Below, piece by piece: positions 1 to 64,000 of a stretch of DNA of 64,000 nucleotides. Both the position numbers and the translations under genes were made by a program. The stretch is taken from positions 88,365,180 to 88,429,179 of the forward strand of contig NC_068990.1 of assembly GCF_001194135.2 (NCBI RefSeq). The letters run 5' to 3'. Numbering within the stretch: position 1 is the stretch's first letter; every line of letters begins with the position of its first letter. The stretch is from Octopus bimaculoides (Eukaryota). The notes beneath the pieces were generated by a model. The model had not been told where the DNA came from, made no database searches, and saw only the letters and a list, made by a program, of their open reading frames with translations.

Positions 1-42
1 TGAGTATAAAATGTATTTCTTGTTTTCTTCTTCTTTCTTCAG

Positions 43-273
43 CTGACAAGCCGTTGCAGATTAAAAAAGTTAGCATACAAGAGAAGGATACTATTGGAAG
101 GCTTAGAAATGTGGACTTAAAGAAGTGTAATGAAGCTTGCTATCAGTATGTGCGATGTAATTCTTATCAGTACAATGAGAATGCGAAATTGTGTGATCTG
201 AGCAATGTAACTCAGATAACTGCTAACTTGAAACCCAACAATGGAAGATGGGATGTACACGTGATTAGCGCAG
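43..273 (+). CDS. Exon A1, PAN/apple-like domain type A
   Basis: ttcttcag|ct acceptor, g|gtctgt donor, 231 nt. [76 protein letters not shown]; C-x3-C-x5-C-x11-C PAN spacing. Confidence 0.9.
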
Positions 274-467
274 GTCTGTAGAGTGTTTCCATTTAACTTA
301 TCATATGTGTCAGTGTGTACTTATATGTATATGTGTATGTAATGTGTGTGTTTGTAGATATATCATCATCATCATCATTTAACATCTGTCTTCCATGCTT
401 GGATGGGTAGGATGGTGGACATGAGCTGGCCCCAGCTACTGTGTCTGTTTTGGCAGATTTTATATAT

Positions 468-507
<40 letters not shown>

Positions 508-879
508 GCAGTCTGTTAAAGTCTGTCATACCGGCCATGACGAAGGGAAATAGCCCTGAAACTCGAGTCGCCTTTATATATATATATTTATATTTATATA
601 TTTATATATTTGATCCTTTATATTGAACACTCAATATTTCATCTACATTCAATACTTTCTTTCATGGTGCCATCCATTTTTATTTTATTTTATTTTATAT
701 TGTATATTGTATATTATATTATATATTGTATATTCCATATTCTATACCCACATTAGTTCTGCAGGAATATAAATAAAACATAAAAAACAGACAGTGTTGG
801 AACTCTTTTAAACAAAATAATATATTCCTCTATACACAATCATACAAAAAACCCCACCTTTTTTGTATTTATTTTTACT

Positions 880-927
<48 letters not shown>

Positions 928-3900
928 TATATATACATATATACATATATACATATATCAGGTATTGAAGCTATACTCATCATCAAAATACAGCTTATTC
1001 AAGTCATCCCTCGCATATGAGTGATATCAGAATTCTGAAGCCACATCTCTTTGGTCAATTCTGAACAGGAAGGTTAGTTAGGAGGCTACTAGTGTGCTTC
1101 AAAGACAAGCTAAAAGACAATCTCAAGTGATGCAACATTCCCCTTTCTTTCTGGGAAAACAAAGCATCAGAGAGCAGGGCCTGACACTTGTTGTGCTTCT
1201 CTCTTTAGTTAAAAGATTTGAACAAAGTCAACTCGAAAACTAGGACCAAATTCGTGCAAGTAAGAAGGCATGTTGGTAAAATGCTGTTCTTCTAAATGGA
1301 AACCTTGCCTGTCATTGTGGTTTTGTGGAATGAAATGAAGCAGGCCTTGCCATCCACTCAAGAAAACACATAAGGAATGAGCCACAAGCGCTCAAGTAAA
1401 CTAAGTCGTCAACCTGTTTCATTTGCCAAAAGATTTGCAAAGTACCATCTGGCCTCAAAAGACACATTCACCTCCATAGAACACTTTACTGAAACTTCAT
1501 TTGTCATTTACAACACACAAATCCATCACACACACATATATATATAAATATATACACATACATATACAGCTGAAATCCACATTGGGATTCAAGATATATG
1601 AAGTTTATTGTATGTTTCTTGATGTGGTTAAGCTCATCATTGCAAGAATCTTTCCAGCTATGCACAACAAGGTTGTTGCCTTCTGATTATCGCATACTCT
1701 TTTCTTGTCCTTGTTTTTGTACAAGTGCATTATAGATGCATGTTGGAATTGTTGAGGAACAAATCCAGTTTCCCAGATCAAACACATCAATTTGTGCAGC
1801 TTACTTACTTGTTGTCTGCCACCATGCTTGTACACCTCTATGGGAATACCATCTTGTCCAGGCATTTTACCAATGGAAAGTTTCTTTGACAGCAGTACTT
1901 ATCTTTTCCATGCAAATATTTTCCACCAGTTTCTCAATTATAGGTCACTGAAGGATTTGCATATTGTTTAGCAAATATCCTATTGTGAGCCCTTCTGTGA
2001 TCCAAGTAACACTTGGAAATTTTGTGAATACTGGTTAATCTGAAGTCACTGCAATCCTTGTTCTTAATTACAACATAGTCCAGCATGTGCCAGTGACCAG
2101 ATTGTGGATGATTCTAGGTGTTTTTGTATTTATCTGCCCATTGAAACACTGTATTTGTGATTGTTAGACCAAACTGTTGAAAAAAAGAAAGTAGTCATAA
2201 ACTGCTTTCATTCATTGTTCCTGTTTTCCTATTACTCATGATCACATTGTATGTTTGTTGCCTATTCTGGCATTAAAATCGCCCATCAGTATGATTTGTT
2301 ATGGTATGGAATTTTACTGACAGCTGTGTACAGGTTGGAGTAGAAGATGTCTTCCTCCTTACATTGATAATGTGCATAGATGAGGATTTACCTATTGGGA
2401 TATGAAATGTCATGAGGCACTCACCAACAGATTGAGAGATGGATGGCATCAGAGGATAGGATCTCACAGCCCAACAGTTATACAGACACAGGCCGAAATC
2501 AAGAGGGTGTGTAGGCATGCACCCAATCTGGAGGTGGCCAGAATATTGTACAACAGCACCAGCCAAAGTGGTTCCAATTTGGTAATTTCACATCGCAGTA
2601 CAGTATAGCTGGTGAGATACTTGTGTGCACCAGGGGTGGGCAAATCCATGGCAGGTTAACTCAGATTGCTTGGATTAGATGTAGTTATAGTATCTGCATA
2701 CCATTTGTGCATTGAAGGCCAAATGTCCAACCCTGGACATTAGATGTGTTGATAATAGACCCAAGGTTTATGGGGCAGAGTATAATAGTTTGACCACATT
2801 CTTATTGAAGATCCACTGGAATCTCTACTTGGGTGGGAAGTTTTTCATAAAGGTCTCAAACTCCCTGGCCAGCGAACTGTTCACTGATTTGCTGAAGTGA
2901 AGGAAAAGAAATAGAAGAGAAATCAATCACTTACCATACTTTTGGGTTGGTCTTTTTTGGGGAAAACAGACTGGAAGGTAGGATTTACATTTCTAGAGGG
3001 GGATACAAACAATGTCTGAACCTAGGAGCAACATACTAGAGTTTGACTAACTTATGCATCCACCAGCTCCTTGAACATCCCTGGCACTATCAACAAAGGC
3101 AAGGTTGTGATCTGTCCCACTAGTGGGTTGACCAGCTACACCACCTTCATCACTCTCTCCATCTGGCATGTGCCTCCAGTGTGTATAGATTTAGTTGCTG
3201 CTTGTCTCTAACTTGTACTGTTTTATCAATTGCCTGATGATGTGTTTGCTCCATGTTTGCTGTATAAGCTTCACCTACTGGTTGCATATGTAGAGTGGCA
3301 TCATGGGTTAGCAAATATTGAAACAGATATAACAATTGGAATAAAGAATCCCCAAGTCAAGCACATGTTCATCATTATCATCATTATCCTTTAACATGGA
3401 TAGTCAATGCTGGCATGGATTAGACAGTTTGACAGATACTGGTAAGCCAGTGAGTTGGCTTCGTTTCTACAGCTAGATGCCTTTCCTAATGCCAACCACT
3501 TTACAGTGTGTGCTGGGTGCTTTTACGTAGCACTGGCAAAAGTGCTTATTATGTGGCACTGACACAAGGCTCTTGCAGGCCAGTCCTCTTCACTAGGTGG
3601 AGTGGCCTTAAGAGTCCTGTTGTGGGGGATGGGTCTTTTTGAGTACAGCAAGACGTCGGGCATCCCAGGCCTTTATCCCATGTCTTCTTGGATCTCCCTC
3701 TTCCACAAGTTCCATCCACTTTGAAAGACTTGCGCTTTCTTATGGAGCTGTCAGCATCCATTCGCATTGGCTAGTCTATCAGGTGTTACTCATCACTGGT
3801 CACTTTGCATCAGTTTAGCCATCACACGATGCCACCCCACTGGTTAGGTGACCAGGCCACCACCCTCTCTTGATTAAAAGGGGACTGGAGTGACACGAAA

Positions 3901-5131
3901 CAAATTGTTTTGCTCAAGAACACAACATGCTGCCTGGTCTGGGAATCAAAGCCATGATCTTAGTGATCATGTGCGCAGCAGCCTAACCACTAGGCCACGT
4001 GCCTTCATACACACACACACATAAACATTCANNNNNNNNNNAGCAGCCTAACCACTAGGCCACGTGCCTTCATACACACACACACATAAACATTCATTTA
4101 TGTATCTGTTTATATCTGTGTACATATTTCATCTGTTTGTCTCAGTCAATATATTTTATTTCAAATTTGTCATTATTTTCTCATATTCACCCTCATTCTC
4201 ACATATATTAACCATTGATCTCAATTTCTCTGATCACTTCCAGCTTTCACAATAACTGACTGCGGACGTCCAAAAGACATTGTTGGCGCATCAATATCTT
4301 ACAATTCCACCACCTATAAATCTGAAGTGATCTATACATGTCCAGGAGGAGAAAAATTAAAATCAGAATGTAAGAAGGATGGTGAATGGGCCCCATTGTC
4401 ATCTGGTTGTAAAGGTAATGTAAAAAGGCTCTCTCTTGTTGCTCTTGCCTACAGAATTTTGTTTTTATTTTTGTGTTAAGTTTTTTTGTCTGATGAAGCA
4501 TTGCTGTGTCCATGACAGTTCCTGTTATGTTTATGGCTAATGGAAAAGAAAGAGGAGGCTATCCTGACACCTGAGACATTCATTATTTAATTATGTTACA
4601 TCAAATTAATCTACAATTTCCTTATTTTATATTTTGCCTTTTAATATTATACACACCAGTCAGTTGTTTTAAATTGTTTGCATATATACGTTATGATGTA
4701 GATATGTCTCTATATATTTATATTTATGTGTATTTATGTATTATAGGTATGTATGTATATGCATGTATGTGTGTGTATGTATACATATGCGTGTGTGTAT
4801 ATATGTGTGTATGTATATATATTTCCACTACTTTCTGTTCACATGCAGCTCCTTCTACGTATTCTTGCCCAGTTGCTGAATGCTGATGCATTGCTAAGTT
4901 AAGATTCTCTCGTTTTTTTTTGATCTTTCATATATTCGTTCGCCATTAACTCTTTCAATGTATTACTTACTAACAGTTAGTTTCAGAAGCTAACCATTTA
5001 AACTGACCTTTCAATATATAACTTCTTCATCTCTCATGTAATTTCGTTAAGATAATTACTTGTTTCTTGGTTTGTTTAATTTCTTGTTTCTTTGGTTTAA
5101 TTTCTAATCTGCCATGAACACTCTGAATGTA

Positions 5132-5184
<53 letters not shown>

Positions 5185-6036
5185 CTTGTACCATCTCCCC
5201 AAATTAAACTTTGCTTGTTTGAGGTGTGCCTGCCCTCTCCTATCCCCACCACCAATACCGGATATCTCTATCTCCTCCTACCACCATTACCTGATGTCTC
5301 TTCTGTTAATCCCCCCTCCTCACTGGTACTGTTCTCTATATTACCTGCACTCTCTCCTGGGACAAATGCAACTGGGCTTAGCTGCCCACCTACTTAACCT
5401 GTTAGGAAGGGCATCCAGCTGAAGAAACACTGCCAGATCAGATTGGAGCCTGGTGCAACCTCCTGGCCTCTCAGACCCCAGTCGAACTCATGTCCAACTC
5501 ATGCCAGCATGGAAAACGGCCATTAAATGATGATGATGATGATAATGTATATATGCATACACATATAAACGTGTATGTATATGTGTATATACTTTTATTT
5601 ATGTGAGGATGTATTTGCATACATATTTTTGTATATTTGTATACATATCCATATGTGTGTATATTTGTATATATATTTATACTAGTATAGATATACATAT
5701 AATTTTATGTGTTCATTATGCAATCTATATGAAGTATCTAAACGCTATTGGTTACTTGTGAGCACCATTATGTAGCACTCTCTGTCCCTATCTATCTTTC
5801 CCCTTTCTCTTGATAGTTTTCTGTTTCTGTTTTTTATTCACCACTGTTTTCTTCTTCCTCTCCATACTTAATGATTTCCTTCTCTTTCTTTTGCCTGTAA
5901 CAACTGACTTGTATAAGCATACACCAGGAGATTCTGTGCACATGCATGTGTGTATATATATATATAGATGTGCACATGCATGTGTGTGTGTATATATATA
6001 TATACATTTGTATATATATATGCATTTGTGTATATA

Positions 6037-6103
<67 letters not shown>

Positions 6104-9100
6104 CTTGCTTATATATGTCTGTATATGCATGTAGCTATGTACATGCGTCTGAGAAACTTAGTTTTTGTGTTATTTTTGCTGCTTTTTGTGTTATTTTTCA
6201 CATTGTTTCACATTTATGTGCTTACTCTGGTGCACATATATATATCTATATATATAGATATATATATGTATATATATATCATCATCATCATCGTTTAATA
6301 TCCGCCTTCCATGCTAGCATGGGTTGGACGATTTGACTGAGGACTGGCGAACTCGATGGCTGCACCAAGCTCCAATCTGATATGGCAGAGTTTCTACAGC
6401 TGGATGCACTTCCTAACGCCAACCACTCCGAGAGTGTAGTGGGTGCTTTTACGTGCCACCGGCACTGGCAACAACCTCGCTCGAATGTTTTGTCATGTAC
6501 CACTGGCACAAGTACCAGTAAGGCGATGCTGGTAACGATCACGCTCAAATGGTGCTTTTTACGTGCCACTGCACAGAAGCCAGACAGCTGCTCTGGCAAT
6601 GATCACATTCGGACTGTGCTGTTAGTGCTCCACTGGTACAAGTTCCATCATGATTCGATTTCGCTTGCTCCAACAGGTCTTCACAAGCCGAGTTTAGTGT
6701 CCAATGAAGGAGATGTTGGCATGGGTGCCAGTCGTCGAGTTTGGTTCGATTTCGATTACACTTGCCTCTACAGGTCTTTGCAAGCAGAGTTTAGTGTCCA
6801 ATGAAGGAAAGGTACGCATAAGTGGGCTGGCTACACCCCTGGCAGAGGCCTCGGATTATGGTCTCACTTGGCTTGCTGGGTCTTCTCACGCACAGCATAT
6901 TTCCAAAGGTCTCAGTCACAAGTTATTGCCTCGGTGAGGCCTAATATTCAAAGGTCGTGCTTCACCACCTCATCCCAGGTCTTCCTGGGCCTACCTCTTC
7001 CACAGGTTCCCTCAACTGCTAGGGTGTGACACTTTTTCAGACAGCTATCCTCATCCATTCTCGCCACATGACCATNNNNNNNNNNNNNNNNNNNNNNNNN
7101 NNNNNNNNNNNNNNNNNNNNNNNNNNNNNNNNNNNNNNNNNNNNNNNNNNNNNNNNNNNNNNNNNNNNNNNNNNNNNNNNNNNNNNNNNNNNNNNNNNNN
7201 NNNNNNNNNNNNNNNNNNNNNNNNNNNNNNNNNNNNNNNNNNNNNNNNNNNNNNNNNNNNNNNNNNNNNNNNNNNNNNNNNNNNNNNNNNNNNNNNNNNN
7301 NNNNNNNNNNNNNNNNNNNNNNNNNNNNNNNNNNNNNNNNNNNNNNNNNNNNNNNNNNNNNNNNNNNNNNNNNNNNNNNNNNNNNNNNNNNNNNNNNNNN
7401 NNNNNNNNNNNNNNNNNNNNNNNNNNNNNNNNNNNNNNNNNNNNNNNNNNNNNNNNNNNNNNNNNNNNNNNNNNNNNNNNNNNNNNNNNNNNNNNNNNNN
7501 NNNNNNNNNNNNNNNNNNNNNNNNNNNNNNNNNNNNNNNNNNNNNNNNNNNNNNNNNNNNNNNNNNNNNNNNNNNNNNNNNNNNNNNNNNNNNNNNNNNN
7601 NNNNNNNNNNNNNNNNNNNNNNNNNNNNNNNNNNNNNNNNNNNNNNNNNNNNNNNNNNNNNNNNNNNNNNNNNNNNNNNNNNNNNNNNNNNNNNNNNNNN
7701 NNNNNNNNNNNNNNNNNNNNNNNNNNNNNNNNNNNNNNNNNNNNNNNNNNNNNNNNNNNNNNNNNNNNNNCTTAAACTTGAAGTGTTGTAGCAGCAGCAA
7801 CAATTGCAGTAATGAGTTTCTATTCATTTGCCTATTTTGACATGACTTATTGCTGGTACAGCACTGTGTTTCACAAGGGATGTTATGTTTTACATAACAC
7901 GGTATACAAAATAACGGAGAGAAAATTGGTAATCTACAGAGTCATGTGTTTTCTACATTCTGACATGGTTGCTATGGCTAGATGCCCTTTCTATCACCAA
8001 CCGTTATACCACATGAAGAAAGCACATCTTCTCATGTTGCTAGAATTAGAGAAACTTTACTAGGACTCAAAATTACTTTACCTTATATAGGTTTGTATTC
8101 AGAGTTGTTCCATTGCATTAAACGCATAAGAGCCAGCAAATTCACTGTTTGCTCTTAAAGATTTTGTGTATTCTTTTTGAAATCCTTCAACCTCGAAATC
8201 CTAGGCATAAGGGAAAATTCACTAGGTTTATTGATCTTAATATTAAGATACTTGTGCATGCAAGTAGAGCATTACTATCATGATAAACCTTTTGGGCCAA
8301 AAAGAAAGTTCAGCTATTTCTCTGTATAACTATAAGGAACTCGAACTAGGCTGGAAGAAAGATATTACTGCAATATTTACCCTTGGCCCCTCAAGAAGTT
8401 GAAACTTGTTCACAGATAATTTTCATACAGAGACATTTCAACTAATTTGAACAGCCATCCCATAAAGAGACAGGAATCAAGAAACTTGATTCAAACATAA
8501 AGATTACTACTAGCTACATTCAACTAAGTGGACATTATTTTAGAATTGATGTTCTGTATCCAGCAAATAATACTCTATATAAAACCTAGCAAGGAGAACA
8601 GACACCTTCCTAAGAATTCTGGCAATTTCCCCTTGTAGCATTGCTACCAGGGGAAATTGCTAGTTCATGATAACCACTGCTGGGATAGAACTGCTGTGTG
8701 CCTTGCAGGTTCAAGTTGTGTGCTAAATGATAAAACTGTTTTGCAAGGAGTTGTCTTGTGCCTCAGTATCCCTGACTTGTTGAGTTATTTCAAACACTTG
8801 CTTTGATGTGTAGTAGAGATTTGGCTGCCAGTGAGATCCATTGTGAAGATCGTCCTAATGTCTTCCTTTGACTGGAAAAACAGGCAATCATTAACAATCT
8901 AGTGGTTTTAGCAAAAGAAGTTTGTGTGGTGGACTAAACTGAAAGGGCTGAAGACCTAATGCTTTCCTCTTTGGCCAAGCTCTCAGCACATTTTTCAAGC
9001 TTCACTTGAGAAGAAACAAAAAGTGGTGTCACCTTCCAGCTAATTATTTGAAAGGTAGTGGCAAACAACAAGTGAATGCACCAACCCTGAGCATGTGCTA

Positions 9101-10362
9101 GTAGATTGAAGAATGATAAGTAGGAGAGTGTGCTCTAACTTTAGTGGTTAACATGATCATTTTTTAAGATCGCATGGTTGTAACAAGAGACATCTCAGTT
9201 GATCATATGTTAAAGGAAGTTTTTACCCTACAAAAGCACACTATCAGGTTAGTGATGTACAAAGAATTGTCTGCAACCTAGAAATTGAGACAAGTTTTAA
9301 AATGAGTCTTAAAGATGTTCTAAGACTTAGGTGAATTGTCTTGTAAATTATGGATCATTTTGTGAATCAGTTGTCAGTGTATAATGCACATGTGTGGGTA
9401 TATGAATGTACATGTCAGCATATAAAATGTATTCTTTCTTCTTTTTCTTCTAGCCAATAATGAACATTTCATGCTTAAAAAAGTTAGCATACCAGTGGGG
9501 GATATTTTAGGACAGCGTAAGAACAAGACCTTAAATGAATGTAATGAAGAATGCAACAGACATCATGGATGTAAATCTTACCAGTACAATGAGGAAAGTA
9601 AATTATGTGTTCTGAGTAATGTGACTCAGTGGACTGTTGAACTTACACTCAACAAAAAATCTGTGGATGTGTACATAGCTAACCCTGGTCAGTAGACTAT
9701 TTTCATCTTATTTATTGTATGCATGTGTTTGTGCATTTGTGTGTGTGTGTGTGTTGCAATGCTGCATGGCAGTGAGACATGGGCTTTGATCGCAGAAGAC
9801 ATGAGAAGACTAGAGAGAAATGAATCGAGCATGCTCTATTCACTATGCAAACGTGTGCATATATGACGTAGTATAAATGTACTGAATGCAAAACTGGGTT
9901 TAAAGAGAAATCAGATGTAGTGTGCAAGAAAGAAGACTGTGCTTGTATGGACATGCTATGCATATGGATGACTAAAGATGGGTAGAGTTTGTGGATGGGG
10001 GAGATGCAGGAAGACATGGGATGGAGTACTGATGGCTGACCTCAGGACACTGAATCTCAAAGAAGAGATGACAGAGTACTGCAATGTTTAGCAATATGTG
10101 GTTTTTAAGAAGACTTGCCCTTTACTGTACAACTGATTTCTGGCAGCACTGGGTTAGTATTGTGTGTGTGTGTGTGGGTGCATGTGGGTGTGTGCATGCA
10201 TGTGTGTGTGTGTACAAATAGGCATTTCACTTAGAATAAGGCAATTCTAATAGGCAATGTACATCATTGCCTATTAGAATAAGGTTTTTACGATATATTT
10301 ATTTTCTAGAGGGTATGAATTACATTCTTCATTATTGAATTGTTTAATAGTGGTTTTTCTCT

Positions 10363-10399
<37 letters not shown>

Positions 10400-13300
10400 N
10401 NNNNNNNNNNNNNNNNNNNNNNNNNNNNNNNNNNNNNNNNNNNNNNNNNNNNNNNNNNNNNNNNNNNNNNNNNNNNNNNNNNNNNNNNNNNNNNNNNNNN
10501 NNNNNNNNNNNNNNNNNNNNNNNNNNNNNNNNNNNNNNNNNNNNNNNNNNNNNNNNNNNNNNNNNNNNNNNNNNNNNNNNNNNNNNNNNNNNNNNNNNNN
10601 NNNNNNNNNNNNNNNNNNNNNNNNNNNNNNNNNNNNNNNNNNNNNNNTTTATGCAATGTATGATCCTAGACAACCCACTGACACCCACCCCATGAGGAGG
10701 ACTCAAGCCATATCCAACCTGAATAATGACATACATACAAACACACTTATGTGCATGGGTTATATCTGTGTGCAAATTTCTTCCATTTATTTCACTCTAT
10801 ATATTTCCTTGTAACATTGTCATATCCTCATTTTCACCTTCCTCCCAACATACATGCAGCATCAATATTTGTTCCTGTTATCATTTCCAGTTTACTCAAA
10901 GATTGATTGTGGAACTCCAAAAGATGTTGTTGGTGCATTCAAGTTGTACAATACCACCACCTATGAATCTGAAGTGATCTATACTTGCTCAAATGGAGAA
11001 CAACTAAAGTCAGAATGTGAAAAGGACAATAAATGGAGTTCTGTGGCATCTGTTTGTAACGGTAATGTAAATAATTTCTCTCTTGTCACCGTCTGTGTAA
11101 TTTAGTGTAATTTTGTGTGTTAAATGGATTTGTCATAGAAAGTCTGGTTGATTCTATGACAATTTCCACTGTGTTTGTGGCATGTGGGAGGAAGAGAGGA
11201 ATCTAGTAGTGTCAGCCTACAAGTCCTCCCCAAATACTTGCAACAGGTTGTACAGTGATAATCTACTTGGAACACTAAATTTTATAGTTGCTGTCATCTG
11301 TTTTTACACACAGTATATATATATACACACACACATACTGTGCCGATGGCACGTAAAAAGTACCATCCGAATGGGGTCGATGCCAGGTCCACCTGACTGG
11401 CCCATGCCAGTGACTTGTAAAAAGCACCAACCAGTCGTGACTGACGCCAGTACCCCCTGACTGGCTCCTGTGCCACTGGAACTCAAAATGCACCATCTGA
11501 ACATGTTCGTTGCCATGTCCACCTTATTGACTCCGGTGCTGGAGGCATGTAAAAAACACCAACCAATCATGACCGAAGCCAGTACACCCTTATTGGTTCC
11601 TTTGCTGGTGGCACATAAAAAGCACCATTCCAACATGATCGTTGCCAGATCCGCCTTACTGGCATGTAAAAAGCACCAACTACACTCTCGTAGTAGTTGG
11701 CATTAGGAAGGGCATTCAGCTGTAGAAACTCTGCGAGACAAGATTGGAGCCTGGTGCAGCCGCTGACTCTCCAGACCTCAGTCAAACCATGATGATGATA
11801 TATGTATATACTAGCTCAGTGATGCAAACAGGAAAACTGCACTCAAAACATCTATATTTAAAAGTTATCTTTTATGAAGATAATGCTATAAAAATTTCAT
11901 ACCTACATACACACGCACGTGTGTGTGTGTGTGTGTGTGCATATTTCTATAAATATATACATGTTCATCTGTGCATTTTTTCTCTCCACTTTTCCTGGGA
12001 AGGTCGTGTAGTGAAATCTACAGGTATCTCCTTCAGATTTTCCTATTAGAAGCAATTGTCATTAGATATTCTGACTCAAACTATGGATATTATCAAACAT
12101 CACATTCTCAATCAACCCTTAGTTCTCCTGTTAGTGCTAAATGTACATAAATAAAATAATGTGGTACTTATTTTTTCTTTCTTCACGTTCTTCAACTTGT
12201 TAATGAAATTTATTTCTGCAATTATGAAACTGTATTTCTTATAGCGGTTAAAAGAACACGAATCTTCAACATACATGCACGCGTAAAATGTTCGTTAGCG
12301 TTTCAGAGTATATATTTCTCGCTATGGTGCTTATGTAGCTGGAGTCAGGATTTATGTATAATGATAACACTTGTAAGTAAGTTATAAGTGACGTGTTTAT
12401 CAATGTATATTCCTACTTTGAAAGTAAACTATATTTATTATCTATTTCCAAATAGGAAACATATAAAAGTAGTGTTACACAAACAGTAATCAGACGCAGC
12501 TATAAAAAGTGGTCATCGACTATCTTGTCCCACTCAATATCTTTTATATCAAGTTTATCTCCTCATTCTTTCCCTCCTAATATACATGCAGCATTTGTAA
12601 ACATCTCAGTTTTCAATTACAGATTATACACAAATAAACTGTGGAACTCCAAAAGCTATTGCTAATGCAATGAAGTCTTATAAAACCACCACCTATAAAT
12701 CTGAAGTGACCTATACTTGCCCAAAGGGAGAAAAGTTCAAGTCAACATGTGAAAAGGACAACAAATGGACTCCAGTAGCTTCTGCTTGTAAAGGTAATGT
12801 AAATATTTTCTCTCCCGTTGTCTTGGTCTGTTTGTTAATATTTGATTTTTGCATTAAATGTTTTTGTTAACAGAATACTGGCTGACTTCATGACAATTTC
12901 CATAGTGTTTTTGGCTGGTGGGAGGAAGAGAAGGAACTGTCCTCAGACCAGAGATCTCTCCATATGCTTGCAACAAAGTGAACTCCATTAATACTAGCCA
13001 AGGGCCTGGTAATGCTGTTAAATTAGGTGATTTGAACTGATAGACTAAACAGCATGAATACCCACTATAAAAGAAATATACTTGAAATGTAATTGTCGTC
13101 GTCGTCGTCCTCCTCCTCCTCCTCCTCCTCCTCCTCCTCCTCCTCCTAGACAATGCCGCAGTTCAGAATGTGCATGTTGCCCTAATGAAATCCTTCCTCA
13201 TCCCTCTTACTCTCCTGACCTTGCACCATCTGACTTCCACTTCTTTCAAACCATGAAGTCTTTCTTGAAGAGGAAGCAATTTTTGAATGATAATGAATTT

Positions 13301-14832
13301 ATTTCCTAGGTAAAGTCTATGCTCCAGATGCAACCTACAGACTTCTACAGACGAGGTCTTCACAACTGCACAACGCAATGAGAGAAGTGTGTTACCACTG
13401 GTGATGGCTATGTAGAGAAGGACTAATAATGATGCCAAGTTTTGTTTATCCCAGTCCCTGGGAAGTGGGTGAAGGGAAATCTTTAATGAATACCCCTCGT
13501 ATACTAATTCACAAGATGATGATGAAAGTGAAATTATCTTTGTGTTCTAAGGCAAAAACAGTAATGTCATGAATTTTGCTGTGGCTTGCCATATTTAGTT
13601 ATATCCTTTTATATTCTGGGTTTAATATTTTTAACAGAATGTATTTTGCTTTCAATACTTCTGATGTTGATAAAAGAAGTGCTAGTGAAGAAATGAGGTT
13701 ACTTTATATTCATGTATCCTCACTGCAAAATGTGTGGCAATATGCTTATATGAAGAACTGCTACCAACAATATTGTTACCATCAACAATAATTATAATTA
13801 CATTGTTGTTTAGGGTGATGTATTCACAGAATCATTCTGGCTTCAGACAAAATGTGTTGTATTTTTCTAAATCTTTGACTTTTGAGTACAAATCTTATTA
13901 ATGTTAATTTTCCCCTTCCAGGGGCCAATAAAATGTAGGGGCCAATTTAATTTTATTGGTCCTTTCAGGGCCAAATTAATTAATTAGCCCCAACCTCAAA
14001 CTTTTGGCCTTCTTTCTATGTGAGAAATTAATAGTATTGTTGTTATTTTTCATTCTTCTCTATTTTATTTTGACTCTAGATATTCAGATCCATTTTGTGA
14101 AAGTAAAAGATGCAGCCCTGGATGTAACTGAGAAAACATTATGGAGTAAGGAAAAAGTAACAGCAGATGCATGTGCTGAAAAATGTTTTTCTGACAAAAG
14201 TTGTGTATCATTTGAAATAATAAAAGCAAGTGGACTCTGTTACTTATTAAAAAAAACTGCAGCTTCCTCCAAAATAAAAACAGACCAAAGTAGAGATTAC
14301 TACCAACGAGTAAAATGTAATTATTCTTTGTATTTTATTATTGGAATTCCCTTTTCCATTTTTTTCTGATATTTCTGATTCCATTCCTACTTCATAATAT
14401 ATAGACAACCATCCCTTTAAAGATAGAGAGATTTACCAATAAGGGCAGATATAAAGACATTGCTGCAAAAAAAAAAAAAAAAAAAAAAAAGAAAGAAAGA
14501 AAGAAAACAGTAAAAGGAAGTGTATACTGTTAAGGTATTCCAATATGGCAAATGTTCACCTTGAACAATTTTAATGCTTATTTTCATTTTCTTTTATCTT
14601 CTTTGATGTTCTTTTACATGTTTGAATCATTGGATTGCCGTGTACCCAAACCACTTACCAAGATGTTAAATGATGATGATATATGCATGGCTATGTGGTA
14701 AGAAGCTTACTTCCGAACCACATGATTCTGGGTTCAGTCCTGCAAGGTACCTTAGGTGTCTTCTACTATACCCTCAGGTTAACCAAAGCCTTGTGAGTGG
14801 ATTTGGTAGATGGAAACCAAAAGAAGCCTGTC

Positions 14833-14886
<54 letters not shown>

Positions 14887-16575
14887 TTGGAAATGGATAT
14901 GTGGCATTCAATCAAATAATAATAATAAATGATATATACATACGTATGCATATATACACACACACACATATGTACATACATACATATATTTGTATATAGG
15001 TATGCATATATGGATACAGTATGTCACAAAATGTACCCAACATGAAATACGAAAATAACATTGAGTGCGCAAAGAATGAGAGGAACAAATGGAAAACAAG
15101 ACAAGAATTTTCTTCCAGCATTTGCTACCTTACCTTGTCTGAGCCTAACGGCCTTCCCTATTTGTATTCGTTTGGTTTGTTGTATGTCCTGTTTTTGTTA
15201 CCAACTTTGACCCTCTGCAAATACCCAATTTTTTAATTTCGGTTCATGGGAGCAACTGCCTTCAAAGTCTTGCTCTTGGAGTTCAAGGAAATCTTGGACA
15301 GTAGGGTTCCTCAATTATCCCTAGAGGCCTTCCTGTATCAGGAGGGCCACATCTCTATCAACCACCCTGCCATATTTTTTTTAAAAACCTTTGTTTGCTA
15401 TGCATATGTCCCTTCATTTTCAGTATATGCTGTGTATACTTACTTTCTTTCTCTCTTCCATTTTTTAAAAATCATTTCCTTATATGTAAATCCCCACAAT
15501 TTATGTCTGTCTTTGTATTGAACACCCCCATCCTTCACTCTTGTGGCAAATAAATGAACTCATTACTATTATTAATCATCATGAGACATTGTTGTTGTCA
15601 TCATCATCATTATTATTTCATAGATATTTTAAAAGTATTAGATAATTATGTAGAAGTACAAGTAATTGAAATTGTAATTTTGAATAAAATATGAGAAAGC
15701 TATCTCATGCTTTGTTGTTTAAATGGACAAACAAATCCAGCCACAAAATAGTTTTTCAGCATAAGACACCCTTCTCAGAATTAATGTGAATTCTAGTACA
15801 TCATGAGACATGCTTCAAACTTTACCCCAGAGCTTAGGTTGTTCATACTCCATTTGTATATCCCTCTCTCCATGGTGTGTTTTGTTGAAGACTGAATGGC
15901 CATAGCAACACTTGATACATGGTTTGACCACCTGTTTAGGGGAGAGTTGACCCTACAAAATTACATTACTTAAAGAGAGCTGTACAGATGTATTGTAGAA
16001 GAACAAGTGTTATCTGGAGCCTAAGTATTGAGACAAGGTTTCAAATAAGTCTGAAGATGTTCTACAACTCATATGCATTCTGATTTGCATGTCATTTTGT
16101 GAATCAATTATTTGTTGATAATAAATTATCCATTTACAAACTTATACTCTGCTTGCTTTACAATATTTGTGTTTGGGTGTGTTTGGGCAAGTTGATGAGC
16201 ATAAAATGTATATCTTGGTTTCTTTTTCTTTTACCAGCTGACGAGCCCTTGAAGCTTAAGCAAGTTAATATACCAAAGGCTGTTATTTTAGAACAGCTTA
16301 AAGATAAGACCTTAAATGAGTGTAATGAAGCTTGTCAAGAATATGAAGGATGTAATTCTTATGAGTACAATGAGAAGGATAAACTGTGTGGTCTAAGCAA
16401 TGTGACACAGTTGACTGGTGAACTTAAACCCAACATTGGAAATTGGGATGTTTATATCATTAACCCAGGTCAGCAGAGTATTTCTATTTTATTTATGTGT
16501 GATTATGTCTGTGTGTATTTACATATATGCATCTGTAGGAAAATATACATACATACATACATACATACATACATG

Positions 16576-16647
<72 letters not shown>

Positions 16648-19600
16648 TTATAGAAAAACAAAAGATGAAGTGAGGTGTATGAACAACAAGGAGAAAATAA
16701 ACAGAGAGAGAATGAAAAAAGCCTGTAGATTGAGCGGTCAAGCATGGCGACTGATTAGAAAAAAGTTTGAAAGAAGAGGTTGGAAGAAAGGGAAATGATA
16801 AAGTATGGTGATCCCACAGGAAGGTGCATTTGCATGTGTGTGTGTGGAGTGGTGAAGAGTGGGGTGGGATAGTAGCAATGAAGAGAGAAGGTGGGTAGGA
16901 GTGAGACATGGTCTATGATTACAGAGGACATACGAAGGCTGGGAAGAAACAAAACCAACCTGCTCTGCTGGATGTGCATGTATGACAGAGAATAAGTGAT
17001 TTGAGATAAATATTGGGTATATAGCCTATCATATGTAGAGTGCAACAAGAGAAGACTGTACTAGTATTGTCATGTGATGTGTATAGATGAGGACATACTA
17101 GAGAGATAAAGTACACATTGGAAGACCATACATGTTCCGGAAAAACTCTGCTCAAGTAACACAAAAATGGATGACTCAATTTTCATGACCTCATAACTTC
17201 TAACATTTGGTCTTGAAACTCTCCAGATCTCAATCCATTGGCCTATGTGTAGAGCATTGTTGAGAGAGAGAGCAATCAACATCCCCTTAACATCAAGGAT
17301 TCCTTGAAAGCCACCATAGTCAGAGTAATGTCCAATATGAACCATCACCATTTCATTCAGGTATGTGGACAATTCAGATCTTGCAGAAAAGTAGTTATTG
17401 ATGCTGAAGGTTGCTATATTCATTAAGAGTATAAAGATAAACAAGCTTATATATAGAAATGTTTTGTTAATAAAGTTGTTTACTGTTATTATATGTATGT
17501 TTTTCTATGAAACAAATTCTTAAATACCTTACACGTCCTATATATACAGATGTGTGTGAGTGTATACATATATGTGCCTATTTCTATCTGTGTACATGTT
17601 TCTTCAGTATGTTTCAGTCAATATAATTTATTCCAAATTTGTCATTATCTCCTCATGTTTACCCTCCTCCTAACATATACTCACCATTGATACCAATTTC
17701 TTTTGTCATTTCCAGTTTTTACAAGAGTTGATTGTGGACCACCAAAAGACATTGCTGGTGCTTCAAAGTCCTATGAAACCACTACCTATAATTCTGAAGT
17801 AATCTACACTTGTCCAGAAGGAGAAAAATTAAAATCGATATGTGCAGATGACGATAACTGGACCCCAGTAGCATCTTCCTGTAAAGGTAAGGAAAATAGG
17901 CTCTCACTTGTTGCTTGTGTCTATGTAATTTTGTTTTATTTTTGTGTTGAGTATTTTTGTCAGAGGAAGAATTGTTGTGTCCATGACAATTTCCATTGCA
18001 ATAGTGGCTGTTGGAATCCTTAATTATAATAATACAAATAATAATAATGATGCTTTCTAATTTGAGCAAAGAAAACCAATAATTTTCAATGGATAACATT
18101 GAGTTAGTATCATCAACTCCAGTTCTTGACTGGTATGTTATGCTATCGGCCTTTGCAAGAACGAAAGACAAAGTTGACACTGACTGGATTTGAACTGAAC
18201 AAATGAAGATCCTGTATAGCTATCATAAAGAATTTTTATTCTAATTCTGTAATTAGTATACATGTATCCATATGATGTACTCAGTGTAATGTATGGACAC
18301 ACAAGAAGTACAGTGGAATAATAGGAAGGTTATTGGAGAAAGTAGTGTATGTGGAAATGCCTGGGAGTCATAAAAACAAACTGATACCCAGGAAATTGAT
18401 TTTCTCAAATTTCCTAGAGGCTCATTAGAGTTAGTGGATAATTTCTGCTACCTAGGGGACCATATTAGTAGTGGGAAAGGATGTATGGAGAGTGTAGTAG
18501 CTAGAATAAGGATAGGATGGAGAAATTCATAGAGCTTTTACCTCTGTTGACAAACAAAGCTTTTTCTCTCCAAGTGAGAAGATTGTATAATGCATGTATA
18601 TCGACAGCAATTCAACATGGTAGTGATATATGGGCCCTAAATGCAGAGAACATGTGAAGGCTTGAGAGGAATTATTGATTAACTCCTACCTTAAATTTTT
18701 GTCCTTTCTATGTTAGAAATTATTATTATTCTTATTGTTTTTGACTTACATTCGTCTAAATCTTACTTCAATTCCAGTTGCTGAGCTGCATTTTGTGAAA
18801 GTCACAGATGCAATTCTGGATGTATCCGGAAAAATTTTGGTCAAGGAAAATGTAACCATAGATGCTTGTGCTAAAAAATGTTTGGATGATTCAAAGTGTT
18901 TAGCATTTGAAATAACTAAAGGAAGTGGAAATTGTTACTTATCTCAACAAACGGCAGCTTCCACTAAGAAAATTAAATCAGACAAAAGCAGAGACTATTA
19001 CCAACGAATAAAATGTAATTATTATTTGTATTTTATTATTGCTTTTCTTTTTCCTCTTTTTCTGAAATTTGTGAATCCATTTGTACTTCATAGTATATAG
19101 ATAACGATTTCTGTAAAGACATTGACAGATTTACCTATAAGGACAAGCATAGTTGTGTTCCTGAAAAAGATAAAACAATATTAGGAACTGTAAATACTGA
19201 GGGTATTCTCATACAGAATTTGTTCACTTTGAACAATTTTATGCATGTTTACAATAATTCTTTTTTATACCAGAAAGGAAACTCTTGTTGTTTGCCTTAA
19301 ACTTGAATAACTGCATCAGTGGTGGTAGTAGTGGTGGTGGTGGTGGTGGTCGTCGTCGTCGCCGTCGTAGTAGTAGTAGTTGCTGCTGCTGCTGCTGTTG
19401 TTGTTGTTGTTTCCAATTTCAGCCAAATAAAAGCAGATTGAATCAGTGTTAATCAATACAATCAGTCCTAATTCTTGTCTGGTATTATATTGTATCAACC
19501 CTGAAGCAATGAATGGCAAGGTTGACATTAACAGAGTTTGAGCTCAGAATGTAGTAAACTGGAGGGAATACTACAATGTGGCATGGCTTATGCACGTTAT

Positions 19601-21722
19601 CTTGTTGTTCTTCATAATCTGATATACAAAATAGCAGGAAAAGAGATGCCAGTCAATGAAGTTGCATATCTTCTATATATTAGCGTTGCTATTGTGGCTA
19701 GATAACCCTCCTATCTCCAACTATTATACCACATATAATGAGTACATTTTACCATGCTGCTAGAGTTAGAAAAGAAGTCTGCGGTGACTAAAGAATCCTC
19801 TCAACATAAAATAAGTTCCTATTCATGATATAAAAAATCAAAATGTTCAGCAATTTCACCCATTTTGATCAGAAGGATCTTTTCCTTTCCTATCAAAATT
19901 CTTCCTTCTGAAAGCACTGGACATCAGGAGAAATTTACTAGGTGTAGTGATTTCTCTGTCCCACCCATGCTACCATGGAAAGCAGATGTTAAATGATGAT
20001 GATGATGTTGATCATCTCTGAGGAACCATAACTGGTCCAAAGTCATAGACTGCTCTATGATATTCCAGGTATCCTCAAGAAATTCAAGCACATGTACTGC
20101 TCAGGTATAAACAGAGACAGTTGCCTAGCAATTTCATGTCCAGTAAACAGCTATGTCAAAAATAGATTAAAGGAGAGACATAGATGTAAAAATACTGATT
20201 GTTACCAACATGTTACCAACAATTGTTACAACAACTGTTAACTACATTCAACCAAGTAGATATTATTTCAGAATTAAAGTCAGGTACTAGAGAAATGATA
20301 CTCCAACAGAAAGCCTAACAAGTGGAATTTCATAGGAATTTCAAGTTCTGCTCCCACACTATAATAAGAAACTTAGTAGTTGGCATTACTAAAAAATCTG
20401 AGTTATGTTCAGATAATTTTGACAGCAATTTTTTACATTATAACAGGATGCTAACTTAGATTGGTGTTGGAGAGAAACTACTATAAAAAGTATCCTTCAC
20501 CTGCATACCCAAAGAAAATTAGAAAGATAACTTGATTCAATTCTCCTTTCAACCTAAATATCTCTGAGACATTATCAAGTGAATTTTTATTCCGTATTAT
20601 GACATTTTTGAGGTACAGATATGTACCACAAGCTTCTGAATGTGCATGGTGTTAAGGTTGGTTACTTCTGTATGAATACATGGTTCCAGTATTGTGTAAT
20701 ACAAGAGGAAATGCATACACTTATCCCATTCAGCCACCCGTAACTGTCCAAATCAATCCACCTGAGAGCATTCTGACTTTCTCAGGCAGTATTTTACAAA
20801 GCAATTCTCTTAGTGTGCCTGATGGCTCCTGAATGAATTACATGGGACTTGCAGCCAGTGACTTCAAGGAAATTTTGAGTGAGCATATATACTTCTGCAA
20901 GTTCATGCACATGATAAAGTCCACCTACCAGTCTTGTTTTATCTGGAAACTTGAGAAGCAGGAAAATTCTCTACAAAGTACAACCAGGAGCATATTCAAC
21001 TAATCTTTTATGTTTGATTTAATGGCCACAACAACACTTGACTCATTCATCAACCATCTGCTGAAAAGCATTTCGTCCCTATAAAAATACAACATTAGAA
21101 GTGAGGTTATATAAATGTGTTATGTGCAACTTAAGTTTTGAAACACAGTACAAATGAATTTCAGGAGGTGCTACATTTCATATGAATCCTGACTAAGTTG
21201 TCATTTTGTGGATCAATTATTTGTTTATAATAGATTATGTATTTAACACAAATTATGCACCAGATGTTATATAATATTCAATGTGTGAGTTTAAGAATGT
21301 ATTTCTTGTCTTTTTTTCTCTAGCAAAAGAAGAGATTTTTACATTTAAAAGAACTCTCATAAGAGGGGAAGATAGTTTTGAACGACTGACTAATGTGAGC
21401 TTAATGGAGTGTTCTCAAGCTTGTCATCTAAATCCAATTTGTAATTCTTATGAGTACAATGAAAAACTTAACTACTGTGATCGAAGTAATGTGACTCACT
21501 TGACTCATGCCCTTCAACCCAGCGGAGGATATTGGGATGTTTATGTCAGAAACCCAGGTCAGTGGTATTTGTATTTTATTTTTATGTGTGTGCTTTCACA
21601 TGAGTGTGTTTGTATGTTTGCCTTATATATGTGTGTGTGTGTGTGTGTCGATCTGTTTATATATTATCTATTTGTTTATCTATTCATCTGTCTGTCTATA
21701 TATATATGTATATACATACATG

Positions 21723-21775
<53 letters not shown>

Positions 21776-23215
21776 ATACATATATATATATATATAAATA
21801 CACACACACACTCATATATACATTGTGTGTGATGAGCTCATGTTTTGATACTCATTTACAATAAAGAAGCAAATGTTCGTCTTGCAATACATGGTGCAAA
21901 TGGATGCCAAGGAATGAGAAAGGTCTTCATTATTCAGCTGAGAGAGGCTGCCTTGAAATGACTGTTGGTGTTTTTCAATATTTCTTACCTGAAGTGGGAA
22001 GTCTTCGTGGCAAATTTGCAGTGAATATTACCTTTTTTACAGTTGAATGTTCAAATTTATCCTACATAGATTTGAATTGGTCAAAAGTGTTGTTCATATA
22101 CAGCATGCATGCATATACACTCACACCCACCCTTGTTTCAAGAATAAGAATAGGATGGAGGAATTTCAGAGAGCTACTGCTTGCAACAAAAGGACTCTCC
22201 CTCAGAGTGAAAGGTAGATTATATGATGCTTGTGCACAACTGGCTAGTGACACATGGGTTCTGAATACAGAGGACATGCATAGGCAAGAGAAGAATGAAG
22301 GTAGTATGTGATGTTGGATTTGCAACATCAGTGTGCATGACTAAAAAAGTGTGACTTTGTTGAGAGAAAAGTTAGGCATAAGAGGACTTAAATGTGACAT
22401 GCAGGAGAGAAGAATGCATTGGTTTAGACATGTGATGTGTATGAATAAAGACAGCTGTATACAGAAATGCTTGTCGCTGATTGTGGATGGTACCTGTGGA
22501 AAAGGGAGATTAGGAAAACATGGGATGAAGTGGTGACATCCAATCTTAGGATGTTAGGGCTCACAGAGAAAATTACAATGGACCGAGATGTTTGGAAATA
22601 TGAATTCCAGAGAAGACCCACCCACAGTGAAACTGTGTGCTAGAAGCATTGTAACAACAAACTTTTCCAACACCCTACCCTGAGAAACCAAACTACATCT
22701 CCACTTCTAAACTGCATCTTTCTTCTCACATTTCCTCTTCATACACTATAATTGTTTCCTACTCTCTTTCCTGCCCTCCCTACCCACACTGCTCTGTTCA
22801 CTATATTGCTGCTTTCCCCACCCCATTTTTATACCCAGGTTTTCACCAGTCACTGCAATCCCCACTCTGTGCTTGTGCCTTCTTAGAAATACCTGATTAT
22901 ATTTATTATGACCTCTGCACCTCTCTCTTCCTTACTTTACCATCACATCTATTCTCTGTTCCTTGTTACTTGTGAGTATACCCTGGCACTTCATCACCAT
23001 CTCTCTCCTGTTCTCTCTTGCACTTTTGCTTTTTTCCACAATCTTTCTCTTTCCCTAGCCATTTATCTCCTCTACAGCAGCTCACCTGTTTTTATCTTCA
23101 GTCTTGATCACTCTCTCCTTCTCTAGCTTTTCCCTCTGGCTAGTTAACCAAGTATCTCCTTCATGTCAGGACACCTGTTTCTGTCCTCTTTTTTGTACCT
23201 CTCTTTCCCCTTCTT

Positions 23216-23277
<62 letters not shown>

Positions 23278-23780
23278 ATGTACCTCCTTTATAGCAAGAA
23301 ACCTGTTTCTGCATCTTTGTTTCTGTCACACTAACCTTTCATCATCTGACACTAGACCCCTTCCTCAAATGCCCCTACCCCTCTTAAAATTCCCTGTCTT
23401 GCGAGTTACTTGGTGACTCTGCCAGAGCTGGTGCAATGTAAAAAGCATTGAATCCATACTGTAAAGTGGTTGGCATTTGGAGAGGCATCCAGCAGTAACA
23501 ATTATGCCAAAACTGACCTCACTTGTGATAGTGCCATGTAAAAGGCATTGGGTCTACTCAGCTGAGGAGTTGGTGTTAGAAAGGGCATCTAGCTGTAAAA
23601 GCCCTGCCAAAACTGACATAGTAGCCTGGGATAGTCTTCTACTTGGTTGGCTCCTATCAACCATCCTACCCATGCATGCATGGAAAATGGACATTAAATG
23701 ATGATGATGATGACATGTATATATATATATATATATATAAATATATATATATATGTATATATGTATGTATGTATGTATGT

Positions 23781-23836
<56 letters not shown>

Positions 23837-26800
23837 GGATCAAAACAGTATGATTCAAATTTGTTGGTGCTCTTGAGTTTCAAGTGTAATTTTCAGATTC
23901 AAAGTGGCTGACAACTAGCATTACATTTGAAACTCATGAATACCAACAAATTTGAATGAAACTGTTCTGATCCATACATGTAGCTCCCAATAAGTTGGTT
24001 GAGTGTCCTTCTTTCATTTGTCCTTTCACTTGTGTGTGTGTGTATGTATGTATGTATCTGGTGGAGTCGGATATGGCCTAGTCACCCATATAGGTAATCG
24101 GGTTGTTCACAAGTGAGTTATACCCATTGATTGGTGTAGGAGCATTATAGTCAACTGCTACAAAGGCATGGGTCGTGTCCAGGACAGAGATAATTACAGA
24201 GACATCAAATTGCTGGACCAGAGGATGAAAATTACAAATACAATCTGTTACCAGAACAGTAAAACTATGCAAGACTTTGTGACATTCTTTCTGTTATCAA
24301 CATTTCATAGATGGAGCTTTGTATCTTTGTTAGAAACCAGCTCCTTCTTCAGTGGAAGAATTTAAATGATAAAACAGAGGAGAAAAATGCATGCATGCAT
24401 ACATACATACATTTCATTAAGTATGTTTTTATATTCCTGTGCAAATTTCTTCAATTTGATTCACTCATTATTTTTTATTTATTGTATTGTTATTTTTGCC
24501 CTACTCTCACCCACCTCTAAACATACAAGGACCATTTGTGTTAATTTCTCTTTTCAATTCCAGATTTTGTACTAATTGACTGTGGAACTCCAAAAGAAGT
24601 TGTTGGTTCATTGAAGTCCTATAATTCCACCATGTATAAATCTGAAGTCACCTATACTTGCCCAACGGGAGAAAAACTGAAGTCAGTGTGTGAAAAGGAC
24701 AATAAGTGGACTTCAGTAGCATCTTCTTGTAAAGGTAACATAAAATGTTTCTCTCTTGTTGCCTTTGTCTATGTAATTTTGTTTTACTTTTGTTACATGT
24801 CTTTGTCAGAGGATGAGTGGCTAGTTTAGGTAGATTTGTGGCTGGTAGGTGGAAGCTTACAGATCCCAGATGTCCCCAAATACTTGCAAATGGGTGGGAT
24901 GCATTAATTCTGGTCAAGGACCAGGTAATAGTATTAAACTGGGTGATGGATGATGTCTACGAACTGAGAGCTGGAAGTATAGAAACTAATTGTCACCAGC
25001 AAGCTTCAACACAGATTCCATCCACAAAATTTCATCCACAAGACTTAGCTGAGAAGTAAATTTTTCACTACACAACAAAAAACTCCAAGCAAAACCACAA
25101 TGTTATCTCCACTGTTATTCCTCATGTCATCTTGGTTGTTTTTCTCTTAATTTCTAACTTGACTTACTCACCTATACTTTGTGTCATCGATCAAAACCCT
25201 GCACATTATAATACCTTGTGTCCATCTTTACTGAAACATGGCAATACTCTGAAACAGACTTCTGATGCTCTTATCTTACAATCCACCACCCTTAATCCTG
25301 ATAATACTAATAATAATAATAATAAAGAGTCTTGATTTACACACAAAGATAGCAAGTTATGGTGGGAGTTGTTTTGTCAATACCATCAACCATATCATTT
25401 GACTGGTACTTTATGTTCCATCACACAAGTATGAAAGGTGAATGGATAACCAAAAGAACATGAGTACATACCAGAAAGTATTTCTTCAAATTCTCAACGT
25501 AGTATACTTAGCAAACAACTTGCACATGCACACTACCCATTGAAAGCTCCGCATACTGGAAGCCAGCAAGTGTATGGGGTCATCAGGAGAGAATGCACGC
25601 AGTTTCAGGCCCTACCTCACAACAACATCAATGCGCACCAGCCCTGCTTGCTAGATCAACTGGTTATCAAATAAAGCTCAATATTCTTCTAGCCATCCGT
25701 TTTTACTAAATGAATCACTAGGGGAAAATACACAGGTCAACTTCCTGCATGGAAAAAATATTAAAAATTAGCTGTTGACTGAACAGCAATATTATATTTG
25801 ATTAAAATTTCACCCTTGGTGGGTGTTAAAATCATTATGTTAATGACTTATTTTGGTCATGAGATTTACAAGTGACAACCTTGTAAAAACAATCACTTTT
25901 TCTTCATCTCACTAAAAGTATAATTTTGATTTAGAATTTCTTAGCTTGCTACATTCAGTTGTGAGTGTCTATATTTACTACATATTTTTATTTCTTCGCT
26001 AAATTATGAATGTAACGTTAATTTTGTTCTATAAGATCAGTTAAGTGATGAGTTATAGTCCTTGTCATAACTAAGTATAGTTGGTGTCATCCATTTACAT
26101 ACTGGCTTGAAATCACAAGAGACTATATTTCACCTTTCATACTTCTGAGGTTGATGAAATGGGCATTGGTCATATACTGAGGTTGATATATTGTCATGTA
26201 CCTTCACTGCAGAGTGTGTATCTTTAATATTGGTTACTTCAACAATCATTATATTCTTGTATTCTTGTTGTGAAGAGTGATAGATCGACAAAGTCATTTG
26301 AGCATCAGACAAAATGTGTTGTGGGACGTGTTCTGGCTATTTTACTTTTGAGCATAAATCCTGCTGATGCTAACTTTGCTCTTCTTGGGTCAATAAAATG
26401 CAATGCTTGTCTGGTGTAGAGACCAACCCAATAGACTTATTCCACCTCTAAATTTTGGCTTTGCTTCTTTATTGCAATTTATTGTTGTTGTTATTGTTAT
26501 ATTTCATTGCTTCAAATTTTATTTTTTAACTCTAGATTCTCAACTCCATTTTGTGAAAATAAAAGATTCAGCTCTGGATGTAACTGAGAAAACATTGAGT
26601 AAGAATGCAGTAACAGCAGATGCTTGTGCAGAAAGATGTTTTTCTGATGAAACTTGTTTATCATTTGAAATAACTAAAGGAAGTGGTAAATGTTACTTAT
26701 CAAAACAAACTGCAGCTTCCTCCAAGAAAATAAAAATAGACAAAAGCAGAGATTACTACCAACGAGTAAAATGTAATTATTGTTTTTGTACTTTATTATT

Positions 26801-29800
26801 GGATTTTTCCCCCCTCTTTTTCTGAATTTGTGATTCCATTTGTACTTATAGTATATAGACAACAATTTGTGTGAAGACATTGACAGGTTTACCTATATAG
26901 ACAGACATAAACATATTCCAGAAATAAGCAGTATTAAGAACTGTAAATACTATTCAATGTATTCTAATGTGTTTGTTATACACAATATTAAATTATGCAA
27001 TAGTAAGACAATGGGGTTGATGTAATTGACTAGTCCTCTCCCCACAAATTTCAGGCCTTGTACTTTTTGTAGAAGAGACTACTACAACTACTACTACTTT
27101 ATAGATATTTTTAAAATATTACATAACTATGTGGAAGTAGTAGCAAATGAAATTTTGAATAAATTATGAGAAAGCCATCTGATGAATTATGAAAACCTAA
27201 TCCATCCAGAAAATTATGTTTTAGCAAAAGACAATCTTCTCAGAATAAATAAGGATTCTGGTACATCATGAGACACACATGAATGCTCACCTGAATATTT
27301 TGGTTGTACATAATGCTTTTGTACATGCCTCTTCCAATAGCATGCATTTGTTTAATACTGCATGGCCATTACAACAACACTTGATACATTGGTTAGCCAT
27401 CTGTTTAATGGGGTATCGACCTTAATGTTGCCAGTATGTCTGAAGATGTTCTACCTCTCTCTCATGAATTCTTGAAAGGGTGTCATTCTGTGAATCAATT
27501 ATTTCTTTCTTTTACTTTTTAATTGCTTTATAAGATTGCAGCCATGCTGGGGCACTGCCAAAAAGAATTTTGGTCAAATGAGTTAACCATAGTAGTTGCT
27601 TTTTTTTAAAGCCTGGCACTTATTCTAACAGTTTCTTTTGCCAAACTGCTAATTTATTGTGACATAAGCACACCAACACAAGTTGTCAAGCAGTGATAGG
27701 ACACACACACACATACACACACAATGGGCTTCTTTCAGTTTTTGTATGCCACACATAAGGCTTTGGTTGGCCCAAAGCTATAGTAGAAGGCACTTACCCA
27801 AAGTGTCACACAGCAGAACAGAACCTAGAACCATGTGGTTGAGGAGCAAACTTCTTACGACTCAGTCACATCTATGCCTGTTTATAATAAATTTTTCATT
27901 TGCAAAATTATGCTAAGATGTGTTAGAGTGGAGGGGCAAGTATAAAATGTATTTTTTGTTTTCTTTTTTTTTATTTTCAGCTGACAAGCCTCTTCAAATT
28001 AAAAGAGTTAGCTTATCCGAGAAGGAAAGTTTTGGAAGGCTTGCAAATGTGAATTTAAAGAAGTGTAGTGAAGCTTGCTTTCAATATCCGAGTTGTAATT
28101 CTTATGAGTACAATGAGAAAGCTAAATTATGTGATCTGAGCAAAGTGACTCAGTTGACTGATCAATTTAAACCCAACAATGGAAATTGGGATGCATACAT
28201 GATCACCCCAGGTCAGTAGAGCATTTCCATTTAATTTTTTGAGTGTATATATATGTCTCACACACATACATACATACATATGTACATATGTATGTATATA
28301 CATACATACGTACGTATGTACTTACATATGTACATACATGTATGCATACATATATATCTATGTGCAAATTTCTTCTGATTATTTCACTCAATATCTTCTA
28401 TTCTAAATCTGTCATTATCTCTTCATTCTCACCCTCTTCCTAATATTCACTCATCATTAATATCAGTTTTTCTTTCTCACTTTAGTTTACATAAAAATTG
28501 ACTGTGGACCACCGAAAGATATTGCTGACACATCAAAATCTTACAATACCACCACCTATAATTCTAAAGTGACCTATACTTGTCCAGGGGAAGAAAAGTT
28601 TGAATCGATATGTAAAGAAGATGAGAACTGGACTCCGGTGGTGATTGATTGCAAAGGTAATGTATATAGGTTCCCTCTTGTTGCCTTTGCCTAGGTAATT
28701 TTGTTTTATATTTTTGTTAAAGAATGGCTGACTCTGTGAAAATTTCCAGTGTTTGTGGCTGCCTAAAGAAAGAGCAGAGTCTATCCTCAGTCCAGAGGCA
28801 TTCTCAAATGCTTGCAAAAGAGAGTACCTCATTAAAGCTCTCCAATGGTCAGGTAATGTCATTAATCTGCATGACCAATTAAGTCTGCCTTACAATAACA
28901 AGCAGTTTGGAAGTATGTTCCTTCCAGCAGGTTTCTACATAGTTTCCACCCATCAAATTTCATGAATAGTGTTTAATCATGAAGCAAATTTTTAACCACA
29001 TTGCTCAAAATCACCCCAATACCAGATCATTAAGTGGATTTATTACCACCACAGTTATATCTCAGCACTTCTTGATTGTTTCTCTCTTAATTTCTAATTT
29101 GATTTTTCTCACGCCCACTTTGTCATCATCCAAAACTCTCAACTGTAAAATGCCCTGAGTCTTTTATTAAAACTTAGCAATTTTTTGAAATTTCTAATGT
29201 TCTAATGATCTTTCATTACACCATCCTAAATTATGATAATACAAATAATAATGATGGTTCCTAATTTGGGCAAAGAAGCTATCAATTTTTGATAGAAAAG
29301 GATTAATCATTATCATTGACCTCAATACTTGACTGTCATTTTATGTTACTGCTCCCAACACTGCAAGAATGAAAGGCAAAATTGACATTTGCTGGATTTG
29401 AACTGAACACATGAAGAGCCTGAACAAATACCACAAAGCATTCCTTCCATTTCTCTAATTAGTATTCATTTCTACATTTAAAATAAAGGTGATAATGATG
29501 ATGCAGTTCTCCTGAATGAGGAAGAACCTCTATCTATCTGCAATTGAACATCATCATAAACTCCAAGAACAAGTGTCCTCTTCAATTATTGTTCTCTGAC
29601 TTGCAGATTTATGCTCTGTGGTCCCCATCTGCCCTCACTATTTTTTGCGACTCTAAGATCACTTTCAATAACATTTTTCTCCATCCTCATCTTTTTCACT
29701 AGTGAAACTTTAAATGTGCGGATGAGGGGACGTCTTCTCATGAATAGACCTATTTAGTTACTTCCTTTTATATTCTGAGTTCAAGTCCAATCTGGATGTA

Positions 29801-32800
29801 CTTCATTTTATCATATTTCTGAGGTCGATAAAACAAGCACTAGTCAAACACTGAAGTCATTTTATTTTCATGTATCCTCATAGTAGCACGTGTAGCATTG
29901 TGTTTGAATTAGGAACTATTATCATTAATATTGTTTCCATCAATAATAATTATAAGTATTCTTGTTGTGATGGGTTGTGGCTTGATAGAATCACTCAAGT
30001 ACCAGACAAAATGTGCTATGGTATTTATGTATTCAACTTCTGTGTTCAAGTTTGGCTGTGGTTAACTTTACCTTTCCAGGGCCAGTAAATAAAACTGCCA
30101 GTCAAATGTAGAGACCAATTTTAATCAGTCAGTTCCTTAGTTAAAGTTTTAACTTTCATCTGTATTAGAAATTACTATTATTGTTATTGTGGTTGTTTTT
30201 CATTGGTCTAAATTTTACTTTGACTCTAGAAACTCAGATCCATTTTATGAAAATAAAAGATGCAATTCTGGATGTAACTGGGAAAACATTGTGGGATAAC
30301 AAAAATGTGACAGCAAAAGCCTGTGCAGAAAAATGTTTCTCTGATGAAAATTGTTTATCATTTGAAATAAATGAAAAAAGCCGACAATGTTACTTATCAA
30401 AGGAAAGTGCAGCTTCCAAGGAATTAAAGCCAATCAAAGGCAGAATTTACTACCAACGAGTAAAATGTAATTATACTTTGTATTTTATTATTGGGATATG
30501 CTTTTCCTCTTTGTCTAAAGCTTGTGATTACATTTGTATTCCATAATACGAGGGTAGGCTGAAAAGTTCATAGGTTCACTATGAAGGAATCTCGCTAGAG
30601 CTGTGAAATCTTGCATGCATTAATTTCAGCTCTTCTTATTAATAATTGCACAGTTTCTTTCCAGGTAAACTGATATCTGACTGTTCAAAAAAGACTTCAA
30701 AAGTAATTAGTAGTGATGTCTCTTGAAAATGGACAAAATAAAATTTGGCACCATGGTGTTATCAAGTGCCTGCAGAAAACATGTTTAGCCACCCCCCAGT
30801 ACATTTAAGCTCACACAGTTGCTACATAAGGGGATGATGCTCCAGCTTTATCAACAATACAAAAGTGGGTGGCTGATTTTGGCGGGGAAGGGAGAGTCTT
30901 GAAGATGACTCAAAGTCTGGATGTTCTGTATCTGTCACCACTGAGAAAAACGGTTATAATATGGATTCTCGTTCACTTGCATGTTATTGTCAGCAGTGTA
31001 ATATTCTTGTCGCCACTAATATGTTGTGGTGGTAGTCCATGTCTTATTATCTGACTTGTCTATCATGCTATTGCTGATAACTCCACAAGACAATGACTTT
31101 GAAACATCTACCTTCTTCCCACTTCATTTCTAGGACCAAAGCCACAGCCTCCATATTACATGGAATTCATTGGGTTGCTGTCCAACATGTCCAAGAAAGT
31201 CACCAGCAAGAAAGATAAGGTCACTGGTATTTGTCATGAAGATAATCTACAAAATAGCCTTGAAAAAACAGTCCATTTTCATGTATTACTCCCAACTGAG
31301 GTGCATATGCAGGGATAAATATATTTTATGCTGGACCATTTTAAATTTATTCTACCACGATGTTTGTGTACCACAATTACCTTATCTATCCATTTATCTA
31401 CCCAAAGTGTTCCTACACCTCCCACACCATCACTATTGTCCACTCAGAATAATTTATGTCTTTATTCTTTTCCATGGGAATTCTGGCTGAGGCTCCTCTC
31501 CATCTTGCCTCTTGGACACAACACACCTCTACATACCTCCACTCTGTCATTTCAACACTTCGATCAATCCGACCTTTCATTGTCTTTACATTGACTGTGC
31601 CTGTCTGCAGGTTATGGAGTAGAACTATATACTCTGAAATGCTAACGGACATTTTATGCATGCATCTATGTTGAAGATAAATAATTTTGTGTTCTTTTAA
31701 TTGCTATAAAAATACACAGTTTCATAATTGCAGAAATAAATTTCATTAACGAGTTGAAGAACATGAAGAAAGAGAAAATAATTACTACATTATTTTATTT
31801 ATGTACATATAGCATTTATAGTACAATTGGAAAGTAAAGTCATTTTGTCATAGAGAATTTCAACTTAAAATTCACACTAGCTAATCCTTCATACTAACTA
31901 CTAGAGTTCACAACAATTCAAATAAGTCTTGTTGGATTTTTATCATAGACATGACATAAAAAATAGCCAATATCTCAATGAGTGAGTGTCGTGGAGTTTA
32001 ATAACATCCAACGATCACTGATTAATTCCCCCAAAATCAGGGTTTTTATAACTGCTTATACCTGAGTTCTAAGAACCGTTTTTCCTGAAAGAATTCTCTT
32101 TGACAAATGTTTAGAATTCAAATATGGGCAGTAATTTTAATCAATGGGATACCAACAATTATGCTTATTTGGGCAAACGACCATTACGTCATATTACCAC
32201 TTTTTACGACTTGCTACAACGTCGTAAGACATACTCAAAACTTTGTGGGAATGTTTCCATTTTAGATAATCTTTTCATCTATCCCTCTTTTGATGTGTGC
32301 TTTTGATTATGATTGAATAGCATTAGCAACAGACATGTTGATTGATCTGTTGAAGGGAATTTTCACCCGACAAAAGCATACTTCAAGGAAGGGATGTACA
32401 AATGAATTATTTTGCAGCCTCAGTATTCAGAAAAGGTTTCAATAAGTCTGAAATTCTTCAACTACTCACACGAAAATTCTTGCTAGAGCTTCAATTTGTA
32501 AATGAATTATTTGTATAAAATATATTTTTCTTTTACAGACTCATGCACCATATACTTTATAATGTTTAATGTATGTGTATATGAGTGTGTCTGAATATAA
32601 AATGTATTTCTTGCTTTCTTTTTCTTCCAGTCAATGATCAGCATATAACATTTAAAAAAGCTAGCTTACCAATGAAGGCTACTTTTGAACAGCTTAAGGA
32701 TGTGAGCTTAATAAAGTGTAATGAAAGTTGTCATCGAAAGGAAAGATGCACTTCCTATGCATACAATGTTAAAGATAAGCTCTGTAATTTGAGTAATGTG

Positions 32801-32915
32801 ACTCAGTTGACTACTGAAATTAAACCCAACAATGGAGGCTGGGATGTATACATAATTAATCCCGGTTAGTAGAGTGTTTTATCTTAGTCATTGTGTGCAT
32901 GTTTTTGTGTATAAA

Positions 32916-32964
<49 letters not shown>

Positions 32965-35900
32965 ACTGCTATGATATGTGATAATGAGACATGGGCATTG
33001 AACACAGAGGACATGAGAAGATTGGAAAGAAACGAAGTTAGCAAGCTATATTGGATGTTCAATACAAGTGTGTATGAATGATATAGTATAAATGTGCTGA
33101 TTGAAAAACTGGGCAAAAGAGAAATCAGTTGAAGTATGCAAGAGAGAAGGCTACATTGCTGTGGACAAGCAGTGTGTATGGTTCAGAACAGCTTTACAAA
33201 GAAGTGCTAATCACTAAATATGGCAGGAGCTGGTGGATGAAAAAGACATGGGATAAATTGGTGAAGGCTGATTTCAAGGTCCTGAGCATTGCAGAAGAGA
33301 TGTTTGGCAATACATGACTCTCAAGAAGAACCACATATTGCATGACAAAACTAACTTCTGGAAGCACTGTTCATCATTGTCATCATTATCATCATTTAAT
33401 GATTGTTGCCCATGCTAGCATGGGTTGGATAGTGTAACCAGAGCTGGCAAGCTGGGGGAAAGCACTAGACACCACTCTGATTTGGTATGGTTTCTACAGC
33501 TGGATACCCTTCCTAATGTCAACCACTTTACAGAGTATGCAGAATTCTTTTACATGGTACTACATAGATTCTTTTATCTGGTACTGGATGGGTGTTTTTA
33601 TATGGCATCACATAAGTGTTTTTACGTGATGTTGCATGGTCGATTTTACAATTCACAGCAGGAATGCCTTTATGCGTCACTGCACAGGCACTTTTATGTG
33701 TTGTCATACAAGAGCTTTTATGTGTCATTGCACAGGTGCTTTTACATGGCACCACCATGAGTGCTTTACACAACCAGAAGGATTGGTCTTAACACTTCTG
33801 CTGTGGGGTATGGGTTTTCTTGAGTACAGCCATGTGCTAGGCATTCCAGCCCTTTGTCATCTCACCTGAAAGGTTCAGCTTCCTGAGGTCGTTCTTCAGT
33901 ATTTCATTCCATGTCTTCTTGGATCTCCAACTTCTACGTCTTTCATCCACTTTGAGAGATTGGCACTTCTTTATGGAGCTGTTGGCATCCATCCTCATCA
34001 CATGACCAAACCAGTACAGCTTCCTCTCATGCACACAGCAACAAATTCCTCTTATGCCTAACATAAAAACGCTAATGATATCAGTTACTGTTTCTATTTC
34101 CAGTTTACACACAAATTGACTGTGAAACTCCAAAAGATATTGTTGGTACATCAAAGTCTTACAAAACCACCACCTATAAATCTGAAGTAAACTACACTTG
34201 TCCAGGAGGAGAACAACTAAAATCAATATGTGAAAAGGACAATAAATGGACTCCAGTAAAGTCTATGTGTAAAGGTAATGTAAATGGCTTCCCTTTTGTT
34301 ATTGTCTAGATAGTTTTATTTTATTTTTTGCAGTTAAATGTCTTTGTGAGAGAAGGTTTGGTTGACGCCATGATAATTTCCACAGTGTTTGTAGCTGGTG
34401 GGAGACAGAGGATAATCCAACTGTCATGCCTTTCTGTACTTTCTTTAGGGACTTGAGGCACTCATTCTTTGTACTCCTACCCCATGCCTCCCAAAACAAG
34501 TTGCAGGCAAAACATTTTTCAAATTAATCCCTCTATTTAAGTCCTGAATGCATCCCTTGTTTACTCATGTGACAGGCATGCAGTATGGTTATTCCTTTGG
34601 GCCCTTTTCATATTGCAGCTTGCTTTGAGCTTACTTGCATCAGGTGCCAAACTGGTATTTTTATTGGACTCAAAAATATGTATACACTATTTTTTATGTT
34701 TACATAAATACCCATGGATATGTATATACAAGCACATAAATATGTATACACATGCACACACACACACATTTATATAAGTAGGTATATGCACATATAAGTA
34801 TGATGCAATAATGCATACCTATATATATATATATATATATATATGTCATTATCATCAGGAAACCATAAATCTGAAAGAGAAGCACACTAAGTTTTAGAGC
34901 AGTAGAGTATTTAGATAAAGACAGTTATGGTCGCTTTCATGTCCATAAAGCACTTAGCTTTACATATGACTTGTCAGACCCTAATGGCCAGCGGCCTATA
35001 ACCACTCTTCAAGCTGGAGGGAGAAAAGGCCTCATAGCAAGTTTTTGAACACACAGGCAAAGAAGAAATGAAAACCTGGGTATATAGAGTGGGTAGTGGC
35101 TACTGGATAGCAATGATACAGTGAGACAGGGCCAAAAGGACAGGATTGGGAAGTGGGAGATAAGCATAGTGCATGAAGTGGAAATGTGAGAAGAGATGTA
35201 GAGATGTAGTTTGGTTTGTTGTGGTAGGGTGTGTGAGAAGTTTTCTTGAGATACACAGTGCTTCTAGAACTCAGTTTCACTGACGTGGGTAGGTCTTCTC
35301 AAGAACCTCATATCGTCAGACATCTCTGTCCATTGCTATTTCCCCCATGAGGTCCAACATCCTGAGATCTTTCCATATCACTTCAGCCCATGTCTCCGTG
35401 GGTACCATCCACTTTCAGTGATCATCACTTCTTTATGCAGCTGTCCTCATTCATACACATCACATGTCCAAACCAATGTAGTCTTCTCTCTTGCATGCTA
35501 CATTTAATTCCTCTTATGCCCAACTTTTCTCTCAATACATTTACACTTTGTCATACAGGCACACTGATGTTGCACATCCAACAGAGCATACTGCCTTCAT
35601 TTCTTTCTAGTCTATGAATGCCTTCTGCATTCAGAGTCTATGTTTCTCTACCATGGTGTATAGCCATGTGCACACAAGATATATATATATGTCTTTGTAC
35701 TTATTTCTTCATTCTGTTTCACTCTGTTATTATCTTTTCATTCTCATACTCCTAATATACATGCACTATTGGTATCAGTTTCTGTTTTCAATTTCAGTTC
35801 ATGCAAACATTGACTGTGGAAGCCCAAAAGACATTGTTGGTGCAGCAAAGTCCTACAAAACCACTACCTATAAATCTAAAGTGACCTATACTTGTCCAAA

Positions 35901-38900
35901 GGGAGAGCAACTAAAGTCAATATGTGAAAAGGACAACAAATGGACTCCAATAGCTTCTACCTGTAAAGGTAACATGAATAGCTTCTTTTTTGTTGTCTTT
36001 CTCTATGTAATTAGTTTTATTTTTGTATTAAATGTTTGTCAGAGGACTCAATGATAATTTTCTGTACAATATTATATCCTGAGTCTTTCATTACTAAAAC
36101 TTGGCAATCTTCTGGAACTGACTTCGATCCTGCATACTGTATTTTCTGAAGTCCATCGGATTACATTAGATAATCTTGTCTACCCTTTTGAAGACAGTTG
36201 GGTGTGAGTAAGAGAGATTTTAATATTTCTAACTTGTTGGGTGTCTACGTAAGGGCTTCAACAGCAGTTGATCTACAGTAACTGTGGAAATTAGTATTGC
36301 AAGTTAACTGATATGACAAGCCTTTCCTCTGATATAATCTGTTGCCTGATTCAGAACAATCTCCATGTCTTTTAAACGGTCATGGCAATGATGATGGACA
36401 ATGTTAACATAATTATTGCTAAAATAAACACTCTCATTGACCCACAGATTTACTCAGGCTTGATATGGACTGCTTTAATGACACAAGTGTAGAAGGGTGG
36501 GTGACCTCAGAATTTCATGACATGGCTGTTTCTGTCATGACTAGCTTATTAAAAAAAATCAAAATAACATCCCATTGTAATCAATTAGAAATTCATTGTT
36601 TATGTCCTGAGTTGAATGTAATTATGGAAAGCTATGTAATTGTATGATATTTATGTCATTCTCACAAGCACTAACTTCAACAAAAAGTGAACTGACTTCA
36701 ACTAAGATTAAAACCCATATTTAGTTACCTCCTTTTACATTCTGGGTTCAAATGCCAACAGGATGTAACATGCCTTCCATACTTCTGAGGTTACTTTATT
36801 TTCATGTATCCTCACTGTTGAATTGTGCCTAAATTAAGAGTAATTATTATTAATATTGTTACTAGCATCATTTTAATTGTATCTGCAGTTAAGTGTGATA
36901 TGTTTGCAAAATGTGTTGTATTTTTTTCTGGCATTTTAACTTCTGAGTTCAAATTCTACTGATGTGAACTTTACCGAGTAAAATAAAAAGCTAGTCGAGT
37001 TAGTGTAGGGGCAGGTGCAATTTTATTCAAAAATTCACACCTCAAAGTTTTGGCCATATTTCTGTTAGAAATTAAATTATATTGCTGTTAATTTTCATTG
37101 GTATAACCTTTACTTTAATTCCAGACGCTAAGATCCATTTTGTGAGAGTAGAAAATGCAACTCTGAATGTAGTGGGGAAAATATTGTGGAATAAGAAAAA
37201 TGCAACAGCAGACACTTGTGCAGAAAAATGTTTTTCTGACAAAAGTTGTTTATCATTCGAATTAAATAAAAGCAGCGGAGAATGTTATCTATCAAAGCAA
37301 ACTGCAGCTACCACTGAGAAATTAGCATCAGCCAAAAGCATAGATTATTACCAACGAGTAGATTGTAATTATACTTTGTGTTTCACTATTGATTTTCTTT
37401 TTTTCTTTTTCTGAAATTTGCGATTCCATTTGTACTTCATAATATATTGACAACTATTTCTGTAAAGAAATCAACAGGTTTACCTACGAAGAGAGACATA
37501 AACGTATTCCTGCAAAACAATTTTTTAAATCAATATTAGGAACTGTACATACTGCTGAGGTATTCTCATACAGCATTTGTTCACCTTGAATATCTCAAGA
37601 AAGTTATTACCCAGATTGATCTGATTAGCATAAAATGTGTCATAATTCATCTTAACAATTTGAACAGAACAATTAAAGAATTATATCTAGCAATTGACAG
37701 ACATATTTGTCCAATCCCAGGCAAAATCAAAAATTATCATTGTTTCCCTTGTGATTCCATAGCAAAATCCATAACTAGACCCAAATTACATTCATGCATC
37801 CATTGTAAATAGCTGCTGCTTCTTTAATTTTTAAATACTTTTTTTTAAAAAGTCCTTTCCTTCAAACACTCATGTTAAAATGAACTGGAGTGACCATCAT
37901 TATTATTTTATAAATATTTTTAAAATATTAGATAATTATATAGAAGTACCAGGAGTTAAAATTTTGAATAACATATGAGAAAGTCCTCTGGTTCATTGTT
38001 GTATCAGCAAGCAACATATAATAAAATCACAATCCATCAAAAATTATTTTTCAGCATAAATCATCCTTCTCGGAATTAATGTGAATTCTAGTACATCATG
38101 AAGCATATTCAGAACCTTACCTCAATATCTAAGTTGCAAATAATCTATTTGTACTTTCCTCTTCTGATGATGTACTTTTTTTTGAGACTGAATGACTGTA
38201 GTAATACTTGACACATTGGTTGTTCACCTGTTTAAGGAAGTATCAAACTTGTAAAAGCATGCCATTAGAGAAGAGATGTACAAATAAACTATCTGCAGCC
38301 TAAATATCAAGACAAGGTTGCAAATAAGTCTCAAGATTTTCTACATCTCACATGAATTCTAATTAGGGTATCATTTTGTGAACCAGTTGTTTATAATTAA
38401 TTTTCCATTTACAAAATTATGCTCCACATGCTTTACAATATTTGATGTATAAACCTGGTGTGTGTGTGTGTGTGTGTGTTTCAGTTGGTGGATGAGTACA
38501 AAATGTATTCCTTGTTTCCTTTTTATCTTTTCAGCTGACAAACCTTTCAAGTTACATAAAGTTAGCATATCAAAGAAAACTGCTTTAAAACAGTTTGAGG
38601 ATAAGACTGCAACAGAGTGTAATAAAAAATGTTATGAATATCAAGAATGTAATTCTTATGAGTACAATGAAAAATCTAAATTATGTGTTCTGACTAATGT
38701 GACTCAGTTGACTGGTGATCTTAAACCCAACTTAGGAAGCTGGGATGTTTATATCATTAGCCCAGGTCAGTACAGTATTTCCATTTTATTTATGTGTGTG
38801 TGTGTATTTCCACACACACATACACACACACAGGGGCATTTTAATCTTATAAATCAACATCAGTACTTATTTCTAAAGCCTGGTGCTTATTCTGTCAGCC

Positions 38901-41286
38901 TGCCTTGCTGAATATTAAGATGTAATGCAACAAAATAGGAACTGTTGGGTTGGGAAGCAAACTTCTTACAAAGCATAAATGAATAAATTCTAAACAATAA
39001 CATAACCCTAAATTTAATTAATAAAAAGTTCTCCAAAACACTCTCCATAACAACCCACTCTAAAATCTAATTACCATTCTGCTCAAACCCACACACCTAA
39101 AGAAGATTTTTAACTTAACAATAACAAGTCAAGATTAACTTCAATGAAACACAGTCCAAACTTCAAAGTCCCTGTCAGTAACATTCTTGTTTAAGAATAA
39201 TATCTGTGTATTTGAATGATAAAAATTGATGACTTGGTTATCTGACATTGCTAGAATTGTTTGATTAATGGTTTTAGTGTGACATATGCATAATACAATT
39301 TGTTACATTGCATAATAATTTACATAACTCTCAACTCCACAGTCTGGCCTAGCAGATGAACAGGAAGACCATTTGCATGAGACCCTTCTTGCAGTATATA
39401 TACATAAATACTTACATACATATATACATGCAAAAATGCATATGTATGTATTTATATCTGTGTGTAAATTTCTTCAGTTTCTTTCATTTAATATCTTTTA
39501 TTTTAATTTTGTCATTGTCTCTTCGATTTCTCCCTCCTCCTTACATACACTTGCCATTGATATCAGTTTCTCTTATCACTTCCAGTCTTCACAAAAGTTG
39601 ACTGTGGACCACCAACATATGTTGTTGATGCAAAGAAGTCTTACACTACCACCACCTATAAATCTGAAGTGACCTATACTTGCCCAGAAGGAGAAACGTT
39701 TAAGTCAGTGTGTAAAGAGGACAATAAATGGTCTCCAGTAGTGTCTTCTTGTGAAGGTAATGTAATTAGGTCCTCTCTTGTTACCTCTGTCTAGGTAATT
39801 TTATTCTGTTTTGTGTAAAATGTCTTCACCAAAAGAAGAATGACGAATTCCATGACAATTTCCATGGTGTTTGTGGCTAGTGAAAGAGAGAAATAGGAAG
39901 CTATCCTTGGATCAAAGACATTCTCATCTATACATTGCGTCAACCCAAATACTGTACAGTACAACGCACTGAGTTTTTCTACACTAGAGTTCAGCAATAA
40001 TCTGAAACTCTTGTACTCTTTCAGTCCACCAACCTAAATTGTTATAAAACAGGTTAGGGTAACGATGCTTTCTGATTTGGGCAAAGAACCCCAAAAGTTT
40101 TGATAGAAGTGTTTTAGTCACTATCATCAACTCAAGCACATGACTTGTTTGATGTTATTGACCCTCACAAGAATGTAAGTCTAAGGTGTAACATTGGCTG
40201 GATTTGAAATGAAAACATGAAGTACCTGAATATATGTCATAAAGCATTTTTTCAGTTCTTCTAAGTAGTATACATGTATATATTTAAGATAAAGATGAAG
40301 GATAACGCAATTCTGTTCTATGTAGAAGATCGTTATCTTGGACCAATTGAAGACCACTATAAACTTCAAGGGCAAGATCCTTGAGAGGAAGTTGAATTAT
40401 TTGCATGAATCATCTCAGAAGAATTTGTGGCCCTGTATCTAAGTTAGGAACTATTATCATTAACATTGTTACTGTCAAAAAAATAATTATAATTATTCTT
40501 GTTAAGAATGATATATTCACAGAATCATTTGAGCATCAAACAAAACGTATAATGATATTTGTTCTGGGGCCCATAACTTCTTAGTTCAAATCTGGCTGAT
40601 GTCAACTAGGCCTCTCCAGTGTCAAGAAAATAAAATGCTAATCAAGTCTAAAAGCCAAATTAATTGATTACCTCTTACCTCAAATTTTTGGTCTGCTTTC
40701 TATGTTAGAAATTATCATTATTATTATTGTTGTTGTTGTTGTTTCTATTTGTCTGAATTTTACTTTAATTCTAGTTATTGTAATCAAATTTGTGAAAATA
40801 GAACATGCGATTCTGAATGTACTCAGGAAAACATTGTTACAGGAGGAAAATGTAACAGCAAGTGCCTGTGCAAAAAAATGTTTGTCTGACATTACTTGTT
40901 CATCATTTGAAGTAACTAAAGAAAGTAGACAATGTTACTTGTCAAAAGATACAGCTTCCTCAAATAAAATAACAATAAGCAAAGACAGAGATTATTACCA
41001 GCGAATAAGACGTAATTATTTTTGTATTTTATTATTGCACTTCCTTTTTCTCTTTTTCTGAAATTTGTGATTTCATTTGTACTTCATATTATATAAACAA
41101 CCATTTCTATAAAGATACTGAGGGGTTTACCTGATAAAGATGTGTTCCTGAAAGCAATATTAAGACTTGTAAATACTGTTAGGGAGTTTTCATAGAGTAT
41201 TTGTTGACCTGGATGTTTCATTGTATTGTTTTTGTATTTTTTTGCACATGTGTAAGAAAAGAAACGTGTTATTTTTTAAACCTGAT

Positions 41287-41320
<34 letters not shown>

Positions 41321-43273
41321 TGTTGTTGTTGTTGTTGTTAACTACAGAGCCAGAGTCACAATTGGTAAAAATTTACGTATGTGCATTGACTTACAAATAT
41401 TGCACAAAAAAACTTCACATCAATGAATAGCATACCAACATAAATAAAAATCTTAACTAGAACATGAAACAACCTTTTTAAAAGCAAATATCCTGACATA
41501 GTATTAGAAACCAGAGGGAATATTAACAAAAATCTATTACAGGCACTACTAGAAATATCCATATCAAACCCTAGAGAGGGAACACCTGTCTGCTCCTCAG
41601 AAATGGTATAAATAGTTTTTTGTCACTTTCATCCTGTTAACTAAAATAACTTTACTCAGAATAGACAGTGTAACTGCACATGGCTTGGAATCATCTTGGA
41701 AGCCACATTTCATACTCAATCACCTCAGTTCACTATGATTAGCAGCAAGACCAGAGTTTCAAATAGTCTTGGTGGACACAAGATCTACTTATTTCCAATT
41801 TGACTGAACTTGAGAGGTAGAGTAGCTGTGCTATATTAGAAATGATTTGATCTTAAAATATGGGCCATCTTCCTGGACCCAAGTAAGTTGGTGGTGATCA
41901 GATTGCTTTAGGCTTCTAGTGTGTTTCCTTGGTACACTTCACTCCTTAGTTCTAAGAGATTCAGTGGCACCCTGAATTCATGTTTGGAATATGTGGGAGA
42001 AGCCAATTGATGACAGGTTTATATAAGTCTCACAACACTACTCAAATGTTTTGCACTGTTTGATAGGTACTGACAGGATTTCCCAAATGTACCAATATGG
42101 ATATGGACATTAGGTCGTCCAGATCATATCTTGGTAGAGTTTTCGGTATAGATCAGTAGATAGAGATAGCATAGGTTGTCCACAATTTAAAATCACTGGT
42201 TATGCAGACCACAAATTTGTGATCTGCATAATCACCCAAAATAGGATTTGTAGACAGGAACCTGCATACTGAAAGCTAAATGTATCACTGCCAGTGCACC
42301 AAACTTACAGAGAAGAGATCAGTGAACTAGTAAAATGGGCATTCATGGGGAAAATTGGCAACAACAAATGATAGTTTGCCTTGAAATTAGTGGAGAACCA
42401 ATAATGTTTAGCAAGTAGCAAAGGAAAACACCCCAATAGAGGGATTTAGGTAGAAACTTAGTGAGATTAGCATGTGTGCAATTGCACGAAGGATGGCACA
42501 AGAATATAAATTAATCATTTGATGTGCCCAAGTGGAAGAGGTGCAACATGGCAACAAAGCCATGATTCAGTCTTTGGTAAACTAGGAAGGGCATGTGCCA
42601 ATAGATCACAAGCAGATATGTGTGACTTTTCAGCAACATTTTGTTTATCTGTTCAGGATGAGTGCTGGGCTGGATCACTAGTATTGATTCAGAGCCCATC
42701 TAAACAGCCTTCCATGACTCATGGCAAGAGAGGACTAGTGTTGTCAAAAGCCATTAACAGCTATAGTGGTGTGGGATGCAAGTTTTAAATGCACAGCGTT
42801 GGAGAATCACCTGGTTTGGGTGATCTGATGGTTAGCGTGAATTGTCAGCTATTGGTGCCATTCAGCATCATATATATGAGTATAAAATGTATGTCTTCTT
42901 TCCTTTCTTTCTTTTCTAGCCAATGATGCCGTTTTTTCCTTTAAAAGATCTTTCATAAAAGGGCATGATGCTTTTGAACGACTGAATAATGTGAGCTTAA
43001 AGGAATGTGAACAAGCCTGTCATCAGACTCCAGAATGTCACTCTTATGAGTACCAAGAAGCTTACAATTTCTGTGATCGAAGTAATGTGACTCACTTGAC
43101 TCATCAACTTCAACCCAGCGTATGGGGCTGGGATCTTTACATCATTAACCCAGGTCAGCAGTGTGTTACATTTTATTTCATGTGTGTGTGTTTGCATGTG
43201 AGTTTGCATGTGTGTGTTTTTGTGCATTTTGATATATGTACATGTATGAGCATAATCTATCTATCTGTCTGTC

Positions 43274-43336
<63 letters not shown>

Positions 43337-46300
43337 AGTTGAAATTTACAGAAAAACAAAAGACAATAACAGGTGTATGAACATCAAGCAGGTGTATTAG
43401 TTTGACATTCAGGAAAGTGAGGAAGTCTTTTACGTTTCAAGCCTACGCTTTATAGAAGTAAGCATGACTGCTGTATGCTAGTGTGTTTGCAACAGCATTG
43501 CTGCAAGGAGGCCTTTGGCATTGAATTAAGGTTGGGTAGTGTTAGGGAGAGAAAGAAAGAGAAGAAAAGTATACTTACATAGATGTGTATGTGTGCACTC
43601 ATATATATATGGAGACAAACATAGGAGATTACAAGGGATGCATAAAGTTGGAAGGTCTGCATTGGCATTGGTGGTTAGGAACCCTGTCCTTGGTTGTGGA
43701 ACAACCAGTGTTGAGGTTAAAAGCCAGGATAAAAACCATGTTGTCTAGAAGCCATGTTAGGTACCGTGATGTCTAAGCAGAGATAGCTTGAACCATCCTC
43801 TCTCACTGTAATGAGAATCCTAGTTTATTTTGTGTGTATGTGTAAATAATATGCCTAAATATTTATTTTTAGTGAGCTCTGCCAATTTATCTTAACTCAC
43901 TGATTTTATGCACTTTTACATATAGGCCTAGCAAGAATATGTTGAGGAAAACTTGCTGTTGCCCAAATATGTGAAGGTCAGCTGAAAAATTCATAGAATG
44001 ACTAAGATACTCTTATGGAATGTGACCAAATGAGGTTTATTTTTCAGCATTATTTCCTTTACAATCCACACACTTCTTCCATCTGTGTTGCAGTGATTGG
44101 ATCTCATTACTGAAGAAACTTTCAGCTTGGTGATCAAAAAAGTCATCAACAGAAAATATGATGTCATCATCAGTGTGATACTGGTTCTCAGCCAAGTGTT
44201 TTTCCTGTTGGAGAACAGATTATAGTTAAATGTGTCCAAATCAGGAGAATACGGATGATGATCAACTAGTTTAAAGCCACAGTCATGCACATCAGCCTTT
44301 GAAACCAAGGACTTGTATACTGGAACATTGTCCTGATGAAACAAGACCCCTTTCATCAGTTTTCCTGAGCATTTGGTCCTGATAACTTTTCATAACTGAC
44401 TCAATAAGTTGGCATAGTACTCTCCATTGATGGTGTGTTCCTTTTGAAGATAGTCAGTAAACACAAAGTCTTTTGCATTCCAAAAAACTGCTGCCATCAC
44501 CTTCCCTGAAGATGGAATTACCTTGGCCTTCTTTGGAGCAGGTAAGAAGGGCTGTTCCCACTGCATGGATTATCTCTTGCTCAAAGTGATGATGCCAACA
44601 CTAATTATGGGTTAAGGAAACCAAATGGATGTGCCTCAAGCAATGTCAGATTTTACCATGTTGTGATCAGCTTGGAGTGTTTTTGATCAGGTGTCAGACA
44701 ACATGGCACCCACCAAGCCGAAACCTTCATCATGCCAAGTTCATTGTGCAGAATATTCTCAACTCACTTACTCTATACAACTTTCCAAACACATGTTCTG
44801 GATTAATGTATGTAGAGGAAGTTGTTTTTAGTCATGGTGTTGACTATTTCCAATTTGGTTTTTGGATTTAGAATTCTTATAAAGTATTCATCATAAGCAT
44901 TTCATAGTTGATCATTTTCCTCTTTATTTTCTAAAAGGGGAATATTTTAAATTTTCCATTTGCACAGATCTCTAGGTGTTTATTCTATAGAACATTTCTA
45001 AGAAACGAATCTTTAATTTGCCGTTTGTGCACGCTTATGTGACTAGTTATTTTTGTATCTGTTCCCTCACTTAATTCTCTTTGCACTCTAGGTGTGTGAT
45101 GCAATATATGAGAATTTTTGTTTTACAATTCATGTTTGCATTCACTTTCACTTCCGTTCCATTCTTGAATCTTTTTCATTCTCATTTACTTTGTAACGTG
45201 CAAGCAGCATTAGTATACATTTCTCTTATAAATTCTAGTTTACTCAAAAATTGACTGTGGACCTCCAAAAGATGTTGTTGCTGGTGTAGTGAAGTCCTAC
45301 AAAACCACAACCTATAAATCTGAAGCAAACTATGTGTGCCCAAATGGAGTACTAATAAAGTCAATATGTGAAAAGAACAAAAAGTGGACTTCAGTAGTGC
45401 CTTCTTGTAAAGGTAATGTAAACAGGTTTTCTCCTCTTGTCACCGTTTAGGTAATTTTGTTATTTCTGTGTTAAATATCTTTGTTAGATGAAGACTGGCT
45501 AACTCTATGACAATTTTACATGGTGTTTGTGGCTGATGGGAAGGAGAGAGGAAGCTATCCTGAGACAAGAGTCTTCCTCAAATGCTTGCAACAGAGTGGA
45601 CCCCATAATTACTACCCAAGGGCCAGGTAATGCTATTAAATTGGGTGATGGATTAAGTCTAGCAGCCTAGAGCTGGAAGCATAGAAACTTGCTCCTCTCT
45701 TGCAGGCTTCCACATAGTTCACATCCACCAAATTTCATCTGCAAGGTTTAGTTGTGAAGGGAATTTTTAACAATGCAGAAAAATACTCCACCCTATACCT
45801 CATTGTTATTAAGTAAACTTGTATGTCCATAGCTATGCTTCAACTCATGATAAATTTTCTCTTAGTTTCTAACTTGACCTGTTTCATCCACACTTTGTGT
45901 CATCATCCAAACCTGTACAATACAATGTCTGAGCTCTCCATAAAAACTCAGCAATCCTCTGAAACAGACTTCTGATGCTTGTTTTCTTGCAGTCCATCAC
46001 CCTTTATAACAACAATACTAACAATAATAATGATTTCTGATTTAGGCTCAAAGCCAGCAATTTTTGATGGGAAGTGTTTAGTCAGTACCATCAACCCTAC
46101 TATATGACTGATACTTTATGACATTGATACTCACAAGAATGAAAGACAAAGTTGACCTTGTCTTGATATGAATCAAAAGATTCTGAATACACATTAAAAT
46201 ATTTCTTCCAATTCTCTAATTACTATATGTGTATACAATGAAAATAGAGATGTAGATGATGATACAACCCTTATGAGAACCCTACCTTTCAAGACCATCC

Positions 46301-49300
46301 TGAACTCCAGGGACAAGTGTCTTCTTCAGTTATTGTTCCCTGACCTACAGCTTTATGTGCTGTGGCCCCAATTCATTCTTGCTCTTCTTAGCATTTTCAC
46401 ATTACCATCACTAAAATTTTCCTTAAGGACCACAGCTTCTTCTCCATCTTCATCTTCTTACAAGTGAAACTTTAAAAATGCAGATAGGGATTGACCAAAG
46501 TGGAATGTCACTATCATCCAACCTTTCAAACTTTTTTGCTATAATTACCAGACAGAGGGAAAATGCCTATTCTTCCAGTTTAAAAGAGGATGTGAGGCAA
46601 TTATCATGATGGGTTTGGCTGATAGCTAGATTCATCTTACACACAACAGCATCTGTTTGACATAATGCTACAACTCAGCAATGCATGGACAGTGACTAAT
46701 GATTTTGGTTTCTTGGAGGCATCTTGGGAAAGCCTGTCTCTTGGCACTTCCATGACTTTAGATTTTATATTGGATCAGTAGAATCCTTTGGTAGCACAGA
46801 CATATCAAGGACTTCATAAAGTTAACCTTAGTATTCTCTGATCGAATGTCTTCTCAAACAAACTTGTCAGTTCACTTTTCATCAATGCTCACAACAACTC
46901 TGAGAATGTCAATACTCTATCCCTCCACCAACCCTCAAAATATTTTCATAGTGGAACATCCACCAACCCAATTACTCAGATCAAGTTTGATTCAGTATAC
47001 TATATTTTCTGAAATCCTTAGGATTACTTAAGATAATGGGGCCTACTCTTTTCAAGGTGTTTGGGTGTGATTGAGGGAGATTTGTTTATAAATCTAACAT
47101 ATTGGATGTCCACGTATGAGTATTGATAGTGGCTTGTCCATGGTAAAATTTGAACTTAATATTGGAAGCCAGCAGATCTAAGGTATCCTCTGGTATAGTC
47201 TACTGTCTTGTTCAATACAACCATCTGGCCCTTCAGGTATTCATGGCAAATACGGTAGACAACACTAGGTCCAATGTTAATATATTTACTACAGAAACAT
47301 TGATCCATAGTTACTCAGCTCAGCATAGATATGGAACACATTAATGTCACAAATATAAGAGGGAAAGTGGCCTCGACATTTCATGACATTACTGTCTCTG
47401 CCATGACTAGCTTGCTGAAAAATAAAAAATACCACTTCATTGTAATCAATTATACATTCCTTGTTTAGATATTAGAGAAAGCTGTGAGGTAATTTGATAT
47501 TCATGACTTTTTCAAGGGCACTAAATAGCTATGTAAAATGAACTTAGACTGAGAATCAAACCCAAATCACTTTTATTAAAAGAACAACTTGGGGAAATAT
47601 ATACTCAGGGTCACTTTCTACATGGAAAACAATAAAGTGGCTGGTTATTGATCAAATATATTTTAATTAGTTAAAATTACAATCTGAATGGCTGGTAAAA
47701 TAATTATGTTATGATTTCAGAAGAGACAACCTTGAAAGATTGTTCTTTTTTACCTTTTACATCTCACTAAAGTATCATTTTTAATGATTAAAAATTTTAG
47801 TTGTTCCCATTTACTACATATCGTTTATTAATTCATTAATTTTGTTTCCAGGGTAAAACACTGAAAAATTAGTGAAGTCCTTGCATTGGTTAAGCATATT
47901 CAGTTAAATACTTTTACATTCTGGATTCAAATCCACCACAGTATACTTCACCTTTCATACATCTGTGGTTGATAAAATAAGCATCAATCAAATACTGATG
48001 TCAGTTTATTTTCAAATATACTCACTGCAGAATGTATTTAAGGCCTTGTATTTAAGTTAGGAACCTCTACATTTCTATGTTAGAATTTGTTATTGTTGTA
48101 ATTTTTCATTCGTCTAAATTTTCCTTTAATTCCAGTTTCTCAGATCTATTTTGTGAAAGTAAAGGGAGCAGTTCTGGATGTATCTGGGAAAATTTTGTGG
48201 AATAAGCAAAATGTATCAGTAGAAACCTGTGCAAAAAAATGTTTTTCTGACAAAAATTGTTTATCATTTGAAATAATTAAAGCAAGTGGAAAATGTTACT
48301 TATCAAAGCAAACTGCAGCTTCCTCTGAAAAAATAAAAGCAGACAAAAGCAGAGATTACTACCAGCGAGTAAAATGTAATTATTTTTTGTATTATGTTAT
48401 TTGCATTCTCTTTGCTTCTTTTTCTGAAATTTGTGATTCCATTTGCACTTCATATTATATAGACAAACACTTTTGTGAAAATATCTGCAGGTTTATCTAT
48501 AAGGACAGACATAAATATGTTGATGACAAAAGCGATACTAGGTACTGTGAATACTGTCTGGGCATTCCCATACAACATTTGTTCATCTTGAATACTTACA
48601 TGCATACTTTCAGTTGTTTTTTTTTTTTGTTTGTTTTTATGTGAGAAAGAAAAGTCCTGTTATTTTCCTCAAATAGAACAGCGAAGGTAGTGGCTGCAAA
48701 ACCATCATTGCCATCAAAGCATGAGCAATAGCAACAACAGCTTTCTTTTCATTTCTACAAGTTAGCATAGTTTAGACAGTGCTATTACTACACAGTGTCT
48801 TATCACTAGTTTTTGTCCAATGTACAAAATAACAGAAATAATGCCAATGTATATAGTCATGTATTTTCTATATTTTGGCATGGTTATTATAGCAAGATGT
48901 TGTTCCTCTCAACAACCATTGCACCACCTGAATATAGTGCATTTTCCCAAATCTTTGTTTCTTTGTTATTTTATGTTTCACATGTTCTTTAACTTAGTCC
49001 TACTTTATATCTTCATTTATCATCCTCAATGTTCTCATCTATCTTTAGAGATCAATAAAAAGAGTATTATAATTAATATTTTATAGATAATTTTAAATTA
49101 CATAATATTGTTAGTTATTGAAATTTTGAATAAACCATGAAAAAGCCATCTGGTGCATTTTAAACCCTAATCCATTCCCAAAAGTATTTTTTAGCATAAG
49201 CCAATCTTCTCAGAATAAATGTGAGTTCTATTACATCACAAGACAGACAAAAAAATTCATCTTAATGGTTCAGTTGTATATAATCTATTTGTACAATGGT

Positions 49301-52300
49301 GTGCATCTCTTTGATATTGAATGGCCATAACACCACTTGAAACATTGGTTGGTCAACTGTTTAAGTGAATTCTGACACTACAATATTGCACCATTAGAGG
49401 AGAGATATACAAATGTATTGTCTGGAGCTTTAGTAGTTAGACAAGGTTTCAGATAAGTCTCAAGATATTCTGTGACTCACATGAACTCTGATTATGGTTT
49501 CATTTTGTGGATCAATCAGTTATTCATAATGAATTTTCCATTTACAAAATTATGCACCGAGTGCTTTACAATATTTAATATATACTACAACAAAGGAGGT
49601 AAGCTGGCAAGTTTCTTAGCATGCCAGGCAAAATGCTTAGTGGCATTTCATACATCTTGACATTCTGAGTTCAAATTCCAGTAAGGTCAACTTTGCTTTC
49701 ATCTTTTTGGTGTTGATAAAGTAAATACCAATTGGGCACCGGGATCGATGTAATTAACTAACCCACTCCCCTGGAATTGCTAGCTTTGAGCCTAGATTTG
49801 AAACCAATATATGCTAGAAGATATGTATGGTGTTTGTTTGTATGCTTATGGTGTATGCATGTGCTCAGGTGTGTGTATGACTGTACAATGCATTTCTAGT
49901 TTTCTTTTGCTTTTTCCAGCCAATGATGAACCTTTTGTACTACAAAAAGTTACTTTACCAGAGCAGACTTATATTGGAAGGCTTAAGAATTTGAATTTAA
50001 AGAAGTGTAAAAAAGCTTGCTATGTGTATCCAGAATGTAATGCCTTTCAGTACAACAAGAATACTAAATTTTGTGATCTAAGCAATGTGACACAGTTGAC
50101 TGAAGGACTTAGACCTAACAGTGGAAATTGGGATGTATACATACTTTCCTCAGGTTAGTAAAGTGTTTTCATTTAATTTATTAAGTGTGTGTCAGTGTGT
50201 ATTTAGATATATGTATATGTGTGCAGTATATATATANNNNNNNNNNNNNNNNNNNNNNNNNNNNNNNNNNNNNNNNNNATATATACATATATATATACTT
50301 ATACACAAGAGACATTTATACCTCAAATACCCTGGGAACTCCTTCAGCGTTGTTGATAGTTTCTCTTTCTGAGGTGACCAAATAAGTAATAGTGGAAGAT
50401 GTTCTGAAAGTATTGTTGCAAGAATAAAAATAGGCTGGAATAAGTTCAGAGAGCTATTACCTCTGTTGGCAACAAAAGGACTCTCTCCCAGAGAAAAAGA
50501 AGATTGTATGATGCTTGTGTATGTCCATAGTAGTGAGATATGAGCCCTGAATGCAGAAGACATACATAGAGTTTAGTGAGGAATGAAGCTAATATGCTCC
50601 AATGGATATGCAACATCAGTTTGCATGTACAAGAAAGTGCAAGTGTGCTGAAAGAAGAGGTGGACATATGAGGAATCAGATGCAGCATGCAAGAGAGAAG
50701 ACCAGTTGGTTTGGACATGTGATGTGCATGAATGAAGCATGTGGCTTCATTTTCCTCCAGCCTTCATTTTCCTCCAGCCTTCATTTGTCCTTTCTAGTCA
50801 CCCGTATACTCAACCAGGTGATACATGAAGGAGTCATACCCAATGACTGGCATAGCAGCATCATAGTCAACTGCTACAAGGGTAAAGGTAATGCATTAAA
50901 TAGGAATAATTACAGAGGTATCAAATTGTTGGACCAGGTGATGAAAGTCACAGAGAGGGTGCAGCAATATCAAAGGAAGATTAACTGAGAAGATAGTTTT
51001 TGTGTGTGGCAGATGCACAAGTGCAATGAACACCAAAGATGTACACAGAACATATTTGTATCAGTCAATACCTTTTATTCTAAATTTGTCATTATCTTCT
51101 CATTTTTATCCTCTTCCAACATATTTTCATGATTGAAATCAATTCCTCTCATCACTTCCAGTTTTCTCAATAATTGACTGTGGTCCGCCAAGAGACATTT
51201 ATGGTACGAGAAAGTCTTACAATACCACCACCTATAAATCTGAAGCATCCTATTCTTGTCCAAGAGGAGAAAAGCTGAGGTCATATTGTAATGAGGATAG
51301 TAAATGGACTCCACTAAAGTCTGCTTGTGAAGGTAATGTAAATAGGTTTTCACTGTTTGCCTTTGTCTCGGTAATTTTGTTTTAGTTTTGTTAAATGTCT
51401 TTCTCAGAGGAAGAATGTTTGTGACCATGACAATGTTGATTGTGATTGTAGTTGGTGGGAAGAAAAAGGGAATCTATCTTCAGATTAGAGATCTCCCCAA
51501 ATGCTTGCAACACAGTAGACTTCAATAAAGCTATCCAAGGGCCAGGTAATGGTATTGCTTTGGGTAATGGATTAAAACTGCCTCACACGCACAGGAAGAG
51601 TTGAAGCTTGTTCTATTCAGTAAGCTTCACATAATTTCCATCCATCAAATTTCATCTACAGAGCTTAGTTATATATGACTTTTTAACCACGGAACCAAAA
51701 GCCATCTAATAAAACGTTGTTAAGTGAATTTATTACCTCCACAACTATACCTCATCTCATCTTGGTAGTTTTTCTCTTAATTTCTAACTTCACTTTTCTC
51801 ATATGTACAATGTATCCTCATCCACAGTTCTGCAAAATATGTAGCCTTGAGTTCTTCTATACTAGAATTCAACATTCATCTGAAACAGACTTCTGATACT
51901 CTGATGATATTCCATTCCACATTCCTAAATTGCAATAATAATAGTAATAATGGTTTGTGATTTGTACAAAAAAAGACAGCAATTTTTGATGGAAGTGGTT
52001 TAGTCTTTATCATTGACTCCAATATTTGATGATGTCTTCTGTTTTCATCCTCAAGGACATGTCTCCTCTCTAACTTTTGTTCTCTGACTGACAGGATTAT
52101 GTACTGAGCGCCTGACTGGCCTTCGTGCCGGTGGCAATTAGAAGCACCCACTACACTCTCGGAGTGGTTGGCGTTAGGAAGGGCATCCAGCCGTAGAAAC
52201 TCTGCCAAATCAGATTGGAGCCTGGTGTAGCCATCTGGCTCCCCAGTCCTCAGTCAAATCGTCCAACCCATGCTACCATGGAAAGTGGATGTTAAACGAT

Positions 52301-55300
52301 GATGATGATGATAATGTCACCAGCAATTTTAGCTGTTTTCACTTTACTTTCAACAATTACCCTCGAGAACAGTACCTTCATTTCTATCTTCACTTTCTTT
52401 GCAAGTGAAACTTTCAATATACAAATTAAGAACTGAACAAAATAGGAAAGTCCTAGTCATCAGATATTATCCACCACAAAAACAGAGAAAATATGCCTTT
52501 TCTGCCAAGTTAAAGGAAAGTATGGGTCAGTCATCATGATGGACTCAGTGGACAGCCAGATCTGTCCCGTACACAGTAGTTTCTGTTTGACATAACTCTA
52601 TATTCCATCAATACATGAAAAATGACTATCTGAATGATAAATGTTTTGTTGAACCAAGTGCATCATGAACAGGCCTGTCTGATGGTGCTTCCAGCCCTCT
52701 CATAGCTCTGCAAAGCAAGGACTTCAAGAAGATGATCATTGTATTCTGACCATAATTCCTTCAAAACAAGCTTGCTAGTTTGTTTCCTTTAATGCCCAGA
52801 GCAATACTTTAGAATGTCTGTTCTCTATCCCTCAATAGATTGTTAGTGTGTAACATCTGTCAATACTACTGCCCATGTCAGGTTTCATCCAGCATGCTAT
52901 GTCTTCTGAAATTCTTAGAATTACATTAGATAATGTGAACTAAACTCTATAAGATGCTTGCATGTGATTGAAAGACATTTTATCAATATTTCTAAGAAGT
53001 CAGGCATCAACATAGAAGATTCCACAGTGACTGCTGCATAATAAATGTTGAACTCAATATTGCAATATAATTAGTCTGACACAGCTTATATATTAGTATA
53101 ATCTATTGCTTTGTTCAACATCCCCATCTGGCCCTTTAGGTTGTCATGACAGTGGTGGTGGACTGCATTCACACTGACCACAGAAGCTCAGGCTGGGTCT
53201 GGACCATATTAATCTCACAAGTGTAGTAAGGAGAGTGACCTCAGTTTTTCGTAACATAAGTGCTTCTGCCATGACTAGCTTATTATAAGATATAAGTACT
53301 ACCTCATGGTACTCTGTTATATTTTCCTCATTTAAGTCTATGGCCAAACATAAGAGATAGCAATAAGATTTTGTGATATTCATGTCTTTTTCAAGAGCAT
53401 TCACTGTCTATGTAAACTGAACTGGCTTGGACTGAGAATTAAACTCAAATCATTATTTCATCATTATTTTAATGCTCATTTTCCCTGCCTGAATGGTTGG
53501 ATGGAGTTTATTGATGCAGATTTTCTGCAAGTGAATGGCTTTCCTGTTGCTAAGTAAGGTAATATTTTTCTATGGCCACATATGTTCTTGCAAAAATAGG
53601 ACATAAGTGTCACTGCATGTATGACAGAGACAATTGTACAACTGTTACATGACATCAAGACACAGACAAACATACAGACTTACACATGCACACACTTACA
53701 CACACATACGCATATACACGCATATACGTACATGATAGGGTTCCTTTAGTTTCTGCTCCCAGATCCACTCACAAGGCTTTGGTTGGCCCAGGGCTATAGT
53801 AGAAGACACCTTTCCAAAATTCCATACTGTGAGATGGAACCTGAAACAATATGGTTGGTATGTGAACTTCTCACTACATGGTCATGCCTGCTCCGTTCAG
53901 TTCATATTTATACTAAAAGAACAACTACAGAAAAATATTCAGGGTTATTTCTGTTTCTTTGTTCTGTTGTATTTAAATATTATAATATTATAATTCTTTA
54001 CAGTTAAATACAGTTTAACTACTAAAAAAAAAAATTGGGACTAATTGTAAAGTGGTTACTTATTCAACAAAGATGATAAAAGTATTATGTTAATGACTTA
54101 TTCTGGTTAAGAAATTCAGAAGAGATATCCTGGATAAAGATAATCAACTTTCTTTCGTCTCATTAAAGTATAGGTTTTATGCTGTGGAACTCCATATTTA
54201 CTACATATTTATATTGGTCCACTAATTGATGGAAATGAAAATAATTTTGTTTTCCAAAGCAAATCATTGAAAAATCAGGGAAGAACTATTTAAATTTAGT
54301 TACATCTTTTTACATTCTAGGTTTAAATCCCACTTGAATGTGTGTCACCTTTCATACTTCTGAGATTAATAAAGCAAGTACTAGTCAAATGCTGAGTTTC
54401 ATTTATTTTCATGTATCCTTACTAAAGAATATGTGCCATTGTGTTTAATTTAGAAACCATTATCAGTAATATTGTTACCATCAATATTTATTATAATTAT
54501 TATCATTATTAAGGATGAAGGATAAAGAGAATCATTTGAGCATCAGACAAAATGTTTTGTGATATTTTTTTCTCACTCCTATAACTTCTTAGTTATCTTG
54601 ACTTTTATGAACTTTGCCTTTCCAGTCAAGGGCCAATAACTTAAAATGCCAGTTAATGTAGAGGTCAATTTAATCAACCATTTCCTTAATCAAAGTTTTG
54701 GTCTACATCCTATATTAGAAATATTGATATTACTTTTCATCACTTTAAATTTTGTTTTAATTCTAGCTACCGAGATCCATTTTATAAAAATAAAATATGC
54801 CTTTCTGGATATAACTGGAAAAACATTTTTGAAAAACAAAAAAGTAACAGCAGAAGCATGTGCAGAAAAATGTTTGTCTGACAAAACTTGTTTATCATTT
54901 GAAATAAATAAAGAAAATAAGAACTGTTACTTATCAAAGGAAAGTGCAGCTACCTCCAACAAGTTAAATCCAACCAAAAACAGTGATTACTACCAACGAA
55001 TAATACGTAATTAATTTTTGTTTTATTATTGGATTTTCTTTTTCTGAATTTTGTACTTCATAGTATAAAGACAACCATTTCTGTTATAACATCAACAGAT
55101 TTACTTGTAGGGACAGATATACCAATTGACCCAGAAAGATCTACCTCATATTTTTTTAATCACACATACAACAGAGGGCAATCAAACTTCCTAAATTATA
55201 AGGACTATATTTTACTTACCTAACAAATGAATTGGATTTCAATATGACCACCTGTTGCTTTAATCATGGCCTACAAATGTGTGGTTACTGAACTGCAACA

Positions 55301-56154
55301 GTACTACACCACTTCTTAATCAAATTCATTCTACACAGTAAGAAGTGTTTCTTTCAGATCTGCCTCATTTGATTATGAGATAGCTGAGATAGCTGGGCTT
55401 GAGGCAGGCCAAACTTTCTTGTCTCAAAAACTGCAAAAATACCATTTTTGCGTAAAATTTGAGGTGTGAGCTTGGACACTGTCCTGGGTGAAGACATACC
55501 TATTTCCAAATGTTTCATTTAACCAAGGCAACATGTTTCTGCCAACATTTTAATGTAAACTGTGCCATTCACATTAACAACCTCATAAATGAAGATCAAA
55601 GGTGACTTGGATCCATTGGATCTTGCAGCAACCCACACCACAACCCCATCTGGTTTCAGATGACAAAAATGGATTCAGCACCTTTCATGCAAGTCCTGAG
55701 CATCAGCAGCATACAACCTGTTATTTTGTCTGTTTCAAACAGCCTCCACTGTGAAGATCTTCTTTTCATTCTCAATGAAGCCTTTGTATGTAGCACTGTC
55801 GAGTCATTTTTTTCTTTGAAGCTGCTGAAATTAATTGTCTGGGTTGCTTTTTGTATGCCTTTAGCCTGAGATCCTCTTTAGCACTCTTGTGAATTGAAGA
55901 TTTTGAAATATTAAGTTCTCTTGCCATTTTTCACATACTTTGACAAGGATTCCTGTGAACTCTCTTTCTCAAAGTATCAATCATAGGTTTGGTGTGAACA
56001 GTTCTTTTACACTCTGGAGATGGCTTGCTTAATGTCATGCCCAGATTGATTGTAACATTTACAGACATTATACACTGTCTTATACACAGTGTCCTTTCAC
56101 AAAAACTATGCATCACATACTTTATAACATTTAATATATTTCTTTGGAATTGTG

Positions 56155-56215
<61 letters not shown>

Positions 56216-59200
56216 AAGTGTTTATGTTTCAGTACCAAATGTATTTCTTGTTTCCTGTTTTATTTTTTCAGCCAGTCAAGAATTTTTTATATTTAGAAAA
56301 GTTAGCATGCCTTGGCAAGTTACTTTAGGACAGATTACAGGAATGAGCTTAAAGAGGTGTAATGCAACTTGCCATCAATATCCTGGGTGTCACAGTTATG
56401 CATACAAGCAGGAAAATAAGGTCTGTGTATTGAGTAGGATTACTCAGTCGAGTGATAAACTTAAATCCGACCAGGGAAGTTGGAATGTAAACATAATGAA
56501 CCCAGGTCAGTTGCGTATTTTCATCTTATTTATTGTTTTCATCTTATTTATTGTTTTCATCTTATTTATTTTGTGCATCTTATTTATTGTTTTCATCTTA
56601 TTTATTTTGTGCATCTTATTTATTGTATTTTCATCTTATTTATTGTGTATTTATATCATCATCATCATTTAACCATTTCATTACTATATTTCTGACCAAA
56701 ATACACCCCTCATGAGTTTCAATTAAATTCTAAAATAATCATGAATTTAGACTAGTTTCATTAAACAACTGTACCCTTTTTTTACTTATCAACATATTAA
56801 TGTGACATTTGGAACATAATTGAAGAAAGGGTTCTTAATCAATTCTATTGCATAATTTTTGTCTCAAAGTGACTCTAATTACAGGTAAACCCAGGTAAAC
56901 TGAGCAAAATGTAAAAATATTAAAATTTTGTTTAAACATTATCATAGAAAATGAGTCATCTGCTAATATTTAATTGGGTATGCAACAAAATTTTGATATA
57001 GAAGAATTGTGCACATCACTAGATTATCAGTTGAATTTAATACACAGAGGAACAGGTGTACCATAAAGGTAAAATAAACTGAAATACTGGAATTTGTTTT
57101 TGAAGAAAACTAGAAAATTAAATACATCAACTAAATGAAATATACTCACACACATACATGAATACACAGGAACATATATAATAAAGATTTACAATAGAAG
57201 TTAAATCAAAACTCGTCACTCACCTTATAAGTAAATTAAAATTATAGGTTAATTAAGATTACAGGTAAATTAAAATAAAAAGTAAAACTAAGTAAATTTG
57301 AAAAATATTTATACAATCTAATTATACATATATACAAACAATATTCACACAATATTTCTATCATGGAAAGTTGTAAAACATCCCACGCTACATACTGCAA
57401 CCTTGCAGAATGCACATTGGAAAGACGTTTCAATTGGCTGTCCACTGGGAGTTTTTCTTTGTTGATGTAGACATTCACAGCACCGTCTTTTGCGACCCCT
57501 GATTTTTTCTAATTTATGTAGATCAGTTGAACTTAGAGGAATATCTCTCTGGCAGGCTTTGCTTTTCCTTCCTGCAGTTATTTTTTGGAGGAATAACCTG
57601 CCCTCAACTGTATTGCTATATCTGCTCAGAACTGCAGATGGTTACACTGCTTGCGAACCCCTCCTGATTTGGTATATAATATAAATACATTTACAATGCT
57701 CATGTTTACTATATACCAAACCAGGTATTGCCACCATTTATTACCCGGTCTACCAACCGGATAATAACTCATCATCTGGTTCAGCCGATCCACACCGTCC
57801 ATGTACCTGTTATAATCAAGGTTCCCAAACGGGGTGCCATTTTCATCTACACATGGTTGTGCACTGGTAGATAGAAAATTTATCTGCCTCTTATCTCTGT
57901 ATGCAGTTGCTAGCAGATATCCTTTCTGCCGTTGAATTATTTCACCTCTTTTTTTTAAATTTTGCTTTTTTTATATCCAACGGCAGCCCTTTTCTACTAG
58001 CGATTACTGTAGCACATGTATACATTGCCACAGCTTCTAAATCCACTGCAAGTTTGCCTGAACTAAAAAATCGGTCAAAAAATAATATATGGCCCTGGTT
58101 ATGGTATGGAAGTGATAATTCCAGACCACATCGTACTCTAGGCCATGCTGACTAACATTATTGTTAGTCAGCTGTAGAGACCATGCCAAATGACACTAGA
58201 GTCTGGTGCAGCCCCTCCGTTTATCATCCCTCGTCAAACCAGCATAATCAATGGATGTTAAAAGATGGTACAGTATTATATATATTTTTGTAAAAATGAG
58301 TAGAGATGTTTTTTTGGTGGGGAAAATTTTAATTTTAATCTTGATAATGTTTAAATTGAGTTACTGTGATATGAGTTTCAAGCTTCAAAGAGCCATTTTC
58401 AAACTGAAAAATGTATGTTTTACTGGTTGCTTAAATAGCAAAAGATATTTTTCTTACAAGTATACATAAAAAATATATACACATATAGAAAAAAAGGAAA
58501 AGCAAAATATTTATAAAAAAATACAAAATCATGAAGAACAACAACATAAGAAAAGAAGAAAGAAGATGAAGAAGAAGAAGAAGAAAAAAACAAATGAAAT
58601 CAAGAAAAAATAAAAAGGAATATATAAATAAAAATAAAGATAAGACTAATAGTAATTGAGAACAGTGGAGAGGAGAGTTAAGTCCATCAAGAATAAAGAA
58701 ATAGAATATTTTGGAGTGGTCAATATTGTTGTGTTCTTGTCAAAAGAATATATATGTACACACACACACATCATGTATATACACTCACACACAAACATAC
58801 ATAGTTACATAGACACACATATGTATACTTTTATATCTGTGCAAATATCTACGTTTAGTGTAACATTGTTTATTATCTCATTCTCAGCCACCTATGTCAA
58901 TTTCTCTCTTCAATTCCAGGTTACTCAAACATTAACTGTGGACCTCCAAAAGATGTTTCTGGTGCAGTGAAGTCCTACAGAACCACAACCTATAAATCTA
59001 CAGTCATCTACACTTGTCCAAATGGAGAACAGCTAAAGTCAGTATGTAATATGGAAAGCAAATGGACTCCAGTTGCATCTTCCTGTTTTGGTAGTATAAA
59101 TAGCTTCTCTCTTGTTCTTTCTATCTGTTTTTATGCTAAATGTTTTGTCTGAAGAAGACTGGCTTACACTTCGTGAATTTCTAGTGTTTCTGGCTAGTGG

Positions 59201-62200
59201 GAGGGAGAGAACTAGTTATCCTCAGAGCAGAGACCTCCCCAAATGCTTGCTGCAGTAGATTCCATTAATTATACCCAAGGGCAACATAATTCTATGAAAT
59301 CAGATAATGGATTAAGTTTACCAACCAAGAGTTGGAAGTGTAGAAACTTGTTGTCTCCAGCAATCTTTGATATAGTTCACATCCACTAAATTTCATCCAC
59401 AAGCTTAGTTGTGAACCAAATTCTTAACCACACAGATAAAACTCTTAATTTTTCTCTTAATTTCTAACTTTGTCTTTCTCATCCATACTTTGTGTCATCA
59501 GTTGAAACCCAGCACAATATAATGCCCTGAGTCCTTCTTTACTAAAACTCTGCAATCCTCTGAAACAGACATCTGATCCTCATGTTCTTTTCCAGTACAC
59601 TATAACACCAATAATAAAAAATTCCCAATTGACACACAAAGACAAAAAATTTAGATAGTAGTTTAGTCAATATCATCAACCTTACGATTTGACTGGTAAT
59701 TTATGTCATGGGCACCTACAGGTACGACAGGCAATGTTGACTTTCATTTCATTTGAAGTGATATTCGAAAGAGCCTGAATATATAACATACAGCATTGCT
59801 TCCAGTTCTCTAATTAGTACACATGTATACATTGAAAATAAAAATAAGGATGATGATACAGTTCTCTCAATGAAGAAGGATCACTCTAGGATCAGTTGAA
59901 GAATCCTACCATCAAAGATCACCACAAACTCCATGGACATGTATCTTCTCCAGTTATTGCTCTCAGACCAACACTTTTAGCTCACTTTCAATAATTTGTC
60001 TTGAGGACCATACCTTCCTCTCTATCCTCAACTTCTTTACAAGTGAAATTTGTAAATGCAAATTAGGGATTATCTAAAGAGGCAAGTTACTGTCATCTGA
60101 CATTTTGAAACTCCTCCACCTTGCAATCTCTTTTTCTACCACTGCCACACAGAGGAAAACCATCTTCTCTGCCCAATTAAAGGAGATGGACTTGACTGAT
60201 AGGTTGATCCATTCCACTCACAACAGCATGTTTGACATAAATGCACAAGTGAACAATACATGGATGATGACAGAGTACATACAAAATGATTTTTCTATAC
60301 TGCTGACATCTTGGGCAAGCTTGTCTAATGGCACTTCCATGTCATGTATCTTCATTGCAGAATACGTGGCCTTGTGTTCAAGTTAGAAACCATTAAATTT
60401 AATATTGTTACTATGAACAATACTTATAATTATTCTTGTCTATCAGACAAAATGTGATGTAGTATTTGTTCTGACCCTAACTTCTGAGTTCAAGCCCTGC
60501 TGATGTTAATTTTGCCCATTTAGGGCCATTAAAATAAAATGGCATTCATGTGTTGAGGCCACTTTAGCAGACGAATTCTAATCTCAAAATTTTGGCCTTC
60601 TTTCTAGGTTAGTAATTTTTTTTTTCTTGTTATATTTCATTCATCTAAATTTTGCTTTAACACTAGATACTGTGACGATCCATTTTATAAAAATAAGCAA
60701 CGCATATCTGAGTGTACCTAAGAAAACATTGTGGAGTAAGGAAACTAAAAGAATAAAAGGCTGTGCAGAAGTATGTTTTTCTGACAAAAAATGTTTATCA
60801 TTTGAAATAATTAAAAAAAGTGGACTATGTTACTTATCAAAGGAAAGTGCAACTTCTACCAATGAATTAAAGTCAACCAAAGATAGAGATTACTACCAAC
60901 GTTTAAAAGGTAATTATTGTTTTGTATTTTATTATTAGATTCTTTTTACATCTTCTGAAATTTATGATTCCTTTTGTACTCATAATACATAGACAACCAT
61001 TTCTGTGAAGATATTGACAGGTTTACCTCTGAAGACAGGCATAGACATATTCCTGAAAATATGTCAGAAAGTGAAAATATTGTTACAGCATTCTGTGGGA
61101 AAGGAAAATCCCATATTCTTAAACATGAGCAGCAGCAACAGTAGCAGTAGTGGCAGCAATAGCAGTAGTAGTAGTGGCAGCAGCAGTTGCTGTAGTCATA
61201 GTAATGGTGGCTGTGGTGTATCTGTAGATTTTATGATACCTGTGCATTTTCCACATATAAACACTACTGTCTCTCTTAACCTTCCTATTATTCTACTGTA
61301 CCTCTTGTGTGTCCATAGCTTGCACTGGGTACATCATATGAAATTCCTGCCTACTTCTTTCCTACTTATCAAACAGGGCCATTTAACTGAAGCAGGTAGG
61401 AACCTGTCTGTTTCTTGCTTACGAGAACCTTGGTCTTTGCTAAGTTAAACTTAAGGCCTTTTGATTCCAGGTTTTTCTTCCACACCTGGAATTTCTTTTT
61501 CATTTCTGTTCCAGAATCTGCTATGAGAACACCATCAGTTTGTAGTTTCCAAGAGCAGCCAGTTTTGAATTCCTCTGTTATTGCCAGAGGACAGTGATGA
61601 ATAGGAGGGGACTGAGAGTCAAGCCCTGGTGAATGTCTGCTTGTACACTAAATTCATCACTGACTCATGGTTAACTCTTACATTACCGTACATGGCCTGT
61701 ACAGCTTTCACAAGATACTCTTCTACCCCTAGCTTTCTCAGGGTCCACCATATCACACAACAGGGTACTCTATCTAAGGTTTAAAAATATATATATATAT
61801 ATTTATTTATGTATGTATGCATACACACACACACACACACACATATGGTGGGTTGTGTATTTGTTTCTGTGTGTAACTAAATATTAATATTTTCATGTAC
61901 ATTCTCTCTCTTGAAACTTTGTTTTCTGTCATTTTGACTGATATTTTTGCTGTTGACTGCTATTTCTAGCTGATTACGTGCTATGTCACCCGATTTGACA
62001 AAATATGACTAGTCCATTTTTCACAGGGATGAAACTGGAACTGTTGATAAAGGCAAACTTTACAAGTGAAAACTCTTTTGGTCAACAACAACAGCACTCT
62101 TTGTGAAGGAGAACAGACAAGAAAAAGTATACAAACAAATAACAACACTGACAATAAACAAACTGTAAACACTCCAAAGTTTCTTATGTGTGATTTGACA

Positions 62201-63406
62201 GACAATGTTAACACATCAAAGACTATGTTCGACACAGAAAGAAGCAACAGCAGTAACAATAACAACAACAAAAACAACAACGATGAAAGAACTGACAAAC
62301 AAGCCTGCATAAAGGCTTTTAAAAAGATGTCTCTCTTATGTTAGGGCCACCAAGTCCCTCTCTTTAAAGAATCGAATTCTCTAAAGAGGAAATTAAAGAT
62401 GCTGGACAGTTAGTTGAATGAAATGGACTGTCAAATTCAACACCTCAGCTGATACTATCCAGAATACATCATGTCACACAGTAACATACCGTACAATTAG
62501 GTCGGAGGGCAGAATGAGCCACCAAGGCTCAAATTCAAAAGGAAGCAGATAATGATAGCATAGGTTGTCTGCAATTTAAAGTAGTTGATTTCACATACAA
62601 CAAACTTGTGATCTGTACACTCAACTTGAATAAGCTTCATAGACAGGGACTGGTCACTGGAAGCTAAATGCATTCTTGCCAGTTCTCCAAGCTTTCAGAG
62701 ACTGTATAAGTGAATTAAACTGGCATTGATGGGGGAAATTGTCAACAATAAATGGTGGTTTGCTTTGATAATGGTGATCAGAATAGAATCGATAAGTTTA
62801 ACAAAGAACTAGCAGTAGAAAGAAATAGAGCAGAGGCAGAGGCAGAGCTAGTAAGGAAGTTAGATGATGTATTTAGACAAAGCATTGCAACCAATGTACT
62901 TGCAGTGAGATTGGCACTCAAAACACAAAGGCTGCACTGTCAAATCTAATATATATGCTCTTAGGCATGAAGGGATGAAAGCCATTCAGTGGACCTGAGT
63001 GGCAGAGACACAGTGTGGAAATAAATCCACATTTCTGATCTTTACTGGACTACAATGGGAACATGGTAATCGATCCCAAGCAGATGTGTGTGGCTCTTTA
63101 ACAGCATTTCACTCAACTGTTAGAGAGTGGTGGTGAACCGGATCACAGGATTGTTGTTGTTGCTGTTGTTGTTGTTGCTGGTGTTGCTGTTGTTGCTGTT
63201 GTTGTTGTTGCTGCTGCTGTCGTTGCTGCTGTTGTTGTTCTTGTTGTTGTTATTGTTATTGTTGCTGCTGCTGTTGTTGCTGCTGCTGTTGTTGTTGCTG
63301 TTGTTGTTGTTGTTGTTGTTGTTGCTGCTGCTGCTGTTGTTGTTGTTGTTGTTGCTGCTGCTGTCGTTGCTGTCGTCGTTGTTGTTGTTGTTGTTACAGT
63401 TGCTGT

Positions 63407-63437
<31 letters not shown>

Positions 63438-63562
63438 TGTTGTTGTTGTTGTTGTTGTTGCTGTTGTTGTTGTTGTTGGAGATCAATTATTTCTTCATTA
63501 CAAATTGTTTATTTCCAGAATTATGCACCAGATGCTTTGCAATGTTTAATAAATGTGTAGCG

Positions 63563-63611
<49 letters not shown>

Positions 63612-63906
63612 TGTGCGTGTGTGTTTGGGTGGACGAGTATAAAATATATTTCTTGTTTTTCTCTTTTTCCAGTCGCTGAAAAAAATTTGTTGCTTAAACA
63701 AGTTACCATACCAGAGAAGTATGTCTTTAGACGGTTTGGGGACATGACCATAAAGAGTTGTGATGGAGCTTGCCAGCAATATCAAGAATGTAGGTCTTAT
63801 AAGTACAATGTAAAAGATAAACTGTGTGCTTTGAGTGGTTTATCACACGTGACTAATAAAATTATACCTACCAGTAGCAGCTGGGTCATAAGAATGGTTT
63901 ACGCAG
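43..63906 (+). CDS. Multi-exon gene (or tandem gene cluster) encoding a repetitive extracellular protein built from PAN/apple(A)-Sushi/CCP(S)-PAN/apple(B) modules; no clear start or end in the window
   Basis: 32 exons located by hand, all AG..GT bounded, all phase 1-1, lengths multiples of 3, no internal stops. Junction codons in genomic order are sense. Summed length 6765 nt = 2255 codons. Whether they form one transcript is inference. Confidence 0.8.
961..1260 (+). mobile_element. Degenerate 3' end of an RTE-clade (BovB-like) LINE
   Basis: Hand translation with stops gives [40 protein letters not shown], resembling the RTE C-terminal RMxDxRIPKQLLFGEL...RFKDTLK segment. Boundaries approximate. 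Confidence 0.65.
1590..2480 (-). mobile_element. Degenerate RTE-clade LINE, endonuclease to N-terminal reverse transcriptase
   Basis: Minus ORF 1605-1865 [15 protein letters not shown]...[23 protein letters not shown]...[10 protein letters not shown] is the typical pre-RT segment. An APE motif MGDFNARIG reads on the minus strand at ~2262-2288. Confidence 0.8.
3390..3830 (-). mobile_element. RTE-type LINE 3' fragment / associated short repeat
   Basis: Minus [18 protein letters not shown]. Contains the recurrent ctacagctagatgcctttcctaatgccaaccact motif also seen at ~5400, 6390, 11700, 23570, 33500 and 52170. Confidence 0.7.
4244..4414 (+). CDS. Exon S1, Sushi/CCP domain
   Basis: cacttccag|ct acceptor, g|gtaatg donor, 171 nt; not in ORF track. 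[56 protein letters not shown]; 4 Cys plus Trp, CCP pattern. Confidence 0.9.
5146..5185. repeat. (TAT)n microsatellite; many (TA)n, (CA)n, (TAGA)n, (CT)n and (CCT)n tracts occur throughout introns
   Basis: Direct reading, e.g. (TA)n ~6040-6098 and ~16580-16640, (CCT)n ~13110-13147, (CT)n ~23220-23272, (TAGA)n ~23783-23835. Confidence 0.95.
6277..7075 (-). mobile_element. Well-preserved RTE-type LINE 3' end with (GAT)n tail, running into the assembly gap
   Basis: (cat)n at ~6277-6292 followed by the recurrent repeat. The minus strand next to the gap reads [41 protein letters not shown]. Confidence 0.75.
7076..7770. other. Assembly gap (N run); others at 4032-4041, 10400-10647, 50237-50278
   Basis: Runs of N in the sequence. 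Confidence 0.99.
9454..9687 (+). CDS. Exon A2, PAN/apple-like type A
   Basis: ttcttctag|cc, g|gtcagt, 234 nt. [77 protein letters not shown]. Confidence 0.9.
9750..10110 (+). mobile_element. RTE-type LINE 3' fragment just after exon A2
   Basis: gtgagacatgggctttgatcgcagaagacatgagaagactagagagaaatgaa ([17 protein letters not shown]). Homologous pieces at ~16900, 22250, 32985 and 50530. Confidence 0.7.
10891..11061 (+). CDS. Exon S2, Sushi/CCP domain
   Basis: catttccag|tt, g|gtaatg, 171 nt. [56 protein letters not shown]. Confidence 0.9.
11340..11800 (+). mobile_element. Recurrent RTE-associated 3' repeat with internal sub-repeats (aaaaagcacc units) and (GAT)n tail
   Basis: Repeated gcatgtaaaaagcacca units, then gttggcattaggaagggcattcagctgtagaaactctg and a gatgatgat tail. 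Confidence 0.65.
12623..12793 (+). CDS. Exon S3, Sushi/CCP domain (second of a doublet)
   Basis: ttcaattacag|at, g|gtaatg, 171 nt. [56 protein letters not shown]. Confidence 0.9.
13150..13500 (+). mobile_element. Mariner transposase C-terminal fragment
   Basis: [32 protein letters not shown] contains the mariner YSPDLAPxD catalytic-aspartate motif. Confidence 0.85.
14080..14316 (+). CDS. Exon B1, PAN/apple-like type B
   Basis: tgactctag|at, t|gtaatt, 237 nt. [78 protein letters not shown]; C-x3-C-x5-C-x11-C. Confidence 0.88.
14686..14886 (+). mobile_element. tRNA-derived SINE with (TA)n tail
   Basis: tggctatgtggtaag...gggttcagtcc A/B-box-like head, body ccaaagccttgtgagtggatttggtagatggaaac, TA tail. 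Reverse copies at ~27700-27870 and ~53745-53890. Confidence 0.75.
16238..16468 (+). CDS. Exon A3, PAN/apple-like type A
   Basis: ttttaccag|ct, g|gtcagc, 231 nt. [76 protein letters not shown]. Confidence 0.9.
17716..17886 (+). CDS. Exon S4, Sushi/CCP domain
   Basis: catttccag|tt, g|gtaagg, 171 nt. [56 protein letters not shown]. Confidence 0.9.
18330..18680 (+). mobile_element. RTE-type LINE fragment in the S4-B2 intron
   Basis: Reads approximately [11 protein letters not shown]...[26 protein letters not shown], an RTE post-RT segment also seen at ~22130 and ~50390. Confidence 0.65.
18778..19014 (+). CDS. Exon B2, PAN/apple-like type B
   Basis: caattccag|tt, t|gtaatt, 237 nt. [78 protein letters not shown]. 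Confidence 0.88.
21324..21557 (+). CDS. Exon A4, PAN/apple-like type A
   Basis: tttctctag|ca, g|gtcagt, 234 nt. [77 protein letters not shown]. Confidence 0.9.
22120..22630 (+). mobile_element. RTE-type LINE 3' fragment
   Basis: ORF-track peptides [14 protein letters not shown]...[10 protein letters not shown]...[10 protein letters not shown] and [17 protein letters not shown]...DGTCGKGR. Confidence 0.8.
24564..24734 (+). CDS. Exon S5, Sushi/CCP domain
   Basis: caattccag|at, g|gtaaca, 171 nt. [56 protein letters not shown]. Confidence 0.9.
26536..26772 (+). CDS. Exon B3, PAN/apple-like type B
   Basis: taactctag|at, t|gtaatt, 237 nt. [78 protein letters not shown]. Confidence 0.88.
27700..27870 (-). 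mobile_element. tRNA-derived SINE (reverse orientation)
   Basis: Reverse-complement homology to the 14686 element (aaggctttggttggccc...tagtagaaggcacttacccaaagtg...accatgtggttg). Confidence 0.7.
27981..28211 (+). CDS. Exon A5, PAN/apple-like type A
   Basis: tattttcag|ct, g|gtcagt, 231 nt. [76 protein letters not shown]. Confidence 0.9.
28486..28656 (+). CDS. Exon S6, Sushi/CCP domain
   Basis: tcactttag|tt, g|gtaatg, 171 nt; not in ORF track. [56 protein letters not shown]. Confidence 0.9.
30230..30466 (+). CDS. Exon B4, PAN/apple-like type B
   Basis: tgactctag|aa, t|gtaatt, 237 nt. [78 protein letters not shown]. Confidence 0.88.
30547..30960 (+). mobile_element. Mariner element terminal fragment with inverted-repeat end, inserted ~80 nt after exon B4
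   Basis: ta|cgagggtaggctgaaaagttcatag terminal sequence, similar to the end of the 43965 element (gaaggtcagctgaaaaattcatag), which carries a mariner transposase fragment. Confidence 0.6.
31330..31620 (-). mobile_element. RTE-type LINE endonuclease N-terminal fragment
   Basis: Minus [14 protein letters not shown]...[18 protein letters not shown] matches the APE endonuclease start (xNV...xQETRW). Confidence 0.75.
32631..32864 (+). CDS. Exon A6, PAN/apple-like type A
   Basis: ttcttccag|tc, g|gttagt, 234 nt. [77 protein letters not shown]. Confidence 0.9.
32960..34055. mobile_element. Two RTE-type 3' fragments (plus at ~32960-33350, minus at ~33385-34055) filling the A6-S7 intron
   Basis: Plus: [17 protein letters not shown]. 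Minus: [27 protein letters not shown]...[17 protein letters not shown]. Confidence 0.75.
34104..34274 (+). CDS. Exon S7, Sushi/CCP domain (first of a doublet)
   Basis: tatttccag|tt, g|gtaatg, 171 nt; not in ORF track. [56 protein letters not shown]. Confidence 0.9.
35798..35968 (+). CDS. Exon S8, Sushi/CCP domain (second of a doublet)
   Basis: caatttcag|tt, g|gtaaca, 171 nt. [56 protein letters not shown]. Confidence 0.9.
37125..37364 (+). CDS. Exon B5, PAN/apple-like type B
   Basis: taattccag|ac, t|gtaatt, 240 nt. [79 protein letters not shown]. Confidence 0.88.
38535..38765 (+). CDS. Exon A7, PAN/apple-like type A
   Basis: tcttttcag|ct, g|gtcagt, 231 nt. [76 protein letters not shown]. 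Confidence 0.9.
39586..39756 (+). CDS. Exon S9, Sushi/CCP domain
   Basis: cacttccag|tc, g|gtaatg, 171 nt; not in ORF track in this frame. [56 protein letters not shown]. Confidence 0.9.
40775..41011 (+). CDS. Exon B6, PAN/apple-like type B
   Basis: taattctag|tt, c|gtaatt, 237 nt. [78 protein letters not shown]. Confidence 0.88.
42920..43153 (+). CDS. Exon A8, PAN/apple-like type A
   Basis: cttttctag|cc, g|gtcagc, 234 nt. [77 protein letters not shown]. Confidence 0.9.
43965..44560 (-). mobile_element. Mariner transposase fragment with terminal inverted-repeat end
   Basis: Minus [18 protein letters not shown]...[22 protein letters not shown] contains mariner-like HQDN and YSPDL motifs. Confidence 0.85.
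45239..45412 (+). CDS. Exon S10, Sushi/CCP domain with a one-codon insertion
   Basis: aaattctag|tt, g|gtaatg, 174 nt; not in ORF track. [57 protein letters not shown]. The indel preserves frame. Confidence 0.9.
48136..48375 (+). CDS. Exon B7, PAN/apple-like type B
   Basis: taattccag|tt, t|gtaatt, 240 nt. [79 protein letters not shown]. Confidence 0.88.
49590..49810 (+). mobile_element. SINE (second family), ~110 nt upstream of exon A9
   Basis: caaaatgcttagtggcatt...cattctgagttcaaattcc...gtcaactttgctttcatc...gataaagtaaatacc. Older degenerate copies lie upstream of most B exons. Confidence 0.65.
49920..50153 (+). CDS. Exon A9, PAN/apple-like type A
   Basis: tttttccag|cc, g|gttagt, 234 nt. 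[77 protein letters not shown]. Confidence 0.9.
50350..50960 (+). mobile_element. RTE-type LINE fragments (3' segment followed by a pre-RT segment)
   Basis: [24 protein letters not shown] and [49 protein letters not shown] similar pre-RT piece lies at ~24090-24250. Confidence 0.85.
51162..51332 (+). CDS. Exon S11, Sushi/CCP domain
   Basis: cacttccag|tt, g|gtaatg, 171 nt; not in ORF track. [56 protein letters not shown]. Confidence 0.9.
52095..52310 (+). mobile_element. Apparently young copy of the RTE-associated 3' repeat with (GAT)n tail
   Basis: gcacccactacactctcggagtggttggcgttaggaagggcatccagccgtagaaactctgcc is a near reverse complement of the 6300-6460 copy; CpGs retained. Confidence 0.75.
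54767..55006 (+). CDS. Exon B8, PAN/apple-like type B
   Basis: taattctag|ct, c|gtaatt, 240 nt. [79 protein letters not shown]. Confidence 0.88.
55380..55900 (-). mobile_element. Degenerate Tc1/mariner-superfamily transposase fragment
   Basis: Minus strand reads [31 protein letters not shown]...KVWPASSP, matching FQQDxAPAH...WPxxSPD. Subfamily (maT-like) is a guess. Confidence 0.65.
56272..56505 (+). CDS. Exon A10, PAN/apple-like type A
   Basis: ttttttcag|cc, g|gtcagt, 234 nt. [77 protein letters not shown]. Confidence 0.9.
56515..56650 (+). repeat. Short tandem repeat of catcttatttatt(g/t) units directly after the A10 donor
   Basis: About six copies of (tt/gtg)catcttatttatt. Confidence 0.85.
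56670..58260 (-). mobile_element. piggyBac-family transposon remnant in the A10-S12 intron
   Basis: Minus strand: [48 protein letters not shown] (PGBD core) and [11 protein letters not shown]...[20 protein letters not shown] (C-terminal Cys-rich domain). ttaa|ccatttc at ~56670 resembles a TTAA target with a terminal repeat; the other end was not identified. Confidence 0.85.
58920..59090 (+). CDS. Exon S12, Sushi/CCP domain
   Basis: caattccag|gt, g|gtagta, 171 nt. [56 protein letters not shown]. Confidence 0.88.
60667..60909 (+). CDS. Exon B9, PAN/apple-like type B
   Basis: taacactag|at, g|gtaatt, 243 nt. [80 protein letters not shown]. Confidence 0.88.
61590..61785 (-). mobile_element. RTE-type reverse transcriptase fragment
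   Basis: Minus strand reads approximately [29 protein letters not shown]...HQG..LSPLLFI (frameshifted). Confidence 0.75.
63148..63480. repeat. ~330 nt compound (GTT/GCT)n trinucleotide tract in the B9-A11 intron
   Basis: Direct reading; produces the spurious poly-Leu ORF 63127-63549. Confidence 0.95.
63673..63906 (+). CDS. Exon A11, PAN/apple-like type A
   Basis: tttttccag|tc, g|gtcagt, 234 nt. [77 protein letters not shown]. Confidence 0.9.
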
Positions 63907-64000
63907 GTCAGTAGAGTGTTTCCACATTATTTATTGTGTGCGTGTCAGTGTGTATTTACATATTGTGTCTTTGCATATATGGGTATGTGTACTTATATAT

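What the first reader, a model, noticed from the sequence alone, without database searches (positions are those of the whole stretch)
43..63906. Unrecognised (PAN-Sushi-PAN)n exon array encoding at least ~2250 aa of modular extracellular protein
Seen: 11 A, 12 S and 9 B exons, one domain per exon, in A-S-B order. All 32 keep frame, splice sites and four Cys while their introns have accumulated transposons, which is the pattern expected of purifying selection. Established: PAN/apple modules (plasminogen, HGF, factor XI family) and CCP modules (complement regulators, selectins) are disulfide-bonded extracellular binding domains. N-x-T/S sequons (NVT in 8 of 11 A copies) fit a secreted or surface glycoprotein. 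Inference: I know no named gene with a strictly alternating two-PAN/one-CCP repeat of this length. It may be a lineage-specific multivalent recognition or adhesion system (immune, gamete or secretory-gland role unknown). Several S exons are missing from the ORF track, so automated annotation could fragment it.
Basis: partly seen in the sequence, partly recalled or inferred. Interest (0 to 1): 0.9.

Follow-up and report, generated by a model that had tools for sequence, protein, structure and literature searches.

The report
Giant octopus PAN–Sushi–PAN exon array
The window is the middle of a very long, Octopus-specific run of exons, each coding one small disulfide-bonded binding module (PAN, Sushi, PAN, repeated about 50 times across the locus), which existing genome annotation chops into unnamed fragments and which appears to be an amplified piece of a neighbouring gene whose relative was described from octopus venom-gland cDNA.

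Summary
On the + strand there are 11 A (PAN), 12 S (Sushi/CCP) and 9 B (PAN) exons. All have AG/GT splice sites, phase 1-1 and 4 Cys, and they splice into 2254 aa with no stop. The order is A-S-B, except for two A-S-S-B units and one unit whose B exon is almost certainly hidden in the 695-N gap. All four gaps are intronic.

The window is Octopus bimaculoides chr CM046610.1, about 88,365,180-88,429,179. It is the interior of an array that continues both ways, an estimated 50 units over at least 0.3 Mb. Annotation splits it into at least 5 "uncharacterized" models (1133, 709, 1865, 761 and 4083 aa), and four intact window exons (three whole, one almost whole) lie in no model.

Whole-unit relatives are found only in Octopus. 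The B-A-S block has the same exon plan as the nearby GON-domain gene, whose Abdopus relative is named GON-Abd-1.

Selection keeps the frame, the Cys and the scaffold (ω 0.25), while the other residues evolve at about the neutral rate (ω 1.08).

The most likely product is a giant secreted, multivalent binding protein. Its tissue, ligand, gene ends and splicing pattern remain unknown. I rate it a new variant of a known kind, of moderate interest.

The parts
43..273 (+). A exon (PAN), unit 1
   Evidence: AG/GT, phase 1-1, 4 Cys, NVT
4244..4414 (+). S exon (Sushi/CCP), unit 1
7076..7770 (.). 695-N assembly gap that most likely hides the B exon of unit 1 (predicted at about 7216-7449)
   Evidence: paralogous block L001 aligns from exactly 7771 onward, and its B exon lies 322-555 nt upstream of that point
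9454..9687 (+). A exon, unit 2
10891..11061 (+). S exon, unit 2 (first of a doublet)
   Evidence: the RefSeq model P0001 of the paralogous block includes both S exons of the corresponding doublet
12623..12793 (+). S exon, unit 2 (second of the doublet)
14080..14316 (+). B exon (PAN), unit 2
16238..16468 (+). A exon, unit 3
17716..17886 (+). S exon, unit 3
18778..19014 (+). B exon, unit 3
21324..21557 (+). A exon, unit 4
24564..24734 (+). S exon, unit 4
26536..26772 (+). B exon, unit 4
27981..28211 (+). A exon, unit 5
28486..28656 (+). S exon, unit 5
30230..30466 (+). B exon, unit 5
32631..32864 (+). A exon, unit 6
34104..34274 (+). S exon, unit 6 (first of a doublet)
35798..35968 (+). S exon, unit 6 (second of the doublet)
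37125..37364 (+). B exon, unit 6
38535..38765 (+). A exon, unit 7
39586..39756 (+). S exon, unit 7
40775..41011 (+). B exon, unit 7
42920..43153 (+). A exon, unit 8
45239..45412 (+). S exon, unit 8 (174 nt, one extra codon)
48136..48375 (+). B exon, unit 8
49920..50153 (+). A exon, unit 9
51162..51332 (+). S exon, unit 9
54767..55006 (+). B exon, unit 9. The annotated 1865-aa model ends here, consistent with reading through the donor to the stop at 55012-55014
   Evidence: (ORF 54646-55014)
56272..56505 (+). A exon, unit 10, in no annotated model
58920..59090 (+). S exon, unit 10, in no annotated model; O. vulgaris orthologue 80% identical over the 20 codons available at the locus edge
60667..60909 (+). 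B exon, unit 10, in no annotated model; O. vulgaris orthologue 74% identical
63673..63906 (+). A exon, unit 11. Model LOC128248840 (P0009) starts at an internal Met at 63894; O. vulgaris orthologue 85-86% identical

Best explanation
The window is the interior of a huge tandem exon array on Octopus bimaculoides chromosome CM046610.1 (window = about 88,365,180-88,429,179). The repeat unit is three exons, each coding one 4-Cys module: PAN type A, Sushi/CCP (sometimes doubled), and PAN type B. Every exon is phase 1-1.

Shown: the array continues without a break on both sides of the window. Gene models of 1133, 709, 1865, 761 and 4083 aa tile it, with intact exons left unannotated between them. The same array exists, unit for unit, in O. 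vulgaris, and A/S/B exons of the same kind occur at two O. sinensis loci 0.5 Mb apart.

Inferred: about 50 units, or 10-11 thousand residues, over at least 0.3 Mb, transcribed as one or a few very long mRNAs. The array arose by repeated tandem duplication of the B-A-S exon block of a GON-domain-type gene. That gene lies 230 kb upstream and has the plan signal peptide | B | A | S | GON, with the same exon boundaries. Later duplications copied multi-unit blocks.

Inferred mechanism: the product is a secreted, glycosylated, lysine-rich string of rigid disulfide-bonded PAN and CCP modules. It acts as a multivalent extracellular binder of carbohydrate or protein ligands, in saliva/venom, mucus or matrix. 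Selection preserves the reading frame, splice sites, cysteines and fold-determining residues, while surface residues change at about the neutral rate, so each unit may differ in what it binds. The tissue, the ligand, and the first and last exons are not known.
For: Anatomy: 32 exons with AG/GT, phase 1-1 and 4 Cys give a 2254-aa open product.

Domains: PAN_1, with a PAN/apple fold by AF2 plus Foldseek. CCP is supported by motif, by Pfam at threshold, and by exclusively CCP hits in the PDB.

Location and continuity: L002 positions 1-10107 equal window 53894-64000 at 100% identity. A/S/B exons continue downstream, again with unannotated exons between models, and occur upstream in L001. The flanking models of 1133, 1865 and 4083 aa all carry PAN/Sushi hits.

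Other species: O. vulgaris models of 4470, 861, 857 and 3597 aa lie in a row. The S/SS pattern is collinear with O. bimaculoides. O. sinensis loci lie 0.5 Mb apart.

Selection: between species the alignable intron flanks have 12.3 indels per kb, 45 of 63 not a multiple of 3, whereas all six scored exon indels are multiples of 3. Neutral simulation expects 14-21 stops and 13-18 Cys losses; none is observed, and 0 of 2000 simulations reached zero. Scaffold codons have ω 0.25 (p = 2e-5) and the other codons ω 1.08.

Origin: GON gene LOC106874924 lies at 88,124,138-88,134,746. It has one exon per domain and the same A donor context, CCAG|gtcagtagagtgtt. Cuttlefish has A-S-S-GON, and Argonauta has signal peptide-B-A-B-A.

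Product: no transmembrane-like run, pI 8.8, 12.4% Lys, and a positionally conserved NVT.
Against: I could consult no transcript or protein data, so splicing of these exact junctions, the number of transcripts and the tissue are all unverified.

No signal-peptide, first or last exon was found in the window or in the roughly 430 kb of related loci fetched, so secretion is inferred from domain types and from the GON paralogue only.

Overall dN/dS of 0.57-0.78 is high, and the variable class is statistically indistinguishable from neutral. Diversifying selection is therefore not shown.

An unrelated NDUFV1-like gene follows the GON gene, so the array is not simply part of that gene.

The Sushi fold could not be confirmed structurally.

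The venom-gland origin of GON-Abd-1 is from my memory of Ruder et al. 2013 (J Mol Evol), not from a paper I could read here.
Confidence: 0.6

Rival explanations
1. The array is a reservoir of interchangeable cassette exons. Because every exon is phase 1-1, any subset can be joined in frame, and alternative or mutually exclusive splicing (for example of the S-S doublets) yields many shorter isoforms rather than one giant protein.
For: All 32 exons are symmetric phase 1-1. S-S doublets recur. The O. vulgaris models P0008 and P0156 each span about 75 kb but use only about 860 aa. P0008 omits an A and a B exon that are intact in the DNA.
Against: Exon skipping in automated models may be annotation noise. 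The O. bimaculoides model P0001 includes both S exons of a doublet. The intron flanks carry no conserved elements beyond what neutral decay explains, so there is nothing like docking or selector sites. There are no transcript data.
Confidence: 0.17
2. It is a cluster of several separate genes, roughly as annotated, each with its own promoter and terminator and each encoding a protein of 700-4000 aa.
For: Annotation pipelines in three species each produced several models.
Against: Model ends coincide with artefacts. The 1865-aa model stops at the first in-frame stop after an unspliced B donor (window 55012-55014). P0009 starts at an internal Met of an A exon (window 63894). Intact conserved exons lie between models. 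No signal-peptide exon was found anywhere in the array DNA examined, although the homologous GON gene has one.
Confidence: 0.15
3. The exons are relics of a dead or dying repeat, a pseudogene array with no function, that merely look intact.
For: dN/dS is 0.78 overall and 1.08 for 70% of codons. Third codon positions are no less conserved than first and second positions among A paralogues.
Against: There are no stops, no frameshifts and no Cys losses in 16 complete orthologous exon pairs, where neutral drift predicts 14-21 stops and 13-18 Cys losses. About 39 indels would be expected from the intron rate of 12.3 per kb applied to 3.1 kb of exon. Scaffold codons have ω 0.25 (p = 2e-5). All 128 Cys are kept in 32 window exons that are only 25-78% identical to one another.
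Confidence: 0.03
4. It is an assembly artefact in which a short repeat was over-expanded by the assembler.
For: The window has four N gaps, one of them flanked by a duplicated overlap.
Against: The copies are highly diverged (25-78% aa identity), and each has different intron content. The same unit order, including the S/SS pattern, is found in an independent gap-free O. vulgaris assembly.
Confidence: 0.01

Closest known systems
Coleoid 'GON-domain' proteins: GON-Abd-1/2 of Abdopus aculeatus (UniProt R4G2C1, R4G7D0), O. bimaculoides LOC106874924, O. sinensis LOC115215708, O. vulgaris CAI9728787
   Same: They have the same three module types (PAN-B, PAN-A, Sushi) with recognisable sequence similarity (41-50% identity). 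In LOC106874924 the plan is also one domain per exon, with the same phase-1 boundaries and the same A donor context. The O. bimaculoides, O. sinensis and O. vulgaris genes are on the same chromosome as the array, 230 kb away in O. bimaculoides.
   Different: GON proteins are small (about 465 aa), with one B-A-S block, a signal peptide and a C-terminal GON domain. The array has dozens of blocks, and no GON or signal-peptide exon was found in about 490 kb examined.
Giant alternating-module Sushi proteins of vertebrates: CSMD1-3 (CUB-Sushi repeats) and SVEP1/polydom
   Same: They are very long extracellular strings in which a CCP module alternates regularly with another small disulfide-bonded module (established knowledge of the families). 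RefSeq-derived names call two fragments 'SVEP1-like'.
   Different: No CUB, vWA, EGF or pentraxin domain is present. The partner module here is PAN, and two PANs of distinct type flank each CCP. The 'SVEP1-like' name is not supported by domain content.
Multi-PAN/apple binding proteins: factor XI/prekallikrein heavy chain (4 apple domains), Toxoplasma MIC4 (6 apple domains), Sarcocystis lectin SML-2, leech anti-platelet protein LAPP, HGF N domain
   Same: They share the PAN fold (Foldseek probability 1.0). They use tandem PAN modules as protein- or carbohydrate-binding units in secreted proteins, and LAPP is a salivary protein (established knowledge).
   Different: Sequence identity is only 8-24%. 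A and B have the 4-Cys core PAN pattern, not the 6-Cys apple pattern. None of these proteins interleaves CCP modules or approaches this copy number.

Membership tests
PAN/apple superfamily (Pfam PAN_1, PF00024) | Sequence match to the family profile above the curated threshold | tested here: met
   An A exon scores 35.5 bits and a B exon 39.6 bits against a cut-off of 21.4. Six copies together score 158.9 bits.
PAN/apple superfamily (Pfam PAN_1, PF00024) | Beta-beta-alpha-beta-beta-beta fold resembling solved PAN/apple domains | tested here: met
   The AF2 unit model has mean pLDDT 79, with an E-E-H-E-E-E pattern in both A and B. Foldseek hits FXI/prekallikrein apple, MIC4, SML-2, HGF N and LAPP at probability 1.0.
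PAN/apple superfamily (Pfam PAN_1, PF00024) | Core disulfide pattern (4 Cys; apple domains proper have 6) | tested here: met
   C-x3-C-x5-C-x11-C is invariant in all 20 PAN exons. With only 4 Cys these are core PAN modules, not apple domains in the strict sense. Disulfide connectivity itself was not determined.
Sushi / CCP / SCR (Pfam PF00084) | Profile match above the curated threshold | tested here: inconclusive
   A single copy scores 19.8 bits and three copies 21.0 bits, against a cut-off of 20.7. The Sushi module of the cuttlefish relative scores 27.9 bits.
Sushi / CCP / SCR (Pfam PF00084) | Four Cys, Pro after Cys1, Tyr-x-Cys at Cys2, invariant Trp between Cys3 and Cys4, about 55-60 residues | tested here: met
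   C6, P9, Y30, C32, C42, W48 and C55 are invariant in all 12 S exons. A profile of the 12 copies hits only CCP proteins in the PDB: CR2 at 2.6e-10, MASP-2 at 7.6e-5, plus CR1, C1s, MCP and poxvirus complement inhibitors.
Sushi / CCP / SCR (Pfam PF00084) | CCP beta-sandwich fold | tested here: inconclusive
   The AF2 model of S alone has pLDDT 81 and is all-beta, but Foldseek gave no significant PDB match (best E = 0.5). The domain is too small for the method.
Coleoid GON-domain protein family (GON-Abd-1 type) | B-A-S module block with homologous sequence and exon structure | tested here: met
Coleoid GON-domain protein family (GON-Abd-1 type) | C-terminal GON domain (PF08685) | tested here: not met
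   tblastn with the GON part of P0005 finds nothing in the window (best E = 2.5) or in L001-L006.
Coleoid GON-domain protein family (GON-Abd-1 type) | N-terminal signal peptide | tested here: not met
   No signal-peptide exon is present in the window or L001-L006. The true first exon of the array lies outside the DNA I could fetch.
SVEP1 / polydom (the name given to fragments P0003 and P0156) | vWA, EGF, pentraxin and HYR domains together with Sushi repeats | tested here: not met
   Only PAN and Sushi families match the window product. The precomputed Pfam lists show PAN only (plus a faint MBD hit) for P0003 and PAN plus Sushi for P0156.

The most novel reading that the evidence does not exclude
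The whole array (about 50 units, 10-11 thousand residues, at least 0.3 Mb) is one Octopus-specific gene, among the largest animal coding genes. It would encode a secreted hypervariable multivalent recognition molecule of the salivary/venom or mucosal system. Its fully symmetric exons would additionally permit combinatorial isoforms, and its unit surfaces would diversify between species.
Probability: 0.2. Interest if true: 0.75.

Novelty: new variant of a known kind. Interest (0 to 1): 0.5.

Why it matters
First, it flags a large, badly annotated locus in the reference octopus genomes. At least five fragmentary "uncharacterized" models, one misleading "SVEP1-like" name and several intact exons in no model probably belong to one transcription unit. 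Transcriptome, proteome and gene-family counts for octopus are therefore currently wrong here.

Second, it is a clear natural example of protein evolution by exon-block amplification. A three-exon B-A-S cassette from a small secreted-protein gene was copied about 50 times, with a fold scaffold under constraint and surfaces free to change.

Third, if the product is expressed in the posterior salivary gland like its GON-domain relative, it would be a previously overlooked giant component of cephalopod saliva or venom. If it is expressed elsewhere (skin mucus, suckers, gametes), it would be a candidate lineage-specific recognition molecule.

Neither domain type nor the general design (long strings of small disulfide-bonded modules) is new, so the interest is moderate rather than high.

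Tried and rejected
1. I first treated L001 (the P0001 locus) as the orthologue from another species and computed 'orthologue' dN/dS. One search showed the window itself is O. bimaculoides, so L001 is a paralogous block 37 kb upstream. The analysis was redone with true O. vulgaris orthologues.

2. I searched for a GON-domain or signal-peptide exon in the window and in six related loci and found none.

3. I searched for a B-exon remnant in the readable DNA between 4414 and 9454 and found none. The B exon is predicted inside the gap.

4. The third homology search, meant to retrieve the 1133-aa and 4083-aa flanking models so I could walk to the array ends, did not return them. The ends remain unseen.

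5. I considered conserved intronic elements, such as Dscam-like docking sites, because 30-70 nt next to the exons look conserved among paralogues. I rejected this because the identity is no higher than at third codon positions of the exons, and the fall-off is explained by indels breaking the register.

6. Structural confirmation of the Sushi fold with S alone was uninformative.

7. P0004 ('metaclust', A-S-B-A without introns) was considered as transcript evidence. I rejected this because its UniParc-style number sits beside those of 2015 O. bimaculoides gene models, so it is probably a gene model.

8. Literature searches for the GON domain, PAN/apple domains, Sushi and the locus or accession numbers in cephalopod papers found nothing relevant.

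9. tRNA and Rfam scans of the window were empty.

10. The Pfam MBD hit on S exons is judged spurious: 26 residues, 23 bits.

Full report
OBSERVATION.

A six-frame scan with seed peptides, and then with HMMs built from the copies, finds three kinds of stop-free segment, all on the + strand.

Each segment is bounded by a polypyrimidine-AG acceptor and a GT donor at homologous positions. With those sites every exon length is a multiple of 3 (A 231/234; S 171, one of 174; B 237-243). Every exon starts and ends in phase 1 and encodes exactly four cysteines. The 32 exons concatenate to 6765 nt = 2254 codons without a stop. The first exon begins at 43 and the last ends at 63906, as stated.

The order is A-S-B with three departures. 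Units 2 and 6 carry two S exons in a row. Unit 1 has no B exon in readable sequence.

THE GAPS.

None of the four N runs touches an exon.

- 4032-4041 lies 203 nt before S4244 and is flanked by a ~55-nt duplicated overlap, which is a scaffolding artefact.
- 10400-10647 and 50237-50278 sit in (TA)n tracts inside introns.
- 7076-7770 lies in the S4414-A9454 interval, where a B exon is expected.

No B remnant exists in the readable part of that interval. The paralogous block L001 aligns to the window starting exactly at 7771 (= L001 22972), and its B exon lies 322-555 nt upstream of that point. The missing B exon is therefore predicted at about 7216-7449, inside the gap. Because exons are joined by splicing, the frame of the product does not depend on any gap length.

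DOMAIN IDENTITY.

A and B each match Pfam PAN_1 well above threshold: 35.5 and 39.6 bits against 21.4, and 158.9 bits for six copies. An AlphaFold2 model of one A-S-B unit has mean pLDDT 79. Its pTM of 0.39 is low, as expected for flexibly linked beads. It gives a strand-strand-helix-strand-strand-strand pattern in both A and B. Foldseek against the PDB returns factor XI/prekallikrein apple domains, Toxoplasma MIC4, the Sarcocystis galactose lectin SML-2, the HGF N domain and leech anti-platelet protein, all at probability 1.0. A and B share only about 27% identity. They have the 4-Cys core-PAN pattern rather than the 6-Cys apple pattern.

S matches Pfam Sushi only at threshold: 19.8 bits for one copy and 21.0 for three, against a cut-off of 20.7. 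It does have the invariant CCP signature C-G-x-P ... Y-x-C ... C ... W ... C. A profile of the 12 copies hits only CCP-module proteins in the PDB: CR2 at 2.6e-10, MASP-2 at 7.6e-5, and CR1, C1s, MCP and poxvirus complement inhibitors. A structure search with S alone was uninformative. I accept CCP on sequence grounds.

WHERE THE WINDOW IS, AND WHAT SURROUNDS IT.

Homology searches return only octopod proteins. Fetching the locus of one of them (P0009, O. bimaculoides LOC128248840) showed that its first 10,107 bases are 100% identical to window 53894-64000. The window is therefore O. bimaculoides GCA_001194135.2, chromosome CM046610.1, about 88,365,180-88,429,179.

The gene calls on that chromosome tile the region with PAN/Sushi models:

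- 1133 aa, ending at 88,284,128.
- 709 aa, LOC128248838, 88,292,203-88,317,768.
- 1865 aa, ending at window 55,014.
- 761 aa, LOC128248840, starting at window 63,894.
- 4083 aa, starting at 88,456,817.

The 1865-aa model ends at the first in-frame stop beyond the unspliced donor of exon B54767. The 761-aa model begins at an internal Met of exon A63673. Exons A56272, S58920, B60667 and most of A63673 lie in no model, although they are intact and conserved in O. vulgaris.

Downstream of the window the array runs on without a break: S-S-B, A-S-B, A-S-S-B, a degenerate A followed by S-S-B, then A-S. Again there are unannotated exons between models. Upstream, L001 shows S-S-B, A-S-B, A-S-B, A-S-B, A-S-S-B and more.

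From model lengths and exon density I estimate about 50 units (10-11 thousand residues) over at least 0.3 Mb.

OTHER SPECIES AND ORIGIN.

A profile of the whole unit searched against 1.84 billion representative proteins finds full-unit matches in only about nine proteins, all Octopus: bimaculoides, sinensis (XP_036361601, 2643 aa) and vulgaris. Below them come generic multi-Sushi or multi-PAN proteins.

In O. vulgaris, four consecutive models (4470, 861, 857 and 3597 aa) cover the array. The two short ones each span about 75 kb and skip intact exons. The first exons of locus L004 are the orthologues of the window's last three exons, at 80%, 74% and 86% identity (the 80% figure rests on 20 codons, because that exon is cut by the locus edge). 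The downstream S/SS pattern is identical in the two species.

In O. sinensis, two fragments lie 0.5 Mb apart on one chromosome, with further exons in their unannotated flanks.

The nearest small relative is GON-Abd-1 of Abdopus aculeatus, together with its Octopus orthologues: signal peptide, B, A, S, then a GON domain. The O. bimaculoides gene (LOC106874924) lies at 88,124,138-88,134,746, 230 kb upstream of the window. An NDUFV1-like gene lies right after it. It has one exon per domain, the same phase-1 boundaries and the same A-donor context.

A cuttlefish protein is A-S-S-GON. An Argonauta protein is signal peptide-B-A-B-A without Sushi. The simplest reading is that the array arose in the Octopus lineage by repeated tandem duplication of the B-A-S exon block of a GON-type gene.

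Within O. bimaculoides, later multi-unit block duplications are visible. L001 carries two copies of a block that is 85-92% identical in DNA, intron flanks included, to window 43-28211. Within the window the best paralogue of several A exons lies four units away, and the S-S doublets also recur four units apart. This hints at a four-unit higher-order repeat.

SELECTION.

Window paralogues are only 25-78% identical in protein sequence, yet all 128 cysteines and all frames are kept.

Between O. bimaculoides and O. vulgaris, 17 orthologous exon pairs (three from the window, the rest from the adjoining part of the array; 1065 codons) give dN 0.080, dS 0.102 and ω 0.78. By class, ω is 0.53 for A, 0.73 for S and 1.07 for B. 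That is far from classical strong purifying selection.

Even so, alignable intron flanks show 13% divergence and 12.3 indels per kb, and 45 of the 63 scored indels are not multiples of 3. The exons show 8.4% divergence, and the six scored internal indels are all multiples of 3.

Simulated neutral substitution at the observed divergence predicts 14-21 stop codons and 13-18 lost cysteines in these exons. None is observed, and 0 of 2000 simulations reached zero.

I then split codons using columns that are invariant in an independent set of O. vulgaris paralogues. This gives ω 0.25 for scaffold codons (p = 2e-5) and ω 1.08 for the remaining 70% (not different from 1, p = 0.71).

The exons are therefore functional and constrained for frame, disulfides and fold. 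Most surface positions evolve at about the neutral rate. The data cannot say whether that class hides positive selection.

PRODUCT AND LIKELY MECHANISM.

The window's share of the product is 255 kDa, with pI 8.8 and 12.4% Lys. It has no transmembrane-like run. It has 29 N-x-S/T sequons, against 22 +/- 4 in shuffles, and one NVT is positionally conserved in 8 of 11 A exons.

PAN modules are protein- or carbohydrate-binding units of secreted proteins, and CCP modules are protein-interaction units. This is established knowledge of the families, and the structural neighbours are all binders. I therefore propose a secreted, glycosylated, beads-on-a-string multivalent binder whose many units differ in surface.

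Its tissue is unknown. The only lead is that GON-Abd-1, to my memory, comes from posterior salivary (venom) gland cDNA (Ruder et al. 2013, J Mol Evol). I could not read that paper here.

The rivals are cassette-exon isoform diversity, several separate genes, a dead repeat, and assembly artefact. They are weighed in their own section. The last two are effectively excluded.

INTRONS.

Introns hold microsatellites and transposon remnants. There is a mariner-type transposase fragment (44390-44566, minus strand, Pfam Transposase_1, E = 8.6e-16) and a borderline piggyBac-like fragment (57626-57802, minus strand). Other suspected reverse-transcriptase-like ORFs gave no Pfam hit.

VERDICT.

The finding is real and was correctly read. 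It is a new architectural variant built from known module types. It is lineage-restricted, very large, poorly annotated, and not described in any paper I could find. What is missing is any expression or ligand evidence, and the two ends of the gene.

Noticed in passing
window 4032-4041 and flanks (about 3976-4097): The 10-N gap is flanked by the same ~55-nt sequence on both sides (agcagcctaaccactaggccacgtgcc...). These are unmerged overlapping contig ends. The true sequence probably lacks the gap and one copy.
   Followed up: partly
window 55,007-63,893: Four intact exons (A56272, S58920, B60667 and most of A63673) lie between two annotated models and belong to neither. The upstream 1865-aa model ends at a stop (55012-55014), consistent with reading through the B54767 donor.
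   Followed up: yes
L001 (CM046610.1:88,282,203-88,327,768) versus window 43-28,211: Recent multi-unit block duplications lie inside the array (DNA 85-92% identical including intron flanks; dS about 0.15). The window also shows a hint of a four-unit higher-order period: A43~A27981, A16238~A38535, A21324~A42920, and S-S doublets at units 2 and 6.
   Followed up: partly
window 44390-44566 (-), with adjacent ORF 43991-44356 (-): A mariner-type transposase remnant sits in the A42920-S45239 intron (Pfam Transposase_1, E = 8.6e-16). The adjacent ORF looks like the rest of the same element but gave no Pfam hit.
   Followed up: partly
window 57626-57802 (-): A borderline piggyBac-like transposase fragment (DDE_Tnp_1_7, 22.3 bits against a cut-off of 22.4) sits in the A56272-S58920 intron.
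   Followed up: no
window 63151-63478: A (TTG)n tract of 109 copies (83% matches), read as a 140-aa poly-Leu ORF, lies about 200 nt upstream of the last A exon and is followed by (GT)30 at 63565-63624. Many other (TA)n and (CA)n tracts fill the introns.
   Followed up: partly
S exons, e.g. window 24564-24734; also models P0001 and P0003: Pfam MBD (methyl-CpG-binding domain) scores 23.1 bits (cut-off 21) on a 26-residue stretch of an S exon, and it recurs as a 'faint' precomputed hit on several array models. This is almost certainly a false positive that could mislead automated annotation.
   Followed up: partly
P0003 (O. sinensis) and P0156 (O. vulgaris): Public names of the type 'sushi, von Willebrand factor type A, EGF and pentraxin domain-containing protein 1-like' are attached to array fragments that carry only PAN hits (P0003) or PAN and Sushi hits (P0156). 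The name is not supported by domain content.
   Followed up: yes
introns within about 30-70 nt of every exon (e.g. GTCAGTAGAGTGTTTCCATTT after A exons): Intron flanks are about as similar among paralogues as the exons, then fall to random identity. They are no more conserved than third codon positions, so this is explained by common descent plus indels rather than by regulatory elements.
   Followed up: yes
L007 (CM046610.1:88,114,138-88,144,746): The GON-domain gene is followed 5.5 kb downstream by an unrelated NDUFV1-like gene (Complex1_51K, NADH_4Fe-4S). At least one housekeeping gene therefore follows the putative source gene, in the interval toward the array.
   Followed up: no
P0023 (Argonauta hians GAB1601772.1): This is a small secreted protein with signal peptide-B-A-B-A and no Sushi or GON. 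It suggests the B-A di-PAN pair is the older building block among octopods.
   Followed up: partly
L002 32161-32298 (about 22 kb downstream of the window's right end): One A-type exon is truncated or degenerate (it matches only HMM positions 22-67), yet it is 96% identical to its O. vulgaris orthologue and keeps 4 Cys. The annotated model P0009 ends about 950 nt beyond it.
   Followed up: partly

Follow-up and report, generated by a model that had tools for sequence, protein, structure and literature searches.

The window, that is, the whole stretch of 64,000 nucleotides analyzed here, lies at ∼88.365–88.429 Mb on chromosome CM046610.1 of Octopus bimaculoides, and its last 10,107 nt are identical to the start of a further stretch, L002, taken from assembly GCA_001194135.2. 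Exons were defined from tblastn and HMM matches, which yielded 32 clean phase-1 exons on the + strand, belonging to three classes: 11 PAN exons (designated A), 12 Sushi exons (S), and nine PAN exons of a second kind (B; Table 1). Irrespective of class, all 32 are bordered by AG/GT splice sites, are of phase 1-1, and measure a multiple of three nucleotides. When they are spliced together, the frame remains open over 2,254 codons with zero stops. The long intron between A10 and S12 contains a piggyBac-like remnant.

Table 1. Exons, units, blocks, and assembly gaps in the window (HOR, higher-order repeat; a–d, unit types; positions count from the first nucleotide of the window).
Feature	Position	Strand	Remarks
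HOR block 1	43..27980	+	U1(a)–U4(d); exons from tblastn/HMM; collinear with two upstream paralogous L001 blocks, 80-93% nt
U1(a)	A1 43-273, S1 4244-4414	+	B most likely hidden in N gap 7076-7770
U2(b)	A2 9454-9687, S2 10891-11061, S3 12623-12793, B1 14080-14316	+
U3(c)	A3 16238-16468, S4 17716-17886, B2 18778-19014	+
U4(d)	A4 21324-21557, S5 24564-24734, B3 26536-26772	+
HOR block 2	27981..49919	+	U5(a)–U8(d); A-exon identity to block 1 and type assignment
U5(a)	A5 27981-28211, S6 28486-28656, B4 30230-30466	+
U6(b)	A6 32631-32864, S7 34104-34274, S8 35798-35968, B5 37125-37364	+
U7(c)	A7 38535-38765, S9 39586-39756, B6 40775-41011	+
U8(d)	A8 42920-43153, S10 45239-45412, B7 48136-48375	+
HOR block 3, partial, more diverged	49920..63672	+	U9(a), U10(b); bootstrapped type assignment
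U9(a)	A9 49920-50153, S11 51162-51332, B8 54767-55006	+
U10(b, single Sushi)	A10 56272-56505, S12 58920-59090, B9 60667-60909	+
Exon A11 (PAN), first exon of U11	63673..63906	+	no clear subtype among the four
Assembly gap	7076..7770		candidate site of hidden U1 B exon, by L001 alignment
Assembly gap, 42 N	50237..50278		inside intron A9>S11; no exon touched

Each exon encodes one domain, PAN/apple in A, Sushi/CCP in S, and again PAN/apple in B. Exon classes A and B both exceeded the gathering threshold for PAN/apple; in a query comprising two units, PAN_1 (PF00024) matched four stretches (E = 1.2e-32, 112 bits versus a cutoff of 21.4), and four cysteines are invariant in A, likewise four in B. 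The AF2 model of one triplet had a pLDDT of 82, rising to 86–94 in the greater part of the two PAN regions, where one long helix is combined with strands in each. Top Foldseek matches were the apple domains of factor XI/prekallikrein and of T. gondii MIC4, the PAN lectin of S. muris, and the HGF N domain. The S exons (171–174 nt, phase 1-1) scored 20.1 bits with the Sushi profile (PF00084), slightly below the cutoff of 20.7 (E = 8e-4); PF00084 is present in the precomputed Pfam annotations of homologues. C83, C109, C119, W125, and C132 are invariant in this class, and the corresponding modeled residues (77–133) form β-strands only, at a pLDDT of just 68–79. A Pfam match to MBD within a Sushi exon was treated as spurious.

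The array extends far past the window on both sides and covers at least 530 kb (CM046610.1, ∼88.28–88.82 Mb); the 184 kb of the octopus locus that were sampled, which begin downstream of the 5′ end of the array, contain at least 28 units. One sampled stretch, L001, together with its protein model P0002, was considered as an orthologue from another species, which was ruled out: as the window is identical to the start of L002, from the same assembly, L001 is a paralogous part of the same array. It is located upstream and holds two further, younger copies of the block, 37–83 kb upstream.

Four N gaps are present in the window. The one inside intron A9>S11 begins 84 nt downstream of the donor site of A9 and lies in a TA microsatellite, with (TA)n runs on either side, followed by repeat-derived sequence. 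Because A9 and S11 are intact and both of phase 1, continuity of the frame is independent of this gap, and an exon is not expected in it, because in the other a-type units A is directly followed by S. As judged by alignment with L001, the B exon missing from U1 most probably falls into the gap at 7076–7770. Segment 22972-23492 of L001 aligned to window 7771-8320 at 84%, and the a-type B exon of L001 lies 322-555 nt upstream of this segment, which projects to approximately 7216-7449 of the window. Outside this gap, no B exon of U1 was found with nucleotide profiles of the exon plus flanks.

The initial annotation had noted that the closest relative of an exon usually lies four units away. All motifs it quoted were found at the exons named, but two of them are not specific for a subtype: KDKLC also occurs in A6, and the match between A3 and A11 is a weak motif. 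The A-to-A spacings are exact when taken from splice-defined exon starts (A3–A7, 22297 nt; A4–A8, 21596 nt; A5–A9, 21939 nt; A6–A10, 23641 nt; A7–A11, 25138 nt), and only the A6–A10 and A7–A11 values hinge on the estimated length of the 42-N gap, as no other spacing crosses it. The proposed relationship was clear for the A exons, weak for the S exons, and not significant for the B exons alone. For seven of the 11 A exons, the best amino acid partner was found at ±4 or ±8 units (for example, A5/A1, 67% aa identity; A7/A3, 66%; A8/A4, 64%). Identity of A exons at lags (distances in units) of 4 and 8 was above that at the other lags by 5.9 points in nucleotides and 9.7 points in amino acids (permutation p = 0.0004 and 0.0008, respectively), the mean being 43.0% at lag 1, 42.7% at lag 2, and 52.9% at lag 4. 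Exon trees (neighbor joining with bootstrap) likewise joined period-4 units in A-exon clades a (78%), c (60–90%), and d (82–94%), and clade b reached 64–99%. Among the B exons, B1, B3, and B7 clustered across types. The period of four units (types a, b, c, and d) is real.

When the exons of blocks 2 and 3 were typed against block 1 plus the upstream paralogues, 15 of 19 were assigned the type that a period of four predicts (binomial p ≈ 1e-6). A5, A7, and A8 were typed a, c, and d, respectively, in 1000/1000 bootstrap replicates each. In block 3, A9 (91%) and B8 (74%) were typed a, as was S11 (52%), and A10 (91%), B9 (76%), and S12 (86%) were typed b. A6 was not typed b at the protein level; the sequences flanking A2 and A6 are reciprocal best partners (72%), and the same applies to the noncoding flanks of A3 and A7. 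Two Sushi exons are present in U2, in U6, and in both b-type units of L001 (one of which is cut by the start of the locus). U10 contains a single Sushi exon versus two in U2 and U6, and a decayed second one was not found in this unit with nucleotide profiles of the exon plus flanks. The four A subtypes may differ in function, as initially proposed; what the sequences show is that residues specific to the subtypes are retained across blocks and species, and that dN/dS lies at 0.44–0.85.

If the locus were a plain tandem array of triplets that never underwent block duplication, the likeness at lag 4 would have to stem from chance or from convergent selection on the A domains. The star-like or inconsistent relationships of B exons, S exons, and most introns would fit such an array, but the A-exon permutation (p < 0.001), the typing result, and the reciprocal best matches of noncoding flanks (A2/A6 and A3/A7) argue against it, as do the collinearity of L001 across introns and the unit order kept in Octopus sinensis (see below), which together make it very improbable.

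The third block is less complete than had been proposed. Exon A11 had been regarded as a relative of A3 and A7, which would make it c-type, but its identity to every other A exon is only 25–38% (aa). It groups solely with its O. vulgaris orthologue (100% bootstrap), and its assignment to a type is split between a (53%) and c (46%). Because A11 does not group with A3 and A7, and because it is followed by two Sushi exons in L002 (the order there being A11, S, S, B), block 3 is incomplete. Of the block that was said to be copied at least twice, the window contains two full versions (U1–U4 and U5–U8) and a partial, diverged third (U9 and U10).

Other parts of the units record the period less faithfully. 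For the S exons the period-4 signal was weak (p ≈ 0.026), and a period of two fits as well: lags 2 and 4 had mean amino acid identities of 64.4% and 64.6%, respectively, versus 58.8–60.0% at lags 1 and 3. S7 and S8 are mutual closest relatives. For the B exons alone, period 4 was not significant (p = 0.15–0.39), the cluster of B1, B3, and B7 uniting types b, d, and d. Distance tests restricted to flanking intron sequence were only weakly informative, with p = 0.07 for A, p = 0.018 for B, and no signal for S. A self dot-plot had been expected to display an enhanced diagonal near 22 kb. Among best matches of 232 tiles, lag 4 was indeed the commonest (63), but with lags 2 (54) and 5 (36) close behind, no 22-kb diagonal is strongly dominant. 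The lag-5 matches fall into A>S introns in 21 of 36 cases, an excess likely resulting from a repeat common to A4>S5 and A9>S11. Comparison of the whole window with itself (blastn, with a histogram of offsets) was not decisive by itself, its matches being spread over almost all multiples of the unit length. Collinear chaining intron by intron showed 65–80% identity for nearly all unit pairs, which is near saturation, so that neutral sequence resolves the history poorly. Within the window, intron collinearity is patchy (for example, 956 nt at 72% for A3–A7 and 774 nt at 74% for B4–B8), and mean dS of lag-4 pairs (∼0.47) is modestly lower than that of adjacent units (∼0.55).

These weaker signals could also mean that the basic unit consists of two triplets, and that the period of four is a later doubling or remained in the A exons while gene conversion at a distance of two units homogenized the S exons, the B exons, and the introns between B and A. 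Besides the nearly equal S-exon identities at lags 2 and 4 and the similar tile counts, this reading is favored by the likeness of B1 and B3 (87% nt), by B5 and B7 being best partners, by B1>A3, B3>A5, B5>A7, and B7>A9 being the mutually most alignable B>A introns, and by an a,d,a,d order of units in an O. sinensis locus (L005). However, the A exons display no excess at lag 2 but a clear one at lag 4, the two-Sushi architecture recurs every four units rather than every two, the L001 blocks are collinear across all four units, and the flanks of the B exons favor a period of four (p = 0.018) over one of two (p = 0.089). We regard two triplets as the basic unit as possible but somewhat doubtful, and as compatible with a period of four if taken as an earlier stage, not as a replacement. 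Gene conversion as the source of the B1/B3 similarity was considered separately and was not clearly supported, the whole aligned B1–B3 region being ∼74% identical. Of the proposed history, in which a triplet expanded to a four-mer that was then copied as a block, the copying of four units stands, but what preceded it may have proceeded as 1→2→4 or may be blurred by gene conversion.

The upstream stretch L001 runs through the a-b-c-d order twice. Its units are arranged as (b c d)(a b c d) and are collinear with U1–U4 of the window, including the introns flanking the exons, at 80–93% nucleotide identity. In O. sinensis, locus L004 contains units c, d, and a in conserved order, and its d unit can be aligned, introns included, to the second of the L001 d units (83–87%). 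The A-exon permutation, the type assignments, L001, and the order in O. sinensis support the proposal that four units (a, b, c, d) were copied as a block. Synonymous divergence separates two age classes. L001 differs from block 1 by a dS of 0.11–0.22, and L004 units differ from their L001 counterparts by 0.14–0.19. By these values, the younger copies (block 1 and the two blocks of L001) are about as old as the split between O. bimaculoides and O. sinensis. For lag-4 pairs within the window, dS is 0.30–0.64, and blocks 1, 2, and 3 are the old copies (dS 0.3–0.6).

Four N gaps in the window, and 6.5 kb of N in L001, might raise the suspicion that the blocks are an artifact of assembly, that is, uncollapsed haplotypes or scaffolds mis-joined at the gaps. 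We give this explanation hardly any credence, as the copies are 7–35% apart in DNA, which we judge to be far above allelic divergence, dN/dS is below 1 and frames are intact in each copy, which points to separate constrained exons, and the same order of units is found in the independent assembly of O. sinensis, where L004 and L005 contain no N.

By its sequence, the gene appears to be a member of the coleoid "GON" protein family, which includes the proteins named in UniProt as GON-Abd-1 of Abdopus aculeatus (R4G2C1) and GON-SepT-1 and -2 of Sepioteuthis australis. With GON-Abd-1 (P0008) as query, P0002 was matched at E = 2e-207, and the squid GON-SepT proteins at E = 3e-123 and 2.5e-105. These GON proteins were reportedly obtained from transcriptomes of the posterior salivary (venom) gland (Ruder et al. 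2013). Like the octopus units, they have the order PAN "B", PAN "A", and Sushi (38–52% identity), and they possess a GON domain (PF08685), as the 3′ end of the octopus array has GON exons too. They are, however, only 359–503 aa long, and their signal-peptide-like N-terminus is followed by one PAN–PAN–Sushi(×1–2) set, compared with at least 28 units in octopus. Within the 184 kb sampled, GON exons occur only at L003 25256–31492, at the 3′ end of the array and ∼385 kb past the end of the window; the window, L001, and L002 have none. A literature search covering octopus and coleoid GON domains, cephalopod PAN/Sushi proteins, and the posterior salivary gland yielded no description of this gene.

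We consider it quite probable that the window comes from the interior of a very large PAN–Sushi–PAN gene that is specific to cephalopods and has grown in part by copying a-b-c-d blocks. The NCBI models split the array into proteins of 709, 761, 1067, 1133, 1865, and 4083 aa. Such models, together with the shortness of the Abdopus, Sepioteuthis, and Acanthosepion members, three of which are full length (451–503 aa) and start with a hydrophobic, signal-peptide-like N-terminus, would be in keeping with a cluster of separate PAN–Sushi–PAN genes, and the higher-order repeat would then be a feature of the gene cluster rather than of a protein. This is rather unlikely, as the 64 kb and 32 exons of the window yielded no stop codon, no GON exon, and nothing that matches the Abdopus signal peptide, and as all exons are of the internal type (phase 1-1). 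Furthermore, the ends of the NCBI models appear arbitrary: P0005 begins within exon A11 (at "MVYAG"), P0001 begins within a B exon, and exons adjoining N gaps are missing from P0002. Used as a profile, the triplet alignment retrieved only five short fragments, and the other O. bimaculoides models were not among them.

If, as we prefer, the units belong to one very large gene, it would encode an extracellular protein of PAN–Sushi–PAN triplets whose exons would all be joined in one transcript ending in the GON domain. Unequal homologous recombination among paralogous units has probably enlarged the array. First, four diverged types of unit (a, b, c, and d, of which b has two Sushi exons) would have stood side by side, and misalignment by four units would then have copied whole a-b-c-d blocks of ∼22–27 kb each. 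This would have happened in several rounds, older ones within the window and younger ones between block 1 and L001. Because every exon is phase-symmetric and a multiple of three in length, each block copying preserves the frame and so creates a super-repeat in the predicted protein, of putatively ∼850–910 residues, which is in line with the likeness to titin or nebulin initially proposed. PAN domains generally bind proteins or carbohydrates, so that the product would most likely be a secreted giant with a role in multivalent binding or in a matrix. More tentatively, and with considerable doubt, the array could form a single transcription unit over its full length of at least 530 kb, with ∼90 PAN–Sushi–PAN units (one per 5–6.5 kb). 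Its product would be a secreted protein of ∼20,000 residues with GON at its end, and the gene would have expanded among octopods, starting from a coleoid gene of the venom-gland type (∼450 aa), with periodicities specific to the region (four here, a,d,a,d in L005, and others near the 3′ end). Such a product would be among the largest animal proteins.

The locus is a clear case of hierarchical amplification of exon blocks in a lineage-specific extracellular gene of an invertebrate, with rounds of amplification that can be dated to before and around the split of O. bimaculoides and O. sinensis. Block duplication, to which titin and nebulin also owe their structure, is an ordinary growth mode of giant modular genes. 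The existing NCBI models (709 to 4,083 aa) cover only pieces of a repeated locus that is much larger, which matters for octopus gene counts, proteomics, and venom-gland transcriptomics. The locus is also tied to the short cephalopod GON proteins, which we take to be secreted by the venom or salivary gland, and suggests a large octopod-specific expansion of their family.

Several known systems resemble the array in part. The super-repeats of titin comprise seven or 11 Ig/Fn3 domains, and those of nebulin seven modules. As in these proteins, domains that correspond in position between blocks resemble one another more than their neighbors, and phase-symmetric exon blocks were duplicated. The octopus repeat differs in consisting of PAN and Sushi domains, which are extracellular and disulfide-bonded, in its block of four units and 12–13 exons, and in a pattern that is blurred in two of the three exon classes; a function as a structural ruler is not implied by the likeness. 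Alpha-satellite DNA provides a parallel in process, as diverged monomers formed a multimer that was amplified by unequal exchange, leaving younger and older copies along the array. Copies of its higher-order repeats are far less diverged than the octopus blocks, which are coding, intron-rich, ∼22–27 kb in size, and 65–93% identical. With factor XI/prekallikrein (four apple domains), Toxoplasma MIC4 (six apple domains), and Sarcocystis SML-2, the array shares the PAN/apple fold (E values of 7e-6 to 7e-4 in Foldseek) and the tandem use of domains for binding. In contrast to these multi-apple proteins, it lacks a protease domain, alternates PAN with Sushi domains, and reaches a copy number that is orders of magnitude larger.

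In the window, which is AT-rich (about 35% G+C), microsatellite-rich, and interrupted by four N gaps, tblastn and profile searches identified 11 A, 12 S, and 9 B matches of exon size on the + strand, 32 in total. All 32 are bounded by an AG acceptor and a GT donor, lie in phase 1 at both ends, and have lengths divisible by three (171-243 nt); spliced in silico, they yield 2,254 codons with zero stops. Nucleotide profiles of exons plus flanks revealed no additional or decayed exon copies in the window. The exons follow one another as A-S-B units (U1-U11; see the table), and we infer that all of them would be contained in a single mRNA. The A and B exons encode PAN/apple domains (PF00024, E = 1.2e-32). 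The S exons encode a short domain scoring 20.1 bits with the Sushi/CCP profile (cutoff 20.7), in which four cysteines and a tryptophan are invariant. The top PDB fold matches of an AlphaFold2 model of one triplet (mean pLDDT 82) were the apple domains of factor XI and prekallikrein, Toxoplasma MIC4, the Sarcocystis PAN lectin, and the HGF N domain. The Pfam match of exon S5 to the methyl-CpG-binding domain (MBD; 24.0 bits versus a gathering cutoff of 21; residues 308-333 of the U3+U4 query), a family also present in the precomputed annotations of P0002 (an NCBI protein model) and P0007, is short (26 residues) and in all likelihood spurious.

Units of the window and repeat elements in their introns
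Feature	Content	Strand	Position (nt)
U1	A1, S1; B exon absent from sequence	+	
U2	A2, S2, S3, B1	+	S2 10891-11061; S3 12623-12793
U3	A3, S4, B2	+	
U4	A4, S5, B3	+	S5 24564-24734
U5	A5, S6, B4	+	
U6	A6, S7, S8, B5	+	S7 34104-34274; S8 35798-35968
U7	A7, S9, B6	+	
U8	A8, S10, B7	+	
U9	A9, S11, B8	+	
U10	A10, S12, B9	+	
U11	Opens with A11 at window end	+	
Tandem repeat and dispersed element	66/132-nt tandem repeat; dispersed element with an open frame (32 protein letters, not shown)		11416-11658
Relatives of the preceding repeat		+, -, -	near 6337-6801 (+), 11570-11815 (-), 51879-52253 (-)
Interspersed repeat	Common to introns A4>S5 and A9>S11		22133-22450, 50413-50737; also 35447-35656 (-)
Mariner-type transposase fragment	Intron A8>S10; Pfam Transposase_1, E = 3.4e-16	-	44393-44569
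piggyBac-like transposase remnant	Intron A10>S12; Pfam DDE_Tnp_1_7, E = 1.8e-9, and zf-Tnp_2	-	57348-57970
(TTG)n microsatellite	Intron B9>A11; very long, about 109 copies, 83% purity		63151-63478

The initial annotation had proposed by eye that a block of four triplets (~22-25 kb) was duplicated between 12623, which is the S3 acceptor, and 63906, the A11 donor. The motifs it quoted are each present at the exons named, and its five A-to-A spacings were reproduced exactly. That the closest relative of an exon lies four units away was assessed by permuting unit labels and comparing, for each exon class, pairs at lags (distances in units) 4 + 8 with every other pair. It held for the A exons (excess of +5.9 nt points, p = 0.0004, and +9.7 aa points, p = 0.0008), but only weakly for the S exons (+2.7 nt and +4.2 aa points, p ≈ 0.026), which a period of 2 fitted equally well, and not significantly for the B exons (+0.2 nt points, p = 0.39; +2.4 aa points, p = 0.15). 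The best A pairs were A1/A5, A3/A7, and A4/A8 (67%, 66%, and 64% aa identity); A9 was nearest to A1, A10 to A2 (aa) or A6 (nt), and both A2 and A6 to A3. Best partners of S exons were scattered, and among the B exons B1/B3/B7 formed the tightest group and B4/B8 a pair, the remainder being ambiguous. S7 and S8, the Sushi pair of U6, are mutually closest (83% nt, 77% aa), which suggests local gene conversion or a separate duplication; S2 and S3 of U2 (78% nt, 62% aa) are not mutually closest.

The exons of block 2 (U5-U8) and the partial block 3 (U9-U10) were typed as a, b, c, or d by their mean identity to references from block 1 (U1-U4) and from L001, an O. bimaculoides locus of the same array. 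The predicted type was obtained for 15 of 19 (A5, A7, A8, A9 and A10 [91% each], S7-S12, B4, B7, B8, and B9; binomial p ≈ 1e-6 at a chance rate of 0.25); A6, S6, and B6 were not typed as predicted, and B5 was tied. The pairing of A11 with A3 as a c-type exon could not be upheld. Typing of A11 was ambiguous (a 53%, c 46%), in the tree it grouped with its O. vulgaris orthologue alone, and the exons following it in L002 are S, S, B. The opening 10,107 bases of L002, a locus of O. bimaculoides chromosome CM046610.1 (GCA_001194135.2), match the final 10,107 of the window without a difference, and the window accordingly lies at about 88,365,180-88,429,179. A11 is thus not c-type, and block 3 is incomplete.

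Self-blastn of the window gave matches at nearly each unit multiple, the best being A3 to A7 (956 nt, 72%); B4 to B8, S5 to S10, and S6 to S11 also ranked high, but equally so B2 to B7, B1 to B3, and B1 to B7. Among 232 tiles of 300 nt, the best match was most commonly at lag 4 (63), followed by lags 2 (54) and 5 (36); A-exon tiles matched at lag 4 or 8 in 10 of 14 cases. The lag-5 tiles lie mostly (21/36) within A>S introns, and the repeat shared by A4>S5 and A9>S11, whose open frame (50593-50985) had no Pfam match, is the likely source of this misleading signal. A diagonal near 22-25 kb was present but not dominant, because neutral sequence is near saturation; the refuting sign named in the initial annotation, the lack of an enhanced diagonal there, therefore gave neither a clear pass nor a clear fail. 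Chained intron alignments were 65-80% identical for most unit pairs; with only the flanking intron sequence compared, A2 paired reciprocally best with A6 and A3 with A7, and period-4 p values were 0.07 (A), 0.018 (B), and 0.56 (S). Neighbor-joining (NJ) trees, the only kind built, were computed for proteins and for exons with 200-nt flanks. Protein clades comprised d (A4, A8, both L001 d copies, and the O. sinensis copy; 82%), a (A1, A5, and L001 a; 78%), c (A3 and L001 c, 90%; 60% after adding A7), and b (A2 and L001 b, 99%; 40% after adding A10). With flanks, L001/block 1 pairs reached 99-100% for nine exons and 52% for S2, a broader d-type clade including two copies from L003 (a downstream locus of the array) 94%, and A2, L001 b, and A6 together 64%.

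L001, to which P0002 maps, lies on the chromosome of the window, with its end 37.4 kb upstream of it, and so belongs to this array as a paralogous part. Its exon order is [S,S,B] [A,S,B] [A,S,B] [A,S,B] [A,S,S,B] [.. S ..] [A,S ..], and each exon is closest to one exon of U1-U4 (67-94% aa); the types run (b c d)(a b c d). L001 is collinear twice with window 4-24,750 at 80-93% DNA identity, exon-flanking introns included. As window 7771-8320 aligns to L001 22972-23492, the B exon of U1 is almost certainly hidden in the 695-N gap at 7076-7770 (predicted at about 7216-7449), which is why U1 appears as A-S only. In O. sinensis, the order of units is c, d, a in L004, whose introns are much longer, and a,d,a,d,b-like in L005, about 450 kb further on the same chromosome (CM016867.1). 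Through its introns, the L004 d unit is 83-87% identical to the second L001 d unit versus 80% to window A4, so the split between L001 and block 1 is at least as old as that of the species. Nei-Gojobori dS on concatenated A+S+B was 0.11-0.22 between L001 and block 1, 0.14-0.19 between L004 units and their L001 counterparts, and, within the window, 0.30-0.64 for lag-4 pairs and 0.33-0.75 for adjacent units; dN/dS was mostly 0.44-0.85. After A11 (L002 10108-43250), Sushi counts per unit are 2,1,2,2,1 with no a-b-c-d order, and near the 3′ end (L003 1-25000) c-like and d-like A exons alternate, with one two-Sushi unit between. Regions of the array, these two and L005 lacking a-b-c-d order, seem to differ in higher-order period.

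The gap at 50237-50278 starts 84 nt past the A9 donor (…GCAGTATATATATA[N42]ATATATACATATATATAT…). Up to it, the sequence remains homologous to the flanks of other A exons; roughly 780 nt on its 3′ side match scattered intron repeats on both strands, and the final ~107 nt before S11 correspond to the flank normally found upstream of S exons. It is best read as an unresolved intronic TA microsatellite, possibly with extra repeat sequence. A9 and S11, on either side of it, are both intact phase-1 exons; the gap has no bearing on the reading frame and affects only the two spacings that span it. In intron A10>S12, no lost second Sushi exon was found, and we think that the piggyBac-like remnant explains its length. 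The dispersed element at 11416-11658, whose open frame had no Pfam match, is probably a SINE-like octopus repeat, and the long open frames seen across the (TTG)n tract in each of the six reading frames are artefacts of it.

At a minimum, the array reaches from L001 (88.282 Mb), off whose upstream end a 1,133-aa model runs, to L003 (88.816 Mb). There, four GON-domain exons come after the final units, and an unrelated CACHD1-like gene comes next; the window, L001, and L002 contain no GON exons. The first homology search returned only octopus proteins and GON-Abd-1, a short Abdopus GON protein, which as query also recovered squid Sepioteuthis GON-SepT-1 and GON-SepT-2 and one cuttlefish protein (all 359-503 aa). 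Full-length short GON proteins consist of a hydrophobic N-terminus, PAN(B), PAN(A), Sushi (×1-2), and GON, and the octopus locus would, judged by its sequence, belong to this coleoid family, as a member that has expanded massively. The sole A domain of the Abdopus and squid proteins (43-49% to A4 and A8, 24-48% to other A exons) looks most like d type, by a small margin. The short coleoid proteins were reportedly attributed to posterior salivary gland transcriptomes by Ruder et al. in 2013; no description of the octopus locus was found in the literature searched. The NCBI models look fragmented and partly chimeric: P0005 begins at 'MVYAG' within exon A11, P0001 begins within a B exon, and P0002 fuses half a B exon straight onto a Sushi exon beside N gaps ('...SGLFFAKVDCGPP...').

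The block-duplicated four-unit repeat is real, strongest in the A exons, and continues beyond the window; its third block is incomplete. The four functionally distinct A subtypes of the initial annotation are putative. Subtype motifs, for example CD(R/Q)SN(V/A)THL(T/S)H with W(G/A)WD downstream in d type, persist from block to block, between species, and, as d-like units in L003 show, in remote stretches of the array. Hierarchical growth by unequal exchange is the best explanation: triplet units would first have diverged into four types, a-b-c-d blocks would then have been copied repeatedly, and phase-1 symmetry would have kept the frame open after each copy. An earlier two-unit stage, or else gene conversion, is indicated by the period-2 signal of S exons, B exons, and B>A introns. 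The repeat is a new instance of a known evolutionary pattern, in a very large octopus gene that was, as far as the literature searched shows, undescribed.
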